Positions 1-64,000 of a stretch of DNA of 64,000 bases are shown in pieces; within the stretch, counting starts at the first letter, position 1; the number at the start of each line of letters is the position of its first letter. The notes below the pieces were generated by a model. It ran no database searches. It was given only the letters and a program-made list of their open reading frames with translations, and was not told where the DNA came from. Source of the DNA: Patescibacteria group bacterium (lineage in GTDB: Bacteria > Patescibacteriota > Patescibacteriia > PEXW01). The DNA is taken from NCBI GenBank assembly GCA_041665345.1, contig JBAYJA010000001.1, positions 137,206 to 201,205 of the forward strand. Direction: 5' to 3'. The translations under genes and the position numbers were made by a program.

Positions 1-2
1 AT

Positions 3-908
3 TTGCAAGCCCCGCCGCCAACCAAGGGGAAGAAGGTGAAAGCTGCGCCCACGGCCGCGGAGAGTCGGTTAGATTTGTCAGACATTTCTGGCGACTCCAT
101 TCAGATGTACCTCCGAGAAATCGGGAAGGTGCCGCTGCTCCGGCCGGGTGAAGAAATAACCCTGGCCAAGCGGAAGGAAGCCGGGGAAGTGGAAGCCGAG
201 AAGAAGCTAGTGGAAGCCAACCTCCGCCTCGTGGTTTCCATTGCCAAGAAGTTCACCGGTCGCTCCCTGTCCCTTCTCGACCTCATCCAGGAAGGGAACA
301 TTGGTTTGTTCCGCGCCGTGGAAAAGTTTGACTACCGGAAGGGTTACAAGTTTTCCACGTACGCCACCTGGTGGATTCGTCAGGCCATCACCCGCGCTTT
401 GGCTGATCAATCCCGCACCATCCGCATCCCCGTGCACATGGTGGAGACTATCAACAAGTTCCAGCAGATCGAGCGTCAGCTCATCCAAGACTTGGGCCGC
501 GAGCCCCTGCCTGAAGAAATTGCCGCGGAAATGGGCGAGCCCATTGAGAAGATTCATCACATCATTAAAATCTCCCAGGAGACGGTGTCCTTGGAAACGT
601 CCGTGGGCGAAGATGATGAAGACTCTACCTTGGGTGACTTCATTGAAGACCAGAAGACCATTAGCCCCGACCGCGCCGCGGCCATGCAGATCCTGCGGGA
701 TCATGTCAGGGATATTCTGGACACCCTCAGCCCCCGCGAGCAGAAGATTTTGGAAATGCGCTTTGGTCTCAATGACGGCGTGGCGCACACCCTGGAAGAA
801 GTCGGTCAGGAATTCGGCGTGACGCGTGAGCGTATTCGGCAAATTGAAGCCAAAGCCCTGGAGCGCATCAAAGACCACGAGGTGATGAAGAAGCTGAAGG
901 ATTACTAA
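3..908 (+). CDS. rpoD: RNA polymerase sigma-70 factor RpoD/SigA, N-terminus cut by window edge
   Basis: Translation carries sigma-70 regions 2-4 ([13 protein letters not shown]; [28 protein letters not shown]). The ORF runs off the 5' edge of the window. Confidence 0.95.
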
Positions 909-910
909 AG

Positions 911-990
911 TTACGAATAGGGTTACGAATTACGAAAAGATACTACGAAAATACGAATGTACGAATGGGTAGGGGAAGGAAAATACGGTA
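911..990 (+). repeat. TACGAAT iteron-like repeat element E, copy 1, immediately 3' of rpoD
   Basis: ttacgaatagggttacgaattacgaaaagatactacgaaaatacgaatgtacgaatgggtagggg holds six TACGAA(T) units at 8-14 nt spacing. Confidence 0.7.
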
Positions 991-1062
991 GGCAAGATAG
1001 TACAACTTCTCCCTCGCCCTCTGAGGGAGAGGGATCAAGGGAGAGGGTCGAGGGTTGATGAT

Positions 1063-1137
1063 TCCCAGGTAGCTCAGTGGTAGAGCGATCGGCTGTTAAC
1101 CGATTGGTCGTCGGTTCGAATCCGACCCTGGGAGCCA
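1063..1137 (+). tRNA. tRNA-Asn (anticodon GTT)
   Basis: Cloverleaf folded by hand: acceptor tcccagg/cctggga, D-arm agctcagtggtagagc, anticodon stem atcgg/ccgat with loop ctGTTaa, T-arm gtcgg-ttcgaat-ccgac, discriminator g, then CCA encoded. Confidence 0.9.
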
Positions 1138-1150
1138 CCAGCCCTTTTGT
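1124..1150 (+). repeat. direct-repeat copy 1: tRNA-Asn 3' end plus 13 nt (gaccctgggagccaccagcccttttgt)
   Basis: Matches 1696-1722 (gaccctgggagctatcagtcctttttc) at 22 of 27 positions, including a 12-nt perfect core. The pair brackets the deaminase gene. Confidence 0.6.
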
Positions 1151-1176
1151 TCGATTATTTTCCATTACTTTCTGTT

Positions 1177-1671
1177 ATGGATACAAGCCCTGAAGAGACA
1201 TTCATGAATCTAGCCATTCAGGAAGCACAGATTGCCAAAGCTGGTGGTGATTTTCCTTTTGGTGCAGTGATTACACACCATGGGAAAGTTATAGCAAGTG
1301 GTCATGCAGAAAATAATGCAAAAGGTGACGCGACTGCGCATGCGGAAATGCAGGCACTTCGAAAAGCTTGCACATTGTTGGGAACACATAATTTACGTGA
1401 TTGTACTATCTATTCAACTCATGAGCCTTGTATCATGTGTGCTGCGGCAATTTTTCAAGCAAAAATCCCGAAAGTTTTTTTCGGTGCTACAAGAGAGGAT
1501 TTACCTTGGCTCATGCGAGCCCGCAAGGTTCGAATCGACGATCTAGCGAAGGATTCAAATTTTTCAATCCAAATTGTTCAAGGAATCCTTAAAGATAAAG
1601 TTTTAGAATTATTTGTAGATTTAGAAGCAAAGTTCAGTTCGAATCAAGAGCGACTTCAGAAATTGAAGTAG
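1177..1671 (+). CDS. CDA-fold nucleoside/nucleotide deaminase (TadA/GuaD-like)
   Basis: Zinc-binding motifs HAE(MQALR) and PCIMC(AAA) match the cytidine/deoxycytidylate deaminase superfamily. Start moved to ATG 1177 because the ORF-track start at 1147 abuts the tRNA. The gene is AT-rich. Confidence 0.8.
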   Translation: MDTSPEETFMNLAIQEAQIAKAGGDFPFGAVITHHGKVIASGHAENNAKGDATAHAEMQALRKACTLLGTHNLRDCTIYSTHEPCIMCAAAIFQAKIPKVFFGATREDLPWLMRARKVRIDDLAKDSNFSIQIVQGILKDKVLELFVDLEAKFSSNQERLQKLK

Positions 1672-1695
1672 ATACTGATCGTCCCGCCACGGCGG

Positions 1696-1722
1696 GACCC
1701 TGGGAGCTATCAGTCCTTTTTC
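1696..1722 (+). repeat. direct-repeat copy 2 of the tRNA-Asn 3' end
   Basis: See copy 1. Lies just downstream of the deaminase stop codon and the hairpin gtcccgccacggcgggac. Confidence 0.6.
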
Positions 1723-1842
1723 CATAGTCTGCGTTTGCAGGGTTGTAACCGGATTGGAACGTCGTTGGTTGCTTTTTTGGATGTTGCAACGAGAATATTA
1801 TTGGAGTAAGCTAATGAATGCTCGATCTAGAAACAATTTTTT

Positions 1843-2283
1843 ATGGAAGCAAATAATTTTGAGAAACGAGAGTCACCTGTTTCTTCAATGAAAGCAAAAG
1901 AGTACTACCTCGCAGACGCAGAGCATGTAGATCGGAGTAAATTTAGAATGGACATTCTACGGTGCGCCCGTGAGCAGGGAGTTCCTGTTTCAACAGTTCT
2001 CGCAAGTTTTTTTGAAAATGGGCAGTTTACCAAAAAGGAAATGGGTACGTTTGCTTTAAATACTTCCTCTAGCGGGAATCTTGTGGAAGGGGCTGTGGCG
2101 CTGATGCACGCGCTTGGTGTCACGGAGGAAACCGCAGAAACGATGCGTATTTTGGAGGACTACATTGGGGTTAGCGAAACTGACCCACAAACCTGGGGCG
2201 CGTCGTGGGTAATTGATAGTGCAATGAATTGGCCACCAGGGACAAGTCTTGCTAGTTCACGAGCTCAGCTGGCAAAGCTGTAA
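1843..2283 (+). CDS. hypothetical protein (moderately low GC)
   Basis: 146-aa ORF with no motif I recognise. No clear SD sequence. About 46% GC. Confidence 0.4.
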   Translation: MEANNFEKRESPVSSMKAKEYYLADAEHVDRSKFRMDILRCAREQGVPVSTVLASFFENGQFTKKEMGTFALNTSSSGNLVEGAVALMHALGVTEETAETMRILEDYIGVSETDPQTWGASWVIDSAMNWPPGTSLASSRAQLAKL

Positions 2284-2558
2284 GCGAACGTCAATATTTT
2301 TGAATTTTAGCGTATACCCTTATCTGAAAAGGAGGGTTATCGGTTTGCCCGAGCCAGCATCTGTGCTCAAATGGAGAATCTCGAAGCGAAGCGAGATTCT
2401 GCTGAATGGCGGGACGGGCTTCTTCCAGGCCAGAGGTCGGAGCTAAAATGTGAAACGTCATCGGTTGCTTTCTGCATCCCAAAAAAAATGGTGGTATCGA
2501 CCAGTGTCGTTTTTTCTGCTACAGTGAATGACTCATTTCCCTTTCGATAACGTAAAGT

Positions 2559-3572
2559 ATGCGTACCAAAATTATTGCCACCCTGGGTCCAAAATCGGAG
2601 AGTCCGGAAGTCATTGCGCAGCTGGTGAAAGCTGGCATGGACATTGCCCGGATGAACTTTAGCCACTGCACGTACGATGAGTACCTGGCGCGGACCAAGC
2701 ACTTACGTGCTATCCAAAAGGAAGTTGGCCGACCCATCAAGATTATGCAAGACCTCCGCGGTCCCCGGTTACGCGTGAGCAATGTACCCAAAGATGGTTT
2801 GGAGTTGACCCACGGCATGATGGTGACGTTTTCTACCAGCACCAAAGATACCAAGGCATTGCATGTCAGTGATCCACATTTGCACAAGGACATTTCGGTT
2901 GATGATCCACTTTTCCTGGTCAATGGCGCGGTTGAACTCACTGTACGGAAGGTGACCGGTACTACTATCCAGGCTGAGGTGATCCACGGGGGCCGGATTT
3001 TTGAGAACACTGCAGTCAACGTGCCCAACACTCGTCTCACCACAGCTGGGTTAACGGCGAAGGATAAAGAGGATGTCCGTTTTGCCTTGGAGCACGGTGT
3101 GGATTACATTGCACTTTCCTTTGTCCAATCCGCAAAGGATGTTGAGGATTTGCGGAAGTTGGTGGGCACAAAAGCCAAGATTATTGCCAAGATCGAACGC
3201 CGAGTTGCCTTGGCGGACATTGATAGCATTATTCAAGCCGCAGACGGCATTATGGTGGCGCGAGGAGATTTGGGTACAGAAATGCCGGTGGAAGAAGTTC
3301 CGTTCATCCAGAAGAATCTCATTCGCCATGCTGCCTGGCACCGGAAGCCCTGCATTGTCGCCACGCAAATGCTGTTCAGCATGGTGGACACGCCGCATCC
3401 CACGCGCGCCGAAGTGTCCGACATTGCCAATGCCGTGTGGGAAGCAGCCGATGCGGTCATGCTTTCTGACGAAACTGCTTCCGGTCTGTACCCAGTGCAG
3501 GCGCTGCAGACCATGGCCAAAGTGGTGAAGCGTGCAGAGCACTTCCGCTACCAGACCGAGAATTTGCTGTAA
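2559..3572 (+). CDS. pyk: pyruvate kinase, short form lacking the C-terminal regulatory domain
   Basis: MRTKIIATLGP..NFSHC..MVARGDLG..ATQMLFSM..MLSDETASG match pyruvate kinase barrel motifs. Only 337 aa against about 470 typical. Confidence 0.9.
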   Translation: MRTKIIATLGPKSESPEVIAQLVKAGMDIARMNFSHCTYDEYLARTKHLRAIQKEVGRPIKIMQDLRGPRLRVSNVPKDGLELTHGMMVTFSTSTKDTKALHVSDPHLHKDISVDDPLFLVNGAVELTVRKVTGTTIQAEVIHGGRIFENTAVNVPNTRLTTAGLTAKDKEDVRFALEHGVDYIALSFVQSAKDVEDLRKLVGTKAKIIAKIERRVALADIDSIIQAADGIMVARGDLGTEMPVEEVPFIQKNLIRHAAWHRKPCIVATQMLFSMVDTPHPTRAEVSDIANAVWEAADAVMLSDETASGLYPVQALQTMAKVVKRAEHFRYQTENLL

Positions 3573-3679
3573 GATCGGCTTTGAGGAAGCTCATTGGAGC
3601 ACTTCGGTGTTTCTTTTTGTAAACCTCAATATTTGCTACCATTATCTCAACATAGAGAATCAGTAAAATTGGAGGAAAC

Positions 3680-3856
3680 ATGGTTTTGTACATTGCCTGT
3701 GGTCTGTGCCTCATTGGCCTGGGTATTCTCGCCTGGGGATATGCTAGTCTCCAGAAGAGTACATCTTTCAGAGAGTTCTTTCAGTCTCGGGCTGACAAGA
3801 AAATGATCTTTGGTGTCTGCATCGCGGTGGCTGGTTTACTTATCATGCCCCACTAG
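3680..3856 (+). CDS. small membrane protein (58 aa), absent from the ORF track
   Basis: ATG 3680 follows a GGAGG SD at 3671-3675. MVLYIACGLCLIGLGILAWGY...MIFGVCIAVAGLLIMPH gives two hydrophobic helices. Confidence 0.5.
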   Translation: MVLYIACGLCLIGLGILAWGYASLQKSTSFREFFQSRADKKMIFGVCIAVAGLLIMPH

Positions 3857-3867
3857 GAGGCGTAATC

Positions 3868-3891
3868 AGGAGCACTTCGGTGCTCCTTTTC
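3868..3891 (+). terminator. UUCG-tetraloop hairpin (ggagcac-ttcg-gtgctcc) plus T-run; first unit of the terminator-promoter cassette family
   Basis: Perfect 7-bp stem with ttcg loop, followed by tttt. Confidence 0.7.
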
Positions 3892-3897
3892 TTATCC

Positions 3898-3925
3898 TTG
3901 ACATTTGCCAAGCGTATGGTAGGGT
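3898..3925 (+). promoter_or_regulatory. sigma-70-like promoter (cTTGACAttt ... TAGGGT)
   Basis: TTGACA at 3898-3903, 16-17 nt spacer, TAnnnT -10. The same CTTGACATTT box recurs at 4280, 5967 and 7031. Confidence 0.5.
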
Positions 3926-3959
3926 ATTTTGAAAGAATAAATATACAAAGGAGTTTGAC

Positions 3960-4124
3960 ATGCCACAGCATTGGACGACGGATATTAGCAAGCGCGCATT
4001 TTCCATCGCCTTCCAAGCCGCGGAAAAAGTTTGGAAGCAGACAGGAGATTTTGAGGCATACAATGAAAGCTTCGAACGCGAGTACCAAGAAGCTCTTTCC
4101 ATGCTCGCCGGAGGTGGGCGGTAG
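3960..4124 (+). CDS. small hypothetical protein (54 aa)
   Basis: ATG 3960 follows an AAAGGAG SD. MPQHWTTDISKRAFSIAFQAAEKVWKQ... Lies downstream of the promoter at 3898. Confidence 0.4.
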   Translation: MPQHWTTDISKRAFSIAFQAAEKVWKQTGDFEAYNESFEREYQEALSMLAGGGR

Positions 4125-4250
4125 CAGAGTGATCGTATTGCTTAGTAGATTTTTACCCTCGTGAGGATGAGGCGGTCCATTTCAAGGAGGAGTTTCATGC
4201 ATTTCTGGAAGGCATATACTCCTAAGCGCTTTGGTTTGTAAACGTTCATT

Positions 4251-4273
4251 GGAGCACTTCGGTGCTCCTTTTT
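4251..4273 (+). terminator. UUCG-tetraloop hairpin plus T-run (cassette copy 2)
   Basis: tcattggagcacttcggtgctccttttt. The same 19 nt (tcattggagcacttcggtg) occurs at 3591-3609. Confidence 0.7.
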
Positions 4274-4279
4274 CTATTC

Positions 4280-4308
4280 TTGACATTTGTTCCAAGAGGT
4301 GGTAGGTT
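4280..4308 (+). promoter_or_regulatory. promoter cTTGACAtttg-17-TAGGTT; would give a leaderless or near-leaderless transcript for the 4318 gene
   Basis: The -10 ends about 9 nt before ATG 4318. Confidence 0.5.
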
Positions 4309-4317
4309 CTGACCAAC

Positions 4318-4722
4318 ATGTCCCTCGATTGGGAAATGCAACACAAACAATCAAGCCAGGAGGAAAAATTGGCAAAACAGGCAAAACCGATCTTCGAATT
4401 TACCGGCGAGCAGCTGTGCAATGTCATCGACAAGGGGCTCGGAGAACTTGGTGACAAAATTGTCGAACTGGTCAAAAAAGGCAGCGCGATTCGCGTTCGT
4501 CTCATCGCACCAGACGGTGATCAGAAATTTGAAACCACGCTGACCCTCGGGCTGGTATGGATTCTTCCAGGATTGCTTTTCGCCTCAATTTTTACGGCAA
4601 TCGCGCTCATTGTCGCCTCAACAGCCATTGCCTTGAGCGAATACCGACTCGTCTTTGAGGAAATGGTGGATGTCCCAGACGAGAAACCTGCTGAACCGGC
4701 AAAAGAGCAGCCGACGGCGTAA
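4318..4722 (+). CDS. hypothetical protein with a C-terminal transmembrane segment
   Basis: 134 aa. Charged N-terminal part, then LGLVWILPGLLFASIFTAIALIVASTAIAL, then an acidic tail. Confidence 0.6.
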   Translation: MSLDWEMQHKQSSQEEKLAKQAKPIFEFTGEQLCNVIDKGLGELGDKIVELVKKGSAIRVRLIAPDGDQKFETTLTLGLVWILPGLLFASIFTAIALIVASTAIALSEYRLVFEEMVDVPDEKPAEPAKEQPTA

Positions 4723-4744
4723 CGCCCAAACGCACATTTTTTTC

Positions 4745-4769
4745 AGGAGGTCAGTACTGACCTCCTTTT
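4745..4769 (+). terminator. hairpin aggaggtcagtactgacctcct plus tttt; TTGACA at 4774-4779 follows
   Basis: 6-bp perfect stem plus T-run. Confidence 0.65.
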
Positions 4770-4840
4770 GTATTTGACAAAAGTTTGTTTCACCGTGAAG
4801 ATACAAGACAAAGAAAACGCTTTTTGAAAAAGGAGAGTTT

Positions 4841-5902
4841 GTGAGTATCACGATGAAAGACCATTTGCAGGGAAGCTTGCTGGGGGTTCGCATTGGCGAC
4901 GCACTGGGTATGCCGGTGGAAACCATGTCACCGGCAGAAATTTTAGCGGCTACGGATGGTAAAGGTGTAACGGGATTTTTAGATGCCATTCAGACAAAGT
5001 ATCCCGATCAAGCTATGCTCAAAAAGGGTGATCCAACCGATGACTGGCAGTTTAATCGGATTGTCGCTAAGTCGCTGATTGCTTGTAGGGGTTACAACCA
5101 AGCAGATATGGCGCGTCGGCACGTGGCTGAAAAAGACGTGAATATGATCGGCTGGGGGAAAACCACACGGTCGGCCACCATGGAATTGGCAACCTATTTT
5201 GCCAGCGGAGGCCAGTATGGTCGAGATCCGAACAATTTGCCCGAAGCTAAACCCGATTTTGGTGGCGGGAACGGCGTGGGTATGAAAGTATTTTCACTTC
5301 CCTCGGCAATCCTCGCCGCGGAATATGGTGCCCAGTACCGTTACCCAGAGTACACGTTGTTCCGTTGGGTCGAGCAGCTGACCATGTTAACGCATAGTCA
5401 TAGTGACGCATTTTTTACCGCGTACGCATTGGCGGTTGCGTTTGATGCTTGTGTTCGTGATGCAGTTTATACGTCATCGGATGCGCAACGGCTGCTCCAA
5501 AAAATCGATTTCGAACTTGCTAAAGTTGAAAATGCATCGCGCTATCGAGACGTAAGTGCAACACGCAAACAGATTGGCCGTCTGATGTATTGCATTGGTA
5601 ACCCCGGTAAAGTCACTGAAAATTTCCCTCCATATGGGTTAGCGATTCAGTCTGTACCCTTTGCTTTAGGCATTTTTCTCACCTATCCTGGGGATGCGCG
5701 GAAAGCATTGTTGACCTGTGTAAATGCTGGGTACGATTGCGACACCACGGCAGCCATGTGCGGCAGCCTCCTTGGCGCGAATGGGGGAGTGGAGGCATTC
5801 CCGGCAGAGTGGCGGAACTTCCGACCCGACTTCCAGGAACCGCTGGAGTTGGGCGAAAGATTGTACCAAGCTTTTGCTCGGACGTCCCAACAAACCTCGT
5901 AA
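4841..5902 (+). CDS. ADP-ribosylglycohydrolase family protein (DraG/ARH-like)
   Basis: G(VRI)GDALGMPVE near the N-terminus and CDTTAAMCGSLLGANGG near the C-terminus are the two hallmark Mg-binding motifs. GTG start is 5 nt after an AGGAG SD. Confidence 0.85.
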   Translation: MSITMKDHLQGSLLGVRIGDALGMPVETMSPAEILAATDGKGVTGFLDAIQTKYPDQAMLKKGDPTDDWQFNRIVAKSLIACRGYNQADMARRHVAEKDVNMIGWGKTTRSATMELATYFASGGQYGRDPNNLPEAKPDFGGGNGVGMKVFSLPSAILAAEYGAQYRYPEYTLFRWVEQLTMLTHSHSDAFFTAYALAVAFDACVRDAVYTSSDAQRLLQKIDFELAKVENASRYRDVSATRKQIGRLMYCIGNPGKVTENFPPYGLAIQSVPFALGIFLTYPGDARKALLTCVNAGYDCDTTAAMCGSLLGANGGVEAFPAEWRNFRPDFQEPLELGERLYQAFARTSQQTS

Positions 5903-5926
5903 TTTGAAACTCTTGCACTTTGCATT

Positions 5927-5958
5927 CCACCCCTTGGGAAACTGAGGGGTGGTTTTTT
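5927..5958 (+). terminator. hairpin ccacccc-ttgggaaactga-ggggtgg plus tttttt
   Basis: 7-bp GC stem with a T6 run. Confidence 0.7.
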
Positions 5959-5966
5959 GTTTGGGC

Positions 5967-5995
5967 TTGACATTTCCTCCATTATTCGCTAGTGT
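5967..5995 (+). promoter_or_regulatory. promoter gggcTTGACAtttcc-17-TAGTGT
   Basis: Same GGGCTTGACA box as at 8704-8712 and 7704-7712. Confidence 0.5.
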
Positions 5996-6235
5996 ATTCC
6001 TTCGTGTTTCTGTACACTGTTTGGAGGTAGCTGAAGGCTCTTTTCCAATTTGCAGCGTTGAACCCAGAGTTGTGGTGGCTGGTGCCAGCATGGCTCTGGG
6101 TTCAAGTAGGTCAGCCGTAGGAAGGAGGCTTGAGACATCGGCCATCGACTTTTTGCCGCCCAGAAACAAGAAGTTTCTATTTGGTTGAAGTCCTGCGTTG
6201 CGCAGGCAGAAATCCAAAACCGTTAGGAGTTTACA
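5996..6235 (+). promoter_or_regulatory. about 240-nt structured 5' leader of the 6236 gene; candidate cis-regulatory RNA
   Basis: Non-coding stretch between the promoter and an AGGAG-preceded start. Contains a nested inverted repeat, gaacccagag...ctggtgccag...ctctgggttc, at 6060-6103. Confidence 0.35.
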
Positions 6236-6940
6236 ATGCAGCAATCAGTACTTGGGGGCTCAGTCTCTTTATCCGTGGTCGTCCATGGGAAAGAAGTTCG
6301 GGAGATTTTCCATGAGGAGAAAATGTTCATCGAGGCCCACCTCGGATCACGTTTTTCGCTTCGGATTAGCAATAATTCCCCGAAGCGCGTGCTCGCCGTT
6401 ATCACAGTCGATGGCCTGTCCGTCATGGATGGGAAAGTCGGCAAATTTGACTCAAGCGGTTATGTGTTGAGTCCGTGGAGTAGTCACGACATCCCAGGTT
6501 GGCGTCTGAGTGATGCTGCCGTCGCGAAGTTCTTCTTCGGCACACTCGACCAGGCGTATGCCACCCAGATGGATGCACCCACGAACATCGGCGTTATCGG
6601 ATGTGCAGTCTTCAACGAACCCGATAGAACGGCTTTCCGCCCACATGTCTTGTATAGCAAGGGACGGGATAGTGCACCTCAAACTTTCGGTGCCTTCAAT
6701 TCTTCCCTTGAAGGTCAGGGTACGGGCGTTGGTTTTGGTGAAGAAGCCACACACCATGTCGGCCGGACAACGTTCAATAAACTTCTGGAGCCGTCAGCCA
6801 TTTTCGCGATTTACTATGATACGCGGGAAAAACTGATTCAGAAGGGTGTGCCGGTGGACAAGCCGACTGTCGCCGTCGCTAACCCATTTCCGGGACAACC
6901 TGGATACTGTACTCCGCCGAAGAATTGGCCTCGCAGCTAG
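6236..6940 (+). CDS. hypothetical protein
   Basis: 234-aa ORF. SD ttaggag 8 nt upstream. No motif I recognise. Confidence 0.6.
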   Translation: MQQSVLGGSVSLSVVVHGKEVREIFHEEKMFIEAHLGSRFSLRISNNSPKRVLAVITVDGLSVMDGKVGKFDSSGYVLSPWSSHDIPGWRLSDAAVAKFFFGTLDQAYATQMDAPTNIGVIGCAVFNEPDRTAFRPHVLYSKGRDSAPQTFGAFNSSLEGQGTGVGFGEEATHHVGRTTFNKLLEPSAIFAIYYDTREKLIQKGVPVDKPTVAVANPFPGQPGYCTPPKNWPRS

Positions 6941-6975
6941 ACTGAACTTCCACGCTGCAAATTATGTACTTTCAA

Positions 6976-7001
6976 GGAGTCGCTTCGGCGACTCCTTTTT
7001 T
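6976..7001 (+). terminator. UUCG-tetraloop hairpin ggagtcgc-ttcg-gcgactcc plus tttttt (cassette copy 3)
   Basis: Perfect 8-bp stem. Confidence 0.75.
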
Positions 7002-7030
7002 GTATGGCATCAAATTCAAAATCCCTGATC

Positions 7031-7058
7031 TTGACATTTTCCGCAACGTTTGCTATTG
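7031..7058 (+). promoter_or_regulatory. promoter cTTGACAtttt-16-TATTGT
   Basis: Good -35 and -10 boxes. Precedes the 7102 gene. Confidence 0.55.
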
Positions 7059-7101
7059 TTATTCGTCAAATATAAAAATCAATACTTACAGGAGGTCTAT
7101 T

Positions 7102-7527
7102 GTGGCCGTACATTCATTAACAACAACCATACAGTTTGTCCAATGTGACTTTTGTGGAAGTGTGTACCACGACCACGAGAGCGCAAGAATCCATCATTGC
7201 ATGGCAGGTGACCCACCGCTCCCAGAAAATTTTCATGAAGGGGATACGGTTGTGGCCAGGCTGAAGCTTGGTTCCGGCTTGGAACATGTAGGGTTTGAAA
7301 GAGGAGAATGTAAGATTCTGCGCTTTCAAAAGCCCAATGCGGCCTATCCGTGGCAGCCGAAGTTCAATTTCGGTGGACTTGAAAGTCCGCCTACGGTACC
7401 TCATGAATGGCTCGTGGTTGTCCAACCAATTGGGAAACCAAAAAAAGAAGGGGCACACTTCCTGAGCCAAGAAGTCATTCGGGTGAGCTGCTTAGAGTTG
7501 AAGCCCGACGATAAAAGTCACAAGTGA
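7102..7527 (+). CDS. small protein with a C2H2/zinc-ribbon-like Cys/His cluster
   Basis: GTG 7102 follows an AGGAGG SD. CDFCGSVYHDHESARIHHC. The ORF-track start at 6964 was rejected because it spans the terminator and promoter. Confidence 0.6.
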   Translation: MAVHSLTTTIQFVQCDFCGSVYHDHESARIHHCMAGDPPLPENFHEGDTVVARLKLGSGLEHVGFERGECKILRFQKPNAAYPWQPKFNFGGLESPPTVPHEWLVVVQPIGKPKKEGAHFLSQEVIRVSCLELKPDDKSHK

Positions 7528-7542
7528 GTTTTGAACCTATCA

Positions 7543-7569
7543 AGGAGTCGTTTCGGCGACTCCTTTTTC
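7543..7569 (+). terminator. UUCG-tetraloop hairpin aggagtcg-tttcg-gcgactcct plus ttttt (cassette copy 4)
   Basis: Near-identical to the 6976 hairpin. Confidence 0.7.
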
Positions 7570-7706
7570 TTACCGAAGAATTCGGTGCGTTACTAGTACC
7601 GCTCCTCAAACCCACACCCTCCATCCATACTCGCTTCCAGCCCTGAGTTTATCGAAGGGCCGCCACGCCCAAACCTTTACCTCTCCAACCCTGTGGATAA
7701 CTTTGG

Positions 7707-7735
7707 GCTTGACGGCTTTTGTGAGCGGGTTTACT
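7707..7735 (+). promoter_or_regulatory. promoter gggcTTGACG-17-TACTAT upstream of the NrtR gene
   Basis: The ORF track proposes a TTG start at 7703 that falls inside this promoter-like box. I interpret the box as a promoter. Confidence 0.45.
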
Positions 7736-7759
7736 ATGTGTATATCTTACACTAAGTAT

Positions 7760-8434
7760 ATGGCCAAGGTTGCTCGGAAGTACAAATTTGCAGTCATTGC
7801 CTCGGATGTCGTCATGCTGACCGTCCGCGATGGAAAGCTGGAAGTGCTTTGCATTCAGATGCAGAAAGCGCCGTTTATTGGGAAATGGGCCGTGCCGGGC
7901 GGGTTAGTGCAGCCAACGGAATCTGTGGACGAAGCCGCACACCGGATTTTGGCGGAAAAAGCCGGAATCCATGGGGTATACCTGGAGCAGCTGTACACCT
8001 TTGGCAAAGTGCGCCGGGATCCTTTTGGCCGCGTGGTTTCTGTGGCGTACTTCGCGCTGGTGCCCAGTGACGCACTCCGTCTGAAGACCACCAAGGAGTA
8101 CAAGGATGTGCAGTGGTTTCCCGTGAAGAAACTGCCTGGCCTGGCTTACGATCACGCAGACATTGTAGCCACGGCTGTGCAGCGCCTGCAGGCCAAGCTG
8201 GGATACACCAACATTGTGTACAGTCTGCTGCCAAAAACCTTTACCCTTTCGGAACTGCAGGGTATGTACGAAACGATTTTGGGAAAAACACTGGACAAGC
8301 GAAATTTTCGGAAAAAAGTCATTGGTTTAAAGCTGGTGAAGCCGGCAGGGGAGCAGCGGAAAGGCCAGGCTAGCCGGCCAGCGGAGCTGTACCGTTTTGC
8401 CGCCACTGAACTGAAGAAAGTGGAGATTCTCTAG
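7760..8434 (+). CDS. nrtR: NrtR-family regulator (Nudix domain fused to a C-terminal winged helix)
   Basis: Nudix signature GKWAVPGGLVQPTESVDEAAHRILAEKAGI. The C-terminal TLSELQGMYETILGKTLDKRNFRKKV is typical of the NrtR DNA-binding domain. Start set at ATG 7760 (MAKVARKYKFAVIASD). Confidence 0.75.
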   Translation: MAKVARKYKFAVIASDVVMLTVRDGKLEVLCIQMQKAPFIGKWAVPGGLVQPTESVDEAAHRILAEKAGIHGVYLEQLYTFGKVRRDPFGRVVSVAYFALVPSDALRLKTTKEYKDVQWFPVKKLPGLAYDHADIVATAVQRLQAKLGYTNIVYSLLPKTFTLSELQGMYETILGKTLDKRNFRKKVIGLKLVKPAGEQRKGQASRPAELYRFAATELKKVEIL

Positions 8435-8706
8435 CAAAATTTTTTACCTTCATATAAGTGTAAATAATACACTAACTATATGAGCCTTCTCACCCAATTC
8501 TTTGATGTCAACGTTATTTTACAGACTTCGGGTCAATCATGAGGAGATCTTCCCTGAAGGTGCTTTCTTCGTAGGCCGCACTAAGGAGCGGAGGAAGCAG
8601 TTTGAAGGAAGTTCTGCTCAAAACCAGCAGATTAGCTTCCAAAATTGTAAAGCACTTTGACAATTCGAAACCACCATAGAGTATCAAGAATATGTTTTTT
8701 GTGGGC

Positions 8707-8735
8707 TTGACAAATTGTTGAAAGCCTGGTAGAGT
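8707..8735 (+). promoter_or_regulatory. promoter gggcTTGACAaa-17-TAGAGT for the four-gene operon
   Basis: Consensus -35, 17-nt spacer, TAnnnT -10. About 100 nt upstream of the first gene. Confidence 0.55.
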
Positions 8736-8838
8736 GCTTTTTCTTAGAACTGAAGTACTGGAAGAGCTGGGGGCACTTTGAAAACCTAGAAATGAAACAA
8801 TTATTAATGAGATGAATGTTTTTTTGGGAAAGGAGAGA

Positions 8839-9669
8839 ATGATGATTGTGGAAGGCTTGTCAGGTCGCTACACACTAGGCACGCAAGTAGCAGAAACTGA
8901 GAAGTACCGGCTCTACCTTTGTAGAGAAGAAAGCACAGGCCAAGAGTGCTTGCTGCAGATAGCCACAGACAATCAGCATGATGGCACACTATGCCGTTCT
9001 GCTGTTCGGCTAGAAGTACTCAAACGTGCAGCCGATGCACTTGAAGCCGAGTATGAAAAGGTTCGTGAGAACCCTGAGATGCGGCTGAATTACGCCATTG
9101 GTTTCCCTGAGTTGATTGACAGTTTTCCTTGCATTCCGCAAGGTTCACGTCAGATCAATATCCTTGCATTTAGAAATGTTGAGGATGTGAGACACATGGT
9201 GCCGCTGTGTAATATTACTGTTCGGGATCACCTCCGGGTTGATTTTCGAACCAGTGCATGGATCATGGGGAAATTATTAAAGCTCCTGGTCTTTGCGCAC
9301 AGTCAGGGCATTGCGGTTGGACGGCTGGATAGCGCGAACATTTTGATTGAGCCAAAGCAGCACTACGTGTTGTTCTTTGACTGGTCAGAAGCATTTGTCT
9401 ATCCCGAAACTGTTCCGACGGAAATTGCCCGCCAGGAAATTGCCCAGGCCGCCAACGCGGTGATTACTGTTGTTGGAGGAAATCTGGAAACAAGAACTTT
9501 CCCGGACGACGGCGATACTGCGCAAGATCGCTACACGGATTTTTTGCTGCAGCTGGCTGACGGACGTCAGCGGGATGCACAGCAGGCGCACACGGAATTC
9601 TACAAGCTCGTTGATGAGCTCTGGAAACGTGAGTATTACGAATTCACCACGCTACCCGTACACACGTAA
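8839..9669 (+). CDS. protein-kinase-like fold protein (divergent, possibly a pseudokinase)
   Basis: AHSQGIAVGRLDSANILIEPKQHYVLFFDWSEAF aligns with the kinase catalytic-loop/DFG region (HxxGIxHRDLKPxNILI...DFG). The N-terminal GRYTLGTQVAETEKYRLYL resembles a Gly-rich loop. The canonical VAIK Lys and HRD Asp are not conserved. Start at ATG 8839 follows an AAAGGAGAG SD. Confidence 0.55.
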   Translation: MMIVEGLSGRYTLGTQVAETEKYRLYLCREESTGQECLLQIATDNQHDGTLCRSAVRLEVLKRAADALEAEYEKVRENPEMRLNYAIGFPELIDSFPCIPQGSRQINILAFRNVEDVRHMVPLCNITVRDHLRVDFRTSAWIMGKLLKLLVFAHSQGIAVGRLDSANILIEPKQHYVLFFDWSEAFVYPETVPTEIARQEIAQAANAVITVVGGNLETRTFPDDGDTAQDRYTDFLLQLADGRQRDAQQAHTEFYKLVDELWKREYYEFTTLPVHT

Positions 9670-9690
9670 ACACAGGAAGGAGTTTGATTC

Positions 9691-10809
9691 ATGGGAAAAG
9701 AAACTTTCTCACGAACCACGTACAGCAAATCGTACGCGAAATTCGCGTCAAAAGATGGTCCGGCAACGTCAAAGGCTGAGCAAACAGCCCACAAAACTGG
9801 TAAGCTGAATCCGCTTGTTGATCCGCAGGGATTTGGCGTGATTCGGCGTTCACTGCTTCGTCTGGAGCAGCTCCCAAATAAACTTTGGGAAGTGACCGTC
9901 GGAAGTCCACTCCCTATCGAAACCCGAGTCGACACGACCGGCAGCATGGGGCATAACGTTGATATTGCTTTACGGGTTCTTCCGAATGCATTTGAGCAGA
10001 TCAGCGAGGTAACCCCGGGCTACGATCAGCAGGTTGCCACCGGTATTTTTGGTGACGTGCAGGACCGGTTTGTCCTGTGCCGTCCGCAGTTTGAAATGGT
10101 TGCGGAGAAAATCGTTGAGCAGCTAACCTTAATGGTTCCTGAGCGAGCCGGTGGTGATGCTGACGAAGATCCGCACTACGGCCTATTTGGAGCCGCTTAC
10201 CTGGTTGCCGCGTACATTAATCGGATCGGTCTGAAAAGGTACGATTTCACTGCTTCTGATGCGTCAGCGCGTGATCGACTTGATGAAAGTCAACTTATCC
10301 GAATATTCGGACCCGACGTTTTCGCCAAGGTCGCCGAAAATGGGCATCAAATGCGCGCCGATGATCTCCCCACAACAGCTGATGTTGTGCAAGATCTCCT
10401 CAAACGCGCACATGCCTTTTTCCTGCAGGTTGGCGACAATTCGGAGACCACCAGATTCTGGACAAGAATCTACGGTCGCGAACGCGTGGTCATTCTGCCA
10501 AGCACCGAGCTAATGCCTCAGGTGCAGGCAACGATCATTGGACTGACCGAAGGAACACTCGATCTGAAAGATGTGCCGGCATTCCTGAAGAAGCACAATG
10601 TGCAATTGGGGGATGCTGAGAAAATCGCCCGTTCGGTTGCCAATATTCCAATTGGCGCACAAGCCGCGTTGCCGAATTTTTCCAAGCGTCCCAAGAAGGG
10701 TGACCTCTTCCGTGAGAAGACCGACCTTTGGCCGGTTGATCCACAGGAGCTTGGAAAAGCTAAGCCCCATAAGGCAAAGCCAGGCGACAAAAAGACTGAA
10801 TGGCTGTAA
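9691..10809 (+). CDS. von Willebrand factor A (vWA) domain protein
   Basis: RVDTTGSMG MIDAS (DxSxS-like) motif after a beta strand. A later GGD segment is present. AGGAAGGAG SD 7 nt upstream. Confidence 0.6.
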   Translation: MGKETFSRTTYSKSYAKFASKDGPATSKAEQTAHKTGKLNPLVDPQGFGVIRRSLLRLEQLPNKLWEVTVGSPLPIETRVDTTGSMGHNVDIALRVLPNAFEQISEVTPGYDQQVATGIFGDVQDRFVLCRPQFEMVAEKIVEQLTLMVPERAGGDADEDPHYGLFGAAYLVAAYINRIGLKRYDFTASDASARDRLDESQLIRIFGPDVFAKVAENGHQMRADDLPTTADVVQDLLKRAHAFFLQVGDNSETTRFWTRIYGRERVVILPSTELMPQVQATIIGLTEGTLDLKDVPAFLKKHNVQLGDAEKIARSVANIPIGAQAALPNFSKRPKKGDLFREKTDLWPVDPQELGKAKPHKAKPGDKKTEWL

Positions 10810-10836
10810 ACCCCCTCTCACGACAAACCGAATGAG

Positions 10837-12228
10837 GTGATGATGACGAACAAAGTCTACGTTGTCACCGATCTCGGTCCAGGAGACGGTGGCAAAGGTG
10901 GTGTGGTGCACAAAATCTCCACGATGCAGTGCGCGCATACCATTATTAAAGTCGGCGGTGCGCAGGGAAGCCACGGTGTCTGCACCTCGCAGGGTGAAAG
11001 CTTTGCTTTCAGCCAGTGGGGTTGCGGGACGCTGGAAGGGGTGAAAACACACATCTCCTCAGAGATGGTTGTCATGCCCGAAGGTTTACTGAATGAAGCT
11101 GATACCCTGCGCTACAACTGTGGAGTGCACAATGCCTTTGATCTCCTCACGGTTGATGAAAGTGCGCTGTGCGCCACACCCTACCATGGTATTGCCTCAC
11201 GCCTGAAAGAGATGGCGTTGGGCGACCACCCGCGTGGAACCATTGGTACCGGCGTTGGCGAAGCGTTCCGCATAGCGGAACGCATGCCAGAGCTCGCACT
11301 ATACGTTCGTGATCTTTCACGAGCGCATTTGCGACAAAAATTAGCTGACTGCAGAGAGCAAATCCGTTCCGATCTTGCAGGAGTGATGCGCGGGGAATTT
11401 TCCGGTGCTGACCAGGAAGCTGCGCAGCAGGAAATGCATCTTCTGTATGATGATGATTTCCTGACGTATGTCTTCCAACGCTTCCAAACAGTTGGGAAAC
11501 GGGCAACAATTGTTGATCCTGGCTATCTTGGGAGGGAGATTCTCTCGCAAGACGGAGTAGCAATCGTGGAGAAATCCCACGGGGTGCTCACTGATCGCTA
11601 TCATGGTTTTCATCCCCATACCAGCGCTATTCGGACATTGCCATGCTTTGCCGAAGCAATGTTGAGGCGCGCTGGCTATGGCGGAAGTATTATCCACCTT
11701 GGTGTTACTCGGGCATACCAGATTCGCCATGGAGCCGGACCCATGCCAACTGCTGATCCAGCAATGGCAGAACACTTGCTTCCGGGTAGTCACAAGGAGG
11801 AGAATCGTTACCAAGGCAAGATTCGCGTTGGTCCGCTGGATCTTGTCCTGCTTCGCTACGCCCTAGCAGCCTGTGGAGGTCCAACCGCTTTCGATGGCCT
11901 TGCCGTCACGTGGTTTGATCAAATACAGGCAAATGGTGCTTGGCACCTGTGCGATGGGTACGAGGGCAGTATTGGGCAAGACTTTTTCACACCCCTGGGT
12001 GATATAAAAGTCCGGCACGGCAATGATGCGAACCAGCTTGCGTACCAAGAAGCTTTGGGGCAGCACCTCTTGTGCTGCACGCCCAAGCTGCAAACTGTCC
12101 ACTTTTCACCAACCGAAACGCGAGACAATTTGTTCGCGCTTTGTGCTGGTGTGTTACAAGAAAAATTAGGCATTACAACCAGAATGATCTCGTTTGGGCC
12201 AACTGAACGAGACAAAACGTGCAAGTGA
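10837..12228 (+). CDS. adenylosuccinate-synthetase (PurA) family paralogue, divergent
   Basis: P-loop VVTDLGPGDGGKGGVV (PurA GDEGKGK). GGAQGSHGV (PurA GGHNAGHT). HPRGTIGTGVGEAF (PurA TTGRGIGPAY). TRAYQIRHGAGPMPT (PurA GSGPFPTE). Overlaps the next gene, so translational coupling is likely. Confidence 0.8.
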   Translation: MMMTNKVYVVTDLGPGDGGKGGVVHKISTMQCAHTIIKVGGAQGSHGVCTSQGESFAFSQWGCGTLEGVKTHISSEMVVMPEGLLNEADTLRYNCGVHNAFDLLTVDESALCATPYHGIASRLKEMALGDHPRGTIGTGVGEAFRIAERMPELALYVRDLSRAHLRQKLADCREQIRSDLAGVMRGEFSGADQEAAQQEMHLLYDDDFLTYVFQRFQTVGKRATIVDPGYLGREILSQDGVAIVEKSHGVLTDRYHGFHPHTSAIRTLPCFAEAMLRRAGYGGSIIHLGVTRAYQIRHGAGPMPTADPAMAEHLLPGSHKEENRYQGKIRVGPLDLVLLRYALAACGGPTAFDGLAVTWFDQIQANGAWHLCDGYEGSIGQDFFTPLGDIKVRHGNDANQLAYQEALGQHLLCCTPKLQTVHFSPTETRDNLFALCAGVLQEKLGITTRMISFGPTERDKTCK

Positions 12229-12248
12229 AACTTGCAGGAGGACAAACA

Positions 12249-13247
12249 ATGTCAGGAGAAACCCTTGATCCGGTAACTGCTAAACTTCGCGAACTTGGCG
12301 TTGACGATGCAACGATCGGAAAAATTAAAGATGATCTCGGCGCGACGAGTGTTGAAGATCTTGCCGGTCTGACCGAAGCCGATCTCATCGGTACGGGCAT
12401 GAAGGTTTTGCAGGCAAGAAAATTACTTGCCGCGCTTGCCCCTACCGCCTCGCCTACTGCTGATCCTACCGCTGAATTAGCCGAAGGTGAGCAGCCTTCC
12501 AAAGCGCAGGTGAGTGGCTTTGCTGGCATGCTTGGCGCTGATCCTACCGCTCTGCTCCTGCTCATGAGCGGTAAGGGTGGTGATATGGATCTTACATCCA
12601 TGATATCTATTGCTAGCCTGGTCAACGGGTATAATCCCAAACGCCGAGACTTGTACTTGACGGTTATGGGTCAGGTTGAAGGTCGGCTTGGATTACCCAT
12701 TGTTGTTATCGACGGCGATGGCAGCATCAACCGCGAACTTACCATCGAGTACATTGAAGGACTCGAGGAAGGACGTGATTCTGCCGAAAACAACATCTAT
12801 TTCGATTCAACCGGCTCGCCGCATGAAGTCATTCGCGTTGGTGTTGATGCACAGAGCATCTACGACGCTGATCCGTTGAATCCAAGTCGGGCACTGCAGA
12901 AGAGTGGTATGGGTATTGGTCGCGTGAATTGGACCAACGTACCGCTGGAAGTTCGTCAGGTCGCATACTATGCGGTCACCAAAACGGGTGAAATCGACCC
13001 GAATAATGATGCGCATCAGTCGTGGCTCCGTGACAAAATGAAACCAGGCTCAACTCGTCTGGTCTTTCATGGGCAGGCTCCACGTGCAATCAGCGAATTC
13101 AACGAAGCGGCTCGTACTGGTTCGTTACCAACACTTCGGGTCATGCTTTCGCGTGGTCCGCGCCGTCCGGAGTTTATGCCGCGTCGCCGTCGATCATCGC
13201 CAGCCGACCTTACCGGCATTGGCGGACGTCGAGACGATGACATCTAG
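12249..13247 (+). CDS. hypothetical protein with N-terminal tandem HeH/SAP-like helix-hairpin motifs and an Arg-rich C-terminus
   Basis: LRELGVDDATIGKIKDDLGATSVEDLAGLTEADLIG resembles Rho-N/SAP/LEM HeH repeats. An Ala/Pro linker and an unknown C-terminal domain follow. ATG 12249 sits 6 nt after a GCAGGAGGA SD. The in-frame GTG 12219 overlaps the PurA-like stop. Confidence 0.5.
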   Translation: MSGETLDPVTAKLRELGVDDATIGKIKDDLGATSVEDLAGLTEADLIGTGMKVLQARKLLAALAPTASPTADPTAELAEGEQPSKAQVSGFAGMLGADPTALLLLMSGKGGDMDLTSMISIASLVNGYNPKRRDLYLTVMGQVEGRLGLPIVVIDGDGSINRELTIEYIEGLEEGRDSAENNIYFDSTGSPHEVIRVGVDAQSIYDADPLNPSRALQKSGMGIGRVNWTNVPLEVRQVAYYAVTKTGEIDPNNDAHQSWLRDKMKPGSTRLVFHGQAPRAISEFNEAARTGSLPTLRVMLSRGPRRPEFMPRRRRSSPADLTGIGGRRDDDI

Positions 13248-13280
13248 TCGTTAATCGTTCCTTTTTCCACTTTGGTGGGG

Positions 13281-13309
13281 TGGCCAGAAAGCATTACGCT
13301 TTCTGGCCA
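13281..13309. terminator. bidirectional terminator hairpin tggccagaaagc-attac-gctttctggcca
   Basis: Perfect 12-bp stem flanked by T/A runs, between convergent genes. Confidence 0.8.
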
Positions 13310-13315
13310 TTTATT

Positions 13316-15286
13316 TTACTTGATTTTTGGCAAGAATACCCGGTTCGCGTAGAGTTGGGTTGCTAGCTGGCGGTAGCCCGAATCCCAGAAGGTGCTCTGC
13401 CCGTCAATGCGATCAGCGTGTGGTGTTTGGATGCCGCCGTGTGCAGGAAAGAATCGTTCATAGCCCTTGTGCATCAAGCGGTACTGGAGGGTGTCGCGTT
13501 CCAGTTCTTCAATGTACAGTCCCCGCGCTTCTCGCCCATGCAGAGTTTTCTGCGTGTCATACATATACGGTGTTAGCAGTTTTTCGCGCAGTTCGCGAAT
13601 CTCGCTGGCGTTTCCTTCCCAGGCCGCGCCAAAGAGAATATGTGTCCAAGAGCTTTCGCCCAGGGATACTTCAGGACTGTTAAAGTCCTGTACACCTAGA
13701 CCCCCTTTCGTTTCCTCAAGCCAGAATGCAACAACATCACCCTGCAGGTGATTTTGGGTAAAAGTTTCTTTCAGCTGCTTCTGCAGTTTTTCGTGCTCAC
13801 TTGGGGCTACCCCTGGCCGCACGAAGACGCCGGTATCCACATCCGCACCGTTAGCGCCGTAACCCTTCAGCCGTGAACCGAAAAGCAATACCACCGGGTA
13901 GAGTTTTTGCGACAGTTCTGGGTTTGCTTCAATGGCCGCCACAATGTTCTGGGTGTCCTGCACCTCTGCTTTCAGCTCTGAGAGGTTCTTAGAAAACGGT
14001 CCGGCGAGCGCAGGGACGGAAATATCCAGCGCTTCAAGCTCCGACGTTGTAATAAGTTGTAGGCCATGGAGACGGAAGAAAGTTTTTTCTAGCTCCTCAT
14101 GTACTGCTGGCGCAGCTGTGTGCCAGAGAGCGGTGAGCGTATCCTGGTAGCGCTCAAAGAGCACCTGCGCTGCTTGGGGGTTGGTTCGTGTGATTGCTTC
14201 AATAGCCTTGCGGATGCCGTTGATGGCTGCTTGCTGGCTTTCTACGCTGGCCTTCGGGTCAAAATACTCCTCAAGGGTGTGCTGATTGAGTGCTCCATTG
14301 GCGATTGCAGTTTGTAGGGCATCCCCAAGCGTTTCCAGAATTTTGCGTTTTTTTTCGCGTGTTAGCCACGCTTCCCGTTTCTTGGTCATACCCGTGTACG
14401 TCTCAGCGTCAATTTGCTTAAATGCATTTTGGATTGTTTCTTGCAATGCGGAAGGGGATAGGGTTGATGCTGTTGTAGTTTCTTGCTTCTCTGAATGTTC
14501 AGAGGGTATAGAAATTTCTAGCGTCACGTTTCTGACAAAAGCATTGGAAGATGCATGCATTGCTTTCAGCTCTGCCTCATGAAGAAGGCCCAGATCTGCC
14601 AAAACCGGTAGCGTGTCTGCAATGCTCTGTTGCAGCGTTTCATCGTCACTAGATTCCAGAAGCTCCACCACCTCCTGGGTTGTCATGAGATTCCGCTCAA
14701 CGAGTTTGGGAATCAGGTGTGCAGCTTTCACAACCCGTGGTAGATCTCCCGCTCGTGATTCCACATCCAGTACGTCGCCGTCAACAAAGTTTGCCCGGAC
14801 ATCGTGCACCGACAAAAGTTTCTCCCACGCCCTACTGTACGCCTGGCGGAATTCCTCCGTAGCCTGTTGCAGCGCTGGAGAGTCTGGTTCCCAGGTCTTT
14901 GGCGGTAAAAATTCAAAGGGGAGGTAGAGTGCTATCCGTTGGTAATCCTCATCTTCAAGCAGGTATTGCAGTGAAGTGTAGAGTTCCGCCACTTCTGCCT
15001 CAGGAATGTTGCCGTTGGCCACTGCTTCTTCCAATGGAAGATCTGGCCGAGGCAGACGAGAGATGACTTCTTGCAACCTTTGATTCAGTTGCCGGCGCGA
15101 TTCAACCTGATTCTGGAATGCCTCATTTTTGGTGACATGGTCAGGCCAGACCTCTGCCGCATGAGCAAGATCCAGGAAGGATTCCACTGCCGGAGGGGCA
15201 ATAGGGTATCCTTCAGCTCGTTCATGTTCTCGTTTGTAGCCTTCATGGTTCATGTACGTAGCATAAAGTGAATACTCAAAACACAC
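13316..15286 (-). CDS. large protein with a C-terminal Pol-beta-type (minimal) nucleotidyltransferase domain
   Basis: LLFGSRLKGYGANGADVDTGVFV matches the GS-x9-13-DxD NTase motif at about residues 455-480 of 656. The 450-aa N-terminal region is helical and acidic, with no motif I recognise. Confidence 0.6.
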   Translation of the reverse strand: MCFEYSLYATYMNHEGYKREHERAEGYPIAPPAVESFLDLAHAAEVWPDHVTKNEAFQNQVESRRQLNQRLQEVISRLPRPDLPLEEAVANGNIPEAEVAELYTSLQYLLEDEDYQRIALYLPFEFLPPKTWEPDSPALQQATEEFRQAYSRAWEKLLSVHDVRANFVDGDVLDVESRAGDLPRVVKAAHLIPKLVERNLMTTQEVVELLESSDDETLQQSIADTLPVLADLGLLHEAELKAMHASSNAFVRNVTLEISIPSEHSEKQETTTASTLSPSALQETIQNAFKQIDAETYTGMTKKREAWLTREKKRKILETLGDALQTAIANGALNQHTLEEYFDPKASVESQQAAINGIRKAIEAITRTNPQAAQVLFERYQDTLTALWHTAAPAVHEELEKTFFRLHGLQLITTSELEALDISVPALAGPFSKNLSELKAEVQDTQNIVAAIEANPELSQKLYPVVLLFGSRLKGYGANGADVDTGVFVRPGVAPSEHEKLQKQLKETFTQNHLQGDVVAFWLEETKGGLGVQDFNSPEVSLGESSWTHILFGAAWEGNASEIRELREKLLTPYMYDTQKTLHGREARGLYIEELERDTLQYRLMHKGYERFFPAHGGIQTPHADRIDGQSTFWDSGYRQLATQLYANRVFLPKIK

Positions 15287-15407
15287 AACATATTTTATTA
15301 GCCTAGCACTTGCCTACGTAACACCCGTCTTCATCCCTTGAAAAAATGTTTATTTCACCTCTTGACAAGAGTAACAAAAAATGAGAAGGTTGCGGGTCTA
15401 AAAACCA

Positions 15408-15448
15408 GAGATTTGGGAGTGCAAAAGTGCATTTTCACTCCCAAATCT
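15408..15448. promoter_or_regulatory. 41-bp inverted repeat (agatttgggagtg-N14-cactcccaaatct) in the divergent promoter region between the NTase gene and pncA; candidate operator
   Basis: Perfect 13-bp arms. It lies between divergent starts, so it is not a terminator. Confidence 0.45.
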
Positions 15449-15532
15449 TTCCCCTCAATTTCTATTGGATTGAAGGGCAAAAAATGAATAAAAATAACCG
15501 AAATTGTTCACCATTTACAAGAAGGAGGTAGC

Positions 15533-16081
15533 ATGGGAAACCGTGCGCACATCACCATCGATGTGCAGAATGACTTTTGCCCTGAGGGAAGACTTGCGGT
15601 TACTGCGGGTGATGAAGTTGTACCCGTCATTAACCAGCGGGTGAAGAATCCTGCTTATAAACGCAAGTACAATTCCCGTGATTGGCATCCGCCCGGTTCG
15701 GAGCATTTTAAGAAATGGCCGACGCACTGTGTGGAAAAAACTTTGGGTGCAGCCTTTCATCCGGATTTGGATCTCACAGACGCAGTGATTATTACCAAAG
15801 GTCAAGACCCGGCGCTCGATGGTTACAGCGCCTTTGAGGGTACGACGTCCTGGGGAGCAATGCTGGAAGATGATCTTCGCGCACATGGAATCACCGACAT
15901 TGACATCGAAGGTTTGGCTACTGAATATTGCGTGAAGAAATCTGCTATTGATGGAGCCAAACGTGGTTTCAACGTTACGGTGTACCTCGATGGCTGCCGG
16001 GCAGTGAATATCAAGCCGGGCGACGAAGAAGCAGCGATTGTCGAAATGCGTGCCGCCGGCGTCAACGTTGTGGCCGCCTAA
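15533..16081 (+). CDS. pncA: nicotinamidase/pyrazinamidase (isochorismatase family)
   Basis: ITIDVQNDFC...RDWHPPGSEHF...TEYCVKKSAIDG fits the Asp/Lys/Cys triad pattern. AGGAGG SD. Confidence 0.75.
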   Translation: MGNRAHITIDVQNDFCPEGRLAVTAGDEVVPVINQRVKNPAYKRKYNSRDWHPPGSEHFKKWPTHCVEKTLGAAFHPDLDLTDAVIITKGQDPALDGYSAFEGTTSWGAMLEDDLRAHGITDIDIEGLATEYCVKKSAIDGAKRGFNVTVYLDGCRAVNIKPGDEEAAIVEMRAAGVNVVAA

Positions 16082-16161
16082 GCATAAACCGCTCATTCGC
16101 ACTTGGAGGTACGCGTTCAACTCGCGTACCTCCACCCAAAAAATTTCTTTTAGAGCTTTGT

Positions 16162-16232
16162 GACAGTCACCTGACTGTCCCATTCCTCTGGTCATAACAT
16201 AAGGTTGTGGCCTTGCACTTTCAGAAATACAC
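16162..16232 (+). promoter_or_regulatory. regulatory module copy 1: 8-2-8 palindrome gacagtca-cc-tgactgtc, 6 nt, then a 47-nt conserved element ctctggtcataacataaggttgtggccttgcac...
   Basis: Recurs at 16638-16708 with the same spacing, directly upstream of the next gene. The element can form a 9-bp RNA hairpin ggucauaac/guuguggcc using G-U pairs. Confidence 0.55.
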
Positions 16233-16255
16233 ATTCAATCAGAACGAGGTGAAAC

Positions 16256-16570
16256 ATGGTAAACGTACAAGCCTTTGAGTTGCGGAAGTTGATTCCCGAA
16301 CTTGAGGCACAACTCAAGCAAGCGAGACAAGCGCTTGAAGCGATTGAAGCACGGTGCTCGCATAGCTGGGGCCCAGTACAGTACGACCCCATCGAGCATG
16401 CTGCATATCACATTCCCGGCGACCCGCCGGAGTTTAGCGGCGCAGATCATCGATTTCCAATGGACGTGCCCGCCCGAACCGAGAAACGTTGGCGACGGGA
16501 TTGCATCCATTGCGGAAAACCAGAATACACAAACCATACAAAACCTGCTGGGGAAGAGCCAGTGTTCTAA
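16256..16570 (+). CDS. hypothetical small protein (Cys/His-rich)
   Basis: 104 aa. CSHSW...CIHCGKPEY. SD gaggtg upstream. Confidence 0.5.
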   Translation: MVNVQAFELRKLIPELEAQLKQARQALEAIEARCSHSWGPVQYDPIEHAAYHIPGDPPEFSGADHRFPMDVPARTEKRWRRDCIHCGKPEYTNHTKPAGEEPVF

Positions 16571-16637
16571 TGGATGTTGTGGGTGAAGTATGTGCTTGTT
16601 TGTGCATACTTCACCCCTTTCTCATGAAGAGACGAGA

Positions 16638-16708
16638 GATGATTATGTGATCATCTTCTATCTCTGGTCATAACATTAGGTTGTGGCCTTGCACCTTAAG
16701 AAAATGAA
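16638..16708 (+). promoter_or_regulatory. regulatory module copy 2: palindrome gatgatta-tg-tgatcatc, 6 nt, then the conserved element ctctggtcataacattaggttgtggccttgcacc...
   Basis: About 90% identical to copy 1 over 47 nt. A partial third copy (tgcaccttgaaaacatg) lies at 18256-18285 upstream of the Nudix/pncB genes. Confidence 0.55.
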
Positions 16709-16731
16709 TTTCATCCGAAAGTGAGGATACA

Positions 16732-18132
16732 GTGAAAGTCATCATGTATGGCTTAAGCGCTAATCCGCCTGGGATACACCATCGTTTATTGGTGCAGGAA
16801 ATGGCGAAGTATGCAGACCTGGTCATTGTGGTGCCGTGCGGTTTACGGCCGGACAAGTTGACCACGAATGATATCCCGCCGTTGTACCGTGCAGCAATGA
16901 CCGACATGACCTTTCAGGACATTCCAAATGTATGCGTGGATCTGTCTGACTTAGAACGATCAGTATTCACGCGAAGTTGGGAGTTGTTGCAAAGGTATGA
17001 GCGAGAATATCCTGGAGCGGAACTTTGCTTGGCAGTTGGTGGCGATCTTATTGCCAACGGTCGCTATGGTGAGTCAGCCATTCACCGCAAGTGGGAGCAG
17101 GGGAAAACACTGTGGGAAAATGCAAACTTCATTGTTTGCAATCGCCTGCACACTCCCTTTGATCCTGTGGATCTACCCCCACACTGCCAGTTTGTGCATG
17201 TAGACCTTGTCGGTTCCAGCACAGACATTCGGGATCGCGTGTTCGGACACAAACCAATTACCGGTTTGGTGATGCCGAGCGTGGAGACCTACATTCATCG
17301 GTACAATCTGTACCGGGGCATGATGGCGGCCACAACCGCGAAGCATGCCAGCTTAGATAATCCTCGCCTGCTCATACTGGCAGATGCTGAGACGCCACGA
17401 GCAATGGCAATCGCTTCGCAGTTCGCGCGGTTTGAGGATGCTGAAAATCCAAACGGCATTTTGGTCTGTGGCGGTGATGGCATGATGCTGCAAGCAATTC
17501 GGCAGGAGTGGCGCCGACGTTTGCCCTTCATCGGCATGAATGCTGGCCATTGGGGGTTCCTCATGAATAGCTTCGAAGAAATCACCGCAATGGATCACGC
17601 CTTTGATGACCTCTCTTTTGTCCAGTCGCCCATGCTGTACGTGGAGTCAGTGCGGCCAGATGGAACCACGGCAAATGCCTTGGCGTTCAACGACTGCTGG
17701 ACGCATTCGCAGAACAATGGGCAAGCAGCGAAATCTGAGGTTCGCGTGAACGGCAGAGTCTGCCTCAAGTCCGTGGTGTCAGATGGCATGCTGGTGAGTA
17801 CGGCCGCGGGATCAACCTCGTATGCGCGGGCAATGGGCGCTATGCCACTTCCGGTGGGCTCGAGTCAGCTTATCCTCGTGGGCAGCAATGTGTTTTCCCC
17901 CTTTGGGTGGCGGCCAGCGTACCTGCCAATTACCGATCGGATTTGCATCCGAACTTTGGAACCGGAGAAGCGTCCGGTAGATGCATTTGTTGATGGTATT
18001 TCCTTTGGGCAAACCATGCAGCTCGATGCCCGAACCAGCAATATTGCTTCCGTGGAAATTGGATTCTTCGGCGCACACGATTTGCAGGAGAAGATCCGCG
18101 CAATTCAGTTCGTTGAGCAGTATCTTCAATAG
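16732..18132 (+). CDS. bifunctional fusion: nicotinate/nicotinamide-mononucleotide adenylyltransferase (NadD-like) N-terminal, NAD kinase (NadK) C-terminal
   Basis: The N-terminus MYGLSANPPGIHHRLL matches the (H/T)xGH nucleotidyltransferase motif of NadD. The C-terminus has GGDGMML (NAD kinase GGDGT motif), NDxW and TAAGSTSYARAMGA (NadK GSTAYS motif). It is a single 466-aa ORF. Confidence 0.8.
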   Translation: MKVIMYGLSANPPGIHHRLLVQEMAKYADLVIVVPCGLRPDKLTTNDIPPLYRAAMTDMTFQDIPNVCVDLSDLERSVFTRSWELLQRYEREYPGAELCLAVGGDLIANGRYGESAIHRKWEQGKTLWENANFIVCNRLHTPFDPVDLPPHCQFVHVDLVGSSTDIRDRVFGHKPITGLVMPSVETYIHRYNLYRGMMAATTAKHASLDNPRLLILADAETPRAMAIASQFARFEDAENPNGILVCGGDGMMLQAIRQEWRRRLPFIGMNAGHWGFLMNSFEEITAMDHAFDDLSFVQSPMLYVESVRPDGTTANALAFNDCWTHSQNNGQAAKSEVRVNGRVCLKSVVSDGMLVSTAAGSTSYARAMGAMPLPVGSSQLILVGSNVFSPFGWRPAYLPITDRICIRTLEPEKRPVDAFVDGISFGQTMQLDARTSNIASVEIGFFGAHDLQEKIRAIQFVEQYLQ

Positions 18133-18302
18133 TCGCACTTTCCATTGTGCGGGGGCATGGTTCTACTCCATGCCCCCCGCATATTCCTTCAAAGCTTTGC
18201 AACGAACTTGGTTGGTTGCAGCGCTTTCATCCAGAAATAGTTCTGGGTGATGCACCTTGAAAACATGCAAGCAAATGAACATATATTTGAGAAAGGAACA
18301 TT

Positions 18303-18917
18303 ATGGTACAGCCAAAAGTGCGACCGCAAGGCAGTTTCGCCTTGGAGACTGTTGATATCAATGGTCGAAATTGGTCGGTGCTACACGCTTCAGACTCAGC
18401 CGGTTTATTGGTCTTTCTGAAAGATCGTAATGCCATTGTGCTGGTCCGGCAGCAGCGTGCGCCCATGGTTTCTGCACACAATCCGGAAGGTTCGATTACG
18501 GAACTTCTCGCTGGTCGGTTCGACAAAGACGAGACGCCAATCCAGTTGCTGGTTCGCGAGGCTTCAGAGGAAGCTGGAATCGCCATTGATGCCAGTCAGA
18601 TCAAAGTACTCAACTTTGGTCACCCGCTTGCCCTCTCAGCCGGCATTATTGATGAACTATGCTGGATTGGTTACGTGGAAATTTCCGATGACCAAATTGA
18701 CCCCAGCGGTAAGCTTTACGGACTGCACGAGGAAGGAGAGTTCATTGACCGGATCATGATTCCGGTTGAGCAACTTGAATCCCTGGTTTGTGAAGATGCT
18801 CGTGTCTTCGGCATGATCCAGTGGTTCCTGCGTTGGCAAATGGAACACCGTCTGCAAGCATTAACAGACCAGCTGGAGAAATTCGAACGCGAGATGAACG
18901 AAACGAAAACGATTTGA
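18303..18917 (+). CDS. Nudix hydrolase, likely ADP-ribose pyrophosphatase
   Basis: Nudix box GRFDKDETPIQLLVREASEEAGI. Sits between nadD-nadK and pncB. Confidence 0.7.
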   Translation: MVQPKVRPQGSFALETVDINGRNWSVLHASDSAGLLVFLKDRNAIVLVRQQRAPMVSAHNPEGSITELLAGRFDKDETPIQLLVREASEEAGIAIDASQIKVLNFGHPLALSAGIIDELCWIGYVEISDDQIDPSGKLYGLHEEGEFIDRIMIPVEQLESLVCEDARVFGMIQWFLRWQMEHRLQALTDQLEKFEREMNETKTI

Positions 18918-18926
18918 AGGGAGTGA

Positions 18927-20195
18927 TTGAAGGTGCTTACAACACGCTTTATTCGAAAAGATGAGGCGATCATCCAGTCGTTGCTTGACGTGGACTTCTA
19001 TAAGTTCACGATGAGCCACTTCATTTGGAAGTACTACCGGGACGTCGAGGTAACCTTCGGGATGAAGAACCGTACGAGTCACGTTCGCCTCGCGGAAATT
19101 ATTCCAGAAGGAGCTTTACGTGAGCAGCTGAACTACGTCCGGGATTACCTCAGATTCAACTTGAGTGAAATTTTTTACATGCGAGGTATGGATATCTACG
19201 GGAAGAACATGTTTTCGGAGGATTACCTGGATTTCCTGAAGGCACTCGCCATGAGTGATTATCAGTTACGCGTGGTTGATGGTCAGTTTGATCTACGCTT
19301 CACTTGTCTTTGGCCGGCCGTTACTTTCTGGGAGACAATTTCGCTGGCGATTGCCAACGAGTTGTACTACCTAGAAATCCTGAAGGAAGAAACTCGGTTC
19401 GATCGACAGGCAATCTATGCCGAAGGTATCAAGCGACTCCACGAGAAAATAAAAAAACTCAAGGAGCACCCTGACCTAACATTCATCGAGTTTGGTACAC
19501 GCCGGAGATTTGGCCGAGTTTGGCAGCGCGATGTCGTCTGTGCGTTAGCCGAAGAATTACCACCGACGCAATTCCGTGGTACGTCAAACACAAAGTTGGC
19601 GTTTGACCTTGGCTTAGTTCCCATGGGTACCAACGCGCATGAACTGCAAATGGTAGTTGGCGCCCTCGCTAAGGACGATGCTGCACTTCTGGCTTCCACT
19701 GACAAAGTGCTTGATCAGTGGTGGGAGTTGTACGGTTACGGTCTCTCTATCGCGCTACCGGACACTTTTGGCTCCGATTTCTTCTTTCAAACATTTGGTG
19801 AAGAGCGAGCAAAGAAGTGGAAAGGTGTGCGGGAGGACTCCCGTGATCCGTTTGTGGGCGGCGAGCAAGTTATTCAGTACTACCAGAGTCTAGGTATTGA
19901 CCCCAAGACGAAGCTCTGGTTGCCGAGTGATGGTTTAGACATTCAGAAGATCATCGCGCTTCACAATCAATTTTGTAACCGCATCGGCCTGTCATTTGGC
20001 TGGGGCACAACCCTCACGAATGATCTCGGTTTACCCACGCTCTCTCTTGTCGCCAAGACAATTGAAGCGAATGGCCGACCGTGTGTGAAGCTTTCGGACA
20101 ATTTGGCCAAGGCCATGGGTCCGAAAGATGAAGTCGAACGGTATAAACGCGTATTCGGCTATACGAATACGCATACCGAAGAGTGCAAAGTCTGA
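18927..20195 (+). CDS. pncB: nicotinate phosphoribosyltransferase
   Basis: 422 aa with NAPRTase-family motifs (FGTRR...; LPDTFGSDFF; VREDSRDP). TTG start is 4 nt after an AAGGGAG SD. Confidence 0.85.
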   Translation: MKVLTTRFIRKDEAIIQSLLDVDFYKFTMSHFIWKYYRDVEVTFGMKNRTSHVRLAEIIPEGALREQLNYVRDYLRFNLSEIFYMRGMDIYGKNMFSEDYLDFLKALAMSDYQLRVVDGQFDLRFTCLWPAVTFWETISLAIANELYYLEILKEETRFDRQAIYAEGIKRLHEKIKKLKEHPDLTFIEFGTRRRFGRVWQRDVVCALAEELPPTQFRGTSNTKLAFDLGLVPMGTNAHELQMVVGALAKDDAALLASTDKVLDQWWELYGYGLSIALPDTFGSDFFFQTFGEERAKKWKGVREDSRDPFVGGEQVIQYYQSLGIDPKTKLWLPSDGLDIQKIIALHNQFCNRIGLSFGWGTTLTNDLGLPTLSLVAKTIEANGRPCVKLSDNLAKAMGPKDEVERYKRVFGYTNTHTEECKV

Positions 20196-20327
20196 TTTGC
20201 TTGCATGGTATGTACATTCCGGTGGGAGATTTCAACTATCTCCCACCCCTCATTCTAGTTATGCAAGAGTTTGGATAATTGAAGTGAGGAAAACTGATCA
20301 TTATAAACATATTGCACAGGAGGAAAA

Positions 20328-20807
20328 ATGCGCGTCGTATACTGGCTTGAAACCTTTCCACCACCGAGTGACAAATCAATTTTTTTAGCCGGACCTACGC
20401 CACGGCATGAAGGAGTGCAAACCTGGCGTCCAAAGGCGCTGGAAACGTTGGAGCGGCTTGGGTATGACGGCGTGGTCTTTGTACCTGAGTATCGTAACGG
20501 CCAGTTGCCAAAGGTGGATATGGCAGCGTATACGGATCGGATTGACTGGGAAACCAGTGCCCTTGCGCGGGCTCAAGTTATTGCCTTCTGGGTACCACGT
20601 GTACTGGAGACCATGCCAGCCTTCACGACCAATATCGAATTTGGTGAATGGTTCAAGTCCGGCAAAATTGTTCTGGGTACGCCGCCAGAAGCGCGGAAGG
20701 TAAGTTACATGCGTTACCGCGCTGGTCAACATCTGGTGCCGCTGGCAGAAACGTTGGAAGACACGCTGAAACTGGCTTTGCGGAAGCTGGGCGATCTTGC
20801 AAAGTAA
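20328..20807 (+). CDS. nucleoside 2-deoxyribosyltransferase-like (Rossmann) protein
   Basis: IFLAGPTPR ... VIAFWVPR ... TNIEFGEW resembles the NDT/YtoQ family pattern. AGGAGG SD. Confidence 0.5.
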   Translation: MRVVYWLETFPPPSDKSIFLAGPTPRHEGVQTWRPKALETLERLGYDGVVFVPEYRNGQLPKVDMAAYTDRIDWETSALARAQVIAFWVPRVLETMPAFTTNIEFGEWFKSGKIVLGTPPEARKVSYMRYRAGQHLVPLAETLEDTLKLALRKLGDLAK

Positions 20808-20926
20808 AAAGGTTCTTTCGGTGGAGAAGCATTTCTCCACCGTTCCCTCCAGCATCCCACAAGTAGTGGGGGATTGGAGGGAAAGAAAAAAGTTAATTAA
20901 AAACTCAATAGAGAAAGGACATAGTT

Positions 20927-22588
20927 GTGAAAATCGCTTTGCTCCAACTGAATTTTACCGTGGGTGATTTAGAAGGAAACACCACGAAGATTATTGCTGG
21001 CTATCAGCAGGCGAAAGCGCAAGGTGCGCGGTATGCAGTGAGTTCGGAGTTGGCTATCTTTGGCTACCCGCCTCAGGATTTGTTGGAATTTCCAGAATAC
21101 TTGGAACGTCAAGATGCGCAAATTGAACGCCTCCGTCAGGAAGTGAAGGGCGAAACGAGCCTCATTGTTGGCATTGCGGAGCGGAATACCACCGGGACAG
21201 GGAAACCCCTGTTTAACAGTGTGATACACATCTACGATCAACAGGTGCTGGTTATTGGTCGGAAGTGTTTACTGCCGACGTACGATGTATTTGATGAGCA
21301 GCGGTATTTCACGCCTGCCGAACTCCCGCGTCCGATCAGGCGGGATAGGACATCCATCGCCACATTAGTATGCGAAGACATTTGGTACGGTTCTGAATTT
21401 GTCAGCGGTCATCATCTGTACAAAGATGATCCAGTCGGTCACCTTGAGGGTCTGGGTGTGGACTTCCTTTTCGTTCTCAACGGTTCGCCGTACACCTGGC
21501 ACAAAGGTCGGGAGCGGTTTACCCTAGTGCAGAATATCGCACAGCGTTGCAAGTGTAACGTAGTGTACGTCAATCAAGTTGGCGGCAATGACGACATTCT
21601 TTTTGACGGCCGGAGTTTCGTTGTCAATCCCCAAGGGGAATGCATTGGCGCTGCGGAGCCGTTCAAGGAGCAGGTTGTTATAGTCGATATGGACAACCCT
21701 ACTCCGGTTGCGTATCCGTTCGATGATAACCTGCGTGATCTCTACGATGCTTTGGTTATGGCCACCCGTGATTACATTGCGAAAGTTGGTTGTCAGCAAG
21801 GTGTGGTCATTGGCCTTTCTGGCGGTATTGACTCTGCGTTAACCGCGGCAATCGCAGTTGATGCGCTGGGCCCCGACAAGGTTGTAGGCATAACCATGCC
21901 CTCAGTGCTCTCTTCGAGCGGGAGCGTCAGTGACTCTCTGGCTCTCGCCAAGAATTTGGGAATACAGTGTTTCACCGTTCCCATTGGTTGTACGGTTGAT
22001 AGCTACGGGAAAGCGCTGGAGCCGATCATTGGTTGGTACCCAGCAACTGCACGACCGGGTGATGTGACCGAGGAGAACATCCAGGCCAGGACGCGGGGGA
22101 ATATACTCATGGCGCTTTCAAACCGGGTGGGAAAAATCGTTTTGACCACCGGCAACAAATCGGAAGTGGCTGTGGGCTACTGCACGTTGTACGGCGATAT
22201 GGCAGGTGGGTATGCGGTCATTTCCGACATTCCCAAGACTTTGGTGTATGCACTCTCAAGGTACGTCAATCGGTTTGGAGAAATCATTCCCGAAAGTACC
22301 CTCACCAAGCCGCCATCGGCCGAACTTCGACCGGATCAGAAAGACACTGATTCATTGCCGGCGTATGAGGTGCTGGATCCGATTCTGAAAGCCTACAATG
22401 AAGATCGGATGACGGTAGGGCAGATTATCGAGCTTGGTTTGGCGGATGCAGCCACAGTGCATCGGGTCATTCGCATGGTCAACACGAATGAGTTCAAACG
22501 GCGGCAACTTGCACCGGGTCCGAAGGTAACCTCCAAAGCCTTTGGGTCTGGTCGGCGCATGCCCATTGCTGCCAAAATGATTAGCTAG
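20927..22588 (+). CDS. nadE: glutamine-dependent NAD+ synthetase
   Basis: N-terminal CN-hydrolase domain (MKIALLQLNFTVGD...). C-terminal PP-loop SGGIDSALTAAIA. 553 aa. Confidence 0.9.
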   Translation: MKIALLQLNFTVGDLEGNTTKIIAGYQQAKAQGARYAVSSELAIFGYPPQDLLEFPEYLERQDAQIERLRQEVKGETSLIVGIAERNTTGTGKPLFNSVIHIYDQQVLVIGRKCLLPTYDVFDEQRYFTPAELPRPIRRDRTSIATLVCEDIWYGSEFVSGHHLYKDDPVGHLEGLGVDFLFVLNGSPYTWHKGRERFTLVQNIAQRCKCNVVYVNQVGGNDDILFDGRSFVVNPQGECIGAAEPFKEQVVIVDMDNPTPVAYPFDDNLRDLYDALVMATRDYIAKVGCQQGVVIGLSGGIDSALTAAIAVDALGPDKVVGITMPSVLSSSGSVSDSLALAKNLGIQCFTVPIGCTVDSYGKALEPIIGWYPATARPGDVTEENIQARTRGNILMALSNRVGKIVLTTGNKSEVAVGYCTLYGDMAGGYAVISDIPKTLVYALSRYVNRFGEIIPESTLTKPPSAELRPDQKDTDSLPAYEVLDPILKAYNEDRMTVGQIIELGLADAATVHRVIRMVNTNEFKRRQLAPGPKVTSKAFGSGRRMPIAAKMIS

Positions 22589-22612
22589 TTCTGAGTTTTG
22601 TACATTCTTTCA

Positions 22613-22645
22613 AACGCCCCTGGCTTTCCTGGGGGCGTTTTTTTA
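22613..22645 (+). terminator. nadE terminator acgcccctgg-ctttcc-tgggggcgt plus T7
   Basis: GC stem plus ttttttt. Confidence 0.75.
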
Positions 22646-22918
22646 TTGACAATTTTTTTGAAAAGCGTAGCCTTGGAAGTGGCCGGTTAAACTACAAAAG
22701 TCAGGCGGACACCGAGGTATGTGTAGGTACTATACCGGTTGGAAACAAAAAGTCGTGAACTCTTGTCCTGTGAATGGAGGGATCTCCACCCCGTGCCGAG
22801 GCCTGGAACGTCTCACGGTCATCACCGCCTGGAAGATGGCGGGTCACTGTTTTGCGGGGGAAATTCGTTTTTGCACTCATTTTGCTGTTTGGGCATCCCT
22901 CGGGGTGCCCTCTTTTTT
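22646..22918 (+). ncRNA. candidate about 240-nt non-coding RNA (promoter TTGACA 22646-22651 through terminator 22891-22918)
   Basis: GC-rich segment with multiple inverted repeats, bounded by a promoter-like box and a strong intrinsic terminator (gggcatccc-tcg-gggtgccc plus T7). The only ORFs run through the terminator. Confidence 0.3.
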
Positions 22919-22947
22919 CAAAGTACATTCACAAGTTATGTTAGAAT

Positions 22948-23811
22948 ATGAATATGAAGGTAGAAAATTTTTTTGGCATAACCAGTATCATTGCCATTTT
23001 GGTGCTAGTTTCTGCATTTACCGCTTCGTACCGTGAGCAGAAGCAGCAATTGCAGCTACTGAACCATAACCCTAGCGTGCAAGTCCTGACGTCGAACGCG
23101 AACATTACCGGGACGAGTATTCTAGATACGGCAACCATAGGCCAGCACAGCACGGCAGGGGATTGCTGGTTGCTGATTCAGGGAAGTGTTTACGACGCCA
23201 CTCAATACCTGCAATTACACCCGGGTGGCCAATCTATTGTTCTACCTTTTTGTGGTGCAGATGCAACCTCGGCGTTTCTGACAAAAGGTGGCCAAGGCTC
23301 ACACTCGCGCACCGCTTTTACCCAGTTGGGTGCGCTATACCTGGGTCAGCTGAACGAGGTCATTGGAAACAGCAATACCAACAGCACCAACACGAACACC
23401 GTGAGTGCGGTGAACACCAACACCGTGACGGTGAATGCGAATACTTCGGCCAGTGTGCCACAACCAAGCAGCACGGTGGTTCTGAATACGGCGACAGTAG
23501 CGAAACATAATACTGCTACCGATTGCTGGCTCATCATTTCTGGGAAAGTCTACGCCGTCAGTGGCTACCTCAGTGCGCACCCGGGTGGTCGTTCCACCAT
23601 TATTCCCTACTGTGGTCGGGATGCAACCCAGGCCTTTGCCACGCAAGGTGGGCAGGGTTCGCACTCCAACTTTGCCAGCCAGCAGCTCAGTGGTTTGGTC
23701 ATTGGCACTGTGGGCAGCACGACCACAACCACAAAAGTGCAGCAAATTGTAACACCATCACCAACTTCGCCCACCACGAATGGGCAGGAAGAAGAAAACG
23801 ATGATGACTAA
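22948..23811 (+). CDS. membrane-anchored protein with two tandem cytochrome b5-like heme-binding domains
   Basis: N-terminal TM helix, then two repeats of HxxxxDCWLxIxGxVYxxxxYLxxHPGGxxxIxxxCGxDATxAF...GGQGSHS, joined by an NTN-rich linker. Confidence 0.75.
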   Translation: MNMKVENFFGITSIIAILVLVSAFTASYREQKQQLQLLNHNPSVQVLTSNANITGTSILDTATIGQHSTAGDCWLLIQGSVYDATQYLQLHPGGQSIVLPFCGADATSAFLTKGGQGSHSRTAFTQLGALYLGQLNEVIGNSNTNSTNTNTVSAVNTNTVTVNANTSASVPQPSSTVVLNTATVAKHNTATDCWLIISGKVYAVSGYLSAHPGGRSTIIPYCGRDATQAFATQGGQGSHSNFASQQLSGLVIGTVGSTTTTTKVQQIVTPSPTSPTTNGQEEENDDD

Positions 23812-24118
23812 TACTTTTGTTTTCATGAAAAAGGTGCACCGGTACTTGGTGCTTGGCATCCTTGTGCTGGGTTTGGCAATGGCAATTACCGGACTGCTCC
23901 TGAAATTTCCAGTGATTGCTGCAGACTATCTAACGTTCGTTGACCAGGAGTACATCCGTTTCTTGCACAATAATCTCAGCACGTACTTTTCCGTCGTGTT
24001 TGTGCTCATGATATTCACTGGCATCTGGATGTACTTCTACCCAGATTGGGTAGCCAGGCGGCAACGACGGCAAAACGAGCACAATCATTTTCCGCAACCG
24101 GATTTGCGTAGACCCTAG
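23801..24118 (+). CDS. small membrane protein (2 TM)
   Basis: Two hydrophobic helices. Start overlaps the upstream stop by 11 nt. Confidence 0.45.
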   Translation: MMTNTFVFMKKVHRYLVLGILVLGLAMAITGLLLKFPVIAADYLTFVDQEYIRFLHNNLSTYFSVVFVLMIFTGIWMYFYPDWVARRQRRQNEHNHFPQPDLRRP

Positions 24119-24220
24119 CGGTGGTTATTGCTTTTTTGCATCTCACTCTGGCATCGCAGAGGGTTTTTTGACATTTAGGTTGTAGCTTGGTAGGGTCTGG
24201 TTATAACAAAGGAGAACAAA

Positions 24221-24430
24221 ATGTTGAAAAAAGTATTCTTACTACTCGGACTCGTTGTCCTGACCAGTACCACAGCGCTTGCTCTTTTGCCAGGTGATAA
24301 ACTTGTGGAACCCTATGTCTTTGATTGGCAAACCTTTACGCTGATTGTGGCTCTGGTAGGGCTCTGCATTTTTCTTTTCGTTATGAAGAGAAAGATAGGG
24401 AAGCGAAATACTGAAATTAAAAAGGAGTAG
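24221..24430 (+). CDS. 69-aa membrane mini-protein, paralogue 1 (signal peptide, short ectodomain with Trp, C-terminal TM, K/R tail)
   Basis: AAAGGAG SD. MLKKVFLLLGLVVLTSTTALA...DWQTFTLIVALVGLCIFLFVMKRKIGKR. Confidence 0.5.
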   Translation: MLKKVFLLLGLVVLTSTTALALLPGDKLVEPYVFDWQTFTLIVALVGLCIFLFVMKRKIGKRNTEIKKE

Positions 24431-24433
24431 ACC

Positions 24434-24643
24434 TTGAAAAAAGCATTCGTCTTTGTAGCAGGATTGTTGATGCTGAGTTTCACAACCGCGTTTACCCTGG
24501 TGGCGGGTGATTCACCCGCTTCACCGCCAGCCCAGTCTTCAGGATCGAGCTGGGGCGAAGCCATTGTTCTCGTTCCAGTCATTGGGCTCCTTCTTTTTTT
24601 CATCTTTACCAGACAAAAATCTGGAAAGCAGAAACAACCATGA
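24434..24643 (+). CDS. 69-aa membrane mini-protein, paralogue 2
   Basis: TTG start after an AAGGAG SD. Same architecture (SWGEAIVLVPVIGLLLFFIFTRQKSGKQKQP). Confidence 0.5.
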   Translation: MKKAFVFVAGLLMLSFTTAFTLVAGDSPASPPAQSSGSSWGEAIVLVPVIGLLLFFIFTRQKSGKQKQP

Positions 24644-24736
24644 TCATTCACAAAAGCGCCCCTGAGTAATCAGCGGCGTTTTTTTGACACCCCAGGCCGA
24701 ACTCGATAGGATGGATGTAACACAAAGGAGATCAAA

Positions 24737-24946
24737 ATGTTAAAAACAGCACTTATTCTATTTGGGGTTCTTGGAGTGCCCATCCTTTTTGCTTTTTATA
24801 TCTTGGACAATCCTGCGAGTCCGCTAGCACATTTTCTTGATTCCCTGCCATCTGATTGGGGAAGATCGCTGTTCCTTATAGCTATCGTGGGCCTCGGTAT
24901 TTACTTCATCATAACTCATAGAAACGCCAGGAAGAAACAACCGTGA
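24737..24946 (+). CDS. 69-aa membrane mini-protein, paralogue 3
   Basis: AAAGGAG SD. Same architecture. Followed by a duplicated terminator aaaagcgcccc...ggggcgctttttt. Confidence 0.5.
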
Positions 24947-24964
24947 TCATTCACAAAAGCGCCC

Positions 24965-24995
24965 CCTCGACACAGTCGGGGCGCTTTTTTCGTCG
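24965..24995. terminator. hairpin aaagcgccccctcgacacagtcggggcgcttt plus T-run; shared by the convergent mini-protein and sod genes
   Basis: Stem gcgcccc/ggggcgc with flanking A/T runs. Confidence 0.7.
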
Positions 24996-25008
24996 AATAA
25001 ATTCGTGC

Positions 25009-25623
<615 letters not shown>

Positions 25624-25736
25624 ATGGTAATGGTTAGCGGAGAGTGTCTGTAGTAAAGGCGTGTTGGGCTGGATTGTCAACTCGTGCTTTTTTGGGCGGA
25701 GTTTTCGGGAGCGGGGAGTCATGGTACACTCGGGGT

Positions 25737-26399
25737 ATGAAAAAAGCTTTACGCGTGGTCACGATGCTCGTCTGGCTGGCTATCGCCATTGCCCCAGCCT
25801 ACGTTTTTTTCCAGGAACGGGACGGTTTGGTTTTTCTGGAAGGCCTAACCTTCACAGATGCCTGCCGAGAACTTTTCCCCTTAGTGGGTTTGTATGCCTT
25901 CACCCTGGTGTGGACCCAGGTGCTGTTGGGTTCGATGATGTCCAAGTGGACCAAGTGGGTGGGCTTGGGTTTTGCGCAGCACCGCGTGGTGGGGCCCACG
26001 GTCTTACTCTTCGCGCTTATCCATCCTGTCCTCCTGTTGGTGGGCGTGGGTTGGACTGACTACCTGAACCGTTCATACGTGGAGCCCACGCAGCAGGTCT
26101 TCATCTACTTTGGTTTGACGGCGCTCCTGCTGGTGCTGCTTACTGCCTTATCCGCCCTGCTTCGGACGCGCCCCTGGGTGCAGCGCTGGTGGCGGAAAGT
26201 GCACGTCTTCAACTACATCGTGTTTGCCAGCGCCTGGATTCACTCGTGGAATTTAGGCACCGATATTCAAAGTACCGGCTTACGTTTTCTGTGGATTGGC
26301 TTTGGGATCACCGGCGCCATTGCCATGACTGTCCGCGTGGTGCACCTCTGGCGCCGTCACCTGGCCGCGGCAGTTGACGTCCACCCCACGCAGCCGTAA
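25737..26399 (+). CDS. ferric-reductase-like transmembrane (di-heme) domain protein
   Basis: Multi-TM protein with paired His residues in helices (HRVVG...LIHP; [16 protein letters not shown]). Divergent from sod. Confidence 0.5.
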
Positions 26400-26438
26400 G
26401 GTAGGAGGAACAATGTCCATTTGAAGAAAGGAGTAGGG

Positions 26439-26840
26439 ATGATCACCGTCATCAATGCTTTTGCGGTTAGCAAAGGGAAGGTCTTGCTGGTTCAGAAAGG
26501 CGAGTTTTGGATTTTACCCGGTGGAAAATTGGAACCCGATGAAACCGACGGGGAAGGTTTGCACCGGGAATTCCATGAAGAGCTGCCGCTGGCAACGTTG
26601 CACATACAAGTTGCACTCGGTAAGGTTATAGGCCTCACTCCGGGAAGCGGCCAACGGGCTTGTGTCTACATCTACGGTTGCAGTGTTGAAGGTGACATTA
26701 CTCCTGCGGCAGAGATTGCTACAGCTGGATGGTTTACCTTGCTGGAAGCACGACTGTTGCCACTTTCACCAATCACGCAGGCCATCCTTACTCAGCACGA
26801 ATCGTTCCTTCTGGCTTCCAAACCCCTTACGAAATCGTGA
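26439..26840 (+). CDS. Nudix hydrolase (MutT-like)
   Basis: GGKLEPDETDGEGLHREFHEELP Nudix box. AAAGGAG SD. Confidence 0.7.
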   Translation: MITVINAFAVSKGKVLLVQKGEFWILPGGKLEPDETDGEGLHREFHEELPLATLHIQVALGKVIGLTPGSGQRACVYIYGCSVEGDITPAAEIATAGWFTLLEARLLPLSPITQAILTQHESFLLASKPLTKS

Positions 26841-27048
26841 GGGGTTTTTCTTCAACGCGCAGTGCGACAAAGCAGCCATTGACAAAAACTATGGCCAGCA
26901 GTAGGCTTTTTTGATGTTTGGCACCTTGAAAAAAGAACGTGGTCATAGCCATTAGATCCTCATCGGTGAGTAGCTAGTGGCTATGACCACTACAGTGGTG
27001 GTTTTTGGCAAACAACAACGGCACATGTGCCAAAACAAGGAGGAAGAC

Positions 27049-27672
27049 ATGTCTTCTTACTTAGAAGGTCAAACCCATCAGTTGATGGACAGACTTGAAG
27101 CAGAAGGCTTCAAACCTCATGACATCACGCTTCTTGGGCAGTCAACGCAACTGCCCGACATTCTCAAGGTACTTCACGGCCGCGCAAAGATCGTCCCGAT
27201 TGCACCTAAGGAAGAAATTCCATTGGACACCATCGTCCACATTGTTCGTTCCATCAAGCCGGTCTACCCCGACTTTGTTAAAAAAGTCATGCATTCAGAG
27301 CTTGAGAAAACCGGTCCGCTTATATACGACATTGCCAGTGCAGTTTCGCTGTGGCTGCACGACAAGCAGAAGAACAGCGGTGTCGTCGACGGCAAAGTCA
27401 TCTACGACTACCTCAAGCAGAACAACATGCTTGCGTCGTGCGGCAATCTGCAAGACGCTCTCGCAATCCAAAAGCTGGGCGTTGCTGCCTTTCAGAAAGC
27501 CTTCGGCAATAATGTCGTGTACTTCTGGAAGTCAGTCGTGCAGTACCGCGATGGCCGCCTGCTCGTCCCGTCCCTTTGTGTGGAGGGTGGCCAGGTCGCG
27601 TTGGGTTGGCGCTGGCTCCGCGATGACTGGCATGACGGCCGGCCCGCGGTTCGCTTCGCAAGTAGCAAATAG
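27049..27672 (+). CDS. hypothetical protein
   Basis: AGGAGG SD then ATG 27049. No motif I recognise. Confidence 0.5.
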   Translation: MSSYLEGQTHQLMDRLEAEGFKPHDITLLGQSTQLPDILKVLHGRAKIVPIAPKEEIPLDTIVHIVRSIKPVYPDFVKKVMHSELEKTGPLIYDIASAVSLWLHDKQKNSGVVDGKVIYDYLKQNNMLASCGNLQDALAIQKLGVAAFQKAFGNNVVYFWKSVVQYRDGRLLVPSLCVEGGQVALGWRWLRDDWHDGRPAVRFASSK

Positions 27673-27821
27673 TCCTTAGGTTTTGGAACCTTTGGTCCTT
27701 GGTTTTAGCCCTTTGGACTAACATATAAAAACCCTGCATCTTCATTTCGTTACAAACGAATGATGAATGTGGGGTTTCTTTTTTTGTATAAAAAAGCCCC
27801 AACCGAAGTTGGGGCGGAATC

Positions 27822-28805
27822 CTACTGATTCAGGATTGTACTGGCGATAATGCGTGCGGCAACTGCTTTCGCTTGCAGTGCTTCAGGGCTAGGGGCGACC
27901 AGAATGACAAAGTCAAGTTGGGTGGACTGGCCAGGCGGAAGTTGCGGAACCATGGCGTACTGGTAGTACACGCAGTCGTAGTTTTGTTTGGTGAGTGGGA
28001 GGTTTTCCATATCACCATTGAAGATATCACGGGAGCTCCAGTGTCCAAAATTTCCAAATTCACCAATGCGACTTTGACTTTCGGTAAATGGGTTGGCAAT
28101 GAACGATCCAATGACTCCAGGCGTAACCGTGCTGCCCCATGCTTGATCATACCCATCAACATCGTAGGTGTAGAGCAGCCCAGGAAATGCTCCAACCGCA
28201 TCATCAAGCCGACCGGCGTCGGTGAAGCCATGTGATTCTCCAATATCAGCATCCAGGTACAGGCCAAGCGAGAGCGGGGAGAAGTTTTCCGTTCCGCAGT
28301 TCACCACGGTGAGCCGAAGGAAGAGGCAGCCGGTAAATAACGGCGCATCCGTGGTGCTGGTCCGCAGGGTGCAGAGAAACGTAGACCCATGCGACTGATC
28401 GTTGAGGATGGTTTCCGTTTGCTCCAACATGAACGACGTGAGTGTGTCATTCAGGATGAGCGGGGCACGGCGGAGGGAAACCGGTTTTTGCGTACCATCA
28501 GGTTGCACCACACCCATCAACTCATTTGTCGTTGAGGCGATGTACTCGTGATTTTTCGTCGCGCCGTTCAGGAGGAACCCGCACTCACCCAGGTAATTCC
28601 GGCCAGAACCCGCGGGCCATTCAAATGATGGGAGATCAAGGCCGGGGTAGCCACCAATGGCGCCCCAGGCGGCAACCGTTGTTCGGAAACCAGCGTGGTC
28701 GAGGATCGTTGGCGTTGGCGGCGTGGTATACCAGGCCAGTGCGGTTTGAAACAGGAGTGTGCTGAGAGCCAGCAAACGAAGGCAGAAATGGAATGAGCGT
28801 TTCAT
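27822..28805 (-). CDS. secreted hypothetical protein (signal peptide)
   Basis: MKRSFHFCLRLLALSTLLFQTALA signal peptide, then 300 aa of unknown domain. Confidence 0.6.
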   Translation of the reverse strand: MKRSFHFCLRLLALSTLLFQTALAWYTTPPTPTILDHAGFRTTVAAWGAIGGYPGLDLPSFEWPAGSGRNYLGECGFLLNGATKNHEYIASTTNELMGVVQPDGTQKPVSLRRAPLILNDTLTSFMLEQTETILNDQSHGSTFLCTLRTSTTDAPLFTGCLFLRLTVVNCGTENFSPLSLGLYLDADIGESHGFTDAGRLDDAVGAFPGLLYTYDVDGYDQAWGSTVTPGVIGSFIANPFTESQSRIGEFGNFGHWSSRDIFNGDMENLPLTKQNYDCVYYQYAMVPQLPPGQSTQLDFVILVAPSPEALQAKAVAARIIASTILNQ

Positions 28806-28985
28806 GCGATTTTCCTTTCTTGAGGGTTTTTGGTGTTCTCCACACTGTAGATGCAGGAAACCTCCGCGTCAAGCCATAAGGCACTGCAGGGCAGATTGAA
28901 AACTATCAGTGGAGGGTGTGGGACATTTGCACAAAAAAACGGCACACCAGAATAGGTGTGCCGAAAGTGACGCAGGCGGTGTTTG

Positions 28986-29417
28986 TTAGAGTGCCTGACT
29001 CGTTCGTAGGTGTAGGTACTTCACCATTTGCCGCAGGGCTACGGGGGTCAGCGCAGTTTCTTCAATAACAATTGCAGTGCCACACGGGAAGTTGATATGG
29101 TATTGCCCCCGGTGCGGGACAAAGCCAATGCCTGGGTGTGCCTGCATGATTTGCTTCCAGAAGTCGCTGCGCTCCAGGAGCAGGACAATGAGTTGCCGCC
29201 GGAGCTGGGTTTCCGGGTGAGACCAGGAGTACACTTTGGTTTGCCGGCGCGCCTGGAGAAAGGCAAAAATTGCCACACAGTCTGCTGTGGTCAGCCGACC
29301 TCTCATTTCCCCAAATGTCTCCAAGACAATTTTAATGGAACCCCTAGCAATATCTTCCATAATAAGGGCTGAGAGCGGGGTTGCCAAAAGTTGCTTTCGC
29401 TGTTTATTCTTGTTCAC
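28986..29417 (-). CDS. hypothetical protein
   Basis: 143-aa ORF with no motif. Confidence 0.45.
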   Translation of the reverse strand: MNKNKQRKQLLATPLSALIMEDIARGSIKIVLETFGEMRGRLTTADCVAIFAFLQARRQTKVYSWSHPETQLRRQLIVLLLERSDFWKQIMQAHPGIGFVPHRGQYHINFPCGTAIVIEETALTPVALRQMVKYLHLRTSQAL

Positions 29418-29543
29418 GTCCTCCCTCCAAAGAAAATTTCCGGTGTGGTAAAAGAGCTATCCTTTGCAATGCGATTCTGGCATGTGGCAGCCCTGGCGTC
29501 AACTGAGGGCTGGCCGCAGAGCGCTGATCTTTTGTGCTAAAGT

Positions 29544-29951
29544 ATGGATATGCAGGACAGACCAGCCATTCCAACTCCCCATCCCCGCCCGCTCCGGCTG
29601 TTCTTTTTCTGGTCGGGTGTCATTGCCACAATTTGCTACCGGGCGATTATCTTTTTCAGTGACGCCAATCCCGCACTTTTGAAAGGCTCCTGGTACATTG
29701 GTACCGTCGGTTTTATTATTTACTTTGCCCACCGGTTCCAAATTGCCCAGCGGCGAAGTATGGTGCTCCAAAAATACAATCTCGCACAGAAAGTCCCTCA
29801 GCTTGCTGAGTTGTCAGCTGAAGAGCGGCAAGCCATGACCTACGTTTTTCAAACCCTGGGTTCCAGCCGAGAGAAGTGGAACTACATTCTCATCTTCGTT
29901 TCCTCGGGTGTCGCCTTGCTCGCTGGGGTGTACCTGGACTTCTTGCGGTAA
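29544..29951 (+). CDS. hypothetical membrane protein
   Basis: 3-4 hydrophobic helices. Confidence 0.45.
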   Translation: MDMQDRPAIPTPHPRPLRLFFFWSGVIATICYRAIIFFSDANPALLKGSWYIGTVGFIIYFAHRFQIAQRRSMVLQKYNLAQKVPQLAELSAEERQAMTYVFQTLGSSREKWNYILIFVSSGVALLAGVYLDFLR

Positions 29952-30004
29952 AGGACTTGACCGGAATATATTAGCTGCTAAACTATGTAGCAGCGACCTT
30001 TTGT

Positions 30005-30433
30005 ATGACCAATCTCCAATCACGCCAGCAACTCATTGAGCAATTCCAGGAAGGCATTCGGGCCATTGGCCGGAAACTCTGGAGTGGGGTTGGCCACACC
30101 TTGGCAAAATGCACGCTTCATCCGGGGCAGGCGCGTTTGCTCTACCTCATGCACCAGCAGGGCACAACAACCACCAAAGTGCTGGCTACCGTTCTGGGCA
30201 CCACGCCCAGTGCGGCAACGCAGCTGGTGGAAAGCCTGGTACAGCTTGGCTTGGTTGCGCGGAAGGCTGATACACGGGACCGGCGGGTTGCTTGGCTCAC
30301 CCTATCACCGAAAGGGAGGAAGACCTTTGCGACTTTCCACCGTGCGCACCTCCGCCGTCTCGCCAAGCTTTTGCAGCCGCTCACCAATGCAGAACTAGCG
30401 CAGTTCACTTCTCTCCAACGTAAACTCCTCTAA
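30005..30433 (+). CDS. MarR-family transcriptional regulator
   Basis: wHTH pattern (LLYLMHQQG...TTKVLATVLG...LVESLVQLGLVARKADTRDRRV). Immediately upstream of the ABC exporter. Confidence 0.8.
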   Translation: MTNLQSRQQLIEQFQEGIRAIGRKLWSGVGHTLAKCTLHPGQARLLYLMHQQGTTTTKVLATVLGTTPSAATQLVESLVQLGLVARKADTRDRRVAWLTLSPKGRKTFATFHRAHLRRLAKLLQPLTNAELAQFTSLQRKLL

Positions 30434-30438
30434 CCTTT

Positions 30439-31365
30439 ATGCACATGGCCGAGCATATTATCCAAGTACAGAATCTCAAGAAGCAGTATGGTGATTTTAC
30501 TGCCGTTGACGGCATTTCCTTTACCGTTGAAAAAGGTGAGACGTTTGGGATTTTAGGTCCGAACGGGGCTGGGAAAACCACGACGCTGGAAATGATGGAA
30601 GGTTTGAAAGGCATCACGGGTGGTACGGTTCTCCTTGATGGGAAAGATGTGAGTAAGCTGACTCGGGAGGTTAAAGCGGTGATTGGTGTGCAACTCCAGT
30701 CCTCAGCTTTCTTTGACGGGCTAAACTTGAAAGAGTTGGTGGAAACTTTTGGCGCGTTGTACGGCAAAGAAGTTGATGCCATGAAATTACTTCGTGAGGT
30801 CCAGCTTGAGGAGAAATGGAAAAGTAAAGTAAAGGAGTTGTCTGGCGGGCAGAAGCAGCGGCTGTCCATTGCCGTGGCTTTGGTCAACCAACCCAAGGTG
30901 CTGTTCCTGGACGAACCAACCACGGGGTTGGATCCGCAAGCTCGGCGGAATTTGTGGGATTTGATTAACCAGATAAAAGGCCGCGGTGTCACCATTATCC
31001 TCACCACGCACTACATGGAAGAAGCCGAAGTGCTCTGCGACCGGATTGCAATTATGGATCATGCCAAGATCATGACGCTGGATACGCCGCACAACCTTCT
31101 GAAGCTCGCGGATGTTGGGACCACGGTGCAATGCAATGTGGATCGTGCGATTTCCGTGGAAACATTGGGGCAACTTCCGGAGATCTCCGGTGTGGAGGTG
31201 ATGGACCATATGTTCACCTTTAAAACCAAGCAGCCAGAGAAAGCGTTGCCCGCGCTCTTTACCCTGGCGCAGCAGCAGGGGGTTGCTTTGCACGATGTGC
31301 AGGTGCACCAGGCGACGTTGGAAGATGTCTTCCTGAAGCTCACCGGACGGAAACTCCGCGAGTAA
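30439..31365 (+). CDS. ABC transporter ATP-binding protein
   Basis: Walker A GPNGAGKTT, signature LSGGQKQR, Walker B LFLDEPTTGLD. Confidence 0.9.
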   Translation: MHMAEHIIQVQNLKKQYGDFTAVDGISFTVEKGETFGILGPNGAGKTTTLEMMEGLKGITGGTVLLDGKDVSKLTREVKAVIGVQLQSSAFFDGLNLKELVETFGALYGKEVDAMKLLREVQLEEKWKSKVKELSGGQKQRLSIAVALVNQPKVLFLDEPTTGLDPQARRNLWDLINQIKGRGVTIILTTHYMEEAEVLCDRIAIMDHAKIMTLDTPHNLLKLADVGTTVQCNVDRAISVETLGQLPEISGVEVMDHMFTFKTKQPEKALPALFTLAQQQGVALHDVQVHQATLEDVFLKLTGRKLRE

Positions 31366-31390
31366 ATCCCGCGACACTCACTCTACACCT

Positions 31391-32491
31391 ATGACCATTC
31401 GCAAACTCACCATCGCTTCTCTAAAGATGTTCGTGCGGAATAAGCAGGCGCTGTTCTTCACCATTTTCATGCCCTTCATTTTCATTGGCATCTTTGGTCT
31501 CATTGGCTTTGACAAGCCACAGACCATTGATTTGGGCATTGTCACGGAGAACCCATCTCCAGCCACGCAGACGTTCGTAGATTCTTTAAACGACATTTCG
31601 GTTTTTAAAGTTCATAGCGGGACTGAGACGGGTGAACGTGCTGAACTGCAGAACGGGAAACGAGCGGTTGTGGTGCTGATCCCAGACAATCTTTTCCCAG
31701 ACCCAAAGAGCAAAACAGTCCCAGCACCAAAGCAGGTCGTCATCTTGAAGAATGTAGCGTACGAGCAGCAGGGACAGACCGCCATTAGCATTCTGAACCA
31801 GCTCTTTGACAAGACCACGCTGCAGGTGACCAAGGCACCCACGCTCTTCAACCTCGATGTGCAATCCATCAACGCCAAGAAAGTGCGGTACATTGATTTC
31901 CTGCTCCCGGGCATTGTAGCTATGTCCATTATGCAAATGGCCGTCTTCTCCGTCGCCTTTGTGTTCACGGATTATAAAGAGAAGGGGATTCTGAAGCGCT
32001 TGCTGGCCACGCCCATGAAACCGCAGGATTTTGTAGCGTCCCAAGTTATCACTCGGTTGATTGTGGCCGTTGCTCAGTCTGCCATACTGCTGGCTGTGGG
32101 CGCGCTCATCTTCAAGTCGCATATTTACGGTAATCCACTGCTCATTTTGCTGACGGTACTCCTGGGGAGCATTATGTTCCTCGGTCTTGGTTTCACCATC
32201 TCCGGTCTGTCCAAAACCGTGGAGGCTGTGCCGGCAATCGCAAACATCATTATCTTCCCCATGCTTTTCCTCTCTGGGATTTTCTTTCCCACCACCAGCA
32301 TGCCGGGCTGGTTGCAGCATGTGGTGGAGTACCTACCATTGCAACCTTTTGCCAATGCGTTGCGATCTATTGTGGGGGAAGGCGCGAGTTTCAACGCTAT
32401 CAAAGGTGACCTGGCGTGGGTCTTTGGCTGGGCCGTGGTTCTGGTCGTGCTCGCTGTGGTCACCTTCCGCTTTGAGGAAAAACGAGTGTAG
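31391..32491 (+). CDS. ABC-2 family transporter permease
   Basis: 6-TM permease. The first TM is followed by a long periplasmic loop. Confidence 0.8.
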   Translation: MTIRKLTIASLKMFVRNKQALFFTIFMPFIFIGIFGLIGFDKPQTIDLGIVTENPSPATQTFVDSLNDISVFKVHSGTETGERAELQNGKRAVVVLIPDNLFPDPKSKTVPAPKQVVILKNVAYEQQGQTAISILNQLFDKTTLQVTKAPTLFNLDVQSINAKKVRYIDFLLPGIVAMSIMQMAVFSVAFVFTDYKEKGILKRLLATPMKPQDFVASQVITRLIVAVAQSAILLAVGALIFKSHIYGNPLLILLTVLLGSIMFLGLGFTISGLSKTVEAVPAIANIIIFPMLFLSGIFFPTTSMPGWLQHVVEYLPLQPFANALRSIVGEGASFNAIKGDLAWVFGWAVVLVVLAVVTFRFEEKRV

Positions 32492-32540
32492 GGGAGAAGC
32501 CATAAAGCCATAGAGCCGTAAGCCATAGGCCGTAAACTAG
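32491..32540 (+). repeat. octamer/heptamer tandem array (GCYRTAAR-like: gccataaa gccataga gccgtaa gccatag gccgtaa) directly after a stop codon
   Basis: Family members also at 34594-34633, 41549-41580, 63631-63668, plus variant 58905-58960. All abut the stop codons of + strand genes. Confidence 0.7.
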
Positions 32541-32556
32541 GGAGTCAGCTATAATA

Positions 32557-32625
32557 CCGCTCCGAAGATTCGACGGGGTCGAATGTCGGAGCTCCAAGTG
32601 CGTTAGACGAATCGAGGGGTAGAGA
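32557..32625 (+). repeat. intergenic hairpin repeat D, copy 1 (ccgctccgaagattcgacggggtcgaatgtcggagctcc...)
   Basis: About 90% identical to 41486-41524. Both sit next to octamer arrays. Confidence 0.7.
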
Positions 32626-32678
32626 CTATGTGGTTGTTGTTCCAGAGCGGCTTTTCCTCATGCTATACTCTTTTGCAT

Positions 32679-33527
32679 ATGAAACAACGAATGCTTGGTT
32701 TTATTGTGTTAGGATTTTTGCTTGGTATTGTGAGCATGCCGCAGCTGAGTTTTGCAGCGTCCGATCGCATCGTGCATTCCAATTCTTCTTGGCGAAAGTA
32801 TACTGACCTCGTTACCTCCCGTGGCAAGTTTACGGTCCAGGTGGTTGCCGTCAATTTGCAGAACCCAAAACTTCGGATCGCCACCCTGACGAATACGAAA
32901 GGGGACTGCAAAGACAACTGTCCGGTAGCCCCGCTCATCAAGTACGTCCAACGGCTCCAAGGTTTTGCAGGTATTAACGGCACGTACTTCTGTCCAGCAG
33001 ACTACGCCGCTTGCCGGAATCAAGACGGTTCCTACTTTTGGATGGTCTACAATTCCATTCACGGGACCTTTGTGAACCAAACCCAGAATAAATTTAACCA
33101 TGGTCCGTTACTCGCTTTTGATACCGAGAACCACTGGCACTTCTGGCGGGAAGCGAAAGACTGGCCCGGGCTAGCCGGGTTTGAAGCGCAGTACGATACC
33201 AGGTTGACGGCGCTCATCTCCAATGGCCCTGCATTGGTCATCAATAAGCAGGTAGTAGTGACTGCAAGTGAATTAGATAGTAAGCAGCGCACAGTGAAGA
33301 GCGCACGAAGTGCTATCGCTTTGAAAGGTCGCAACATTTACTTCTTGGTTGGCAGCAGCGCGACAGTCCTGGACATGGGTGCCATTGCTGCTGCGTTCAA
33401 TATGGAGTACGCCATAAACCTGGACGGCGGCGGTTCATCCGCCTTGGTCTTTGATAACCAGTACCGCGTGGGACCGGGGCGAAATATCCCGAATGCCATT
33501 GTGCTGACGGAAAATCCTGTCCGCTAA
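32679..33527 (+). CDS. phosphodiester glycosidase family protein, secreted
   Basis: Signal peptide. AINLDGGGSSALVF motif typical of the NAGPA-like phosphodiester glycosidase family. Confidence 0.6.
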   Translation: MKQRMLGFIVLGFLLGIVSMPQLSFAASDRIVHSNSSWRKYTDLVTSRGKFTVQVVAVNLQNPKLRIATLTNTKGDCKDNCPVAPLIKYVQRLQGFAGINGTYFCPADYAACRNQDGSYFWMVYNSIHGTFVNQTQNKFNHGPLLAFDTENHWHFWREAKDWPGLAGFEAQYDTRLTALISNGPALVINKQVVVTASELDSKQRTVKSARSAIALKGRNIYFLVGSSATVLDMGAIAAAFNMEYAINLDGGGSSALVFDNQYRVGPGRNIPNAIVLTENPVR

Positions 33528-33562
33528 GCACATTGCTCCAGGTGGGATGAAAGTGGTATAGT

Positions 33563-34591
33563 ATGCCCATGAAGAAAGCCTTCCTCCTTGCCGTCTGTGC
33601 CCTTGCGTTGAGCGTGGGCGTTGCAGCATGTGGGAAGCAGCCGGTGGCAAACACCAATGCAAATCAAAACGCAAACGGGAATGAGAACGTGAATGCCGAA
33701 TTGCCAAATGTGAATGGCGATGCAAATGCGAACGCGAATATCGACCTGAACACGAATGCGAACACCAATGTCAATACAGATACGGATTTTGACGATGACG
33801 GGCTTACCAACGACCAAGAGCGGGAGTACAAGACCGACCCGTTGAACCCCGACTCTGATGGCGATGGGTATACGGATGGCGATGAAGTGCGTACTGGATA
33901 CGATCCAACCAAAATCCCCTCTGAAGATCCAAAGGTCATTAGCCAGCTCCGGCCGGTGAATACCCCCGGGGTACCCGCGCCCATTGTGCGGAATGTGCCG
34001 TTGAAGGCGGTGCAGAGTTTTCCCTTCCGGGTCCGGCGGGATGAAGGCGGGGTGACGTTACGATTAGAGTCGCGGACTGCACTTCCGAATGCCAATTTCG
34101 TGATGGATTTTGCGGGAGGTGAAGACAACCATGGACCGAGTTACGCTTTAGATGGACGCTACAATATCCTCCGCGGAGGTTATGATAAAGGGAAAGTGTG
34201 GGGCGTCTTGAAGGACTTCACGAAAGGCGCACACTTTGCAGCCACGGCAAACATTTCTGGAACCATGACGGTCTACCCAGCGCCAACGCCGCCATTTTCC
34301 ATTAGCGGAACTGGTGAAGGTGGCGTGGAGGATGCTGCGCTGACCTACGATAATCAACTCATTGCGGATTTTCCAAAGAGCGGCTCCTACATTTTTGAAC
34401 TTGGGATAACCAAAGGGAAGATGAAGATATCAATGGAGAATACCAACCTGACGGTTGGGGACAAAGTGTACCAGGCGTATGAGGCAATTAGTAGTACGAG
34501 AATAAAAGCTGACGTAACCGAAGGTCTGCATATTATCAACCTCCAGGCAATTGGATTGACTAGCTGGTCGTTGCGCGTGTCGAAAGGATAG
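33563..34591 (+). CDS. lipoprotein with N-rich linker, thrombospondin-type-3-like Ca-binding Asp repeats and an unknown C-terminal domain
   Basis: Lipobox VAAC. NANQNANGNENVN low-complexity linker. DDDGLTNDQE...DSDGDGYTDGDE repeats. Confidence 0.6.
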   Translation: MPMKKAFLLAVCALALSVGVAACGKQPVANTNANQNANGNENVNAELPNVNGDANANANIDLNTNANTNVNTDTDFDDDGLTNDQEREYKTDPLNPDSDGDGYTDGDEVRTGYDPTKIPSEDPKVISQLRPVNTPGVPAPIVRNVPLKAVQSFPFRVRRDEGGVTLRLESRTALPNANFVMDFAGGEDNHGPSYALDGRYNILRGGYDKGKVWGVLKDFTKGAHFAATANISGTMTVYPAPTPPFSISGTGEGGVEDAALTYDNQLIADFPKSGSYIFELGITKGKMKISMENTNLTVGDKVYQAYEAISSTRIKADVTEGLHIINLQAIGLTSWSLRVSKG

Positions 34592-34770
34592 TGAGGGGAG
34601 AGCCGTAAGCTATAGAGCTATAAGCTGTAAGCCTTTTTTCTTGTTATTGCGAGCTCCAGTAGGAGCGTGGCCTGTCTGCCGACGAGGCAGGCAATCTTGC
34701 GGTAATACGGAACCAAGAAGACTGACCGTGCTCTTTTTTCGCGCCTGGTTTATATAATAATGTCTCCTCG

Positions 34771-34830
34771 GTAAGGGTTACCACCCCCTACCCCCTCCTT
34801 ATGCAAGGAGGGGACAAGTTTGCGGTTCAT
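34771..34830 (+). repeat. intergenic repeat B, copy 1 (cggtaagggttacc...cccctcctt-atgc-aaggagggga...gtttgcggttcat)
   Basis: Copies at 41691-41750 and 59078-59204; the latter is an inverted pair forming a roughly 125-nt hairpin. Confidence 0.7.
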
Positions 34831-34938
34831 CCCAAACCCCACCTTCTAATTCCACTCGCCGCTACACCCAAACCCTCAACCCTGTTCGTAACAGGGTTGA
34901 CGGGATGAGCGGGAACTCCTATCCTGTATGTACGAGTT

Positions 34939-35331
34939 ATGGCGCTTTTTTCTACCCGAACTGACTACGCACTAGTGCTCCTCACTGCATTGGCACGCGA
35001 GGACGGTTTTGCGTCCCTGCGGGTGATTGCCAAACGGCATCGCTTACCCTACCGCTACGTCAGCCGATTAGCTGGGTCTTTGAAGCGGGCAAAAATTTTG
35101 AAAAGTCGGGAAGGGGTGTTGGGTGGGTACGCCCTGGCCAGGCCAGCCAAGAGTATTCGGGTAGCGGAAATTATTGAGCTCTTTGAAGGAAATTTTGGTC
35201 CTGTCCGGTGCATTCACTCGCCCGGTTCGTGTCCATTGGCCAAGGAGTGCACGTTGAAGCCACACTGGAAAGCAATGCACCAGCAGCTGATTGCCACGCT
35301 GCAGAAGTACACCATCGCGGATTTCGCCTAG
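34939..35331 (+). CDS. iscR: Rrf2-family regulator (IscR/SufR-like)
   Basis: N-terminal HTH (DYALVLLTALARE). Three-Cys cluster CIHSPGSCPLAKEC. Heads the suf operon. Confidence 0.8.
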   Translation: MALFSTRTDYALVLLTALAREDGFASLRVIAKRHRLPYRYVSRLAGSLKRAKILKSREGVLGGYALARPAKSIRVAEIIELFEGNFGPVRCIHSPGSCPLAKECTLKPHWKAMHQQLIATLQKYTIADFA

Positions 35332-35339
35332 GCGCGGCT

Positions 35340-36074
35340 ATGGCGCTCGTCGTCACCAAACTCCGTGCCGGGGTGGAGGGTCGGGAGATTCTCCGCGATT
35401 TGTCGTTGACCATTCCCAGCGGGGAAGTGCACGCGCTCATGGGTCCTAATGGTTCTGGCAAATCGACCCTGGCAAATGTGCTCATGGGTCACCCAGGCTA
35501 CACCCAAGCCGGCGGTATCATTGCGCTGGATGGAGTGTTACTCCAGGAGCTGAGCGCCGAAGAGCGTGCCAAGGCCGGACTTTTCCTCTCCTTTCAATAC
35601 CCAGTAGAAATTCCGGGGGTGTCGTTTCTGCATTTGCTCCGTACAGCGTACGCTGCTTTGCATGGGGAAGGGATGTCAGCGGTGGAATTGCGGAAGCGAG
35701 CAGAAGCAGCCATGGAAGCCCTGGGTATGCCCGCGGCATTTTTGAAGCGGAGTGTGAACGAAGGTTTTTCGGGTGGAGAGAAGAAGCGCGCGGAAATTGT
35801 GCAGCTGGCTGTGCTGCAACCCAAGTACGCAATTTTAGACGAAACTGACTCTGGTCTGGATGTGGATGCTTTACGGACGGTGGCCGCCGGAGTAGAAAAG
35901 TTACGGGGGAGCATGGGGGTCTTGGTCATCACCCACTACTCCCGCATTTTGACGCACCTGAAACCCGACGCAGTGCACGTGATGGCGGACGGGCAGATTG
36001 TCCAAAGTGGCGGACCAGACCTGGCGCAGACCATTGAGCGGGAGGGGTATGAAAAGTACGTGCCCAAGACCTAA
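35340..36074 (+). CDS. sufC: Fe-S cluster assembly ATPase SufC
   Basis: GPNGSGKST, FSGGEKKR, ILDETDSGLD. The ORF-track start at 35208 overlaps iscR, so I start at ATG 35340. Confidence 0.9.
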   Translation: MALVVTKLRAGVEGREILRDLSLTIPSGEVHALMGPNGSGKSTLANVLMGHPGYTQAGGIIALDGVLLQELSAEERAKAGLFLSFQYPVEIPGVSFLHLLRTAYAALHGEGMSAVELRKRAEAAMEALGMPAAFLKRSVNEGFSGGEKKRAEIVQLAVLQPKYAILDETDSGLDVDALRTVAAGVEKLRGSMGVLVITHYSRILTHLKPDAVHVMADGQIVQSGGPDLAQTIEREGYEKYVPKT

Positions 36075-36076
36075 CC

Positions 36077-37480
36077 ATGAGTACCGCGCCAACCTTTACC
36101 GACGTCGCTAGCCAGCAACTGGCGCCCAACGCGACTGACAAGTACACGTACCTTAGCGAACCCGGCCTGTCCATACGGACTGTGGAGGCGATTTCCCATT
36201 TGAAAAATGAACCCGCCTGGATGCTGGAGATTCGGAAGCGCGCCTTGGCGACGTTCAACGCAAAAAACCTTCCCGCCTGGGGTGGACACTTAGCCGATTT
36301 AGATTTTCAAGCCATCCACTACTACATGCGGCCAACAGATGGGGTAGTGGGGAAGTGGGCCGACGTCCCCGCAGACATTCGGAAAACCTACCAAGCGCTA
36401 GGCATTCCCCAAGCGGAGCAGAAGTACTTAGCCGGGGTGATGGCGCAGTATGAGTCCGAAGCCGTGTACCACTCTTTGCGAACAAACCTTTCGGAAAAAG
36501 GTGTCATCTTTTTGGACATGGATACTGCGCTACGTGAACATCCGGACATTGTCCGGCAGTACTTTGGGACGGTGGTCCCGGCGGGGGATAACAAGTTTTC
36601 CGCTTTGAACACTGCCGTGTGGAGCGGCGGCAGTTTTGTCTACATACCCAAAGGTGTGAAGGTAGATATTCCACTGCAAGCGTACTTCCGCATCAATGCA
36701 GAGCGGGTTGGGCAGTTCGAGCGTACGTTGATTATTGCGGAGGAGGGGAGTTCGGTGCACTACGTGGAGGGTTGCACTGCACCGGTGTACGCTGCGGACA
36801 GTTTGCATAGCGCAGTGGTGGAAATTATTGTGAAACGGGGCGCACGCGTGCGATATACCACGGTGCAGAACTGGTCCAAGAATGTGTACAACCTGGTCAC
36901 CAAGCGCGCCTTTGCGTACGAAGAGGCGACCATGGAATGGATTGATGGCAACCTGGGCTCCAAGCTCACCATGAAGTACCCCAGTATTTACTTGCTTGGC
37001 GAAGGTGCCAAAGGAGACGTTCTCTCTATTGCTTTTGCCGCTGATGGGCAGCATCAAGACGCTGGCGGGAAAGCTATCCATGGCGCACCAAATACCAGCT
37101 CCACCATCATTTCCAAATCCATTGCAAAAGGCAAAGGCCGCACCAGCTACCGCGGCATGATTCGCGTCCCCGTCGGCATGCGCGGGTGCAAATCTTCTGT
37201 GGTGTGCGATGCTTTGCTTTTGGATGAGCATTCTCGATCTGACACTTACCCAACCATGGATATTCGAGAATCGGACACGGCAATTTCGCACGAAGCCAGT
37301 GTGGGGAAGATTGGCGAAGAGCAACTCTTCTACTTACAATCCCGAGGCATTCCGGAAAATGTTGGACGGAGTTTGATTGTCCAAGGGTTCATTGAACCCA
37401 TTGCCAAGGAACTTCCCCTGGAGTACGCCGTGGAACTTAATCGGCTTATCCAGATGGAGATGGATGGGAGTGTTGGTTAG
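36077..37480 (+). CDS. sufB: Fe-S cluster assembly protein SufB
   Basis: 467 aa with SufB family conservation throughout the C-terminal beta-helix region. Confidence 0.9.
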   Translation: MSTAPTFTDVASQQLAPNATDKYTYLSEPGLSIRTVEAISHLKNEPAWMLEIRKRALATFNAKNLPAWGGHLADLDFQAIHYYMRPTDGVVGKWADVPADIRKTYQALGIPQAEQKYLAGVMAQYESEAVYHSLRTNLSEKGVIFLDMDTALREHPDIVRQYFGTVVPAGDNKFSALNTAVWSGGSFVYIPKGVKVDIPLQAYFRINAERVGQFERTLIIAEEGSSVHYVEGCTAPVYAADSLHSAVVEIIVKRGARVRYTTVQNWSKNVYNLVTKRAFAYEEATMEWIDGNLGSKLTMKYPSIYLLGEGAKGDVLSIAFAADGQHQDAGGKAIHGAPNTSSTIISKSIAKGKGRTSYRGMIRVPVGMRGCKSSVVCDALLLDEHSRSDTYPTMDIRESDTAISHEASVGKIGEEQLFYLQSRGIPENVGRSLIVQGFIEPIAKELPLEYAVELNRLIQMEMDGSVG

Positions 37481-37481
37481 T

Positions 37482-38201
37482 ATGTCAGATACCCTACTCA
37501 TCAAAGCAGGAGAAAGCATTTCCCGCATTGTGCCGCTGGTGGCGGGGGAAAAAGTTTTGACCATTGTGGTCGCCGAAAGTGCCGCCTTGGTACTCTCTCT
37601 ACCAGGTGCAGTGGCAAATGGTGAAACGGCAAAGTGGCGCATTGAAGCGAAGGTTGGGAAGGACGCACAGCTCCACTGCATCACCTCACTTCTCCACGGC
37701 GCGGCAGTTGAAGTGGAAATCGTTATTCACCTCATGCAACCAGGAGCCGCTGCAAAAGTCACGGCTATGGCGCACTGCCGAGAAATGGAAACGCAAGTGT
37801 TCAATGTAACCATGCACCACCAGGCGCCGCACACCACCGGTGACATTGCCATTCGGGGGGTGGCCGAAGGGAAATCCAAAGCTACATTTTCTGGTTTAAT
37901 AAAAATTGATCCAGTGGCGCAGCAGACCAAAAGCTACTTTCGGGATGATGTATTACTTTTGGATCAAGCGTTTGCTCGGTCACTTCCAACCTTGGAAATT
38001 GAAGCCAACGACGTGCGCGCCTCGCATGGATCCACCACCAGCCGGATCAATGCGGACCAACTTTTCTACTTGCAAAGCCGAGGGTTGGATGTGCTAACGG
38101 CTCGGCGGATGATCGTCAACGGCTTTGTGGCGCCAGTGCTGCAGCGCGTGCCAGAGGCTTTTTGCACGCCTTTTCAGGTGGTGACTGAAATTGGAATATA
38201 A
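37482..38201 (+). CDS. sufD: Fe-S cluster assembly protein SufD (short)
   Basis: SufB/D beta-helix homology. ATG 37482 starts right after the sufB stop. Confidence 0.8.
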   Translation: MSDTLLIKAGESISRIVPLVAGEKVLTIVVAESAALVLSLPGAVANGETAKWRIEAKVGKDAQLHCITSLLHGAAVEVEIVIHLMQPGAAAKVTAMAHCREMETQVFNVTMHHQAPHTTGDIAIRGVAEGKSKATFSGLIKIDPVAQQTKSYFRDDVLLLDQAFARSLPTLEIEANDVRASHGSTTSRINADQLFYLQSRGLDVLTARRMIVNGFVAPVLQRVPEAFCTPFQVVTEIGI

Positions 38202-38233
38202 AAAAGCAGGCCTGGAGTTAGCCTGCTGTAGGA

Positions 38234-38731
38234 TTACGAGAGTTCTATTTGCAACGCGGCTCGTGCGTCACGCGGGGTTCTTGCAGTACGGACGGTGCCC
38301 TTGAGTATTTTTTGGAAGAAGTTGAGAGCTTCGTCGGTAGGCCTAAGCAAAATGACTGGTACACCAGCCTTTATTGCGAAGCACACCTCTGAAGCCGTGC
38401 CTGGGCACATGCCGACCACCAAGATGACCTTGCAGGAAAAGGCGTTGATGAGGTTACGCCCTTCGCCAAAAGTCGTGATGATGGGGATGTCAACGTACTC
38501 TGAAATGGGATGCGTTTCTGAAGGGAGTTTATGGGGTAAGATGCCAATCGTCATCCCACCTCTTTCTCGTGCACCCTTGCAGGCAGCATCCATAACCCCG
38601 TGCGCCACTCCACCGGTGAGGAGGATGCACCCGAGTTCAGCAACAATTGTGCCTAGCGCATGTGCGTCAGCTTGCTCTTCTTGCGTCGCGCTCCTTCCAG
38701 GTCCCATAATTCCAATGATCGGTTTTTGCAT
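38234..38731 (-). CDS. LOG-family (TIGR00725-like) Rossmann protein, putative nucleotide 5'-monophosphate phosphoribohydrolase
   Basis: IIGIMGPGRSATQEE...LLTGGVAHGVMDAACKGARERGG...PIITTFGEG. GGAGG SD. The upstream in-frame extension in the ORF track was rejected. Confidence 0.7.
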   Translation of the reverse strand: MQKPIIGIMGPGRSATQEEQADAHALGTIVAELGCILLTGGVAHGVMDAACKGARERGGMTIGILPHKLPSETHPISEYVDIPIITTFGEGRNLINAFSCKVILVVGMCPGTASEVCFAIKAGVPVILLRPTDEALNFFQKILKGTVRTARTPRDARAALQIELS

Positions 38732-38906
38732 TTTGTCCTCCAAGTGTTTTGTACTCTTTTGCTTTTTTAGTGAATGAAGGTGCAGGATAGCAGTGTCATC
38801 GCGTGAGGTCAAACCTGGTAAAAAAGCCCCGGTTCTCGCTAGCTTTGACGGCTGGCGAGACAAGGAGTAGGTTGGAGTCAAAGAGCTATTTTTCAAGGAG
38901 GTACTC

Positions 38907-39398
38907 ATGGGAGTCCCAAAATCTCTTGCAGCACACGCGCTTGTCCTGGGGGAAATGCCTGAGCCCGCGGTTCGGCCAACGTATGCCACAATCACGCAGT
39001 GGCACTGGCACCTGCCGTCAGCTCCTCAGCGCATTGCAGAGATCGTCGAACAAGTGGAAGCAACCCTGCAGAAGTTGCCTTTTGACACTTGGGCGATGAG
39101 CGATTTTGTCATCGCGGTTTCTGAACTCATTCAAAATGCTTTTCTGCACGCACCCGCGAATACGGAAACGCAGATTGAGGTGAGCGTGCTGTACGTCCCT
39201 ACCGTTGGGGTGTTTGTGGGAGTCAGTGACGCGCTGGGCCCGGTTCCCCCAGAGGTCTTCACCCAGGATTTGCAGACGATGGATAGGATGGCAGAGCACG
39301 GCCGTGGCTTCCCCATCATGCGTACCTTTTCCTCGCTCCTGTTTTATAACCCGCACGGAGAGTGGAAGGAAATTATTTTAGGCCTTGCGCAAACGTAA
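38907..39398 (+). CDS. GHKL-type anti-sigma factor / Ser kinase (RsbW/SpoIIAB-like)
   Basis: N-box AVSELIQNAFLHA. G-boxes GVSDALGP / GRGFPIMRTF. Confidence 0.65.
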   Translation: MGVPKSLAAHALVLGEMPEPAVRPTYATITQWHWHLPSAPQRIAEIVEQVEATLQKLPFDTWAMSDFVIAVSELIQNAFLHAPANTETQIEVSVLYVPTVGVFVGVSDALGPVPPEVFTQDLQTMDRMAEHGRGFPIMRTFSSLLFYNPHGEWKEIILGLAQT

Positions 39399-39496
39399 AG
39401 TCATGAAGAGTACCGGTTGTCATCAGTGACGGCCGGTTTTTTGTAAATGAAAAGCCCTTCGGAAAGGAAGGGCCTGAAGAGCGTAGGATGAGCGAG

Positions 39497-40162
39497 CTAG
39501 CAGCTAAAAGTTGCATCCGCAAAAGTCAGATTTGCCTCGGCCAGGCGGGGCGTCAGGAAGGTAGCCAGCAGCTGGCGGAAAGTCGCTTGTTGCTTTTCGT
39601 CCAAGGGATTGTACAGTGCGCCCAATTCGACGCTGTGCTGCTCGTTGAAGTCGTAGCACTGCTGCCGGACAAACGCATCAAGGTTATCTTGGACGGTTCC
39701 TTTGGAGCGCCAAATTTTTCTGATGCTTGCGGCTAGGATAGGGACTACCATGGGAGTTCGCACCGTTACCTTGTAGGTTATTTCCCGCACCTTTGGGTTT
39801 GGCGTAATTGGCCGGACGGTCATCATTTTTGTCGTCATGCAAGCGCCCAAGGAAATGAAGGAATTATCTCTCCATGTCTTGTCTGAAACTTGAGTTTTTT
39901 TCTTGTATGTACGAATGAATTCACCACTCTGATTGAATTGGGCCGTGTTTGCTGGGGCCACTTCAGGGTCGAGGGTAGTAAAAAAACATACAAGAAAACC
40001 AAATAAACTGGCTACACACACGCTAAGCGCGATTGGCGTAATCAGACTCTCCTTCAGGCACATTGCTATGAACAATCCACCGAAAGCACAAAGGAACACC
40101 CATTGTGCTTGCCAAATTCTGTGAAATAGCATTTTTCCTCCTATATTTTTAGGTTTTTTCAA
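39497..40162 (-). CDS. hypothetical membrane protein
   Basis: Two N-terminal TM helices, then a 150-aa soluble domain. Confidence 0.45.
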   Translation of the reverse strand: MKKPKNIGGKMLFHRIWQAQWVFLCAFGGLFIAMCLKESLITPIALSVCVASLFGFLVCFFTTLDPEVAPANTAQFNQSGEFIRTYKKKTQVSDKTWRDNSFISLGACMTTKMMTVRPITPNPKVREITYKVTVRTPMVVPILAASIRKIWRSKGTVQDNLDAFVRQQCYDFNEQHSVELGALYNPLDEKQQATFRQLLATFLTPRLAEANLTFADATFSC

Positions 40163-40245
40163 TTCCGCTGAACCTATCTTAAGGCTAAACCCTTATTTGT
40201 CAAGAGAGTTGCCAGTCCTGGATTATTCGCTACACTACTACCAGT

Positions 40246-41478
40246 ATGTCTGATCTTACTGCACTTCACCAAGATTTTCCCATCCTTTCCCGTGTCATCA
40301 ACGGCAAGCCTTTGGTCTACTTGGATTCCGCCGCAACCTCGCAGCGGCCAGAAGCTGTGCTGAAGGCAATGGACGATCTGCAGCGCCACCACAACGCCAA
40401 CGTGCACCGCGGCATTTACCAACTTTCCGAAGAAGCCACGGCTTTGTACGAAGGCAGCCGGGAGCGGATTGCCAAGTTCATCAACGCCAAGAGCACGCAG
40501 GAAATAATCTTCACCCGAAATGCCACCGAATCCATCAACTTGGTGGCCTTAAGCTGGGCACGCCAAAACCTAAAGACTGGGGATGAAGTGCTGACCACGG
40601 AAATGGAACACCACTCCAACATCGTGCCCTGGCAAATGCTGGCCAAGGAGCAGGGGATTGTTCTCAAATTTTTGCCAGCATTACCTGAGGCAGGAATTTT
40701 GGATATGGCCAGCCTGGATAGCCTACTCTCAGCAAAAACCAAGCTCGTCTGCGTTGGGCACATGTCAAACTTGCTGGGCACCGTCAATCCAATTAAAGAA
40801 ATTGTGCAAAAGGCGCATGCCGTGGGCGCGAAAGTTTTGGTGGATGGTTGCCAGTCTGCGCCGCACATGCCCGTGGATGTCCAAGATCTTGGTTGTGATT
40901 TTTATGCGTTCTCCGGGCATAAAATGCTGGGCCCTTCTGGCATTGGCGTGCTGTGGGCACGGCAGGAAATAATGGAAAAGACGGAGCCAATTTTGGGCGG
41001 CGGGGACATGATTAAAGAAGTGACGAAAGAAGCGTCCACGTGGAATGATTTACCTTGGAAATTTGAAGCCGGGACACCGAACATTGTGGGCGTAGTGGGA
41101 TTAGGCGCGGCTGTGGATTACCTTACGGAAATCGGTATGCAAAATGTTTGGCAGCATGAGCAGGACATAGCTGCGTACGTTTTACCGAAGCTTACGGCCA
41201 TTGCCGGCGTTCGATTATTTGGCATTTCGCAACCAGACCCAAATCGCGGTGCTGCATTTTCTATTTGGATTGACGGCATGCACCCGCACGACATTGCCAG
41301 CATTTTTGACGAGCGGGGGATTGCCATCCGCGCCGGCCACATGTGCGCCCAACCCATGCTCGCCCGCTTGGGCAAACCCGCAGCAGCCCGGGCAAGTTTC
41401 TACCTGTACAACACCAAGGAAGAGGCTGATGCGTACTTGAACGCTATTGAAGATGCGAAGAAGGTGTTTGGAATGTAG
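40246..41478 (+). CDS. sufS: cysteine desulfurase SufS (class V aminotransferase)
   Basis: PLP-lysine motif SGHKMLGPSGIGVLWAR. Catalytic Cys region RAGHMCAQP. Confidence 0.9.
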   Translation: MSDLTALHQDFPILSRVINGKPLVYLDSAATSQRPEAVLKAMDDLQRHHNANVHRGIYQLSEEATALYEGSRERIAKFINAKSTQEIIFTRNATESINLVALSWARQNLKTGDEVLTTEMEHHSNIVPWQMLAKEQGIVLKFLPALPEAGILDMASLDSLLSAKTKLVCVGHMSNLLGTVNPIKEIVQKAHAVGAKVLVDGCQSAPHMPVDVQDLGCDFYAFSGHKMLGPSGIGVLWARQEIMEKTEPILGGGDMIKEVTKEASTWNDLPWKFEAGTPNIVGVVGLGAAVDYLTEIGMQNVWQHEQDIAAYVLPKLTAIAGVRLFGISQPDPNRGAAFSIWIDGMHPHDIASIFDERGIAIRAGHMCAQPMLARLGKPAAARASFYLYNTKEEADAYLNAIEDAKKVFGM

Positions 41479-41485
41479 AGGGAAG

Positions 41486-41551
41486 CCGCTCCGACGATTC
41501 GACGGGGTCGAATATCGGAGCCCCGACATCTCGCAAAGCGAGATCGTCGGG
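41486..41551 (+). repeat. intergenic hairpin repeat D, copy 2
   Basis: ccgctccgacgattcgacggggtcgaatatcggagcccc, followed by the octamer array ggggtaagccgtaaagctgtaggccgtaagcc. Confidence 0.7.
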
Positions 41552-41690
41552 GTAAGCCGTAAAGCTGTAGGCCGTAAGCCAAGACCATCAAAACATCCAG
41601 AGCGGCTTTTCTAAGCCGCGGTGGTTATTTATTTCACAGAGCAGCAGAAATTTTGGTTCTCTAAAATACTTGGTTCGTGCAGACATAGTC

Positions 41691-41750
41691 CACCCGGTAA
41701 GGATTACCTCCCCGAACCCCTCCTTCGAAAGGAGGGGACGTGTTAGTGGT
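41691..41750 (+). repeat. intergenic repeat B, copy 2
   Basis: ccggtaaggattacctccccgaacccctccttcgaaaggaggggacgtgttagtggtggg. Confidence 0.7.
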
Positions 41751-41800
41751 GGGATCCCAGCTCCGCCGGACGTGCTGGCACGTTGGTGGGGGAAAAATTT

Positions 41801-41960
41801 TGTGGGTAGTCCAAAGCCCTCGCTTTGGGTATTTGTTATGCAGTTTGAATGGGGACGTGGGTAGGTGAGGTCCCCCGCCTGCATCGCTTCTACGATTACG
41901 GCGGACAGGCTTGACCTCGCCTCACGGAGAACGCCCGGGTCAAGGGACCCGGGCTACCCA
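41801..41960 (+). repeat. GC-rich structured intergenic element F, copy 1 (ccaaagccctcgctttgg ... acgcccgggtcaagggacccgggctaccc)
   Basis: Shares three blocks with 43390-43510. Two of the blocks are in inverted orientation. Confidence 0.55.
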
Positions 41961-42067
41961 TTTTTATTGACGTTTGTTCATGCTCGCACTATTCGTCCTT
42001 GACGGGACGCTTTTGATTGTGTAGATTCATGTGAATGCTCGTTGAAAATTTGTAAGGAAGGTATGGC

Positions 42068-42688
42068 GTGGAAAGTGGTTTTTTCTTTGGCTGGAATGCA
42101 GCGACTGTTGGTTTCATTGGGCTACTCTCGTGCACCGTCATTGAGGTATGGGGGTTGCTCCTGCAGGCGAAAACGATTTGGCGAAATCAGTCCGTACAGT
42201 CATTGTCTGTGTACATGTTGGGCTACCAGTTCATCTTTCTCATTATTGGGCTGGTGTACGGGTTTGCCATCGCGGATATTGGTGTAACCATCAACTCATT
42301 TTTGCTGGCTTTGTGCATGGCCATCATTCTCTGGGGTGTGCAGCTATTCCGAGGTTTTAGTGTAGGAGAAATTTTGTACCTCGCGGGTCTCATCGTCATA
42401 CTTGTTGGTGTTACGTTACTGCCGCAGAAGGATATTTCCTTCTTCGTTTGCTCTATCGGTAGCATCCTCACCTTCTTTGCTCAACCGTACAAGATTTGGC
42501 GATGCAAGGATGCAGGTGTCGTAGAGGTGAAGCTGCTCTGGGTACTTTTCATCAGCACCGTGTTTTGGACGCTCTACGCATATGGAACCGATAACTGGGT
42601 GCTGAAAATCACTAGCCCAAGCTTCTTAGTTGTCTTGGGTCTTACTATTGGTATCTGGATTCGGTATCGCAATCCAAAGTACCGGTAG
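42068..42688 (+). CDS. 7-TM membrane protein with two PQ-loop-like repeats
   Basis: LLQAKTIWRNQSVQSLS and FAQPYKIWRCKDAGVVEV resemble the PQ-loop motif at the start of each 3-TM repeat. Confidence 0.45.
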   Translation: MESGFFFGWNAATVGFIGLLSCTVIEVWGLLLQAKTIWRNQSVQSLSVYMLGYQFIFLIIGLVYGFAIADIGVTINSFLLALCMAIILWGVQLFRGFSVGEILYLAGLIVILVGVTLLPQKDISFFVCSIGSILTFFAQPYKIWRCKDAGVVEVKLLWVLFISTVFWTLYAYGTDNWVLKITSPSFLVVLGLTIGIWIRYRNPKYR

Positions 42689-42771
42689 ACGATGTACTAC
42701 TGTTCCGTCATGTAACGGTACTACCGCGATCCCGACGGTTTCGGGTAAAACATGAACAATGGAGGTGTGCG

Positions 42772-43335
42772 ATGAGTAATCGCATGTCTGCTGGTTGGCG
42801 ACCGGACGCCCCGTCACCTGATCAGCTCAAAGAGTTCTACGCGCAGATTGCGTCTGGGCGAATCACCGCTGTTCGGTTACAGCGATTGCTAGCGGAGAAG
42901 GTTTATCAGTTTACCGTTGACGGCACTGAACCAAGTATGGATGAGCTGTTATCCAATGGTTTACAAAGCCCTCACTATCTTGGGTATACTTGTCCTTCTG
43001 CATTTCGGAAAGAGTGGGGGAAGGTTAGGGTTACCGCAATCCTGCATGAACCCAAGCGGCAGACGACGCTGCAAAGGCAGCGCGAGGAGTGCGAGGACTT
43101 AGGGCTGCCTGAACTTGATCTGGCAATGAGCGTACAATTTTTTAAGAGTTTTCGACATCAACTGCGAAAGGGGTTAGTGATTTGCCAGTGTCAAGGAGTC
43201 GGAAGTCACGCTGGTAATGACTATCAGTGTATTGTGCAGAAGAACGAAGGGTTGATGGTCATTCAGTCAACAAGTCTCGGAGTGGATTTTCCTCAGGGAG
43301 CAAGATTTGTTCGCCTCCTGGCATTATCCCTCTAA
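42772..43335 (+). CDS. hypothetical protein
   Basis: 187-aa ORF with a GGAGG SD. No motif. Confidence 0.45.
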   Translation: MSNRMSAGWRPDAPSPDQLKEFYAQIASGRITAVRLQRLLAEKVYQFTVDGTEPSMDELLSNGLQSPHYLGYTCPSAFRKEWGKVRVTAILHEPKRQTTLQRQREECEDLGLPELDLAMSVQFFKSFRHQLRKGLVICQCQGVGSHAGNDYQCIVQKNEGLMVIQSTSLGVDFPQGARFVRLLALSL

Positions 43336-43389
43336 AGGATAAGTAGAATAGTATATTTTCCGCATCAACAAACGTTGGTGCGGTTTTTT

Positions 43390-43510
43390 ATACTTGTGCA
43401 TTTGGTTCGGGCCAAAGCGAGGGCTTTGGCCTACCCACGGGTGTGGCGCGTTAAGTAGACGCCCGGGTCAAACCTGCCTCGCCGGCGGGCGGGGGATCCG
43501 GGCTACTCAT
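43390..43510 (+). repeat. GC-rich structured intergenic element F, copy 2
   Basis: gggccaaagcgagggctttggcctacccacg...acgcccgggtcaa...cccgggctactc. Confidence 0.55.
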
Positions 43511-43667
43511 CTGCGTACCCTAGAAAGGGCGCTCTGGGGGTGGTAAGGTAGGAGAGTCCCTTCATGGCCTCCTTCGCTGCAGCAGCTTCGGAGGCCGAGC
43601 AAGTTCCCATCGTTGACTAGCATTCGTGTGCATCGGCGCTGAAAGGTAATCTATAACTCAATGTATT

Positions 43668-44033
43668 ATGTATGACTCTTTGTTGTTAGATCACTACCAC
43701 CACCCGCGGAACACGGGCAAAATAGACCCGGCTGATGCCCAGCACCGCGAACCTAATCCGCTGTGCGGAGATGTGATTGAAGTTTTTCTGAAGTTTGATG
43801 CAGACGGTAAAGTATTGGAAGTAAAATGGACGGGCGAAGGCTGCGCCGTGAGCCAAGCTAGTATGTCAGTAGTGTCGGATACGTTGGTTGGAAAAACCAA
43901 GACTGAATTGGGTAAGCTTGGTGTGCGTGATGTTGAGCAGGCTTTGGAAACGACCATCAACCCAGCGCGGCTGAAGTGTGCGACATTGGGTGTGGTCGCG
44001 GTGCAGAAAGCAGTGGAAGGGAAGAAGGGGTAG
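43668..44033 (+). CDS. sufU: SUF-system sulfur-transfer protein SufU (NifU/IscU-like)
   Basis: LLLDHYHHPRN...NPLCGD...GEGCAVSQASMS...KCA match SufU Zn-ligand positions. Confidence 0.8.
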   Translation: MYDSLLLDHYHHPRNTGKIDPADAQHREPNPLCGDVIEVFLKFDADGKVLEVKWTGEGCAVSQASMSVVSDTLVGKTKTELGKLGVRDVEQALETTINPARLKCATLGVVAVQKAVEGKKG

Positions 44034-44231
44034 AGGTTTTTGTTTTTGGTGGAGGTATAGATGAATGGTTTTGGTTGATGGGTTGTATGCGGGGTCCGCT
44101 TGCTTAAAATGAATACCTCTATCCATACATCTATCTAGACCCAAACCCTCTATCTCTTTTGTACCCTGTATTGCACGCATCGGGTACATTCGCTATCCTT
44201 ACCGTACTATCTCACCCTATTCGTTACATGT

Positions 44232-44450
44232 ATGCCATTCAAGAGCATTGTGGTTGACCGGGAAAAGTGCATTTCTGCTGCAAGCTGCGTGGCCGTGGCG
44301 CCAGAAGTATTTGAATTAGATGGCGAAGGCAAGGCGATTATTAAAAATGCTACGGGGAATGATGACCAAACCATCATTGATGCGGCAAAGGCTTGTCCGA
44401 CCCAAGCAATTATCATTGTTGATGAAGCTGGGAAGCAAATAGTTCCGTAG
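44232..44450 (+). CDS. small ferredoxin (single Fe-S cluster type)
   Basis: 72 aa. CISAASC ... ACP spacing typical of Thermotoga-type monocluster ferredoxins. Confidence 0.7.
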   Translation: MPFKSIVVDREKCISAASCVAVAPEVFELDGEGKAIIKNATGNDDQTIIDAAKACPTQAIIIVDEAGKQIVP

Positions 44451-44473
44451 TTTCACTCTATCCTTCACCGCAT

Positions 44474-44977
44474 ATGCGTACGACCGCGCGTTTTGCCGCC
44501 GTACTCGTGGTTGGGAGCGTACTCTTGGTTGGCTGTACTGCAGCGAACACGAATTCGGCAACGAACACCATTGTTGTTTTGGATTTGGTCAATGAACCTG
44601 TAGTGAACGTGAATAGCCAGGTAAATGTGAATGCTGCGCTAGGGAACGCTAACAGCAGCGCGCAGAATAGCAATGTGCATGCAACAAACGTGAATTCTGC
44701 CCTGCAGAGTACAAAGAAAGTGACCATCACCGCTACAGGTTTTTCTCCTGCATCACTCACAATCGCGAAGGGCACGGCTATCACGTGGACCAACCGTTCA
44801 GGATCGCCCGCAAAGGTTGCGTCAAATCCTCACCCAACGTCTACAGACTTGCCTGGGCTTGTTTCCGCCATCCTTGCTGATGGTGAAACGTACAGCTATA
44901 CTTTTACGCAAGTGGGCACCTGGGGGTATCATGATCATGAACATCCTACAGTGAAGGGGAGTATCATCGTTGAGTAA
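44474..44977 (+). CDS. lipoprotein with N-rich linker and C-terminal cupredoxin-like domain
   Basis: Lipobox LVGC. NTN/NVN-rich low-complexity region. C-terminal TITATGFSPASLTIAKGTAITWTN...YHDHEHPTVKGSIIV beta-sandwich pattern. Confidence 0.5.
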   Translation: MRTTARFAAVLVVGSVLLVGCTAANTNSATNTIVVLDLVNEPVVNVNSQVNVNAALGNANSSAQNSNVHATNVNSALQSTKKVTITATGFSPASLTIAKGTAITWTNRSGSPAKVASNPHPTSTDLPGLVSAILADGETYSYTFTQVGTWGYHDHEHPTVKGSIIVE

Positions 44978-45160
44978 GTACTTCGTCACTAACCCAACGC
45001 CTATGGCATGCATCGACTGCGGCCACGAGCATGAAGCAGGAACACCGTGCACAGTAGAGGGGTGTACTTGCGGGAGTTAAGCGAAACGAACGAAAAGTGC
45101 TACGTTCCTTGGTGGACGTAGCCTTTTTTATCTCGTCGCATTGCCTTTACATGGTATACT

Positions 45161-46666
45161 TTGCACATGTTCATCCTTCGAGCCAAGCGTTTTGATTTGA
45201 GCACCGGCGGCCAACCTTTTGTGGTTGTACTGCGGAACGAGGACGGGAAGAATTTTGGCATTCACGCGGGTGATCGTATTGTCCTGCAGGTGGATGGGCA
45301 GAAGCTTACGGCGCAGGCTGACCTGACGCACCGGCGCGTGCGCGTGGGGGAAATTGGGTTATTCCGCGAAGTGTGGAAAGCGGGCAAGGTGAAAAATGGC
45401 CAACCCATTCGCATTGCCCCGCAAGGACGCCCGGCATCTATTGAAGCCATTAAAGCCAAGCTGTTGGGTAAGCACCTGCGGGAGCAGGACATGTTTGCCA
45501 TTGTGCAGGATATCGTCAACCATCGAATTGGGACAACGGAACTCACGTACTTCGTTGCCTCCAGTTTCTTCCGGGAGTACACGCATGCAGAGCTGTACGC
45601 GTTGACGAAGGCAATTGCCGAAACCGGGGATCAGCTGCGCTTTGGACCCAAGATTGTGGCTGACAAGCACTCGGTGGGAGGTCTGGCTGGAAATCGGACG
45701 ACCATGGTTGCCATTCCCATCATTGCTAGCTTGGGTATTTGCATTCCCAAGACATCGTCGCGCGCTATCACTAGCCCATCCGGCACAGCAGATACCATGG
45801 AAGTACTGGCCCCGGTTTCGCTGAGCTTGGAAAAAATTCACCGAGTGGTGAAGCAGCATCACGGCTGCCTTGTTTGGGGTGGGGGGTTGCAGCTCGCACC
45901 GGCAGACGACATTATCATCAAAGCCTCCCGCGCACTTTCCTTGGAACCGTACTCCAAGATGATTGTTTCCATTATGGCGAAGAAGGTTGCAATGGGCGTG
46001 ACGCACTTGGTGATTGATATGCCGTATGGCCCAACCACCAAGATTCCTGACCTGCGTACTGCGCAACGTTTGGGGACAAAGTTCCGGTACCTGGGCAAGC
46101 GTTTTGGCATAAAGGTCCGCGTGGCAATGATTGAAGCACGGCAGCCGGTTGGCCAGGGGATTGGCCCAGCCCTGGAAGCGCGTGACGTACTCCGCGTGCT
46201 GCAGCAGAAAGAGTACCGACCCAAAGACTTGGAAGAGAAAGCCATTACCCTGGCGGGTATGCTCATTGAATTGGTTGGCATGGCGCGGAAGGGCACGGGC
46301 GCTAGCGTTGCTCGGGATCAGCTGGTGAGCCTCAAAGCCTGGAAGAGCATGCAGGGCATTATTAAGAGCCAGGGTGGGAAGGCGGATTTGGATTCTGAAG
46401 ACGTGACGTTGGGAGCGAAGCGTTTGCGCGTGCACGCCACCCGTAGCGGGAAAATTCGTGCCATGAATAATCGAGCAATCGATGAACTAGCGCGCAGCTT
46501 GGGTGCGCCAGATGACAAGGTCGCTGGGCTGCACCTGCGCCATCGGTTGGGGGACAAGGTTGTGGCTGGTGAGGTGCTCTACACCTGCTACGCCAGTACC
46601 GCTGCTCGCCTGCAGTTAGCCGCTGCAGCAATGAAGCACGTGCGCGTGTATACCCTGGGGAAGTAG
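45161..46666 (+). CDS. AMP phosphorylase (archaeal-type, thymidine-phosphorylase family with N-terminal extension)
   Basis: 501 aa. KHSVGGLAGNRTTMVAIPIIAS, KTSSRAITSPSGTADTME, CLVWGGGLQLAPADD. The roughly 80-aa N-terminal extension is characteristic of AMPpase rather than thymidine phosphorylase. Confidence 0.7.
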   Translation: MHMFILRAKRFDLSTGGQPFVVVLRNEDGKNFGIHAGDRIVLQVDGQKLTAQADLTHRRVRVGEIGLFREVWKAGKVKNGQPIRIAPQGRPASIEAIKAKLLGKHLREQDMFAIVQDIVNHRIGTTELTYFVASSFFREYTHAELYALTKAIAETGDQLRFGPKIVADKHSVGGLAGNRTTMVAIPIIASLGICIPKTSSRAITSPSGTADTMEVLAPVSLSLEKIHRVVKQHHGCLVWGGGLQLAPADDIIIKASRALSLEPYSKMIVSIMAKKVAMGVTHLVIDMPYGPTTKIPDLRTAQRLGTKFRYLGKRFGIKVRVAMIEARQPVGQGIGPALEARDVLRVLQQKEYRPKDLEEKAITLAGMLIELVGMARKGTGASVARDQLVSLKAWKSMQGIIKSQGGKADLDSEDVTLGAKRLRVHATRSGKIRAMNNRAIDELARSLGAPDDKVAGLHLRHRLGDKVVAGEVLYTCYASTAARLQLAAAAMKHVRVYTLGK

Positions 46667-46729
46667 GGAATTTGACAAGCCGGTTGAGCTGCTACATAAT
46701 GTAGTAGGCCTCTTCACTATTGCACACCT

Positions 46730-47116
46730 ATGCAGGGAAAACGCACAGTTCCAGGGCTAGGTTCACTCGAAACCGTCATAATGGAAGCCCTGTGGAAAAC
46801 CCAGGAAGCTTCGGTGCGGGACGTGCTGGAAGCAATTGGGAATGGGTATGCGTACACCACCGTCATGACCGTCATGCAACGCCTGCAAGAGAAGGGCGTG
46901 CTGCGTCGACGGCTGGTGGATGGTGCCTACCTCTACCAGGCAGTAGCAGCGCGTGACCAGTATGCGAAGGAGACGGTGCAGAAGATGCTCGACCAGCTCG
47001 TTGATGGTTTTGGTGATGTTGCCCTAGCACAATTCTTAGATACCCTAGACGAAGTATCACCCGAACGTTTGCAACGCTTGCGGACAAAGCTGCAGCAAGA
47101 AAAACGACGCAAATGA
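46730..47116 (+). CDS. BlaI/MecI/CopY-family transcriptional repressor
   Basis: wHTH LETVIMEALWKTQEASVRDVLEAIGNGYAYTTVMTVMQRLQEKGVL. Overlaps the next gene by 4 nt. Confidence 0.8.
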   Translation: MQGKRTVPGLGSLETVIMEALWKTQEASVRDVLEAIGNGYAYTTVMTVMQRLQEKGVLRRRLVDGAYLYQAVAARDQYAKETVQKMLDQLVDGFGDVALAQFLDTLDEVSPERLQRLRTKLQQEKRRK

Positions 47117-48090
47117 AGAGTACGCGTATACTCACATTGCAAGTCATGAGTGCTGGGTTACTACTCGGCACACTGCTTTGGTTGCTTGTGCAGTTTGTAC
47201 CTCATGCTTGGACGACGCTACAGGATGTGTCGCACGGCATTGCGTACGCTTGTACTGCTGCGTGGGCGACAATCACCCAGCAGCAACTGATCTTCACCAT
47301 TGTCGGCCTCAGCCTCATTGGACTTCTTGGTATTCGATTGGTAGTACAAGGATGGCAAGCAACCCGTCAGCAGCGAAAAGCATCCCCTGCGGAAGTTCCA
47401 CCATCTGTTGATGTGCTGTCCGTTGCTGCTGATGCAGGTTTGGATGTGAGTCGGCTGGGCATTGTGGACGACGAGCGGCCATACGCGTACACGCGCGGCA
47501 TTCGGTATCCAGAAGTTATGGTGTCTGTGGGCGCGTTGCAGCGTTTGACCCGGTCAGAATTGCGCGCTGTGTTGGAGCATGAAGGCCACCATCTACGAAC
47601 TCGGGAGCCACTTCGACGTTTGCTCATTCACCTGGCAACCCGTTGGTTGCCAGTGCGTCCACTCCGGCGGCAGCTGCTCACCAGTTACGTCATTGCATCT
47701 GAGGTGGAAGCTGATCTCCAGGTCCACAACCAGCAAGCTCTGGGTGAAGCGATTCTACGTTTGGGTCAATTGCCCGGCATAGCAACAGTTACGGTTGCGG
47801 GTTTCAGCCCACTGGATGCCAGAATTGAACGGTTACTCGATGCAACGTACCGGCCATCTTCGGCACTTTCCATACGTTACGTCTTTGGGGCACTGGCTAT
47901 TGCTATTGCGCTTGTCGTGGCTACTCCTAGTACACTGGCCGCATGGTTTGGCGGACAGCATATGCAGCAGACCTCTGCGCATTTGGCAGTCTGCAAGCAG
48001 GAGCATGAGCGGGCGCTCCAGTCCCAAGAGCGTGTGCAGACGTGTGGTCCGCAATCCACCCCACAATCTTGCATGGGTGTGCTTCACTAA
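47113..48090 (+). CDS. BlaR1/MecR1-like M56 zinc-metalloprotease sensor, membrane
   Basis: TM helices. HExxH motif LEHEGHHL. Confidence 0.75.
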   Translation: MKSTRILTLQVMSAGLLLGTLLWLLVQFVPHAWTTLQDVSHGIAYACTAAWATITQQQLIFTIVGLSLIGLLGIRLVVQGWQATRQQRKASPAEVPPSVDVLSVAADAGLDVSRLGIVDDERPYAYTRGIRYPEVMVSVGALQRLTRSELRAVLEHEGHHLRTREPLRRLLIHLATRWLPVRPLRRQLLTSYVIASEVEADLQVHNQQALGEAILRLGQLPGIATVTVAGFSPLDARIERLLDATYRPSSALSIRYVFGALAIAIALVVATPSTLAAWFGGQHMQQTSAHLAVCKQEHERALQSQERVQTCGPQSTPQSCMGVLH

Positions 48091-48110
48091 TTTCACTACA
48101 CTTTCTGCGC

Positions 48111-49721
48111 ATGCCTACAATTTTTAAACTCTCTGTTGGCAACCTGCACGATGCTGACCACGCAAAACGCATTGTTGAGCACCTACAACAGATGCCAGGG
48201 ATCATGCGGGTTGATGTGAATGCCAGCAAAGGCTTGCTCCGCGTTGTCGCTGCAGCAGACGTGGTTTTTACGCAGGTGGAGCAGCGCCTCCAATCCATCG
48301 GAGTTGTGGCTACACTATTTGCATCGCCAGATATTGGTGAGCATCCCTCGCAAAAACTGGAAGTACGTATTGCCGGCATGCACTGCCGTAGCTGTGAGCT
48401 TCTGGTGGAGCGGGAATTTAAGCAGCTGCCGGGCGTGCAGAAAGTGCAGGTAAACGCAGATCGGGGGTACGCCCGTTTGACCTGTGATGCAGCTATTTTG
48501 CCTTCTCGAACTACGCTGAACAGCGTCATTGAGAAGCATGGCTACAAAGTCGCGGCGAAGCAGATTCAAAGCGAAGGACTTCCAGAAACAGAACGTCCGC
48601 GTTTTGGCCAGTTGCTTGGCATCTTTGCCTTGGTATTCGTCATTGGATTCATTCTGTCAAAAACCGGACTACTCCGCTTCAATGCTGATGTTGGCAACTC
48701 AACCGGGCTGCTCGCTATTTTCTTCCTTGGCCTCGTCGCTGCCACAAGTTCCTGCCTTGCTGTGTCGGGTGGGCTCATGCTATCGGTGGTGGCAAATTTT
48801 CGGGAGCGGTACAACCTCCAGGGTCGCGCCAGGCTTATCCCCACTGTAAGTTTTGTTGCGGGTCGAATCATTGGGTATGCCGTCTTGGGTGGAGTGATTG
48901 CTGGTATTGGTAAAGTGCTCTCGCCGTCACCACTCTTCACCGCCGTGATTACGATTATCGCGGCACTGTACATGTTCATTATGGGTTTGGATATGCTGCG
49001 CTTGGCGCCGAGTTGGCTGAAAGCGATTCTCCCCCGGATGCCCAAGGCTTTGGGTCACCGGGTCATGGACAGCAACAAGAATGTTCACTGGTTTTCCCCA
49101 TTTCTCCTGGGGGCACTCACCTTCTTTTTGCCGTGTGGGTTCACGCAGTCCCTCCAGCTGTACGTCCTGACTACCGGAAACGTGCTTACTGGAGCATTGA
49201 CGATGTTCGCCTTTGCTTTGGGAACTGCGCCGGCATTGCTCGCTCTCGGCTGGGTGTCACATTCACTCAAGGGCAAAGCGGGTCAGTTCTTCTTCCGGCT
49301 GGCTGGCGCAGCCGTTATCGTTCTGGGGCTGTACAATTTCAGTAATGGCTTGGCCATTGCCGGCTACCCAATTTCTTTTTCCCGTGGGTCAAGTCCTGAA
49401 ACTGTGGTGCAAGGCAATGTCGCCGATCCGAACGTGATCTTTGATGGTACACGCCAAAATGTGAAGACGACCTTTACCGACTTTGGGTATAGTCCAAGCA
49501 CCTTCACCGTGAAGGCTGGCGTGCCTGTGCACTGGGAAGTGGATTCTGCTGGGAAAGCGGGTGGATGTCGGTCATCTTTCCTAGTACCAAAGTTAAAGAT
49601 TTCTGAATCGGTGGTGAATGGGGTAAGCATTTTTGACTTTACCCCAGACACGCCCGGCACGTACGCCTTCAGCTGTGGTATGGGCATGTACCGTGGCAGC
49701 TTCTCCGTGGTTTCTACCTAA
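48111..49721 (+). CDS. heavy-metal-associated (HMA) domain protein with a CcdA/DsbD-like TM domain and C-terminal cupredoxin-like domain
   Basis: Degenerate HMA 1, then HMA 2 with GMHCRSC. TM core with conserved Cys (ATSSCLAVSGG; FLPCGFTQSL). C-terminal FSCGMGMYRGSF beta-domain. Confidence 0.6.
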   Translation: MPTIFKLSVGNLHDADHAKRIVEHLQQMPGIMRVDVNASKGLLRVVAAADVVFTQVEQRLQSIGVVATLFASPDIGEHPSQKLEVRIAGMHCRSCELLVEREFKQLPGVQKVQVNADRGYARLTCDAAILPSRTTLNSVIEKHGYKVAAKQIQSEGLPETERPRFGQLLGIFALVFVIGFILSKTGLLRFNADVGNSTGLLAIFFLGLVAATSSCLAVSGGLMLSVVANFRERYNLQGRARLIPTVSFVAGRIIGYAVLGGVIAGIGKVLSPSPLFTAVITIIAALYMFIMGLDMLRLAPSWLKAILPRMPKALGHRVMDSNKNVHWFSPFLLGALTFFLPCGFTQSLQLYVLTTGNVLTGALTMFAFALGTAPALLALGWVSHSLKGKAGQFFFRLAGAAVIVLGLYNFSNGLAIAGYPISFSRGSSPETVVQGNVADPNVIFDGTRQNVKTTFTDFGYSPSTFTVKAGVPVHWEVDSAGKAGGCRSSFLVPKLKISESVVNGVSIFDFTPDTPGTYAFSCGMGMYRGSFSVVST

Positions 49722-49729
49722 GCATAGGT

Positions 49730-50698
49730 ATGAAAATGCTTACCTTTCATGGAGAGTACTCGTACAACAAAGCAACCACGTATGAAGGTTTTGTCGCCCT
49801 TTGTCACTTTGAACCCTTTGATGATATTGATTTGATTCGGAAAGCCGCATTGGCGCTTGTGAAAAAAGCTGGTCGGGAGCAAATTATTGTTGTCCCATTT
49901 GCACATTTGCATAGCAAAGTTGCACCAAGCAAGGAAGGGAAATTTCTTTTTCAAACACTAGTGCACAGCATTTCTTCTCAACATCCGAAAACGGTGTCGG
50001 CACCATTTGCTGTAGAAAAAGCGTTGCATATATCTGTTCCAAAAAAAGATTCACTAATAAATTTTCTCAATTTTAAACCTACATACCTTCATGAAGTTCG
50101 GAGGCTCTATGAGGTCTACGCGGAAGATTACGATTTGCACATGATGAAAACCGGGCATTACAAAGCGCAAGAGAGAATTTATGAGGCCGTGAAGGCACAC
50201 ATTTATGAGCCGGTCATCGATGTTGCTTGTGGTCCTGGTTTTTTACTGACGCAAATAATGCGAGATTATTCAAAAGTGTACGCGAACGACATTTCCGAAG
50301 CAATGATTGCTCTTGCAAAAGCGCGAGTGAAAGGAAAGCATATTGCATTTTCAAAAGATGATGCGATGACCCTTGATTCTTTTGGTGGCAAAAGATTTGG
50401 AACAATTATTTCATCTAATCTTTTTTACTATATAAAAGACAGAGAAAAGGCAGTACAAGGGTGGAAAAAGTTTTTACAGGATAGTGGGAGCATTATTTTT
50501 ATTGAGGAGTACCCGTTTATAAACACAAAATCGAAATATTTTGAGGGAAAAAGAAGCGGGATTACCAGTATTCTCTCACCAGTTTCACCCGATGAAATCA
50601 CCGCGCTCATGAAGCACAATGGCTTTACACTGACGCTGAATACAAAAACCGCAATAGATAAACGACATGATTTATTTGGGTTGGTATTTAAAAAATAA
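49730..50698 (+). CDS. class I SAM-dependent methyltransferase with an unknown N-terminal domain; low-GC, likely horizontally acquired
   Basis: Motif I VIDVACGPGFLL. About 40% GC against about 58% in flanking copper genes. Confidence 0.7.
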   Translation: MKMLTFHGEYSYNKATTYEGFVALCHFEPFDDIDLIRKAALALVKKAGREQIIVVPFAHLHSKVAPSKEGKFLFQTLVHSISSQHPKTVSAPFAVEKALHISVPKKDSLINFLNFKPTYLHEVRRLYEVYAEDYDLHMMKTGHYKAQERIYEAVKAHIYEPVIDVACGPGFLLTQIMRDYSKVYANDISEAMIALAKARVKGKHIAFSKDDAMTLDSFGGKRFGTIISSNLFYYIKDREKAVQGWKKFLQDSGSIIFIEEYPFINTKSKYFEGKRSGITSILSPVSPDEITALMKHNGFTLTLNTKTAIDKRHDLFGLVFKK

Positions 50699-50880
50699 TC
50701 TATGCCTTCACATATTCCCTTTGACCCTGATTTTGACCAACCTGCACGCACGCCTTTCCCTGGGTTTCTCCGGGGCACAAGTGCACGAGTTGCGCTCATC
50801 CTCGGTATGACCATCGGAATGTCGGCCTTGAGTTTCATTGGCATTGTGCTTTTTCTGCTCTTGAAGCGTAACGGTTAGGT

Positions 50881-51075
50881 ATGTATGTACAGCTTGTTCC
50901 ATTACTGAACATGCACTGCGCGTCCTGCACAACATTGGTGCGGCTTACTTTGGAAGAAATGCCTGGCGTTATCAGTGCACAGGTTGATGAACGCGAAGCC
51001 AGGGTAGAGTTCGACCAGACGAAAGTTCGTCCAGAACAAATTACTTCTGCAGTCAAAGCGCTTGGCCACGCCTAA
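50881..51075 (+). CDS. copZ: copper chaperone CopZ (HMA domain)
   Basis: 64 aa with MHCASC metal-binding motif. Confidence 0.8.
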   Translation: MYVQLVPLLNMHCASCTTLVRLTLEEMPGVISAQVDEREARVEFDQTKVRPEQITSAVKALGHA

Positions 51076-51077
51076 GT

Positions 51078-51443
51078 ATGCAAATCCTAGGCATCATTCT
51101 CATTATTGTCATCGCTGGTCTCTTCTTCCTTTGGTTGCGTTTTCAACGTCAGCAGGAAGCAGCAGTGCAAACTTCGTCTGGGGTTCAGCAGCAAACAATT
51201 GTCGTACGTGCTGCATACAAACCGAACGTCGTATCCATTCGAACTGGCACACCTATCGAGCTCATTTTTGATCGTCAGGAGGACACGGAGTGTTCACGCT
51301 TCGTCACGTTTGAAGATTTGCACATCCGGCAAGATCTCCCCGCTTTTCAAAAAACGATCGTCAATTTACCCGCCTTACCAAAAGGGGAAGTCCTCTTTAC
51401 TTGCGACATGGGTATGTACCAGGGAAAGCTCGTCATTTCTTAA
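51078..51443 (+). CDS. membrane-anchored cupredoxin-like domain protein
   Basis: N-terminal TM. C-terminal FTCDMGMYQGKLVI, similar to the C-terminus of the 48111 gene. Confidence 0.5.
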   Translation: MQILGIILIIVIAGLFFLWLRFQRQQEAAVQTSSGVQQQTIVVRAAYKPNVVSIRTGTPIELIFDRQEDTECSRFVTFEDLHIRQDLPAFQKTIVNLPALPKGEVLFTCDMGMYQGKLVIS

Positions 51444-51462
51444 ACCAATGCAATCTTGCACC

Positions 51463-51495
51463 CTCTCACTTCGTGGTATGCACTGTGCTAGCTCG
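51463..51495 (+). pseudogene. remnant duplicate of the copA 5' end (HMA fragment [10 protein letters not shown])
   Basis: tctcacttcgtggtatgcactgtgctagctcg against copA 51650-51682 tctcacttcgtggcatgcactgtgcaagttg. Confidence 0.35.
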
Positions 51496-51630
51496 TTTCG
51501 AGCTGCACCCTTCGTGCCCGAGCTGCTGCTCGGTCACTCCGGGTTCCGCTCGAATCCTCGCTTGACCCCACAAACCCGTGCTCACTTCGTTCCGCTTCGT
51601 GTTTGTGGGGACCCGGAAGAATTTTAATAT

Positions 51631-53844
51631 ATGGCTGAGCAAATTGTACTCTCACTTCGTGGCATGCACTGTGCAAGTTGTAGTCAGTTGATTGAGTTGG
51701 CATTGCGGAAAACACCTGGCGTGCAAACAGCAACCGTGAATGTGGCTACCGAGCAAGCACACGTGGAGTACGATCCAGCTGCCGTTGACGTACCAACTTT
51801 AGAATCCGCAGTGCAGAAGATTGGTTACGGCGCTGAACGGGTAGTTGCAGCGGGGGTGGCCGCCAGTCACCAACGTGACCGTGTAGCGGAGCAGCGGAAT
51901 CAAGATATGCGTCGGTTGCAGCGCTTTTTCTGGCTTGCCCTCAGCTTTTCCATCCCGGTCTTTGTCTTGAGCATGGGCATGTCGGTCTTGCCGGTTATTG
52001 AGGACATTCCTGGCCGTGCGTGGATTGTGCTTGGGCTGACGTTGCCAGTGCAGTTCTACGCGGGTTGGCAATTTTTCGTTGGGTTCTGGGGCGCCCTGCG
52101 TGCGCGAACGGCGAACATGGATTCGCTCATTGCTATTGGAACATCCGCAGCTTTTCTGTACTCACTCTTCGTGACGGTTGGTGTGGTGGAAGGGGAGCTG
52201 TACTTCGAAATTGCCGCTATTCTCATAACGTTTGTTCTCCTGGGGAAAATGTTGGAAGGCCGGGCAAAGGGGAAGGCGAGTGAAGCCATTCGGAGTCTAG
52301 CCGGCTTGCAAGCCAAGACTGCGATCGTCATCAAGAACGGGCAAGAGGTTGCGGTGCCAGTTGAAGCGGTGCAGGTTGGTGATGTGCTGCGGGTGAAGCC
52401 AGGCCAAAAAATTCCCGTGGATGGTATTGTCGAATCCGGTACGTCCAGCGTGGATGAGTCTATGGTTACCGGAGAAAGTTTGCCGGTGGAAAAGGGTGAA
52501 GGGGATGCCGTCATTGGTGCGACCATCAACGTCAACGGTAGCTTCACCTTCCGGGCAACCAAAGTCGGCGCTGCAACGATGCTCGCGGGTATTATGAAAC
52601 TCGTGGAAGAAGCACAAGCAAGCAAGGCACCAATCCAGCGATTTGCCGATCGCGTGTCGGCGTACTTTGTTCCGGCGGTGATCGCGCTTGCTTTCATTAC
52701 CTTTGTCAGTTGGTTTTTTCTGGCTGGTGAACCCTTTGTGGAAAGCCTGCTGGCGTTTGTCGCTGTCTTGGTCATTGCCTGCCCATGCGCTCTGGGACTA
52801 GCCACACCCACGGCGATTATTACTGGCACTGGCTTGGGCGCGCAGCGGGGGATCCTCATCAAAGGTGGTGAAGCATTGGAAGCCGCCCGGAAAATTGACG
52901 TGGTGGTGTTTGATAAAACCGGGACGCTGACGCATGGCAAGCCGGAAGTCACCGACACCCTCACTTTTTCCTCGCTGTTCACCAGTGCACAAGTCTTACG
53001 TTACGCTGCTGCGGTTGAAAAGCTATCGAGCCATCCCTTGGCTACCGCCATAGTCCGTGCCGCTGGGGAGTCTGCGTTGACACCGGAAGATTTTCAAACA
53101 GTACCTGGCCAAGGCGTGAAGGCAATTGTTGATGGACAGCACGTACTGCTTGGTAATCGGACAATGCTCTCCTCAGCACATATCGTGGTATCGTCTGAAG
53201 CCGAAACGCGCATCCAACACCTTGAGCAGGCCGGCAAGACCGTCATGCTCTTGGCTGTCGATAAGCACCTCGCAGGGAGTATCGCCGTTGCTGATACAGT
53301 AAAACCCTCGGCAAAGCCTGCCCTGGCAGCACTCCATGACTTGGGTATTCGGACCGTGATGATCACCGGTGATAACCAACGGACAGCCGAGGCAATTGCG
53401 GCATCGTTGGGGATCGGTGATGTGCAAGCCGAAGTCCTGCCCCAGCAGAAGGAGCAAGCCGTGGCGAAGTACCAAGCTCAGGGAAAGCGGGTGGCGTTTG
53501 TGGGTGATGGGATCAATGACGCGCCGGCGTTGGCGCGCGCAAACCTGGGCATTGCCATTGGCTCTGGGACAGATGTGGCAATGGAGACCGGGCAAATTGT
53601 GCTGGTGCGTGATGACTTGATGGACGTCGTCCGTGCCATCAAACTTGCCCGGGCAACCTTCCGAAAAATAGTCCAAAATTTTTTCTGGGCCCTGGGGTAC
53701 AACGTCGCCGGCATTCCCATTGCCGCCGGCGCGTTTGCCTGGGCTGGCCTTACCCTGCGGCCTGAGTTTGCGGGTTTGGCAATGGCATTGTCGTCTGTGT
53801 CCGTGGTGAGTAATTCGCTGCTCCTGAAGCGTTGGAAAGGGTGA
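51631..53844 (+). CDS. copA: copper-translocating P1B-type ATPase CopA
   Basis: HMA MHCASC, CPC motif [24 protein letters not shown]-terminal [10 protein letters not shown]. Confidence 0.95.
53816..53842 (+). repeat. 27-bp direct repeat, copy 1 (cgctgctcctgaagcgttggaaagggt) at the copA 3' end
   Basis: Identical 27-mer at 56093-56119. Brackets a 2.28-kb GC-rich segment. Confidence 0.75.
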
Positions 53845-56092
53845 GAGGAAATGAAAATATAAACAATACTAGTAACCCTTTTGAGTAAAAGGATACTATT
53901 AGTATGGGGTTAGTATTTCTGTTAAAATGAGGCTGTTATGCACACCGAAAACCCCGGTTTCCTCAAGGAGAAGTACAGTAATTTCCACACCAGTGAGGAG
54001 GTGGAACGTGCTGCCGTGCGCACGGAAGGGCGAACCGGTGAGAAAGTCCCGCAAGACCCTGCAGCAAAGATCCAGAACTACCTTGGCCGTCTGGAACGAC
54101 TGGCCATGGACTCGGAGAAGACCCAAGGCAAGAAGATGGTGGCGGGGAAATCCCGCCCCCGTGCTCTGTCTCTGCTGCGAGACATGGTCATGGAGAAGTA
54201 CGTCCGCGCCAACAAGGACAAGCTGGCCGAAGGTGCGGCCCGGGTGGAAGAGCGGGCTGCCCGGAACCTAGGCATGGATGTACGGTACAACGAAGAAGCA
54301 CTGGAACAGCGTGGTGAGATCGCCGTGGAAGACCTGGAGAAGTCCCTGGACAACTGGCTGCTGTACCTGTCTGATGCTAACGAGCCCTACCCCACCTGGT
54401 TCCGCTACTACGCCTTCCGGAATGTCCTGGAGATGGGTGACTTTGACAAGGACAAAGGTGAGTTCACGAAGCGTTCCCCTGGCACCACCCGTCTGTTCCC
54501 CGATGTGGACCACGGAGCCTTGGCGCACGTACAGCAGATGATCGAGGCCGCGAAAGACCCAGCTATGCTGGCACGCCTCCAGGACGCCCAGCGTGCTGCC
54601 GCGAATAACAACCTCCCCGCCGGTGAACTCCTCACCAAGGAGAAGGTCGCAGCCTTTGCCAAGCTCTCCTTTGCCAAGCAGTACGCCGAGGGTATCCGTC
54701 AGGCCGGAGAGATTACCCCAGAGATGAAGGAAGAAACCCAAGGCAAGTGGGTCACCTACCAAAAGGGCACTGACCCTACCGCCCTCTGGGCCTCCCTGCA
54801 GAATAAAGGCACGGCCTGGTGCACGAAAGGTTACGCGACGGCAGCAAAGCAGCTTGAAACAGGCGACTTCCACGTGCACTACACCCTAGACAGCCAAGGC
54901 AAGCCCACCATTCCTCGGATTGCCATTCGTATGGATGGTGACCAGATCGGCGAAGTCCGCGGTGTAGCAGACAACCAGCAAAATTTGGAAGGCAACATGA
55001 TCACAATTGCCGAAGAAAAAATGGCTGGACTCCCAGGGGCAGAGGGGTACAAGAAAAAGTCTGCGGACATGAAAGCTCTCACAGAAATTGAGCAGGCAGT
55101 GAAAGCAAACAAACAGCTTACCAGCACCCAGCTCCGCTTTCTCTACGAAGTTGATTCGCCAATTGAGCAATTTGGTTTTAAACGTGACCCCCGCATCAAT
55201 GAGTTGCTCGCTACAAGGAACCCTGAGGAGGATATACATCTTTACGGGTATGACATTGCACATCCAGACACGCAGGCGCTGAAGTTTATTTACGATATCG
55301 GTGATAAGCGCGTCCCTCGATCATTCCTTCCAACAATAGAAATACTTCGCCGAAGTCGTAACATCGAAGCAGACCTGCCTGTGGTGTTCGAGTGCATACC
55401 TGATCAAATCGCCCGAGATGCAGAGCATATTACCGAGGACACCAAAGCATACGTAGGGAAGCTCGTCCCCGGTATCTTCCAGATGCTCCCTGAAGGAATT
55501 GAGCATATTTACACTGCTTTCCCTGAAGGTCGGATTCGCCAAGATCCCGTGAACATTGGCGGCACAACGAAAGCAGACCTCCAACGCCAGCTGGAGGAGC
55601 AAGGTATTGGAAAAACATCCTTCGCCGATTACATGTTAGACAGTCGGGACTTTACCACGGGTACAGAAACCGAAACCGCTAACTTGGTTCGTCTTACTGT
55701 GGAGATGCTGGGCTTCCCGAAAGGCGCAACCACGAAGGAAATTTACGAGCGTGCAGAGGAGTTGGGCTTGGAACTCTGCCCTGCAGAAGTCGGCCCGCAG
55801 TACCGGCTGAAAAATACAAATCAACCGATGAATGAGTCGATTGTTATTGGCATGAAGCAAATTACAAGTTGGAACGGCAACCCGCACGTTTTCAACCTGG
55901 AGCGCGACGAAAACGGTCTGTGGTTGTACGAGAACTATGCGAAGTCTAACAAGGAGTGGAATCCGAAGTCCGAGTTTGCCTTCCGCCTCCGCAAGAAAAA
56001 GAAGGAAGCTGTGGATCAATCCGAGGTGGAAAAGTAACCCATGTCAAAAATCATTGTCGGTCTCTCAGGTGGAGTTGATTCGTCCGTAGCCG
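53843..56092 (+). mobile_element. 2.3-kb insertion flanked by 27-bp direct repeats; carries one large ORF and an mnmA 5' fragment
   Basis: Perfect direct repeats. Internal GC and codon usage are distinct. The right end carries a truncated MnmA N-terminus. No recombinase was identified. Confidence 0.45.
53938..56037 (+). CDS. large hypothetical protein (699 aa), GC-rich relative to neighbours
   Basis: Continuous ORF with no motif I recognise. Confidence 0.55.
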   Translation: MHTENPGFLKEKYSNFHTSEEVERAAVRTEGRTGEKVPQDPAAKIQNYLGRLERLAMDSEKTQGKKMVAGKSRPRALSLLRDMVMEKYVRANKDKLAEGAARVEERAARNLGMDVRYNEEALEQRGEIAVEDLEKSLDNWLLYLSDANEPYPTWFRYYAFRNVLEMGDFDKDKGEFTKRSPGTTRLFPDVDHGALAHVQQMIEAAKDPAMLARLQDAQRAAANNNLPAGELLTKEKVAAFAKLSFAKQYAEGIRQAGEITPEMKEETQGKWVTYQKGTDPTALWASLQNKGTAWCTKGYATAAKQLETGDFHVHYTLDSQGKPTIPRIAIRMDGDQIGEVRGVADNQQNLEGNMITIAEEKMAGLPGAEGYKKKSADMKALTEIEQAVKANKQLTSTQLRFLYEVDSPIEQFGFKRDPRINELLATRNPEEDIHLYGYDIAHPDTQALKFIYDIGDKRVPRSFLPTIEILRRSRNIEADLPVVFECIPDQIARDAEHITEDTKAYVGKLVPGIFQMLPEGIEHIYTAFPEGRIRQDPVNIGGTTKADLQRQLEEQGIGKTSFADYMLDSRDFTTGTETETANLVRLTVEMLGFPKGATTKEIYERAEELGLELCPAEVGPQYRLKNTNQPMNESIVIGMKQITSWNGNPHVFNLERDENGLWLYENYAKSNKEWNPKSEFAFRLRKKKKEAVDQSEVEK

Positions 56093-56121
56093 CGCTGCTC
56101 CTGAAGCGTTGGAAAGGGTAG
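56041..56121 (+). pseudogene. mnmA: truncated 5' fragment of tRNA 2-thiouridylase gene mnmA (26 codons), fused to the direct repeat
   Basis: MSKIIVGLSGGVDSSVAALLL is the MnmA PP-loop N-terminus. The reading frame ends in the repeat (KRWKG stop). Confidence 0.5.
56093..56119 (+). repeat. 27-bp direct repeat, copy 2
   Basis: See copy 1. Confidence 0.75.
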
Positions 56122-56246
56122 GGCATAGTGGTACACTGAGGGCTGTGGAGACCAACACCGACAACCAACGCCACCCACAGCACGCCCAGATTCACCAAGA
56201 ACTGCGGGGTGCCAGCGCGCAAGGAGGACCCGATAGTTCCGTGCTC

Positions 56247-56960
56247 ATGCCCCCGCACGTGCACTGGTTCAAGCCGCTCATGCTTGGGTTGGCACTTTTT
56301 ATCATTGTCTTCTTAGGTACAGTCATTGCCGTGGATGCCTACCGGGCGCGCCAGCAGAATGCAGATCCTTTTGCGGCTGCCACAAGCGGAACGGATGGGC
56401 AATCGACCGTGAGCAACATTCAGACTACCAATCGTTCAGCAATTCCAAAACTGGAAACCGCAGACGATCCGTTCCTGGGTCCGGAGAATGCGTCAGTCAT
56501 TGTGGTGCTCTTTGCGGATTTCCAATGTCCATTTTGCAAAGAGTTTTACTCCACTTACCGGGAAGTTGCCGTGCAGTACCAAAACCGTGTGAAGTTCATT
56601 TTCCGGGACATGCCGCTTACGGATATTCACGACCGTGCGCAAGCAACGGCTGAAGCTGCAGGGTGTGCATTTGCGCAGAGTAATGAAAAATTTTGGGCAT
56701 ACCACGACCGGCTCTACCAAAATCAGGACGATTTGTCCGATGCCGCACTGCTCCGTGCGGCCACGCAAGTGGGTCTGGATGAAAAGCAATTTTCTGCCTG
56801 CGTTGCTTCGCATGAACGGAAAACTGAAGTGGACGAAGACTACCTGGATGGTGCGTCTGCCGGAGTTCGCGGCACGCCCACCCTGTTCTTCAACGGTCGG
56901 CGGGTGCAAGGGGTTATCCCAAAAGACAAGTTCACCAAGGCGCTGGATTTACTCTTATAA
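56247..56960 (+). CDS. membrane-anchored DsbA-family thiol:disulfide oxidoreductase (paralogue 1)
   Basis: TM anchor, then thioredoxin fold with CPFC active site. The start is uncertain (ORF-track start 56109 overlaps the repeat). Confidence 0.65.
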   Translation: MPPHVHWFKPLMLGLALFIIVFLGTVIAVDAYRARQQNADPFAAATSGTDGQSTVSNIQTTNRSAIPKLETADDPFLGPENASVIVVLFADFQCPFCKEFYSTYREVAVQYQNRVKFIFRDMPLTDIHDRAQATAEAAGCAFAQSNEKFWAYHDRLYQNQDDLSDAALLRAATQVGLDEKQFSACVASHERKTEVDEDYLDGASAGVRGTPTLFFNGRRVQGVIPKDKFTKALDLLL

Positions 56961-56981
56961 TTGTAATGCTATACTGCACGC

Positions 56982-57428
56982 ATGCTTTTCATCGGCGCTG
57001 ATCACGCAGGTTTCGCCCTCAAAACCCACCTGAAAAAATTTCTCACCCGTCTGGAATACCAGGTGGAGGATGTTGGCGCGCATGCGTTAACGCCAGGAGA
57101 TGATTACCCAAATTTTGCCACTGAGCTGGCCAAGCGCGTGCGCCGTACCACCGGCAGCATGGGCATTCTCATCTGCGGCAGCGGGGTGGGTATGAGCATT
57201 GTGGCGAATAAGTTCGCTGGCATCCGCGCGGTGAATGTGTGGACAGAACGGGTGGCGAAAATGGCGCGGGAAGAAGAAGATGCAAATGTGCTTGTCTTGC
57301 CCGCAAAGTTAGTGCCTCGCGCAACAGCAGAAGCAATTTGTCGGGTTTGGCTGCGCACGTCGTTCCGGCGGATTCCACGCTACCGTCGTCGCCTTAGTGA
57401 ACTCGCCCGGATTGAGAATACAAATTAA
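56982..57428 (+). CDS. rpiB: ribose-5-phosphate isomerase B
   Basis: MLFIGADHAGFALK...ILICGSGVGMSIVANK match the RpiB/LacAB family. Confidence 0.9.
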   Translation: MLFIGADHAGFALKTHLKKFLTRLEYQVEDVGAHALTPGDDYPNFATELAKRVRRTTGSMGILICGSGVGMSIVANKFAGIRAVNVWTERVAKMAREEEDANVLVLPAKLVPRATAEAICRVWLRTSFRRIPRYRRRLSELARIENTN

Positions 57429-57433
57429 ACTGT

Positions 57434-58060
57434 ATGCAAATTACACCAGCGATTTTGGAAACAGAAGCAGAAGAGTTGAAGCAGAAAGTTGCAATGGTGG
57501 AACACGCGGTGGACTTGATTCAGATTGATGTTGGTGATGGTACGTTCGTGCCAACAGTGACGGTTTTGCCGCGCGCATTGGGGGAGTTTCGACCGCTCAC
57601 AGCTTTGGAAGTGCATTTGATGGTCCAACGACCAGACCGGTTTGCTGCAGACTGGGTGAACCTGGGTGCGACGAAATTCATTTTCCATGTGGAAGCGGAT
57701 GGTGACTTGGAACGTTTCATTGCGCAGTGTCGGGAATTGGACTGCGACGTGGCCATTGCCTTGAATCCTGGGACGCCATTGGAGAAATTGGAACCATTCC
57801 TTGACCTGGTGGATGAAGTGTTTTTTTTGGGTGGGAAGCCTGGTGCCCAGGGGAATCCGTTCCAACCCGACGTGTTGGATGCCATCAAAGAATTTCACGC
57901 CTCGTTCCCCAGTATGCCCATTGCCTTGGATATCGGGGTGAATGAGGAAAATATACCAATGATTGCGGCAGCCGGGGTAACGCGAGTGTGCGTGGGTTCC
58001 ACCCTCTGGAAGAGCGCAGACCCCGTGGCAGAATTGCAGAAGCTCAGCGCTATTCAGTAA
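57434..58060 (+). CDS. rpe: ribulose-phosphate 3-epimerase-like TIM-barrel protein
   Basis: IQIDVGDGTFVP, HLMVQRP, final GG...G phosphate-binding loop. Confidence 0.7.
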   Translation: MQITPAILETEAEELKQKVAMVEHAVDLIQIDVGDGTFVPTVTVLPRALGEFRPLTALEVHLMVQRPDRFAADWVNLGATKFIFHVEADGDLERFIAQCRELDCDVAIALNPGTPLEKLEPFLDLVDEVFFLGGKPGAQGNPFQPDVLDAIKEFHASFPSMPIALDIGVNEENIPMIAAAGVTRVCVGSTLWKSADPVAELQKLSAIQ

Positions 58061-58063
58061 TCT

Positions 58064-58909
58064 ATGCTCGCAACCTACCGTAACTATATCCAACGTGCAT
58101 TCCGCCGACACTGGGCTGTGGGTGCGTTCAACATTTCTAACTTGGAGCAAGCCCAAGGGGTCATTTGGGCTGCCGAGAAGCTCAAAGCTCCGGTGCTGGT
58201 GAACGCCAGCGAGAAAGCGCTGGACTATGCTGGTTTGCAGCCGCTGACGGATATGGTTCGTGCGCTGGCAAAGTTGGCAAAAGTGCCGGTGACCCTCAAC
58301 CTTGACCATGGCCGAACCTACGGTGTGGCCGTGCGCTGCGCCAAAGCTGGGTTTACCAGTTTGATGCTGGACGGCTCACGTTTTGGGTATAAGCAGAATG
58401 TGGCCATTACGCGGAAAGCAGTTGCGCTGGGTAAGAAGTACGGTATTCCCGTGGAAGGGGAACTGGGCGCATTGGGCGGCAAGGAAGATTACATTTCTGG
58501 ACACGTGCAAATGACCGACCCCCAGCAGGCCGTAGACTTTGTGAAGCAAACTGGGGTGGACATATTGGCCGTGGCTATTGGCAATGCGCACGGCATTCAA
58601 CCCGGCGAGCGCTTGGACTTTCCGCGTCTGCACGCCATTCATAAAGCCTTGCCCAAAATGCCCTTGGTGCTGCACGGAGCTTCTGGTACGCCGCCAGCAG
58701 ACATTCGTCACGCCATTCGCCTGGGGGTGGTGAAAATCAACATTGACACTGACCTACGCCATGCCTTTAGTGATGCGCTGCGGAAAACTTTGGCGCATGA
58801 CAAAAAAGTCTGGGATCCACGGGAGGTTGTGGCTCCAGCCCGGGAAGCCGTACAGAAAATTGTGGAGCAGAAAATCACCCTGTTTGGGAGTAAGGGGAAG
58901 GGGAGGTAG
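58064..58909 (+). CDS. fba: class II fructose/tagatose-bisphosphate aldolase
   Basis: AVGAFNISNLEQ...LNLDHG...HGASGTP motifs of class II aldolase. Confidence 0.85.
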   Translation: MLATYRNYIQRAFRRHWAVGAFNISNLEQAQGVIWAAEKLKAPVLVNASEKALDYAGLQPLTDMVRALAKLAKVPVTLNLDHGRTYGVAVRCAKAGFTSLMLDGSRFGYKQNVAITRKAVALGKKYGIPVEGELGALGGKEDYISGHVQMTDPQQAVDFVKQTGVDILAVAIGNAHGIQPGERLDFPRLHAIHKALPKMPLVLHGASGTPPADIRHAIRLGVVKINIDTDLRHAFSDALRKTLAHDKKVWDPREVVAPAREAVQKIVEQKITLFGSKGKGR

Positions 58910-59077
58910 GTGTAAAGGTGTAGAGGTATAAAGCGGTAGAGATCCTGGAAGCCTGTAACAATCTGTCATTGCGAGGAACGAATCCGCGAGTGACGTGGCA
59001 ATCCCGTTGTAACAAGGAACCAAGATGACTATCTGCGCTCTTTTTGCATTCCTGGTCATTTGATCCACGTCACCCCA

Positions 59078-59204
59078 TCAGGGTTACCTCCCCCCACCCC
59101 CTCCTTGGAAAGGAGGGGAGGAGTTTGAGGTTCATTACAGACCAAAGTCTGTTTGTATCTGTCCTCCCCTTTCCAAGGGGAGGTAAGGAGGGGTAACCCT
59201 TACC
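59078..59204. repeat. intergenic repeat B, inverted pair (copies 3a/3b) forming a roughly 125-nt imperfect palindrome
   Basis: gggttacctccccccaccccctccttggaaaggagggga...tcccctttccaaggggaggtaaggaggggtaaccc. Confidence 0.7.
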
Positions 59205-59261
59205 GGCTAAATGTTTGTACAATATGAACCTGGCTTTTTTCAAATCAAAGCTACTTCCTCA

Positions 59262-59331
59262 ATTTTCCCCCTCCCATTCCTATATTCGTAGCATTTTTTC
59301 GTAATTCGTAACCGTATTCGTAGAATTATAA
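59262..59331 (-). repeat. TACGAAT iteron-like repeat element E, copy 2 (minus strand), immediately 3' of the 59380 gene
   Basis: Reverse complement tctacgaatacggttacgaattacgaaaaaatgctacgaatataggaatgggaggggg aligns with 911-990. Confidence 0.7.
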
Positions 59332-59379
59332 AAAGGCACCCAGGTGAGTGGATGCCTTACGAATGATCGAATCTACTAC

Positions 59380-59919
59380 TTAGCCAAAGGTGACTTCGAC
59401 GTAATGATGTCTGTTTTTTCCCTTACCCCCATACTCCTCTACGAACCATTTGCAAGTTTTCTTATCCCAGCAAACGTGCACCAGATCCTGCAACATTATT
59501 GGTAACGTCGTCAGGTAGTCGAGGTACCTGTGAAGATGAATCGCAAATAGGTATCTGTTTCCATCCTCAAGCGCTGCCCAATGTACTGTCCCGGAGAGTT
59601 CCTTTGTTGACATACGAGGAATATCCGGAAACTTGACGAACACTGGCCGTCCAGCGGTGGGGAGGACGATATTGCACGTTGCTGGAACGAAGTCATCGTC
59701 CGAAACCTTTTTCAAGGCCCAATGCTGATTACAGCTATCGCAGATGAGAACGTCCCACTCTTCAGATGGGTGCTCCATTTTATCCATTGGTAACATAGCA
59801 ATTTCAATCCTCATGCCGGGATTCTTATCAGAGCACCCTACCACTCTATACTCCGATAATGAATCATGTACAACTAGCACATGTTCACCTGGCAATGGAA
59901 CATTCAATACCCAAACCAT
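59380..59919 (-). CDS. hypothetical protein (Cys-rich)
   Basis: 179-aa ORF with no motif I recognise. Confidence 0.5.
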   Translation of the reverse strand: MVWVLNVPLPGEHVLVVHDSLSEYRVVGCSDKNPGMRIEIAMLPMDKMEHPSEEWDVLICDSCNQHWALKKVSDDDFVPATCNIVLPTAGRPVFVKFPDIPRMSTKELSGTVHWAALEDGNRYLFAIHLHRYLDYLTTLPIMLQDLVHVCWDKKTCKWFVEEYGGKGKNRHHYVEVTFG

Positions 59920-59994
59920 CTTTCCTCCTTAGGATTTTTTTCGTTGTATTTTGAATAGCTGACTGTACCATGTATACTTGGAAACGTCAAGCCT

Positions 59995-60966
59995 ATGCCG
60001 CATTTCGACATCATCACCATTGGTTCAGCCACGCAAGACGTGTACTTGTTTGGCAAAGCCCTGCGCGTCAAACGTGATGCCACATCACCGACGGGTAGTA
60101 CGTTGGCTGTTCCATTTGGGGCGAAAATTGAACTGGATCGGATGCTGGTGGAAGTTGGTGGTGGCGGTACGAATACTGCTGTCACGTTCTCTCGCCTGGG
60201 TCTGCGCACGGCTTGCGTGGTGAAAGTGGGTAATGATGCTGCTGGGGATCATGTGATCCGCATTCTACGAGAGCACAAAGTGTCGTCTCGGTTTGTGATA
60301 CGGGACCATGATGATCCTACTGCTATGTCCACGTTCTTCCTGGCGCCAAATGGTGAGCGGACGGTGTTCGTTTTCCGGGGAGCCAGTGCAGACTTCCACG
60401 AGCGCATGGTGCCCTGGGCAGACCTGGCCGCACGTTGGTACTACGTGAGCTCCGTGGGCGGGGAACTCAATTTTATTCGACGAGCTATTGCCCATGCCAA
60501 GAAAACCCACGCGCACATTGCAGTGAATCCGGGCAAGCGTGAGTTGCAGCAACGGAGTGCAGCAATGCGCGTGCTGCGTGATGCAGACGTGCTGCTGGTG
60601 AACCAAGAAGAAGCACAGCTGTTCTTCCAGAAGAAAGGCCACGCACTCGTCAAAGCGATTTCTGCATGGCGGAAGGGGATTGTGGTGGTGACGAATGCGG
60701 AGAAGGGCTCCTGGGCGGTTACAGAGCGTGGCATGTGGCAGGTGCGCATCAAGCCGGTGAAAGCCGTGGATACCACTGGAGCCGGTGATGCCTTTGGCTC
60801 AGGCTTCGTTGCGGGTTTGGCAAAGCGGCCAGGGGATATTGCGTATGCATTACGTCTGGGTTCCATCAATGGCGCTTCGGTCGTCACGCAGCTGGGTGCC
60901 AAGCATGGTCTGATTACCCATCATATTCCACATGGTCCGTGGATGCGTGTAGTAGAACCAAAGTAA
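59995..60966 (+). CDS. PfkB-family carbohydrate/nucleoside kinase (ribokinase-like)
   Basis: GGGGTN near the N-terminus. DTTGAGDAFGSGFVAGL anion-hole motif. Confidence 0.8.
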   Translation: MPHFDIITIGSATQDVYLFGKALRVKRDATSPTGSTLAVPFGAKIELDRMLVEVGGGGTNTAVTFSRLGLRTACVVKVGNDAAGDHVIRILREHKVSSRFVIRDHDDPTAMSTFFLAPNGERTVFVFRGASADFHERMVPWADLAARWYYVSSVGGELNFIRRAIAHAKKTHAHIAVNPGKRELQQRSAAMRVLRDADVLLVNQEEAQLFFQKKGHALVKAISAWRKGIVVVTNAEKGSWAVTERGMWQVRIKPVKAVDTTGAGDAFGSGFVAGLAKRPGDIAYALRLGSINGASVVTQLGAKHGLITHHIPHGPWMRVVEPK

Positions 60967-60969
60967 GCA

Positions 60970-61362
60970 ATGGAAATCCTCATTATCGACATTCTGAATT
61001 TCCTCCTGAATCTAGTTGGTGCTGCAATCATAGTTTTTGGCGCTGGTGAAGCTCTCGTCAGGCTAGTGACCCAACGTCCAGCACCGTTGCAGCTTCCGCA
61101 ACTTCCGCTGTTGGAAAATCTCCGCATCGCCTTTGGCCAGCGGATAATCTTTGGCTTGGAATTTTTGGTGGCAGCCGATATCCTGCGCACCCTTGAATCA
61201 CGCACCTTGTCTGACTTGGCACAGCTGGGCATTCTGGTGGCTATCCGCACAACCCTGAGCTTCTTCCTGAACCATGAGACGCGTCACGCGCATACCCGGG
61301 TTATGGGTGGTTTGGCTCAGGCAACCCAGCGAAAGCCAAAGAAAAGCGGCCGGAAGCGCTAA
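60970..61362 (+). CDS. small membrane protein (DUF1622-like)
   Basis: Two TM helices. Starts 4 nt after the pfkB stop. Confidence 0.45.
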   Translation: MEILIIDILNFLLNLVGAAIIVFGAGEALVRLVTQRPAPLQLPQLPLLENLRIAFGQRIIFGLEFLVAADILRTLESRTLSDLAQLGILVAIRTTLSFFLNHETRHAHTRVMGGLAQATQRKPKKSGRKR

Positions 61363-61419
61363 CTTGCGTGAATGCTACAGGGTGTAGTAGACTAACTGCA
61401 TCGCATTTACCATACCCTT

Positions 61420-62169
61420 ATGGACACGCCTCAGTTGCCGGAAAATCAGAGCATTTTCAACGCCCCACCCCGCACCATGTTTGCCCTGGGGATCATGGTT
61501 GGCGTTGCACTCATTAGTTTGCTTGGGTTTATCCTCTCTTTCTCCGCGTACCGCAATGCCACGTCTGACGGCACGAAGAAGGTAGCCGGCGCAGCAACGA
61601 ATACGAACACTGCGGTTGCGAATACGAACACCGCTCCAGCCGGGCCAGTGGATGTTGAAGTGAAGAGCGACGACTGGATTCGTGGCAACAAGAATGCCAA
61701 AGTAACCTTGGTTGAGTTTTCTGACTTCGAATGCCCCTTCTGCGGACGTTTCAATCCAACCGTGGACCAGGTGCTGAAGGACTACAAAGATGACGTACGG
61801 GTGGTATTCAAGCACTACCCACTGACAACCATTCACCCCCAAGCGCAGAAAGCCGCGGAAGCAGCAGAATGCGCTGGCGCGCAAGGGAAGTTCTGGGAAA
61901 TGCATGATAAAATGTTCACCAATCAGGCAACGCTTTCTTTGGAGAATATGAAGAAGTGGGCAAAAGAAGTTGGCGTGAAAGAAAGCACGTTCAATACATG
62001 CTTGGACAAAGGTGAAATGGCCAGCAAGGTCAGTGAAGACGTGCAAGTTGCAAACGGTTTGGGTGTTTCTGGTACGCCCACCAGCTTTGTGAACGGCATT
62101 GAAGTGTCTGGCGCGCAGACCTTTGACTACGTGAAGAGCATCATCGACCAGCAACTCGCCGCGACGTAA
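61420..62169 (+). CDS. membrane-anchored DsbA-family oxidoreductase (paralogue 2)
   Basis: TM anchor, NTN linker, FECPFCGRF active site. Confidence 0.7.
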   Translation: MDTPQLPENQSIFNAPPRTMFALGIMVGVALISLLGFILSFSAYRNATSDGTKKVAGAATNTNTAVANTNTAPAGPVDVEVKSDDWIRGNKNAKVTLVEFSDFECPFCGRFNPTVDQVLKDYKDDVRVVFKHYPLTTIHPQAQKAAEAAECAGAQGKFWEMHDKMFTNQATLSLENMKKWAKEVGVKESTFNTCLDKGEMASKVSEDVQVANGLGVSGTPTSFVNGIEVSGAQTFDYVKSIIDQQLAAT

Positions 62170-62186
62170 GATTTCTTCAGCGGAAG

Positions 62187-62993
62187 TTGCACCCTATGCT
62201 TGCTGCACCCCCAAGCGCGGAAATTCTCACGCTTGGTTCGGTGAGCATCCGGTGGTATGGCCTCATCCTCGCTGTCGCCCTACTCAGCGGTGTACTCCTG
62301 GCGCAACGGTTGGGAAAACGGGTGGGGATTGCTCCTGAGAAACTGGTTGACCTTGCCATCATCGCAGCCGTGTTGGGGGTTGTTGGCGCGCGGCTGGCCC
62401 ACGTTGCCCAAACCTGGGGGTACTACCAAACGCACTTGCTAGAAATTCTGCAGCTTTGGAAAGGCGGGCTTGCATTCCATGGGGTTCTGGCAGGTGGACT
62501 CCTTGCGCTCTGGTTGTACAGTCGGCGACAAAGAATACCGTGGCGAACGCTTCTGGATATTTCGTTTCCCGCCTTGGCCTTGGGTCAGGTCATTGGCCGG
62601 TGGGGGAACTGGGTGAACCAGGAGCTCTACGGGCGACCAACATCCGTTCCCTGGGCACTGAACATTGATCCTGCTCACCGTTTGCCCGGGTACGAAGCCT
62701 TCAGTACTTTCCACCCACTGTTCTTGTACGAATCGCTTGCAAACGGCATAATTCTCATTATCCTGTTACTCATGTGGCGGAAGAAGGGTTTGCAGCCCGG
62801 CACAGTTGCCGCGGTGTATCTCATTCTCTCACCCAGTGTCCGGTTTGGCCTGGATTTCCTCCGCTTGCAGCAAACGCAGATCGGCACATTCACGGTTGCA
62901 CAAATCCTTAGCCCCGTCCTCGTTGCTGCGGGTGTAGCGCTTCTCCTTTCGAATCGCTCCCATTCCAAAGATCAACTCTATGTCCAAAAGTAA
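62187..62993 (+). CDS. lgt: prolipoprotein diacylglyceryl transferase
   Basis: Lgt signature GRWGNWVNQELYG. Multi-TM. Confidence 0.9.
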   Translation: MHPMLAAPPSAEILTLGSVSIRWYGLILAVALLSGVLLAQRLGKRVGIAPEKLVDLAIIAAVLGVVGARLAHVAQTWGYYQTHLLEILQLWKGGLAFHGVLAGGLLALWLYSRRQRIPWRTLLDISFPALALGQVIGRWGNWVNQELYGRPTSVPWALNIDPAHRLPGYEAFSTFHPLFLYESLANGIILIILLLMWRKKGLQPGTVAAVYLILSPSVRFGLDFLRLQQTQIGTFTVAQILSPVLVAAGVALLLSNRSHSKDQLYVQK

Positions 62994-63630
62994 TTCCACA
63001 TCACAATTTCGTTGGAAAGTTTGGGGGCCAGTCATCATCATTGTCCTCTTGGTGGGTGGCGGCATTGCTTGGGCAAGTACGCGCTCGGGTCCAGTGTATG
63101 ACAATCCAGATAGTGCCCGGCCATTCCTGGGCAAAGCCGATGCGCAAGTAGTGTTGGTTGAGTTTTCTGATTTTCAATGTCCTGCTTGTGGGTCTGTGCA
63201 ACCTGTGGTGAAGCAAGTGGTGGAGAAGTATGGAGACAAAATTCGTTTTGAGTACAAGCACTACCCGCTAACGAAGATTCACGTGAATGCCTACCGAGCA
63301 GCATTAGCCAGCGAATGTGCAAATGACCAAGGGAAGTTTTGGGAACTGCATGACAAAATGTTCGCCAACCAGAATGCGCTGGGGGTGGGGGATGTGAAAA
63401 CCTACGCGAAAGACCTGGGTCTGGATACAGCAAAGTTTGATGCCTGTTTAGACAGCCGGGCAGAGAAGAAGATTGTGGACGCCGATATTAGCGAAGGGAA
63501 TACCAAGAAAGTTGGCGGGACACCAAGCTTCTTCCTCAATGGACAGTACCTCCAGCTTGCTGCGTTCACAGATTTAGACAAAGCCGTCCAAGCTGCCTTG
63601 GGCGGGGTGCAGCAAGGGCCCGTGAAGTAG
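62980..63630 (+). CDS. membrane-anchored DsbA-family oxidoreductase (paralogue 3)
   Basis: FQCPACGSV active site. Overlaps the lgt 3' end by 14 nt. Confidence 0.7.
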   Translation: MSKSNSTSQFRWKVWGPVIIIVLLVGGGIAWASTRSGPVYDNPDSARPFLGKADAQVVLVEFSDFQCPACGSVQPVVKQVVEKYGDKIRFEYKHYPLTKIHVNAYRAALASECANDQGKFWELHDKMFANQNALGVGDVKTYAKDLGLDTAKFDACLDSRAEKKIVDADISEGNTKKVGGTPSFFLNGQYLQLAAFTDLDKAVQAALGGVQQGPVK

Positions 63631-63730
63631 GAGAAGAGAGCCGTAAAGCCATAGAGCTGTAAGCTGCCTGCCCGCCGAAGCCTCCGGGCGTAGGAGGGTA
63701 GAGGTCTTTACGGTTACTTACGGCTTTTCC
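63631..63730 (+). repeat. octamer array (gccgtaaa gccataga gctgtaa gctg) plus a downstream inverted partial copy, forming a long hairpin
   Basis: agccgtaaagcc ... ggctttacggttacttacggctt are mutually complementary. Confidence 0.6.
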
Positions 63731-64000
63731 TTAGAGACTTAGTTAGTTCTGTTGAACAGGAAAAAGCCCCAACGGTCGTTGGTTGGACAGGATTCTGATT
63801 TGGTGCAGTATTTTTGAATTAGTCCGAACGCAATTCGCCGCCTGTGGCGGCGAGGAAATCCCCCTACGAAGATTCGGAAATGTGGCGGAGCCGCACCGCT
63901 AACAATTTCAAATTTTCTTTGGTGGTATTTAAAACAATTTCAAAGGAAAGAACAAAGTGCTTTTAAAAATTTATTTCTGAAAAGGTGCAAGTATTCTGCG

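Follow-up and report, generated by a model that had tools for sequence, protein, structure and literature searches.

A putative CIME-like islet with a single TadA-fold deaminase gene at the 3' end of a tRNA-Asn gene in a Patescibacteria genome

A small deaminase gene lies directly behind an intact tRNA-Asn gene in the window (the whole 64-kb stretch of Patescibacteria DNA analysed here), and a second copy of the tRNA 3' end follows it. This arrangement is probably the result of a 572-bp insertion by recombination at the tRNA-Asn 3' end. We assign the locus to a known class, the tRNA-site islets, in an integrase-less form that resembles the CIMEs. The features of the locus are as follows.

3 to 908, plus strand: 3' part of rpoD (primary sigma factor), the conserved left flank (Pfam Sigma70 r1.2, r2, r3 and r4)
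1063 to 1137, plus strand: tRNA-Asn (GTT) with encoded CCA, the intact target gene (ARAGORN; Rfam RF00005, 75.1 bits)
1124 to 1148, plus strand: left copy of the direct repeat (attL-like), GACCCTGGGAGCCACCAGCCCTTTT (repeat search and local-alignment scan)
1149 to 1203, plus strand: untranslated leader of the insert, without a promoter-like site (promoter scan)
1204 to 1671, plus strand: deaminase gene, 155 aa, with HAE at 1342-1350 and PCIMC at 1426-1440 (Pfam, NCBIfam)
1681 to 1698, plus strand: GC-rich hairpin GTCCCGCC-AC-GGCGGGAC, abutting the right repeat at the expected place of the T-arm (folding)
1696 to 1720, plus strand: right copy of the direct repeat (attR-like), GACCCTGGGAGCTATCAGTCCTTTT, the displaced tRNA-Asn 3' end with trailer (repeat search and local-alignment scan)
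1755 to 1775, plus strand: left copy of a second, imperfect direct repeat (18/21) flanking ORF2 (repeat family D4)
1843 to 2283, plus strand: ORF2, a genuine gene whose rare family has 23 clusters among 1.84 billion proteins; the conserved part starts near ATG 1888
2451 to 2471, plus strand: right copy of the ORF2-flanking repeat (repeat family D4)
2559 to 3572, plus strand: pyruvate kinase gene (pyk), 337 aa, barrel domain only, the right flank (Pfam PK, 1.9e-99)

The left copy of the direct repeat comprises 3 nt of the T-stem, the 3' strand of the acceptor stem, the discriminator, CCA and about 10-13 nt of trailer; its tRNA share is the last 12 nt of tRNA-Asn. The two copies are identical at 22 of 25 positions with a spacing of 572, essentially the repeat that a preliminary description of this DNA had given as 27 nt recurring after 570 bp. 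That description had also put the expected chance frequency of the 12-mer in 64 kb at under 0.01. The exact 12-mer occurs at these two sites only in the 64-kb window and in none of 100 shuffles. When the tRNA with its trailer was scanned against the whole window by local alignment, the downstream copy ranked first with a score of 35, followed by 26 for the next match. The tRNA part without the trailer gave only a 12-nt match, with a score of 24 against background maxima of 22-23, which would suit a reading in which the repeat is a chance match in the T-rich trailer beside a tRNA and the low GC is a property of the deaminase family. However, the agreement with the trailer included, its first rank, the empty shuffles and the independent occurrence of the same configuration in another genome (L001, below) make such a coincidence extremely improbable. 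The tRNA gene itself is native, as it matches the tRNA-Asn of a relative, L096, at 73 of 75 positions. All three mismatches between the repeat copies are C on the tRNA side and T downstream, which suggests that the right copy may be decaying.

The hairpin at 1681-1698 is the sole one of its type in the window. The TCGTC preceding it (1678-1682) also matches tRNA-Asn 1106-1110, and all that remains of the T-stem at the junction around this foreign hairpin is GTC/GAC. No 5' partner strand was found for the right tRNA-end copy, and its folding is unexceptional (z -0.9). A search with known RNA families (Rfam) returned the tRNA as the sole match in the window and none in the L001 inserts. A longer pseudo-tRNA copy extending into the 3' end of the deaminase gene (TCAGTTCGAATC at 1634-1645, and AGAGCGA) was considered and rejected: under permissive scoring it reached 127 versus 129 elsewhere, and the TCAGTTCGAATC stretch is conserved coding sequence in L001. 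The locus was found in four other independent assemblies in identical or 99.8% identical form and is therefore not an assembly artefact. Two Logan contigs begin at 1108 and 1110.

Between the repeat copies there is one credible ORF, the deaminase gene, whose HAE...PCIMC product matches Pfam PF00383 (dCMP_cyt_deam_1) at 2.5e-29; the segment had been described as encoding a HAE/PCxxC deaminase and nothing else, and this proved correct. Longer in-frame starts are present at 1177 and 1147. They are probably unused, because similarity to an 81% identical homolog begins at ATG 1204 and a 155-aa product is called in L177. Within the ORF there is an internal 109-nt periodicity (repeat families D1, D3 and D7) made up of short matches in the coding sequence. 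A promoter scan between tRNA-Asn and the ORF gave no candidate, and since the leader lacks a promoter-like site, the gene is probably transcribed by read-through from rpoD and the tRNA. An intrinsic terminator was not found after the gene, the hairpin at 1681-1698 having no T-run and a fold z-score of -0.9. The composition of the gene is foreign to the window. Its GC is 0.404 and its GC3 is 0.295, about 4.6 SD below the value for the window's long ORFs (0.586±0.063), and values this low occur in only 1.2% of 468-nt windows. Low GC had been said to continue to about 2500. This holds clearly for the deaminase gene but weakly beyond it, as ORF2 has a GC of 0.474 (GC3 0.422) and 2301-2500 a GC of about 0.485, with a window mean of 0.516; pyk is host-like in composition (GC3 0.618).

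We compared the site with those of relatives. rpoD is followed by tRNA-Asn within 1 kb at 17 of 77 related loci, and the deaminase gene, ORF2 and pyk are absent from all 80 related rpoD loci. The closest rpoD relative, L120 (RpoD 97% identical in amino acids, rpoD DNA 84%), loses synteny exactly at tRNA-Asn and has nothing in common with the window beyond it. The downstream DNA likewise differs in L096, despite its near-identical tRNA-Asn; in both relatives other genes follow. In L174, an ORF2 homolog lies 113 nt after tRNA-Asn and the deaminase gene is absent; the L174 contig begins at tRNA-Asn, so that its upstream context is not covered. The proposed search for tRNA-Asn sites without the insert yielded L174, L120 and L096, none of them a relative with near-identical flanks. 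It could also be that L174 lost the deaminase gene secondarily by recombination between the repeats. Homologs of pyk (78% and 72%) are uninformative about an empty site because their upstream genes are unrelated.

ORF2 had been placed in the same islet as the deaminase gene. This assignment did not hold, as ORF2 lies outside the repeat pair and adjoins tRNA-Asn in L174, where the deaminase gene is missing. From its position, ORF2 appears to be an ancestral or earlier neighbour of tRNA-Asn, outside the deaminase insertion. It had no match in Pfam, NCBIfam, PHROG or PADLOC; its homolog behind tRNA-Asn in L174 is 78% identical, and a 66% homolog lies among housekeeping genes in Yanofskybacteria. 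The second imperfect repeat, which flanks ORF2, is possibly the trace of an older insertion layer. Adjoining its right copy is AAATGTGAAACG (2447-2458), which resembles the trailer motif of tRNA-Asn in L120 and L174 and is not significant within the window; the likeness is at most a weak lead. As proof of an older ORF2 layer we rejected that motif, AAATGTGGAACGAA, which is identical in L120 and L174 but has three mismatches in the window copy and is not significant alone.

The closest homolog of the deaminase was found in L001, another Patescibacteria genome, with 81% amino acid and about 80% nucleotide identity, the similarity being confined to the ORF. There the gene sits behind tRNA-Phe, and 1 nt after its stop codon comes ATCCTGGCCCTCGGCA, which is identical to the tRNA-Phe 3' end at 15 of 16 positions; the 13-mer of this bracket occurs at those two places only (0/200 shuffles). 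The leader at 1149-1203 has no similarity to the region upstream of the L001 gene, and the inserts of the window and L001 have no common ends or recombination site. Members of the deaminase subfamily lie just downstream of a tRNA gene in four of the seven contexts examined (Asn, Phe, Tyr and Ser). Two of these, L180 (38 nt after tRNA-Ser) and L083 (behind tRNA-Tyr), have no downstream copy of the tRNA end. The gene is not always mobile, since more distant members (52-58% identity) sit among ordinary housekeeping genes with no repeats around them.

The habitual tRNA adjacency of the subfamily could also suggest a native, vertically inherited deaminase gene that is co-transcribed with tRNAs, the downstream tRNA-end copy being a local duplication or a processing or termination element. 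The missing promoter would agree with this, and a TadA-like fold would fit a tRNA-related function. We nevertheless regard native inheritance as very improbable. The strongly deviating GC3 and the absence of the gene from the closest rpoD/tRNA-Asn relatives speak against it, as do the unpaired and unexceptionally folding tRNA-end copy, the lack of such a copy in L180 and L083, and the three C>T changes, which suggest a decaying copy.

Displaced tRNA ends are not confined to the two deaminase loci. Among 66 non-redundant tRNAs in the fetched loci, a small sample of loci chosen for other reasons, 3'-end 12-mers recurred downstream in 10 and upstream in none, and 5'-end 12-mers recurred upstream in 5 and downstream in none. 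This polarity of the partial copies is as expected for integration into tRNA ends. Many of the displaced ends in relatives enclose 60-190 nt without a gene. Two integrase-less brackets carry genes: an MNT/HEPN pair in 1086 nt at tRNA-Val of L147, and XRE/ImmA genes in 3104 nt at tRNA-Asn of L116. No integrase was found in any of the brackets seen. The length of the duplicated tRNA end varies from 12 to 56 nt, and the displaced fragments often show a GC-rich mini-hairpin, like that at 1681-1698, in the place of a tRNA arm. The sole element common to the short tRNA-flanking inserts is a REP-like motif, CCCTGAGCGAAGTCGAAGGG, in L001 and L083, which is absent from the window.

The survey bears on a rival account in which the insert is a small, non-autonomous single-gene cassette placed by a lineage-specific recombinase acting in trans or by local target duplication, as the 60-190-nt inserts would likewise be. 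Such a process would account for one gene occurring after different tRNAs, with the end of the local tRNA as its bracket in each case. This is what the tRNA-Asn and tRNA-Phe loci look like, and the four different tRNAs next to subfamily members, the mostly short and gene-less inserts behind displaced 3' ends, the swapped mini-hairpins and the integrase-free brackets fit as well. On the other hand, the two deaminase inserts share neither termini nor a recombination site, the variable duplication is unlike the fixed length of a target-site duplication, no candidate enzyme was found, and the sample has the small size and chosen loci given above. We consider the cassette account unlikely overall. 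A broader proposal is distinctly unlikely: that Patescibacteria have a process, integrase-independent or trans-acting, which inserts short DNA at tRNA ends and regenerates the tRNA, with the deaminase gene as a habitual one-gene passenger that hops from one tRNA gene to another. It would leave displaced tRNA fragments of strict polarity, often with an arm turned into a GC-rich mini-hairpin, and inserts of 60-190 nt that occasionally hold one gene.

A further alternative is natural transformation with homology-facilitated illegitimate recombination, in which a donor's tRNA-linked deaminase gene would have entered with the tRNA as homologous anchor. The other end would have been joined at a microhomology inside the recipient's T-arm, leaving the old 3' end downstream. 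No integrase is required, some subfamily members are natively right behind tRNAs (L180, L083), and the junction retains only GTC/GAC of the T-stem around the foreign hairpin. Yet the close identity of tRNA-Asn to that of L096 throughout leaves no donor-derived part visible, the duplication includes 10-13 nt of trailer, unexpected if the anchor lay inside the tRNA, and L001 would require a donor with the gene behind tRNA-Phe. We regard transformation as improbable.

Under the preferred account, insertion at the tRNA-Asn end, the native tRNA-Asn gene would have taken up a 572-bp segment (1149-1720 or, equivalently, 1124-1695) at its 3' end by recombination, the core being the 12 terminal nt of the tRNA together with the trailer. 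Recombination at this core would preserve the tRNA on the left side, where the attL-like copy lies, and place the second, attR-like copy of the 3' end 572 nt downstream, directly ahead of the former neighbour, ORF2. The sole cargo would be the deaminase gene, from a donor of lower GC, most likely another Patescibacteria lineage; having no promoter of its own, it would probably be expressed by read-through. No integrase, excisionase, phage or other element gene was found in or beside the insert, whose neighbours are rpoD, ORF2 and pyk, and the recombinase of this account is therefore hypothetical. Because no recombinase is encoded, the insert could be a small cassette served by an integrase in trans or what is left of some larger element that integrates at tRNAs. 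The preliminary description had called the locus the decayed scar of integration at a tRNA gene. The scar itself is borne out by foreign DNA at the tRNA-Asn 3' end, the duplicated tRNA end, relatives without the insert and the parallel bracket of the closest homolog at tRNA-Phe in L001, but decay from a larger integrase element has no such backing, given the missing element genes, and a small cassette inserted in trans fits equally well. Several observations count against insertion at the tRNA end. The 572 bp are far below usual island sizes; the flanks of the window and L001 inserts have no common ends; and, since the deaminase brackets are at different tRNAs, an integrase model needs two elements of different att specificity that both kept this gene only. 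The possible secondary loss in L174 and the repeat-free housekeeping contexts of more distant subfamily members also weigh here, and the many displaced tRNA ends of relatives with only 60-190 nt between them are hard to reconcile with classical prophage or ICE integration.

Genomic islands and prophages reportedly integrate at tRNA 3' ends, as Reiter in 1989 and Williams in 2002 are said to have described. According to a review, islands, islets and prophages integrate into the 3' end of tRNA genes, and partial duplication of the tRNA by integrating elements is general (PMC9897764). Like tRNA-integrated islands, the insert adjoins an intact tRNA, starting within or just after tRNA-Asn, and shows a direct repeat of the tRNA 3' end, atypical composition and absence from the relatives' site. 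It differs from them in being 572 bp long with one gene and in having no integrase, element genes or identifiable element ends. CIMEs (cis-mobilizable elements) retain their att sites and have lost the integration and transfer genes; they were defined in Firmicutes as ICE/IME derivatives, and some are mobilised by an incoming ICE (PMC5704250). The present state of the locus corresponds to a CIME, with att sites kept and mobility genes absent: its boundaries are attL/attR-like repeats at a target-gene end, and it may stand in tandem with an older layer (ORF2). In contrast to CIMEs, it is much smaller, and neither a parent element nor an integrase was found. The insert also recalls an integron cassette, being a single promoterless ORF of about 0.5 kb that was apparently inserted by recombination and may be expressed from an upstream promoter. 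However, the insert has no attC, intI/attI platform or array, and its recombination site is a tRNA end; a search for an attC-like inverted-repeat site gave nothing beyond one hairpin, and no integrase was found.

The AF2 model of the deaminase (pLDDT 94) has TadA as its best PDB matches (7CPH, TM 0.82; 2B3J, 0.81; 1WWR, 0.80), with the B. subtilis and S. aureus enzymes at TM 0.81-0.82. The zinc-site residues of HAE and PCxxC are invariant across the subfamily alignment, and the motif occurs once in the 64-kb window, which contains no other CDA motif. The protein is predicted to be a zinc-dependent hydrolytic deaminase with the TadA/guanosine-deaminase fold, in a distinct subfamily. It resembles TadA (7CPH, 2B3J, 1WWR and 1Z3A) in its small single-domain CDA fold with both zinc motifs and in full-length structural matches of TM about 0.8 at 31-35% identity, and IMG labels it tadA. 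However, it scores 89.4 bits against the NCBIfam TadA equivalog NF008113, under the cutoff of 150. In an alignment with canonical homologs (P0036-P0058) as reference, the canonical motifs P[IV]GA, AHN and the basic C-terminal FFxxxR helix end are absent, as is the GAxDxKxG loop; the protein has PFGAV in place of P[IV]GA and LELFxD in place of FFxxxR, and carries an RxDLPxLLRxRK insert of its own. It is plausible that this is not the housekeeping tadA, although the fold is TadA-like. PFGAV is shared with the guanine and guanosine deaminases (B. subtilis GuaD, 1WKQ; Arabidopsis GSDA, 7DBF), for which profile scores are near those for TadA (102 versus 110-114 bits). GSDA matches at TM 0.79, whereas GuaD matches only in the core (TM 0.61), and the C-terminal third is not alignable. 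Candidate substrates would be tRNA A34 or a free base or nucleoside; ARAGORN found no tRNA-Arg gene in the 64-kb window.

The suggestion of an editing or defence role gained no support. The PADLOC match, to a 630-position dCTP deaminase model, reached only 31.8 bits and covered the zinc motif, NCBIfam antiphage_deaminase scored 26.9 against a cutoff of 400, the PHROGs matches were generic zinc-motif matches only, and no defence signal was found at the locus. A phage origin was rejected as well: close viral relatives were not found, with one remote IMG/VR match at 39% and phage records at no more than 42%.

To our knowledge, the routes of horizontal transfer in reduced, symbiotic bacteria are poorly known, and integrases are rarely found beside acquired genes. 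For such a bacterium, the locus is a minimal and clean example of a gene gained at a tRNA gene. Its importance would be greater if the organism had no TadA besides this deaminase, since the tRNA-site cargo would then be an essential tRNA-editing gene, or if a lineage-specific mechanism of insertion, and not the ordinary decay of islands, lay behind the many polar tRNA-end fragments of relatives. The locus also defines a distinct TadA-fold subfamily, marked by PFGAV and RxDLPxLLRxRK. Divergent natural variants of this kind have some applied interest, because adenine base editors are built on a TadA scaffold.

The locus lies in a Patescibacteria (CPR) metagenome-assembled genome with a GC content of 51.6% and is laid out as follows.

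3-908: rpoD
1063-1137: tRNA-Asn(GTT)
1204-1671, forward strand: deaminase ORF (155 aa, HAE/PCxxC), followed by a copy of the tRNA end at 1696-1720
1843-2283: ORF2, a member of a rare family
2559-3572: short pyruvate kinase

Three other contigs, one from ENA (1.07 Mb) and two from Logan, match it at 100% identity and one from JGI at 99.8%, and this recurrence rules out an assembly artefact. Logan contigs L178 and L179, from two independent assemblies of this organism, both start at 1108-1110, inside the T-arm of tRNA-Asn; the shared break suggests a graph branch from a repeat or upstream population variants, and could hide an alternative arrangement. The pyruvate kinase has only 337 aa, comprising the barrel domain without the C-terminal regulatory domain, a length (~335-345 aa) common to most Patescibacteria homologs listed.

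A repeat finder returned the direct repeat GACCCTGGGAGCCACCAGCCCTTTT (1124-1148) and GACCCTGGGAGCTATCAGTCCTTTT (1696-1720), 22/25 identical and 572 nt apart. Nucleotides 1-12 are the tRNA end, made up of three T-stem positions, the 3' strand of the acceptor stem, the discriminator base and the leading C of CCA, and the remainder is CCA plus trailer. The 12-mer occurs at only two sites in 64 kb (0/100 shuffles), and when the tRNA with its trailer was scanned over the whole window, the distal copy scored highest (35 vs 26 for the next), confirming the duplication noted in the preliminary description. All three mismatches have C on the tRNA side and T in the distal copy. A short way 5' of the distal copy, TCGTC again matches the tRNA, and a 12-nt GC-rich hairpin core stands there for the 11-nt T-arm interior, giving GTCCCGCC-AC-GGCGGGAC. 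Leader and trailer are complementary and lengthen the acceptor stem by ~10-16 bp in the window (1040-1160; precursor fold z = -3.1), in L001, a locus of another Patescibacteria MAG (5298-5396 and 5725-5830, with a 16/16 inverted repeat at tRNA-Phe), and in L120, a locus of the closest relative (670-680 and 1296-1306). The trailer half of this stem falls within the window's 25-nt repeat.

The deaminase ORF has a GC content of 0.404 and a GC3 of 0.295, about 4.6 SD below the 0.586±0.063 of the 43 window ORFs of at least 220 aa; ORF2 is intermediate (GC3 0.422). DNA alignment to the closest homolog gave ~80% identity from the ATG at 1204 to the stop codon, with unrelated flanks, and the ENA assembly annotation likewise gives 155 aa. 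Because no promoter-like site was found between the tRNA and the ORF, and no terminator 3' of it, the gene is probably expressed by read-through. A second low-GC stretch (49400-50700, GC ~0.41) covers a 322-aa ORF (49730-50698) with the lowest GC3 among long ORFs (0.363); its C-terminal half resembles a SAM-dependent methyltransferase, and it may be another acquired gene.

The preliminary description had proposed acquired DNA at a tRNA site, a claim borne out by the repeat, the foreign composition and relatives without the gene. In the Logan contig L174, which begins at tRNA-Asn, an ORF2 homolog (78%) follows directly after 113 nt and the deaminase is absent. The displaced tRNA end of the window lies ~130 nt from ORF2, and given this similar arrangement and spacing the distal copy and the DNA behind it appear to be the tRNA's ancestral end and the sequence that first followed it. 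A metagenome scan with RpoD yielded 80 loci, 77 with downstream sequence; tRNA-Asn lay within 1 kb of rpoD in 17 of these 77, and no deaminase, ORF2 or pyruvate kinase was found in the scanned loci. L120 (RpoD 97% at the amino acid level, rpoD DNA 84%) has nothing in common with the window past the tRNA. In locus L096 the tRNA-Asn is 73/75 identical and different DNA follows, indicating that the window's tRNA-Asn is native and that synteny is lost exactly at its 3' end. Both the composition and the relatives contradict the reading of a native deaminase gene whose 3' tRNA-like element is functional.

The closest deaminase homolog (P0002, 81%; MAG of 45.6% GC) is carried by L001 behind a 16S rRNA gene, tRNA-Ile, tRNA-Val and tRNA-Phe. 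One nucleotide past its stop is ATCCTGGCCCTCGGCA, which matches the 3' end of tRNA-Phe at 15/16 positions, and the 13-mer core is confined to those two sites (0/200 shuffles). In two genomes, at a different tRNA in each, the same deaminase gene therefore lies between the copies of a duplicated tRNA end. Right behind the L001 gene and its tRNA-Phe end copy, two overlapping 69-aa ORFs (L001 6550-6935) resemble, by eye, a frameshifted MazG-like NTP pyrophosphohydrolase gene. The best-supported reading is that a foreign one-gene segment was inserted by recombination at the tRNA-Asn 3' end and now has no recombinase, resembling a CIME, an element that keeps its att sites and has lost its mobility genes (PMC5704250). 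Homology-facilitated illegitimate recombination is less likely, because no part of the functional tRNA looks donor-derived and the duplication reaches into the trailer. The islet is a very small new case of a known kind of tRNA-site insertion.

We compared seven independent genomic contexts of the deaminase subfamily. Four have a same-strand tRNA gene within 350 nt upstream, different each time:

Window: tRNA-Asn, 66 nt upstream
L001: tRNA-Phe, 177 nt upstream
L083: tRNA-Tyr, 346 nt upstream, with a GIY-YIG ORF between
L180: tRNA-Ser, 38 nt upstream

The other three (L085, L086 and L087) have none, and a clear duplicated tRNA end was seen only in the window and L001. A few percent of genes, as a rough estimate rather than a computed value, occupy such a position; assuming this background, the adjacency is strongly non-random.

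ORF2, which the preliminary description had placed in the islet, is a real gene, though a rare one (23 clusters in 1.84 billion proteins), and lies outside the deaminase insertion, since it adjoins tRNA-Asn without the deaminase in L174. Another imperfect repeat (18/21) stands on either side of it, and behind ORF2 in L174 there is a trailer motif of tRNA-Asn that L120 shares. These features hint at an older insertion layer, weakly so in the window.

The protein belongs to the CMP/dCMP deaminase zinc-binding family (Pfam, 2.5e-29) and scored 89 bits against the NCBIfam TadA equivalog, below the cutoff of 150. Its 29 homologs, at identities of 42-81%, group as a distinct subfamily recognised by PFGAV...HAE...EPCxMCAAAIFQAKIP...RxDLPxLLRxRK...LELF, whereas the canonical TadAs recovered alongside them show P[IV]GA, AHN and, at the C-terminus, a basic FFxxxR. 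Run against structures, the subfamily profile gave 110-114 bits for TadA and 102 bits for guanosine and guanine deaminases, aligned over the core alone. The AlphaFold model (pLDDT 94) was matched best over its full length by TadA (7CPH, TM 0.82; 2B3J, 0.81), followed by Arabidopsis guanosine deaminase (0.79), whereas B. subtilis GuaD matched only the core (0.61). The predicted fold is therefore TadA-type, with tRNA A34 or a free base or nucleoside as candidate substrates. Nothing was found to support an origin from phage or defence genes, leaving the defence role suggested in the preliminary description unsupported.

The tRNA-end fragments found across the lineage are a more unusual lead than the islet itself. 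For 66 non-redundant tRNA genes from all fetched loci, we searched for 12-mers of the first and last 25 nt, those of the 3' end at distances of 20-4000 nt. Last-25-nt 12-mers recurred downstream in 10/66 and upstream in none, and first-25-nt 12-mers upstream in 5/66 and downstream in none. Integration into tRNA ends, a general source of partial tRNA copies (PMC9897764), leaves this kind of polarity. The enclosed inserts are mostly 60-190 nt and gene-less; of those with genes, two carry the deaminase, one of 1086 nt at tRNA-Val carries an MNT/HEPN pair and one of 3104 nt at tRNA-Asn is an XRE/ImmA/methylase-fragment islet, and no integrase was found in them. The deaminase islet may have decayed from a larger element, as the preliminary description proposed, or may always have been a small cassette moved in trans; simple island decay is at odds with the recurrence of the same deaminase at two different tRNAs and with the abundance of very short inserts. 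A novel insertion mechanism at tRNA ends seems improbable, as the window and L001 inserts have no ends in common, the duplicated length varies between 12 and 56 nt and a search for candidate enzymes found none.

Strictly polar partial copies occur in L001, L089, L094, L096, L100, L102, L116, L134 and L147. A tRNA-Ser(GGA) 3' copy lies at exactly +143 in two genomes (L096 and L134), each co-varying with its own tRNA. In displaced fragments a GC-rich mini-hairpin often replaces one tRNA arm, for example GTCCCGCCACGGCGGGAC, TTCGCCGCGGCGAA, GCCCCGTAGGGGC and GACCGTAGGTGG (sites: window 1681-1698, L102 ~1540-1560, L089 ~4760-4775, L001 5860-5880 and L096 5927-6220). Upstream of its real tRNA-Asn, L096 also has a 147-nt unit in two identical tandem copies, and each combines a truncated 5' portion of tRNA-Asn with a 95-nt hairpin-rich insert. 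The REP-like motif CCCTGAGCGAAGTCGAAGGG lies beside tRNA genes in two unrelated MAGs (L001 5269-5285, 5446-5505 and 8590-8610; L083 4715-4735), with inverted copies either side of tRNA-Ile in L001. In three cases (tRNA-Phe, L001 6469-6487; tRNA-Ile, L001 5496-5522; tRNA-Ser, L096 1890-1925) the displaced 3' copy is followed by CCA and the functional gene does not encode it, as would be expected if the gene originally ended in the displaced copy; an origin from mature tRNA is not needed. Finally, in L120 (JGI Ga0172379_10024513, 690-1295) the tRNA-Asn right after rpoD, missed by ARAGORN, is interrupted within its anticodon loop, with the 5' half at 690-723 and the 3' half at ~1253-1295. The interrupting ~530 nt are a group I intron (Rfam RF00028 at 72.3 bits, E 7e-18) encoding an HNH endonuclease-like ORF (740-1057), and L120 has another, different tRNA-Asn at 2418-2493.

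What the first reader, a model, noticed from the sequence alone, without database searches (positions are those of the whole stretch)
7707..22588. NAD salvage/ADP-ribose regulon island with NrtR, fused NadD-NadK, PncA, PncB, NadE, ADPR-Nudix and an NDT-like gene
All NAD genes present are salvage steps; no de novo nadA/B/C genes occur in the window. They are clustered with an NrtR-type regulator whose effector is normally ADP-ribose, plus an ADP-ribosylglycohydrolase (4841) and an ADP-ribose Nudix hydrolase. The cluster is interrupted by genes of unknown function (the four-gene operon, the 16256 small Cys/His protein, the 20328 deoxyribosyltransferase-like protein). Those genes may belong to the same regulon.
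Basis: partly seen in the sequence, partly recalled or inferred. Interest (0 to 1): 0.6.

Follow-up and report, generated by a model that had tools for sequence, protein, structure and literature searches.

The report
NAD salvage island with NrtR-linked module
A tiny-genome (Patescibacteria) bacterium keeps its NAD-recycling genes next to an ADP-ribose-sensing repressor, but the repressor's binding sites flank only its own gene and lead into an uncharacterised five-gene module that is also found in phages.

Summary
The genes are real: NrtR, PncA, NadD-NadK fusion, Nudix, PncB, NDT-like and NadE, with ARH upstream. No nadA/B/C was found among the window's large ORFs tested. The organism is a Patescibacteria MAG.

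GTGTA-N5-TACAC at 8459 is the core of a 21-bp NrtR box (8455-8475). It has an unnoticed twin at 7735-7755 over the nrtR promoter. Both boxes recur at the same two positions in at least 12 related loci. No other copy exists in the 64 kb, so the salvage genes carry no box here.

The palindromes at 16162 and 16638 are inner stems of paired hairpins whose structure, not sequence, is conserved.

The "four-gene operon" plus the convergent 656-aa gene forms a five-gene module: pseudokinase-like, possibly vWA-like, divergent PurA-like, SAM/HhH protein and nucleotidyltransferase. It was intact in 9 loci sampled and partly covered by a tenth, and op2 alone has over 1000 homologues. It lies beside NAD genes with NrtR boxes in four lineages. 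It also occurs on a terminase-bearing phage-like contig and partly in Bixzunavirus mycobacteriophages.

The module's biochemistry is unknown.

The parts
4841..5902 (+). ADP-ribosylglycohydrolase (ARH/ARG). It has its own TTGACA-type promoter and no NrtR box.
   Evidence: Pfam PF03747, 8.8e-42. No box in the window apart from the two at nrtR.
7692..7700 (+). DnaA-box-like word TGTGGATAA just upstream of the nrtR -35 element
   Evidence: The same word sits at the same place in L086, L087/L101, L090, L105/L107 and L119.
7709..7737 (+). Sigma-70-like nrtR promoter: TTGACG, 17-nt spacer, TACTAT
   Evidence: The same layout (TTGACA, N17, TACTAT) occurs in related loci.
7735..7755 (.). NrtR box 1, TATGTGTATATCTTACACTAA. 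It overlaps the -10 element and the expected transcription start.
   Evidence: Its core, GT-N7-AC, matches the NrtR family consensus (PMC2330246). It is conserved in at least 12 loci.
7760..8434 (+). nrtR: a Nudix-like sensor domain with a degenerate Nudix box (RILAEK) plus an NrtR winged-helix domain
   Evidence: The start codon was set by homology with the gene calls in L003, L086 and L087.
8455..8475 (.). NrtR box 2, TAAGTGTAAATAATACACTAA, 21 nt after the nrtR stop codon.
   Evidence: A box at the same position occurs in L086, L087, L090, L092, L102, L106, L107, L112, L119, L067 and L114.
8526..8640 (+). Weakly conserved relic of the structured leader that precedes the PP2C cassette in related genomes
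   Evidence: Alignment A7.
8707..8735 (+). Sigma-70-like promoter (TTGACA, 17 nt, TAGAGT, preceded by TG), 75 nt upstream of op1
8812..9669 (+). op1: protein-kinase-fold protein without a conserved catalytic Lys or Asp (pseudokinase-like)
   Evidence: PHROG 3043 'kinase', 6e-10. A family profile matches CK2 alpha at 4e-7. Alignment A4 shows the catalytic positions vary.
9691..10809 (+). op2: 372-aa protein with an invariant D-x-T-G-S motif. A vWA-like fold is possible but not proven.
   Evidence: More than 1000 homologues, 62-75% identical across Patescibacteria. PHROG 2971, 1e-5. 27% identical to phage gp252. The AF2 model was poor and there was no PDB match.
10837..12228 (+). op3: divergent member of the PurA (adenylosuccinate synthetase) superfamily. 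It is not a canonical PurA.
   Evidence: PF00709, 5e-32. The NCBIfam score is 81 bits against a cut-off of 402. PHROG 1211, 1e-40.
12219..13247 (+). op4: N-terminal SAM/HhH-like domain, a C-terminal domain of unknown fold, and an Arg-rich tail
13278..13312 (.). Hairpin between the convergent op4 and u656 genes (terminator-like)
13316..15286 (-). u656: helical-repeat protein with a C-terminal Pol-beta-type nucleotidyltransferase motif (GS...DxD, invariant). It is the fifth gene of the module.
   Evidence: Synteny across ten loci is shown.
15362..15390 (+). Putative pncA promoter: TTGACA, 17 nt, GAAGGT (weak -10)
   Evidence: Read. L087 has TTGACA, 17 nt, TAAGGT at the equivalent place. This is an inference.
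15409..15448 (.). The 41-bp palindrome (17-nt arms, 94% complementary) between the pncA promoter and its RBS. It is unique in the window.
   Evidence: I24. L086 and L087 have other long hairpins at this place. L114, L124 and L126 have NrtR boxes there instead.
15533..16081 (+). pncA, nicotinamidase
   Evidence: NF008623, 1e-44. Isochorismatase family.
16152..16212 (+).
16256..16570 (+). 104-aa Cys/His protein. A homologue lies inside the PP2C cassette of L086.
16628..16688 (+).
16732..18132 (+). Fused NaMN adenylyltransferase (NadD) and NAD kinase (NadK)
18192..18250 (+). Hairpin pair H1 (18192-18226) and H2 (18227-18250) upstream of nudix-pncB, followed by the same tail, TGCACCTT
18303..18917 (+). 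Nudix hydrolase with a canonical Nudix box, resembling ADP-ribose pyrophosphatases
18927..20195 (+). pncB, nicotinate phosphoribosyltransferase
20328..20807 (+). Nucleoside 2-deoxyribosyltransferase-like protein (PF15891)
   Evidence: It recurs in the NAD islands of L007, L008 and L087.
20927..22588 (+). nadE, glutamine-dependent NAD synthetase
22612..22640 (+). The only canonical intrinsic terminator of the pncA-to-nadE string (GC-rich stem followed by a T-run)

Best explanation
The stretch is a genuine NAD(P) salvage and ADP-ribose handling neighbourhood of a Patescibacteria bacterium. It is built from three separately wired blocks.

Block 1 is nrtR. It has two 21-bp palindromic NrtR boxes. 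One overlaps the -10 element and transcription start of its own sigma-70-like promoter. The other lies 21 nt past its stop codon. By analogy with characterised NrtR proteins, the degenerate Nudix domain binds ADP-ribose and releases the DNA. nrtR, and transcription running out of it, would therefore be de-repressed when NAD is being broken down. This step is inferred.

Block 2 is a self-contained five-gene module: pseudokinase-like op1, op2, PurA-like op3 and SAM/HhH op4, facing the convergent nucleotidyltransferase u656. It lies directly downstream of box 2 but also has its own promoter. It is a conserved unit in Patescibacteria. It joins the NrtR regulon in at least four lineages and is also carried by phage-like DNA. 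I take it to be an accessory nucleotide-dependent ligase or modification system that responds to NAD/ADP-ribose turnover. A phage-host conflict role, or a response to NAD depletion, seems more likely than a step of the classical salvage route. Its chemistry is not established.

Block 3 is the string pncA, 104-aa gene, nadD-nadK, nudix-pncB, NDT-like gene and nadE. It encodes the Preiss-Handler route: nicotinamide to nicotinate, to NaMN, to NaAD, to NAD, then to NADP. It also includes ADP-ribose cleavage. This block has no NrtR box. It has one TTGACA-type promoter ahead of pncA and one canonical terminator after nadE. It has paired hairpins in front of three of its transcription units (the 104-aa gene, nadD-nadK, nudix-pncB). 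It is most simply read as one long transcript whose intercistronic hairpins act at the RNA level. This reading is inferred.
For: Gene identities.

Organism.

NrtR boxes:
- There are two copies in 64 kb, against about 0.07 in shuffled sequence.
- The GT-N7-AC core matches the family consensus in PMC2330246.
- The promoter overlap is shown.
- The same two positions carry boxes in at least 12 loci fetched with a box pattern or through NadD-NadK relatives.

Module:
- It was intact in 9 loci and partly covered by a tenth.
- Boxes lie 39 nt upstream of op1 in L114, 290 nt upstream in L126, and ahead of pncA-op1 in L124. Boxes also lie between u656 and pncA/ARH.
- op2, op3 and op4 are far more conserved (50-77% identity) than PncA, PncB or NrtR (29-49%) between the same genomes.
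- On the phage side, Bixzunavirus carries kinase, gp252 and a PurA-like gene together. L131 has a terminase (2.5e-151) and an endolysin beside the full module.
- op3 keeps the P-loop and the conserved Asp and His, but its substrate-binding segments differ.
- op1 has a kinase fold without conserved catalytic residues.

Block 3:
- No boxes were found.
- The hairpin pairs are shown.
- A 47-nt insertion in the H1 loop of L085 leaves the stem intact.
- The only stem-plus-T-run terminator follows nadE.
Against: - Binding of NrtR to the boxes, and ADP-ribose as its effector, are inferred from the family and were not tested here.
- Box 2 lies 250 nt upstream of a good promoter for op1, so NrtR control of the module in this genome may be weak or vestigial.
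- In L112, box 2 is followed by a convergent gene.
- The region after box 2 looks like a relic of a leader that precedes a different (PP2C) cassette in relatives.
- Six of ten module contexts have no NAD genes, and no boxes were found in those loci.
- The high conservation of op2 and op3 is unusual for conflict systems.
- No transcript data exist, so the single-transcript model for pncA to nadE is unproven.
- The H2 hairpin shows two non-compensated mismatches in one L087 copy.
- The op2 fold is undetermined.
Confidence: 0.6

Rival explanations
1. All genes from nrtR to nadE, including the unknown ones, form one NrtR/ADP-ribose regulon that shares a common operator.
For: In relatives this is close to true. 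L126 (Microsaccharimonas) has five box-like sites in 19 kb, against 0.02 expected. They lie in front of pncA/hisPhos, op1, u656/ARH and nadE/nadD. L114 and L097 have boxes before op1, between u656 and pncA, and before pncB. L124 has boxes before pncA-op1.
Against: In this window the box occurs only at 7735 and 8455. No site with 3 or fewer mismatches lies before pncA, the 104-aa gene, nadD-nadK, nudix, the NDT-like gene, nadE or ARH. The other candidate palindromes differ in sequence from the box and from each other. L086 and L087 likewise have only two boxes each.
Confidence: 0.12
2. Box 2 is only an auxiliary operator, a roadblock or a looping partner for nrtR autoregulation. Alternatively it is a leftover of the ancestral nrtR-leader-PP2C arrangement. 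On this view the five-gene module was inserted there as a mobile cassette and is expressed from its own promoter, independently of NrtR.
For: - Box 2 sits right after the nrtR stop codon whatever follows it, including a convergent gene in L112.
- A strong promoter at 8707-8735 lies downstream of box 2.
- Window 8526-8640 aligns to the leader of the PP2C cassette.
- The module occurs in unrelated contexts, next to integrase or transposase genes and on phage-like DNA.
Against: Independent boxes precede the module in L126 and L124, where nrtR is 8 kb away or not in the fetched stretch. In L114 a box lies 39 nt from the op1 start codon. Four of ten module contexts lie within NAD islands. NAD islands make up roughly 1-2% of a genome of about 1 Mb.
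Confidence: 0.3
3. The module is metabolic. It is a new nucleotide pathway serving NAD economy. One version has the PurA-like enzyme activating an oxygen with NTP and forming a C-N bond, for instance rebuilding NAD from ADP-ribose and nicotinamide. Another version has it supplying adenylate for NAD synthesis.
For: - Sequence conservation of op2, op3 and op4 is very high across Patescibacteria classes.
- Gene order is fixed.
- The module is adjacent to pncA in the window, L114 and L124.
- It shows NrtR control in four lineages.
- op3 keeps the catalytic P-loop, Asp and His but has altered substrate-binding segments.
- Phages are known to carry NAD reconstitution pathways, NARP1-3 (abstracts).
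Against: - op1 lacks conserved kinase catalytic residues.
- The SAM/HhH domain, the Arg-rich tail and the helical-repeat nucleotidyltransferase are not typical of small-molecule pathways.
- Distant relatives of the op4 C-terminal domain are fused to effector-associated domains EAD7 and EAD9.
- The genome already has a complete Preiss-Handler route.
- No enzyme assay exists.
Confidence: 0.22
4. The hairpin pairs upstream of the 104-aa gene, nadD-nadK and nudix are DNA-level sites rather than RNA structures. They would be promoters with an embedded operator for an unidentified transcription factor.
For: - H2 reads as an imperfect palindrome, GGYCRYAAC-N4/5-GTTRYGRCC. In every copy in the window and L087, one half-site is a perfect GGCCACAAC.
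- A/T-rich hexamers resembling -10 boxes lie between the inner H1 stem and H2.
- One L087 copy has two mismatches that would weaken an RNA stem.
Against: - The H1 and H2 sequences differ completely between genes of one genome and between L086, L007 and the window, while the structure and position stay the same.
- G-U pairs make the stems perfect only as RNA.
- A 47-nt insertion in the H1 loop of L085 keeps the stem, which a promoter spacer could not tolerate.
- The H2 loop length varies between 4 and 5 nt.
Confidence: 0.25

Closest known systems
NrtR regulons of NAD metabolism (Rodionov et al. 2008, PMC2330246)
   Same: - The regulator has a Nudix-like sensor plus a winged-helix domain.
- The operator is a 21-bp palindrome with a GT-N7-AC core.
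- The regulator's own promoter carries a box, which implies autoregulation.
- The regulator is clustered with pncA, pncB, nadD and nadE.
   Different: - In this genome the boxes flank only nrtR and lead into a non-NAD module. The salvage genes carry none.
- The host is a Patescibacteria lineage. I did not check whether the 2008 survey covered this phylum.
- The second box sits at a fixed position just after the stop codon.
ARG-centred systems regulated by a Nudix or WYL transcription factor, predicted to counter viral ADP-ribosylation (Iyer, Burroughs, Anantharaman, Aravind 2022, PMC9503650, section 3.8)
   Same: - An ADP-ribosylglycohydrolase (NADAR in L087) lies near an NrtR-like repressor.
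- The variable accessory genes include kinase or phosphatase genes and a possible vWA protein.
- Cassettes are displaced between related genomes.
   Different: - ARH here has its own promoter and no box.
- No rhodanese-phosphatase, REase or ARPP gene came up in the family scans of the genes examined; none was searched for specifically.
- The system is embedded in a full NAD salvage cluster.
- The core proteins are slowly evolving rather than rapidly evolving.
PurA and PurZ adenylosuccinate-synthetase superfamily, including phage PurA-like proteins (PHROG 1211)
   Same: - The alignment to PurA extends over residues 9-384 of 463.
- The P-loop GDxGKG and the conserved Asp and His are kept.
- The closest annotated relatives are the phage 'PurA-like' genes of Bixzunavirus, about 34% identical.
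   Different: - The scores are far below the PurA equivalog cut-offs.
- The segments aligned to TTGRGIGP, EGAQG, STRVG, TGRxRRxGW and TKLD are changed.
- None of the proteins scanned in or near the module matched a DatZ, MazZ or DpoZ family (no dedicated search).
- The gene is always accompanied by op1, op2, op4 and u656.
Phage NAD reconstitution pathways NARP1-3 (abstracts seen)
   Same: These are phage-borne gene sets tied to NAD/ADP-ribose economy. The conceptual link is that ADP-ribose signals NAD depletion.
   Different: No homologue of Adps, Namat, Nampt/Nmnat or PnuC/NadR is present in the module. The functional link is only a hypothesis.
vWA - Ser/Thr kinase - PP2C phosphatase triads ('TerY-P'-type; recalled from memory, not checked here)
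   Same: A kinase-like protein and a possible vWA protein occur in the window's module. A PP2C phosphatase and a kinase-like protein occur in the cassette that occupies the same slot in related genomes.
   Different: - The kinase-like protein lacks conserved catalytic residues.
- The vWA fold is not demonstrated.
- The PurA-like, SAM and nucleotidyltransferase partners are not part of those triads.

Membership tests
NrtR family regulator | N-terminal Nudix-like domain plus a C-terminal NrtR winged-helix DNA-binding domain | tested here: met
   PF00293, 8e-18, and PF21906, 1.4e-24.
NrtR family regulator | 21-bp palindromic operator with a GT-N7-AC core, present at its own or its target promoters | tested here: met
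   Boxes lie at 7735-7755 and 8455-8475. They are conserved in at least 12 loci. The consensus is from PMC2330246.
NrtR family regulator | ADP-ribose weakens DNA binding | not testable with these tools
   This needs EMSA or ITC. The Nudix box is degenerate (RILAEK in place of REUXEE, read), which is compatible with a sensor role.
NrtR regulon of NAD salvage genes | Operator upstream of the NAD biosynthesis or salvage genes | tested here: not met
   No box with 3 or fewer mismatches lies upstream of pncA, nadD-nadK, nudix-pncB, the NDT-like gene or nadE in the window. The feature is met in relatives L126, L114/L097 and L124.
Preiss-Handler NAD salvage pathway | PncA, PncB, NadD and NadE are all present | tested here: met
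Adenylosuccinate synthetase (PurA) | Score above the equivalog cut-off, with conserved IMP-, aspartate- and guanine-binding segments | tested here: not met
   81 bits against a cut-off of 402. The aligned segments are altered. The roles of the residues are recalled from E. coli PurA structures.
Protein kinase (active) | Conserved beta3 Lys, catalytic-loop Asp and DFG Asp | tested here: not met
   The fold-level match to CK2 is 4e-7. The Lys and catalytic Asp positions vary among eight homologues, and only the DFG-like Asp is mostly kept.
vWA domain (op2) | Rossmann-like fold with a DxSxS...T...D MIDAS motif | tested here: inconclusive
   D-x-T-G-S is invariant. There is no Pfam or PDB hit. The AF2 model has pLDDT 49.6 and Foldseek found nothing.
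ARG-centred Nudix-TF conflict system (Iyer et al. 2022) | An ARG gene without a coupled ART, a Nudix or WYL transcription factor, a coupled phosphatase, a chaperone such as vWA, and variable effector modules | tested here: inconclusive
   ARG and the Nudix transcription factor are present. No phosphatase is in the window, though relatives have PP2C and His_Phos_1. The vWA fold is unproven. No REase or ARPP turned up in the scans run. ARG lacks a box.
Known anti-phage defence systems (PADLOC) | A match to any PADLOC model | tested here: not met
   No hit for op1-op4, u656, the 104-aa protein, NadD-NadK, the NDT-like protein, or the 234- and 187-aa ORFs upstream of nrtR.
Known RNA families (Rfam) for the hairpin elements | A match at or near the gathering score | tested here: not met
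   Only a tRNA was found in the window. Nothing meaningful was found in 7400-22700 or in the L087 leader.

The most novel reading that the evidence does not exclude
The five-gene module comprises a pseudokinase-like protein, op2, a divergent PurA-like NTP-dependent ligase, a SAM/HhH protein and a nucleotidyltransferase. On the most novel reading it is a previously undescribed system shared between Patescibacteria and phages. It would be switched on by ADP-ribose through NrtR. It would carry out new chemistry on a nucleotide or a macromolecule in response to NAD breakdown. One example is a one-enzyme reconstitution of NAD from ADP-ribose and nicotinamide. Another is a base or protein modification used in phage-host conflict.
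Probability: 0.3. Interest if true: 0.8.

Novelty: new variant of a known kind. Interest (0 to 1): 0.6.

Why it matters
Patescibacteria are ultra-small and largely uncultured. They depend on salvaged cofactors, and almost nothing is known about how they regulate genes.

This locus offers three things:
- A testable operator and promoter design for such an organism.
- Evidence that the ADP-ribose sensor NrtR is wired, in several lineages, to a conserved module of unknown function rather than only to NAD enzymes.
- A link between that module and phages.

If the module handles NAD depletion or ADP-ribosylation, it would extend the current picture of NAD-centred phage-host conflict to a new enzyme family and to the candidate phyla radiation.

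If the module is metabolic, it would be a new nucleotide-ligase pathway.

The paired intercistronic hairpins, and the structured leader in related genomes, are candidate new cis-regulatory RNAs.

Tried and rejected
- **Rfam.** Scans of the window and of the island at a permissive E-value found only a tRNA and noise. The L087 leader also gave nothing.
- **PADLOC.** No hit.
- **Exact look-up of the PurA-like protein.** This failed, probably because the start codon is uncertain.
- **Genome-collection scan with NadD-NadK.** It found no close relative of the organism (best 47% identity). It did show that the fusion is widespread and mostly solitary outside Patescibacteria.
- **H2 as an NrtR site.** Rejected, because its centre has AA-N7-TT where NrtR boxes have GT-N7-AC (read).
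- **The 41-bp palindrome as an NrtR site.** Rejected. AGTGCA resembles the half-site AGTGTA, but the inverted halves are 10 nt apart rather than 5 (read).
- **A sigma-54 promoter reading of CTGG...TTGCA.** Rejected on spacing, and the pattern is absent from L086 (read).
- **H1 as a promoter spacer.** Rejected because of the 47-nt loop insertion in L085.
- **A covariance model for H1-H2.** Not built. The hairpins share too little sequence for the model to be specific.
- **Structure of op2.** The AF2 model, built on a 22-sequence alignment, had pLDDT 49.6. The Foldseek results are therefore meaningless. A profile search against PDB sequences found nothing.
- **Structure of op4.** The model was good (pLDDT 81). 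Only its N-terminal 55 residues matched known folds (SAM, RAD51-N) in the PDB and BFVD libraries.
- **Literature searches.** No paper was found on the kinase/gp252/PurA-like module or on Patescibacteria NAD regulation.

Full report
**1. What is in the sequence**

- NrtR: Nudix 8e-18 plus NrtR winged helix 1.4e-24.
- PncA at 15533-16081 on the + strand. The longer minus-strand ORF over it is spurious.
- A NadD-NadK fusion at 16732-18132: NaMN adenylyltransferase 7e-20 for residues 6-194, and NAD kinase 8e-41 for residues 223-461.
- A Nudix hydrolase with a canonical Nudix box at 18303-18917.
- PncB, a PF15891 deoxyribosyltransferase-like protein, and glutamine-dependent NadE.
- An ADP-ribosylglycohydrolase lies upstream at 4841-5902.

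Twenty other large ORFs of the window gave no NadA, NadB or NadC family. GC content is even across the window.

Exact-sequence look-ups place the locus on a 1.08-Mb contig of a Patescibacteria MAG. Two further public copies are identical.

**2. The operator question**

The word GTGTA-N5-TACAC at 8459-8473 is the centre of a 21-bp palindrome, TAAGTGTAAATAATACACTAA (8455-8475). These are the only two matches in 64 kb. Shuffled sequence gives about 0.07.

Rodionov et al. (PMC2330246, read) describe most NrtR motifs as 21-bp palindromes with a conserved GT-N7-AC core. Both sites fit this description.

Box 1 overlaps the -10 element of a sigma-70-like promoter: TTGACG, 17 nt, TACTAT at 7709-7737. 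It lies just ahead of ATG 7760. Homology with related NrtR genes identifies this ATG as the true start. Box 2 begins 21 nt after the nrtR stop codon.

**3. Comparative test**

Relatives were reached in two ways: through NadD-NadK homologues and through a metagenome scan with the box pattern.

In at least 12 independent Patescibacteria loci the same two positions carry boxes. Box 1 sits on a TTGACA-N17-TACTAT promoter. Box 2 sits just past the stop codon. This is strong evidence that the boxes are functional and belong to NrtR. Binding itself, and release by ADP-ribose, remain inferences from the family.

No box-like site with 3 or fewer mismatches precedes pncA, the 104-aa gene, nadD-nadK, nudix-pncB, the NDT-like gene, nadE or ARH in this window. 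L086 and L087 likewise have only two boxes each.

Other lineages do have boxes at salvage genes:
- L126 (Microsaccharimonas) has five sites in 19 kb, against 0.02 expected. All are intergenic: pncA/hisPhos, upstream of op1, u656/ARH, and nadE/nadD.
- L114 and L097 have boxes before op1, between u656 and pncA, and before pncB.
- L124 has boxes before pncA-op1.

The single-regulon idea therefore holds in some relatives but not, by the operator criterion, in this genome.

**4. The other palindromes**

The palindromes at 16162 and 16638 have different sequences, so they cannot be copies of one operator.

Each is the inner stem of a longer hairpin, H1. The basal stem of H1 is AGAG/CUCU, or AAAGC/GCUUU before nudix. 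H1 is followed at once by a second hairpin, H2, and a short tail, TGCACYTT.

The 42-nt stretch covering the 3' base of H1, all of H2 and the tail is 93% identical between the two copies. Each copy starts exactly 70 nt before its start codon.

The same two-hairpin layout precedes several genes:
- nudix here;
- c28, nadD-nadK and nudix in L086 and L087;
- nadD-nadK in L007, L011 and L038, judged by eye from the upstream sequences.

The stem sequences are conserved between the window and L087, and replaced by unrelated complementary sequences in L086 and L007.

Several points favour a structure, most simply in RNA:
- G-U pairs make the stems perfect only as RNA.
- The H2 loop length varies.
- In L085, a 47-nt insertion sits in the H1 loop while the stem is kept.

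One L087 copy has two uncompensated mismatches, so the case is not closed.

None of these genes has a TTGACA-type promoter. pncA has one (TTGACA 15362-15367), followed by the unique 41-bp palindrome. Only nadE ends with a stem plus a T-run. I therefore read pncA to nadE as probably one long transcript with structured intercistronic regions. This is inference only.

**5. The 'four-gene operon' is a five-gene module**

op1-op4 (8812-13247) and the convergent 656-aa gene form a unit that recurs with the same order and orientation. It was found in L114, L124 (Falkowbacteria), L126 (Microsaccharimonas), L128, L130 (partial), L131, L132, L133 and L134.

The five proteins:
- **op1.** It matches a phage 'kinase' family, and as a profile it matches CK2 alpha at 4e-7. 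The catalytic Lys and Asp positions are not conserved, so it is pseudokinase-like.
- **op2.** It has more than 1000 homologues, 62-75% identical across Patescibacteria. It has an invariant D-x-T-G-S motif. Its fold could not be established.
- **op3.** It belongs to the PurA superfamily but scores far below the PurA cut-offs. In the alignment to solved PurA structures it keeps the P-loop and the conserved Asp and His. The segments that, by my recollection of E. coli PurA, hold the IMP-, aspartate- and guanine-binding residues are changed.
- **op4.** It has a SAM/HhH-like N-terminal domain and a confidently modelled C-terminal domain with no PDB or viral-structure match. Distant relatives of the C-terminal domain are fused to effector-associated domains EAD7 and EAD9.
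- **u656.** It combines helical repeats with an invariant GS...DxD Pol-beta nucleotidyltransferase motif.

**6. Links of the module**

*Link to NAD genes.* The module lies beside NAD salvage genes in four of ten contexts, and in all four there are NrtR boxes at or near it. This is far more often than expected for islands that occupy about 1-2% of a 1-Mb genome. In the other six contexts there are neither NAD genes nor boxes.

*Link to phages.* Bixzunavirus mycobacteriophages carry a kinase, an op2-like gp252 (27% identity) and a PurA-like gene (34% identity) together. The IMG/VR contig L131 has a large terminase (2.5e-151), a DNA methyltransferase and an endolysin next to a complete module. 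Integrase or transposase genes flank the module in L124, L128 and L134.

*Conservation.* Between the same genome pairs, op2, op3 and op4 are 50-77% identical, whereas PncA, PncB and NrtR are 29-49% identical. op1 and u656 diverge faster, so uniform recent transfer does not explain the pattern.

**7. The slot after nrtR**

In most related genomes the slot after box 2 holds a different four-gene cassette: PP2C phosphatase, a ~620-aa weak protein-kinase homologue, a ~345-aa distant isochorismatase relative, and a ~262-aa protein.

In L086, L087, L092 and L119 this cassette is preceded by a ~140-nt leader. The leader has a 13-bp closing stem showing compensatory changes at five pairs, followed by an intrinsic terminator. 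No Rfam family matches it.

Window 8526-8640 aligns weakly to this leader. It is followed by a good promoter at 8707-8735.

The module may therefore have replaced the PP2C cassette in this lineage. If so, box 2 control of the module here could be read-through only, or vestigial.

**8. How it most likely works**

*Shown:*
- the gene set;
- the two conserved boxes and their overlap with the promoter;
- the absence of boxes at the salvage genes;
- the conserved module and its repeated association with NrtR boxes and with phage DNA;
- the hairpin architecture.

*Inferred:*
- NrtR represses its own promoter and blocks transcription leaving nrtR until ADP-ribose accumulates.
- The module is then raised above its basal expression.
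- The salvage string is transcribed from the pncA promoter and shaped by RNA hairpins.
- The Nudix enzyme cleaves ADP-ribose.
- The NDT-like protein acts as an N-glycosidase on a pyridine or other nucleotide.

The module's role is open. I favour an accessory system responding to NAD/ADP-ribose turnover in phage-host conflict. This is in the spirit of the Nudix-TF-regulated ARG systems predicted by Iyer et al. (PMC9503650). A new metabolic ligase pathway is the main rival.

**9. Verdict**

As a whole the locus is a new variant of the known NrtR/NAD-salvage theme. The embedded five-gene module and the RNA-like elements are the genuinely new parts and deserve follow-up.

Noticed in passing
window 7692-7700: A perfect DnaA-box-like word, TGTGGATAA, lies about 10 nt upstream of the nrtR -35 element. 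The same word is at the same place in L086, L087/L101, L090, L105/L107 and L119.
   Followed up: partly
L086 2392-2545; L087 2326-2465; also L092 and L119. Possible relic at window 8526-8640.: A structured leader of about 140 nt lies between NrtR box 2 and the PP2C cassette. It has a 13-bp closing stem with compensatory changes at 5 pairs among 4 sequences, an inner hairpin, and an A-run/hairpin/U-run terminator. No Rfam match was found. It is a candidate new cis-regulatory RNA.
   Followed up: partly
L007, L011, L067, L086, L087, L090, L092, L106, L107, L119 (downstream of nrtR): A conserved four-gene cassette sits in the slot that the five-gene module occupies in the window. It comprises PP2C, a ~620-aa weak Pkinase homologue, a ~345-aa distant isochorismatase relative and a ~262-aa protein.
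   Followed up: partly
window 22718-22738 and 29007-29027: Two sites share GTGTAGGTACT: TATGTGTAGGTACTATACCGG and TAGGTGTAGGTACTTCACCAT. The first lies in the long nadE/cytochrome-b5 intergenic region. They may be sites for another regulator.
   Followed up: no
window 24221-24946: Three tandem 69-aa ORFs lie downstream of the cytochrome-b5 and PepSY-like genes.
   Followed up: no
window 6969-7000 and 7537-7568; also 4279, 5966 and 7030: Two nearly identical terminator hairpins (94% identity) and a family of promoters, CTTGACATTT...TAnTGT, serve the genes upstream of nrtR.
   Followed up: no
L005-L084: The NadD-NadK fusion is widespread in MAGs of Verrucomicrobiota, Planctomycetota and Acidobacteriota, among others. 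It is usually not clustered with other NAD genes there.
   Followed up: partly
window 45161-46666: A thymidine/AMP-phosphorylase-like gene (Glycos_transf_3 plus PYNP_C).
   Followed up: no
L131 1206-6404: A large terminase (2.5e-151), a ParB/DNA methyltransferase and an endolysin lie next to a complete copy of the five-gene module on an IMG/VR contig. The host of this phage-like element is unknown.
   Followed up: partly
window 15409-15448: The inner arms of the 41-bp palindrome (AGTGCAAA) resemble the NrtR half-site (AGTGTAAA), but the inverted halves are 10 nt apart rather than 5. The meaning is unclear.
   Followed up: partly

Follow-up and report, generated by a model that had tools for sequence, protein, structure and literature searches.

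The window analyzed here, a 64,000-nucleotide stretch of Patescibacteria DNA, contains one copy of a conserved and previously undescribed five-gene module, which comprises a core trio (g1, g2 and g3), a fourth gene of the same orientation (g4) and a convergent fifth gene (g5). As a tentative interpretation, to which we assign a probability of roughly 0.4, this module may be a GTP-driven ligase system that responds to NAD+ breakdown, either rebuilding or recycling NAD+-derived nucleotides or buffering the NAD+/adenylate pool. The genes and signals of the locus and its surroundings are as follows.

4841-5902: ADP-ribosylglycohydrolase gene (ARH), confirmed
7703-8434, + strand: nrtR, NrtR-family repressor with a Nudix-like sensor domain and an NrtR winged helix
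7735-7755: predicted NrtR box 1 (TATGTGTATATCTTACACTAA), adjoining a promoter-like site at 7709-7737
8455-8475: predicted NrtR box 2 (TAAGTGTAAATAATACACTAA), upstream of the g1-g4 operon
8707-8735, + strand: candidate sigma-70-like promoter (TTGACA-17-TAGAGT with an upstream TG; consensus match only)
8839-9669, + strand: g1, pseudokinase (protein-kinase fold without conserved catalytic residues)
9691-10809, + strand: g2, vWA fold with a MIDAS-like D-x-T-x-S motif and a conserved C-terminal tail ending in W-L
10843-12228, + strand: g3, divergent PurA-family enzyme (reading frame opens at GTG 10837)
12249-13247, + strand: g4, N-terminal SAM-like domain, 'type A' C-terminal domain and Arg-rich disordered tail ending in G-I-G-G
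13278-13312: 15-bp GC-rich hairpin, candidate bidirectional terminator between the convergent g4 and g5
13316-15253, - strand: g5, Polβ/MNT-type nucleotidyltransferase (reading frame opens at GTG 15286; ATG 15253 fits the homologs)
15533-16081: pncA, assigned by motifs
16732-18132: nadD-nadK, confirmed
18303-18917: Nudix gene, confirmed
18927-20195: pncB, confirmed
20927-22588: nadE, confirmed

A preliminary description of this DNA had proposed four open reading frames between 8839 and 13247 with a promoter and a terminator, and all of these features were found. The promoter candidate matches 10 of 12 consensus positions, promoter-like matches being no more common across the region than in shuffled sequence. 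The g1 start is supported by an AAGGAG ribosome-binding site and the alignment of homologs, the g3 start at 10843 (the third Met of the frame opening at 10837) is the first residue of the public protein P0001, and the g4 start agrees with P0121. With these starts, the genes, formerly thought to be coupled or overlapping, are indeed tightly packed but are separated by gaps of 20-33 nt and do not overlap.

Many Patescibacteria classes are represented among 79 independent loci, and in 70-78 of these the order g1-g2-g3-g4 with a convergent g5 is the same, which is not due to chance. Across these loci g3 is 45-70% identical, and the trio is 60-70% identical between classes, with identity tiers that track taxonomy. 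The recurrence of g3 with the kinase-like and vWA genes in more than 70 loci, as well as in phages and plasmids, contradicts the possibility that these neighbors accompany g3 solely in this genome. The convergent g5 belongs to the module as well: 72 of the 79 loci contain it, and two metagenomic proteins, P0388 and P0419 (g5 profile E-values 6.5e-136 and 3.9e-128), are g3-g5 fusions, which tie the two enzymes together, so that the unit has five genes rather than the four originally recognized. The operon was rightly called uncharacterized, since g1, g2 and the C-terminal domain of g4 had no Pfam match, NCBIfam gave no informative match for the operon proteins, no PADLOC family (TerY-P included) matched any of the five proteins at E <= 0.01, and a literature search found no description of the module.

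The g3 protein matches PF00709 (E 5e-32), and both Pfam and the public annotation name it adenylosuccinate synthetase; however, it scores 81 bits against the NCBIfam purA equivalog, far below the cut-off of 402. PDB structures of PurA score about 60 bits with the g3 profile. Like PurA and PurZ, g3 has the P-loop lysine (K16, within GDGGKGG), D13, H41, the guanine-specifying D333 and the S-x-G-P motif (S414-G-P). In contrast, N38 is replaced by Q, T129 by I or C, and K331 by W or H, R143 is lost, and the aspartate loop TTGRxRR has become [WY]QG-K[FI]R with a one-residue deletion; the changed states are common to the phage and Patescibacteria proteins. Judging from these residues, g3 retains the predicted GTP site and the catalytic Asp/His pair and has a remodeled acceptor-phosphate pocket and amine (aspartate) loop, in line with its earlier designation as a non-canonical PurA paralog, and it is most likely a GTP-dependent ligase. 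Clustering at 50% identity gives 1,737 clusters in its clade at E <= 1e-30. The best phage family match is PHROG 1211 (1e-40), annotated as a PurZ-type synthetase; the usual companions of PurZ are DatZ and MazZ, whereas g3 is always accompanied by the pseudokinase and the vWA protein.

The g1 profile matches CK2 structures (E 1e-7) and PHROG 3043 'kinase' (6e-10), and neither the beta3 Lys nor the HRD Asp position is conserved among homologs, which bears out the proposed protein-kinase fold without canonical Lys/Asp; the sole invariant residues are W141, G144, K148, H175 and Y255. In g2 the MIDAS residues do not vary among Patescibacteria, and the phage homolog retains the D-x-T-x-S motif. The HeH/SAP label first given to g4 does not hold, as g4 is instead a SAM-domain protein with an exchangeable C-terminal domain; its SAM-like head does resemble (HhH)2 nucleic-acid-binding domains. 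The 'type A' C-terminal domain, which has no PDB match, is swapped between lineages while the SAM head and G-I-G-G tail are retained, and a third kind of head also occurs. The g5 protein consists of a conserved N-terminal domain, helical repeats, a Polβ/MNT nucleotidyltransferase domain with the motif GSRLKGYG...D-x-D (invariant G470, S471, D482 and D484) and a conserved C-terminal helical region. Among 34 g5 homologs, Polbeta PF18765 matches 26 and NTP_transf_2 matches 22; the closest solved relatives are HI0073 (MNT, E 1e-4) and MNT antitoxins, and weak similarity to PAP/GLD-2 is present.

The flanks consist of NAD/ADP-ribose genes, as had been noted, and the commonest extra neighbor of the module across the Patescibacteria is NrtR (12 of 79 loci), followed by nadE, pncB, ARH (5 of 79, adjoining the cluster in L035, L049, L050 and L085) and nadD. 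The suggestion that the module is an insertion peculiar to this NAD island is contradicted by the conservation of the cluster over Patescibacteria classes, often away from NAD genes. The nrtR product matches PF21906 (1.4e-24), PF00293 (8e-18) and NCBIfam NF050029 (7.5e-51); its true start is probably ATG 7760, as the homolog alignment begins near 'MAKVA'.

NrtR sites are 21-bp palindromes with a GT-N7-AC core (Rodionov et al. 2008, PMC2330246), and the palindrome found here, TTAGTGT-N7-ACACTAA, is of this type. The window contains just two boxes, at nrtR and at g1. Box 1 is likely the site of nrtR autoregulation because it abuts a promoter-like site, and box 2 precedes the predicted promoter of g1 by 232 bp. 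Exact matches to AGTGT-N7-ACACT number 25 in 1.42 Mb, of which 12 are located in front of g1, in regions that make up 2.5% of the sequence (p 3e-13); when up to one mismatch is allowed, 81 sites are found, of which 26 lie in front of g1 and represent 21 of 75 loci (binomial p 9e-22). In related Patescibacteria loci, nrtR, nadE, nadD, nadB and ARH also have this box in front of them, and about two thirds of the Patescibacteria loci, including all those of rumen Saccharibacteria, have no box. Characterized NrtR proteins leave DNA upon binding ADP-ribose, a product of NAD+ cleavage, and thus the module is probably on during NAD+ consumption or attack, although some family members sense other ligands, e.g., AraR (PMC4666351). 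The described NrtR targets are nadABC, pncAB, nadDE, nadV, prs, pnuC, niaP, draG and the unexplained nrtX-nrtY (PMC2330246). The regulator and its box, shared with NAD genes, conform to these regulons, whereas the trio is absent from the target list and, in Actinobacteria, has a dedicated regulator.

The core trio is common to phages and plasmids, which could not be seen from the window. A PurA-like gene, with a product 33% identical over 99% of g3, is present in 202 Mycobacterium phages (phage gp254 scores 214 bits), and in Bixzunavirus mycobacteriophages it adjoins homologs of g1 and g2 (g1 versus gp251 of phage Caravan, hhalign probability 98.8, E 9e-17). About 12 further uncultivated viral contigs, several longer than 120 kb, carry the trio, and in IMG/VR all three genes are adjacent in about 15 of 23 loci. 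Phages carry the trio alone, without an effector-like partner, and g4 is missing from the phage, plasmid and L120 versions. On plasmids of Rhodococcus (R. opacus) and Tsukamurella the trio forms a g1-g2-g3-nrtR-like operon, in which the g1 start codon directly adjoins perfect GT-N7-AC palindromes. These operons independently replicate the NrtR link and, together with the conserved predicted operator in Patescibacteria, support the NrtR/ADP-ribose control originally envisaged. In the complete genome of phage Caravan, a single short gene, labeled 'PnuC-like nicotinamide riboside transporter' and remote from the trio, carries the sole NAD-related annotation. Other genes found near the trio are an Mrr-type nuclease about 1.4 kb downstream in Variovorax, an active Ser/Thr kinase and a g4B-like gene in the phage locus L099, RtcB directly upstream of g2-g3 in the viral contig L106, and, in Bixzunavirus, a PNKP-type phosphatase three genes upstream, with the RlaP nucleotidyltransferase, an RNA ligase and a Ro-like protein elsewhere in the genome.

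In the reading that we favor, ADP-ribose would release NrtR and switch the module on when NAD+ is consumed or attacked. The catalytic heart would be g3, which by analogy with PurA may transfer a phosphate from GTP to an oxygen of a nucleotide-like acceptor, the phosphate then being displaced by an amine-type nucleophile. These substrates would not be IMP and aspartate but probably NAD+-derived pieces, although both are guesses; in the most specific version, GTP would drive the rejoining of ADP-ribose or a ribose-phosphate moiety to nicotinamide. We know of no precedent for a PurA-fold enzyme acting on the ribose anomeric oxygen or on nicotinamide. The nucleotidyl-transfer step would be supplied by g5, and g1 and g2 may form a non-catalytic scaffold that binds a ligand or partner. 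In phages the trio could counter NAD+-depleting immunity, and in Patescibacteria and on plasmids it could buffer the NAD+/adenylate pool. A precedent for phages carrying NAD+-restoring genes is provided by NARP1 (Adps and Namat), NARP2 and NARP3 (PnuC-like and NadR-like), which share with the trio the phage location, a conceptual tie to NAD+ cleavage products and, plausibly, energy-dependent ligation. However, their protein families are entirely different, and the NARP papers searched mention no PurA-like, vWA or pseudokinase genes. The distance of box 2, the box-less loci and the single NAD-related annotation in Caravan count against the NAD+ reading. Furthermore, pseudokinase and vWA folds are more typical of signaling and conflict systems, their role in a purely metabolic pathway being unexplained, and the g4 domain swapping also looks like the exchange of effectors in such systems.

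A rather less likely explanation is an ADP-ribose-triggered conflict (immune or counter-immune) system, derepressed via NrtR upon NAD+ cleavage during attack, in which g1 and g2 would sense or capture a target protein, g3 and g5 would make or modify a nucleotide signal or macromolecule, and g4 would oligomerize and deliver a variable effector domain. The exchange of the g4 C-terminal domain between a conserved head and tail is a pattern known from conflict systems, and the residence of the trio on phages and megaplasmids, the Variovorax nuclease, the kinase and g4B-like additions in L099 and the NrtR-like and vWA associations predicted for anti-ADP-ribosylation systems (PMC9503650) point the same way. 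This is opposed by the lack of PADLOC matches for all five proteins, the unusually high conservation of the trio in tiers that follow taxonomy, the lack of a recognizable toxin or nuclease domain as a constant member, the phages that keep the trio alone, and an operator common to biosynthetic NAD genes in Patescibacteria.

It is improbable that the module modifies proteins, with g1 and the vWA MIDAS holding a substrate protein, which could be g4 and its conserved tail, g3 coupling an amine to a carbonyl or carboxylate that has been activated with GTP, yielding a nucleotide-protein or protein-protein adduct, and g5 adding or priming with a nucleotide. The vWA domains are established Mg2+-dependent peptide binders (PMC9503650). 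Other features consistent with this scheme are the conserved MIDAS motif, the few invariant surface-type residues of the non-catalytic g1, the conserved disordered tails of g4 (G-I-G-G) and g2 (W-L), and AMPylation of proteins by MNT-type nucleotidyltransferases, to which the solved relatives of g5 belong. However, no PurA-family member acting on proteins is known to us, g4 is not a universal substrate given its absence from the phage, plasmid and L120 versions, and nothing found ties such modification to ADP-ribose. Still less probable is a function in the repair or modification of nucleic-acid ends, in which g3 and g5 would belong to phage RNA-repair gene sets and have damaged or modified RNA ends or bases as their substrates. 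The RtcB gene of L106, the Bixzunavirus repair genes, the (HhH)2-like head of g4 and the Polβ-type g5 with its PAP/GLD-2 similarity agree with it, but neither the other viral loci nor the Patescibacteria loci have RNA-repair genes beside the trio, RlaP shows no detectable relation to g5, and the NrtR link is left unexplained. Finally, ordinary AMP synthesis by g3, as a divergent adenylosuccinate synthetase serving ATP and NAD beside unrelated neighbors, is very unlikely. The annotation and the retained D13, H41 and GTP-site residues fit this role, and co-regulation is conceivable because AMP is half of NAD; against it stand the purA score, the replacement of the aspartate-holding T300, T301, R303 and R305 and of the IMP 5'-phosphate residues T129 and R143, the lack of purB in the cluster, the recurrent neighbors and the g5 fusions. 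Moreover, Rhodococcus plasmids and mycobacteriophages carry members of this clade as an additional copy, and their hosts make purines themselves.

Two further known types of systems partly resemble the module. The anti-phage system TerY-P (TerY-type vWA, Ser/Thr kinase and PP2C) and other pairs of vWA and kinase genes also have a vWA gene beside a kinase-fold gene in a mobile module, whereas the present module has no PP2C phosphatase, its kinase-fold protein lacks catalytic residues, and its constant third partner is the PurA-like enzyme. The ARG-centered systems, whose predicted role is to oppose ADP-ribosylation (Iyer et al. 2022, PMC9503650), have a core of ARG and rhodanese-type phosphatases, with no PurA-like or pseudokinase component described there, whereas ARG occurs here in 5 of 79 loci; the likeness lies in the Nudix-type (NrtR-like) sensor regulator, the occasional vWA 'chaperones' and the nearby ARH genes.

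The four plus-strand ORFs that the preliminary description had taken as an operon are present in the window; they encode a predicted pseudokinase (g1), a vWA protein (g2), a PurA-like enzyme (g3) and a SAM-domain protein (g4). They are tightly packed, but with homolog-supported starts they are separated by gaps of 20-33 nt and do not overlap. A convergent gene codes for a predicted nucleotidyltransferase (g5), and we refer to all five genes as the module and to g1-g2-g3 as its core trio. The neighboring genes had been correctly attributed to NAD and ADP-ribose metabolism, all of them being recognized, from the ADP-ribosylglycohydrolase (ARH) and a member of the ADP-ribose-sensing NrtR repressor family to nadE.

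4841-5902: ADP-ribosylglycohydrolase
7703-8434: NrtR
8707-8735: sigma-70-like match, candidate promoter
8839-9669, plus strand: g1 ORF
9691-10809, plus strand: g2 ORF
10837/10843-12228, plus strand: g3 ORF
12249-13247, plus strand: g4 ORF
13278-13312: 15-bp hairpin between g4 and the convergent g5
13316-15253, minus strand: g5, convergent ORF facing g4
15533-16081, plus strand: pncA, with nicotinamidase motifs, divergent from g5
16732-18132, plus strand: nadD-nadK fusion in one ORF (NadD, residues 1-200; NAD kinase, residues 223-461)
18303-18917: Nudix protein
18927-20195: pncB
20927-22588: nadE, glutamine-dependent

A scan of one genome per species found 121 loci, 80 of which were analyzed. 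Judging by record titles, most analyzed loci belong to Patescibacteria of many classes, including Saccharibacteria, Paceibacterota, Uhr-, Falkow-, Davies-, Ryan- and Wildermuthbacteria, and a few are titled Gammaproteobacteria, Fibrobacteres or Omnitrophota. The odd taxon labels of some loci (for example 'Gammaproteobacteria' or 'Omnitrophota' MAGs) are probably binning or annotation errors. When the ORFs of 79 non-redundant loci were clustered, g3 was present in 78 loci, g5 in 72, g1 and g2 in 70 each, and the common form of g4 in 59. The gene order is always g1-g2-g3-g4 followed by the convergent g5. The neighborhood counts uphold the co-occurrence of g1 to g4, but given the frequency of g5 the limit to four genes was drawn too narrowly. 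NrtR is the most common additional neighbor, with 12 of 79 loci; nadE, pncB, ARH and nadD come next. One Patescibacteria locus (L011, 5229-11389) has a second, divergent g2-g3 pair beside a normal g1-g2-g3, a local partial duplication of the module.

The g3 product, which is identical to a public protein named 'MAG: adenylosuccinate synthetase [Patescibacteria group bacterium]', matches the adenylosuccinate-synthetase fold (PF00709, E = 5e-32). It shares this fold and the GTP-site and catalytic residues with canonical PurA (EC 6.3.4.4), but differs from it in equivalog score and in substrate ligands. The score is 81 bits against the purA equivalog NF002223 (cut-off 402) and 69 bits against TIGR00184 (cut-off 396). 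In the alignment with E. coli PurA, g3 retains Lys16 of the P-loop, the catalytic residues Asp13 and His41, Asp333, which specifies guanine, and the motif S414-x-G-P; it has Gln in place of Asn38, His in place of Gln224 and Trp in place of Lys331. Among the IMP 5'-phosphate ligands, Thr129 is replaced by Ile (I or C in the family) and Arg143, provided by the partner subunit, is not conserved. The aspartate loop TTGRxRR (Thr300, Thr301, Arg303, Arg305) has become Y-Q-G-K-I-R with a one-residue deletion; among the compared g3-type sequences the replacement reads Y/W-Q-G-K-I/F-R. The view of g3 as a PurA paralog with altered substrate-contact residues is thereby borne out, with the IMP-phosphate and aspartate ligands both replaced. 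In the PurA mechanism, GTP phosphorylates O6 of IMP and the aspartate amine then displaces the phosphate. From this established mechanism and the pattern of kept and changed residues, we infer that g3 retains GTP-dependent activation and that its acceptor and amine partner would both differ from IMP and aspartate. The g3 clade is large: in public data, 1,737 clusters at 50% identity match the g3 profile with E <= 1e-30. The g3-type proteins are 430-465 aa long. One 700-aa protein from a JGI metagenome (P0406) has its PurA-like domain (residues 13-472) fused to a C-terminal domain of ~230 residues, which gave no match to the g1, g2, g4 or g5 profiles.

The g1 family profile matches casein kinase 2 (CK2) structures (E = 1e-7), and a phage homolog of g1 reaches the Pfam Pkinase family (8.7e-9). 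Thus g1 has the kinase fold, but without the conserved catalytic residues of active eukaryotic-like protein kinases. The only invariant positions in the alignment of 29 homologs are W141, G144, K148, H175 and Y255. Since the beta3 Lys position is mostly Gln (K in some), the HRD Asp is missing (V/A-G-R here, H-G-A in the phage homolog) and the DFG position varies (FDW, FNW or YNF), g1 is a predicted pseudokinase by the usual criteria. The g2 profile found no match among PDB sequences, and its predicted Rossmann-like vWA fold was recognized through the structure model alone. A putative MIDAS site is formed by D81, T83, S85 and D190, which are invariant in 31 sequences, and the phage homolog has the MIDAS-like motif D-V-T-G-S.

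The g4 protein has a five-helix SAM fold, joined in the window to a 'type A' C-terminal domain with 155 homologs. In most loci the same SAM head is followed by an unrelated helical 'type B' C-terminal domain, whose profile had no match among PDB sequences. In some loci the SAM head itself is swapped for another domain, and in a few g4 is missing; all g4 forms end C-terminally in G-I-G-[GRK]. In g5, a conserved domain and then helical repeats precede the motif GSRLKGYG...D-x-D of Polβ/MNT-type nucleotidyltransferases, in which G470, S471, D482 and D484 are invariant. Polbeta PF18765 matches 26 of 34 g5 homologs (best E = 1e-6), and of the sequences with a solved structure the minimal nucleotidyltransferase HI0073 is closest (E = 1e-4). 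With both the hG[GS]-x9-13-D-x-D motif and a profile match, g5 is a predicted MNT-like member of the Polβ superfamily. The assignments of g1 and g5 are both based on sequence comparison. In two proteins from metagenomes (1129 and 1102 residues), g3 and a full-length g5 are joined end to end (g5 profile E = 6.5e-136 and 3.9e-128), and one of these proteins is encoded in a g1-g2-[g3::g5] operon (L120). These fusions are strong evidence, at the sequence level, that the g3 and g5 enzymes work together.

Two candidate NrtR boxes were found in the window, one each at nrtR and g1 and none elsewhere. Box 1 (TATGTGTATATCTTACACTAA, 7735-7755) abuts a promoter-like site before nrtR, and box 2, the palindrome TAAGTGTAAATAATACACTAA (8455-8475), lies in the intergenic region after nrtR. 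Their architecture is that of published NrtR sites, 21-bp palindromes with a GT-N7-AC core (PMC2330246). The same motif occurs upstream of g1 in other loci, including genomes that have nrtR elsewhere. The exact form AGTGT-N7-ACACT has 25 sites in 1.42 Mb, 12 of them upstream of g1, a region that makes up 2.5% of the sequence (p = 3e-13); when one mismatch is allowed, 26 of 81 sites are upstream of g1, in 21 of 75 loci (p = 9e-22). The box is also found upstream of nrtR, nadE, nadD, nadB-nadA and ARH genes. No box was found in the rumen Saccharibacteria loci, where the cluster is present. The earlier suggestion of NrtR control gains support from this predicted operator, shared with NAD genes and enriched upstream of g1, which makes the g1-g4 operon a candidate member of the NrtR regulon. 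Because ADP-ribose releases characterized NrtR proteins from DNA (PMC2330246), ongoing NAD+ cleavage probably induces the module.

The distance from box 2 to the g1 start codon (8476-8838, ~360 nt) is unusually long, and this stretch holds two more palindromes, TTCTGCTCAAAACCAGCAGAT at 8612-8632 and AATTGTAAAGCACTTTGACAATT at 8643-8665. An Rfam scan of 7400-16800 gave no match, so that the long leader before g1 is without a known riboswitch; the stretch might act as a further layer of regulation or as a leader RNA. The g3::g5 fusion locus L120 has a perfect 21-bp palindrome with a GT-N7-AC core (GAGATGTATACATTACATCTC, ~774-794) about 270 bp upstream of g1, and no nrtR gene within its 15.8 kb.

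The trio is also found in phages. PHROG profiles match g1 (kinase, 6e-10), g2 (unknown function, 1e-5) and g3 (1e-40), and by tblastn a 'PurA-like adenylosuccinate synthetase' with 33% identity over 99% of g3 is present in 202 Mycobacterium phages, including Bxz1, Catera and Caravan, the last classified as Bixzunavirus. The same type of search with g2 gave no match in phages although homologs exist, and profile searches were therefore needed. In Caravan, gp251 ('serine/threonine kinase'), gp252 (hypothetical), gp253 (88 aa) and gp254 (PurA-like) follow one another. The g1 profile aligns with gp251 (hhalign probability 98.8%, E = 9e-17) and the g2 profile with gp252 (98.8%, E = 1e-16), and with the Patescibacteria g3 profile gp254 reaches 214 bits, compared with ~60 bits for canonical PurA. 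The derived active-site states are common to the phage and Patescibacteria g3-type enzymes. No homolog of g4 or g5 was found in the Caravan genome. Caravan has genes for an RlaP-family nucleotidyltransferase (PF10127, 1.8e-53) and for a PNKP-type HAD phosphatase (L088, 473-1339; L087, 3299-3820) in the vicinity of the trio when the two ends of its linear record are taken as adjoining; RlaP was rejected as a counterpart of g5 (hhalign probability 0.2%). Elsewhere in this genome are an RNA ligase, a Ro-like protein and a short 'PnuC-like nicotinamide riboside transporter'.

A scan of IMG/VR gave 23 viral loci. The trio is adjacent in ~15 of them, among which are two Bixzunavirus copies and one Patescibacteria-like contig, and two further loci have all three genes in a different order. 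Several of the contigs are 120-350 kb long. Neither RNA-repair genes nor any other neighbor of the trio recurs among the viral loci. On a 124-kb viral contig with a GC content of 0.50 (L099, 1341-9320), a g4 type-B-like gene (E = 1e-39), an unknown 383-aa gene and an apparently active Ser/Thr kinase (Pkinase, 6e-26) precede the trio, and a calcineurin-like phosphoesterase and a second vWA protein are encoded downstream. On a 298-kb viral contig (L106, 4266-9350), an intein-containing RtcB RNA ligase gene lies directly upstream of g2-g3, and no g1 homolog was detected in this locus.

Megaplasmids of Rhodococcus, Tsukamurella and Variovorax form another group of trio carriers. Directly after the trio, across an 8-nt gap or overlapping it by 4 nt, R. 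opacus and Tsukamurella have a gene for a 210-215-residue protein that aligns over its full length with NrtR (degenerate Nudix box and NrtR winged helix). Immediately next to the g1 start codon, these plasmids have the perfect palindromes GTTTTAGTCACTTAGACTAAAAC and TTTCTAGTCGTATAGACTAGAAA, with an identical GT-N7-AC register. Given the NrtR-like genes and the position of these palindromes, a predicted association of the trio with an NrtR-type sensor is found independently in another phylum.

Scans against Pfam, NCBIfam and PADLOC recognized in the module nothing beyond PF00709 in g3 and weak SAM and Polβ matches. In PADLOC-DB v2 no defense model matched g1-g5 at E <= 0.01; the Nudix domain of NrtR gave a weak match to PDC-S07. 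In the literature on PurA-like proteins, vWA proteins, pseudokinases, Patescibacteria and Bxz1 we found no description of the trio or the five-gene cluster. The phage genes in the records examined are annotated as 'serine/threonine kinase', 'hypothetical protein' and PurA-like, the last as 'PurA-like adenylosuccinate synthetase' or '2-aminooxy adenylosuccinate synthetase'. On this basis we rate the module as a so far undescribed type of system made up of familiar folds.

Several known systems share parts with it. PurZ is a short PurA-like 2-aminoadenylosuccinate synthetase of Z-genome phages, in which 2-aminoadenine takes the place of A, and its gene is accompanied by those for DatZ and MazZ. 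The PHROG label on g3 stems from a family that pools PurA-like phage proteins. The constant companions of g3 are g1, g2, g4 and g5 in the 79 loci, with the trio alone in viral loci. Phages also carry the NAD+-restoring pathways NARP1 (Prs-like Adps and NamPT-like Namat), NARP2 (NamPT and NMNAT/Nudix) and NARP3 (PnuC-like and NadR-like), whose defining enzyme families include none of g1-g5. NARP3 was rejected as the identity of the trio in view of its PnuC-like and NadR-like composition. The ARG-centered systems of the Aravind group, with a predicted anti-ADP-ribosylation role, have in common with the module a Nudix-type regulator and occasional vWA proteins, but differ in their core (PMC9503650).

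For the function of the module we propose that NrtR senses ADP-ribose and the module is then expressed, that g3 would act as a GTP-driven ligase with NAD+-derived nucleotides as substrates, that in Patescibacteria g5 would contribute a nucleotidyl-transfer step, and that the g1 pseudokinase and the g2 vWA protein would form a non-catalytic binding scaffold. The trio, aided by g5 in Patescibacteria, may thus constitute a fourth pathway that restores NAD+ or recycles ADP-ribose, with a mechanism different from those of the three known pathways, induced through NrtR and spread across phages, plasmids and Patescibacteria; we give this reading a probability of about one in five. The PurA-fold enzyme would activate ADP-ribose or ribose phosphate by means of GTP, and nicotinamide or another nitrogen nucleophile would be re-attached. 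The most specific version, in which nicotinamide is joined again to the activated ADP-ribose or ribose phosphate, is speculative.

It is not obvious why a metabolic pathway would need a pseudokinase, a vWA protein or a domain-swapping SAM protein, and these features would suit a signaling or conflict system equally well. Ordinary AMP synthesis is the least likely explanation of the g3 cluster, because the substrate ligands of g3 are replaced, purB is absent from the cluster, the companion genes are constant, and in phages and plasmids the g3 clade is probably an extra copy, their hosts being presumably purine-prototrophic.

The module is more than a local oddity, as the companions accompany the g3 clade in symbiotic bacteria of ultra-small size, in large lytic phages and on megaplasmids of soil actinobacteria, three settings that differ greatly. 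In two phyla it is tied, on the predicted operators and regulator genes, to a repressor family sensing ADP-ribose, a product of NAD+ cleavage. Depletion and restoration of NAD+ are a central theme of current work on phage-bacterium conflict. If NAD+ restoration is the true function, the module would fall within this known theme, a GTP-dependent PurA-fold enzyme with new substrates would bring new chemistry to the field, and conserved genes now labeled 'hypothetical', in Patescibacteria as in the well-studied Bxz1-like mycobacteriophages, would acquire a role. Even with the NAD+ idea wrong, the system is testable, with M. smegmatis phages and the Rhodococcus plasmids (dedicated regulator and operator) as handles.

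Three other parts of the window bear mention. Two plus-strand ORFs (6236-6940, 234 aa; 6964-7527, 187 aa) that lie between the ADP-ribosylglycohydrolase gene and nrtR, without a match in Pfam and NCBIfam scans, may be part of the same ADP-ribose-related neighborhood. Between pncB and nadE, a plus-strand gene (20328-20807) encodes a nucleoside 2-deoxyribosyltransferase-like protein (PF15891, 2.7e-12). Members of this fold act on the N-glycosidic bonds of nucleosides or nucleotides, and the protein could belong to the NAD/ADP-ribose island. Finally, a plus-strand gene at 22948-23811 encodes a protein with two cytochrome b5-like heme-binding domains (PF00173, 8.9e-38, in two stretches), which is unexpected for a reduced Patescibacteria genome.
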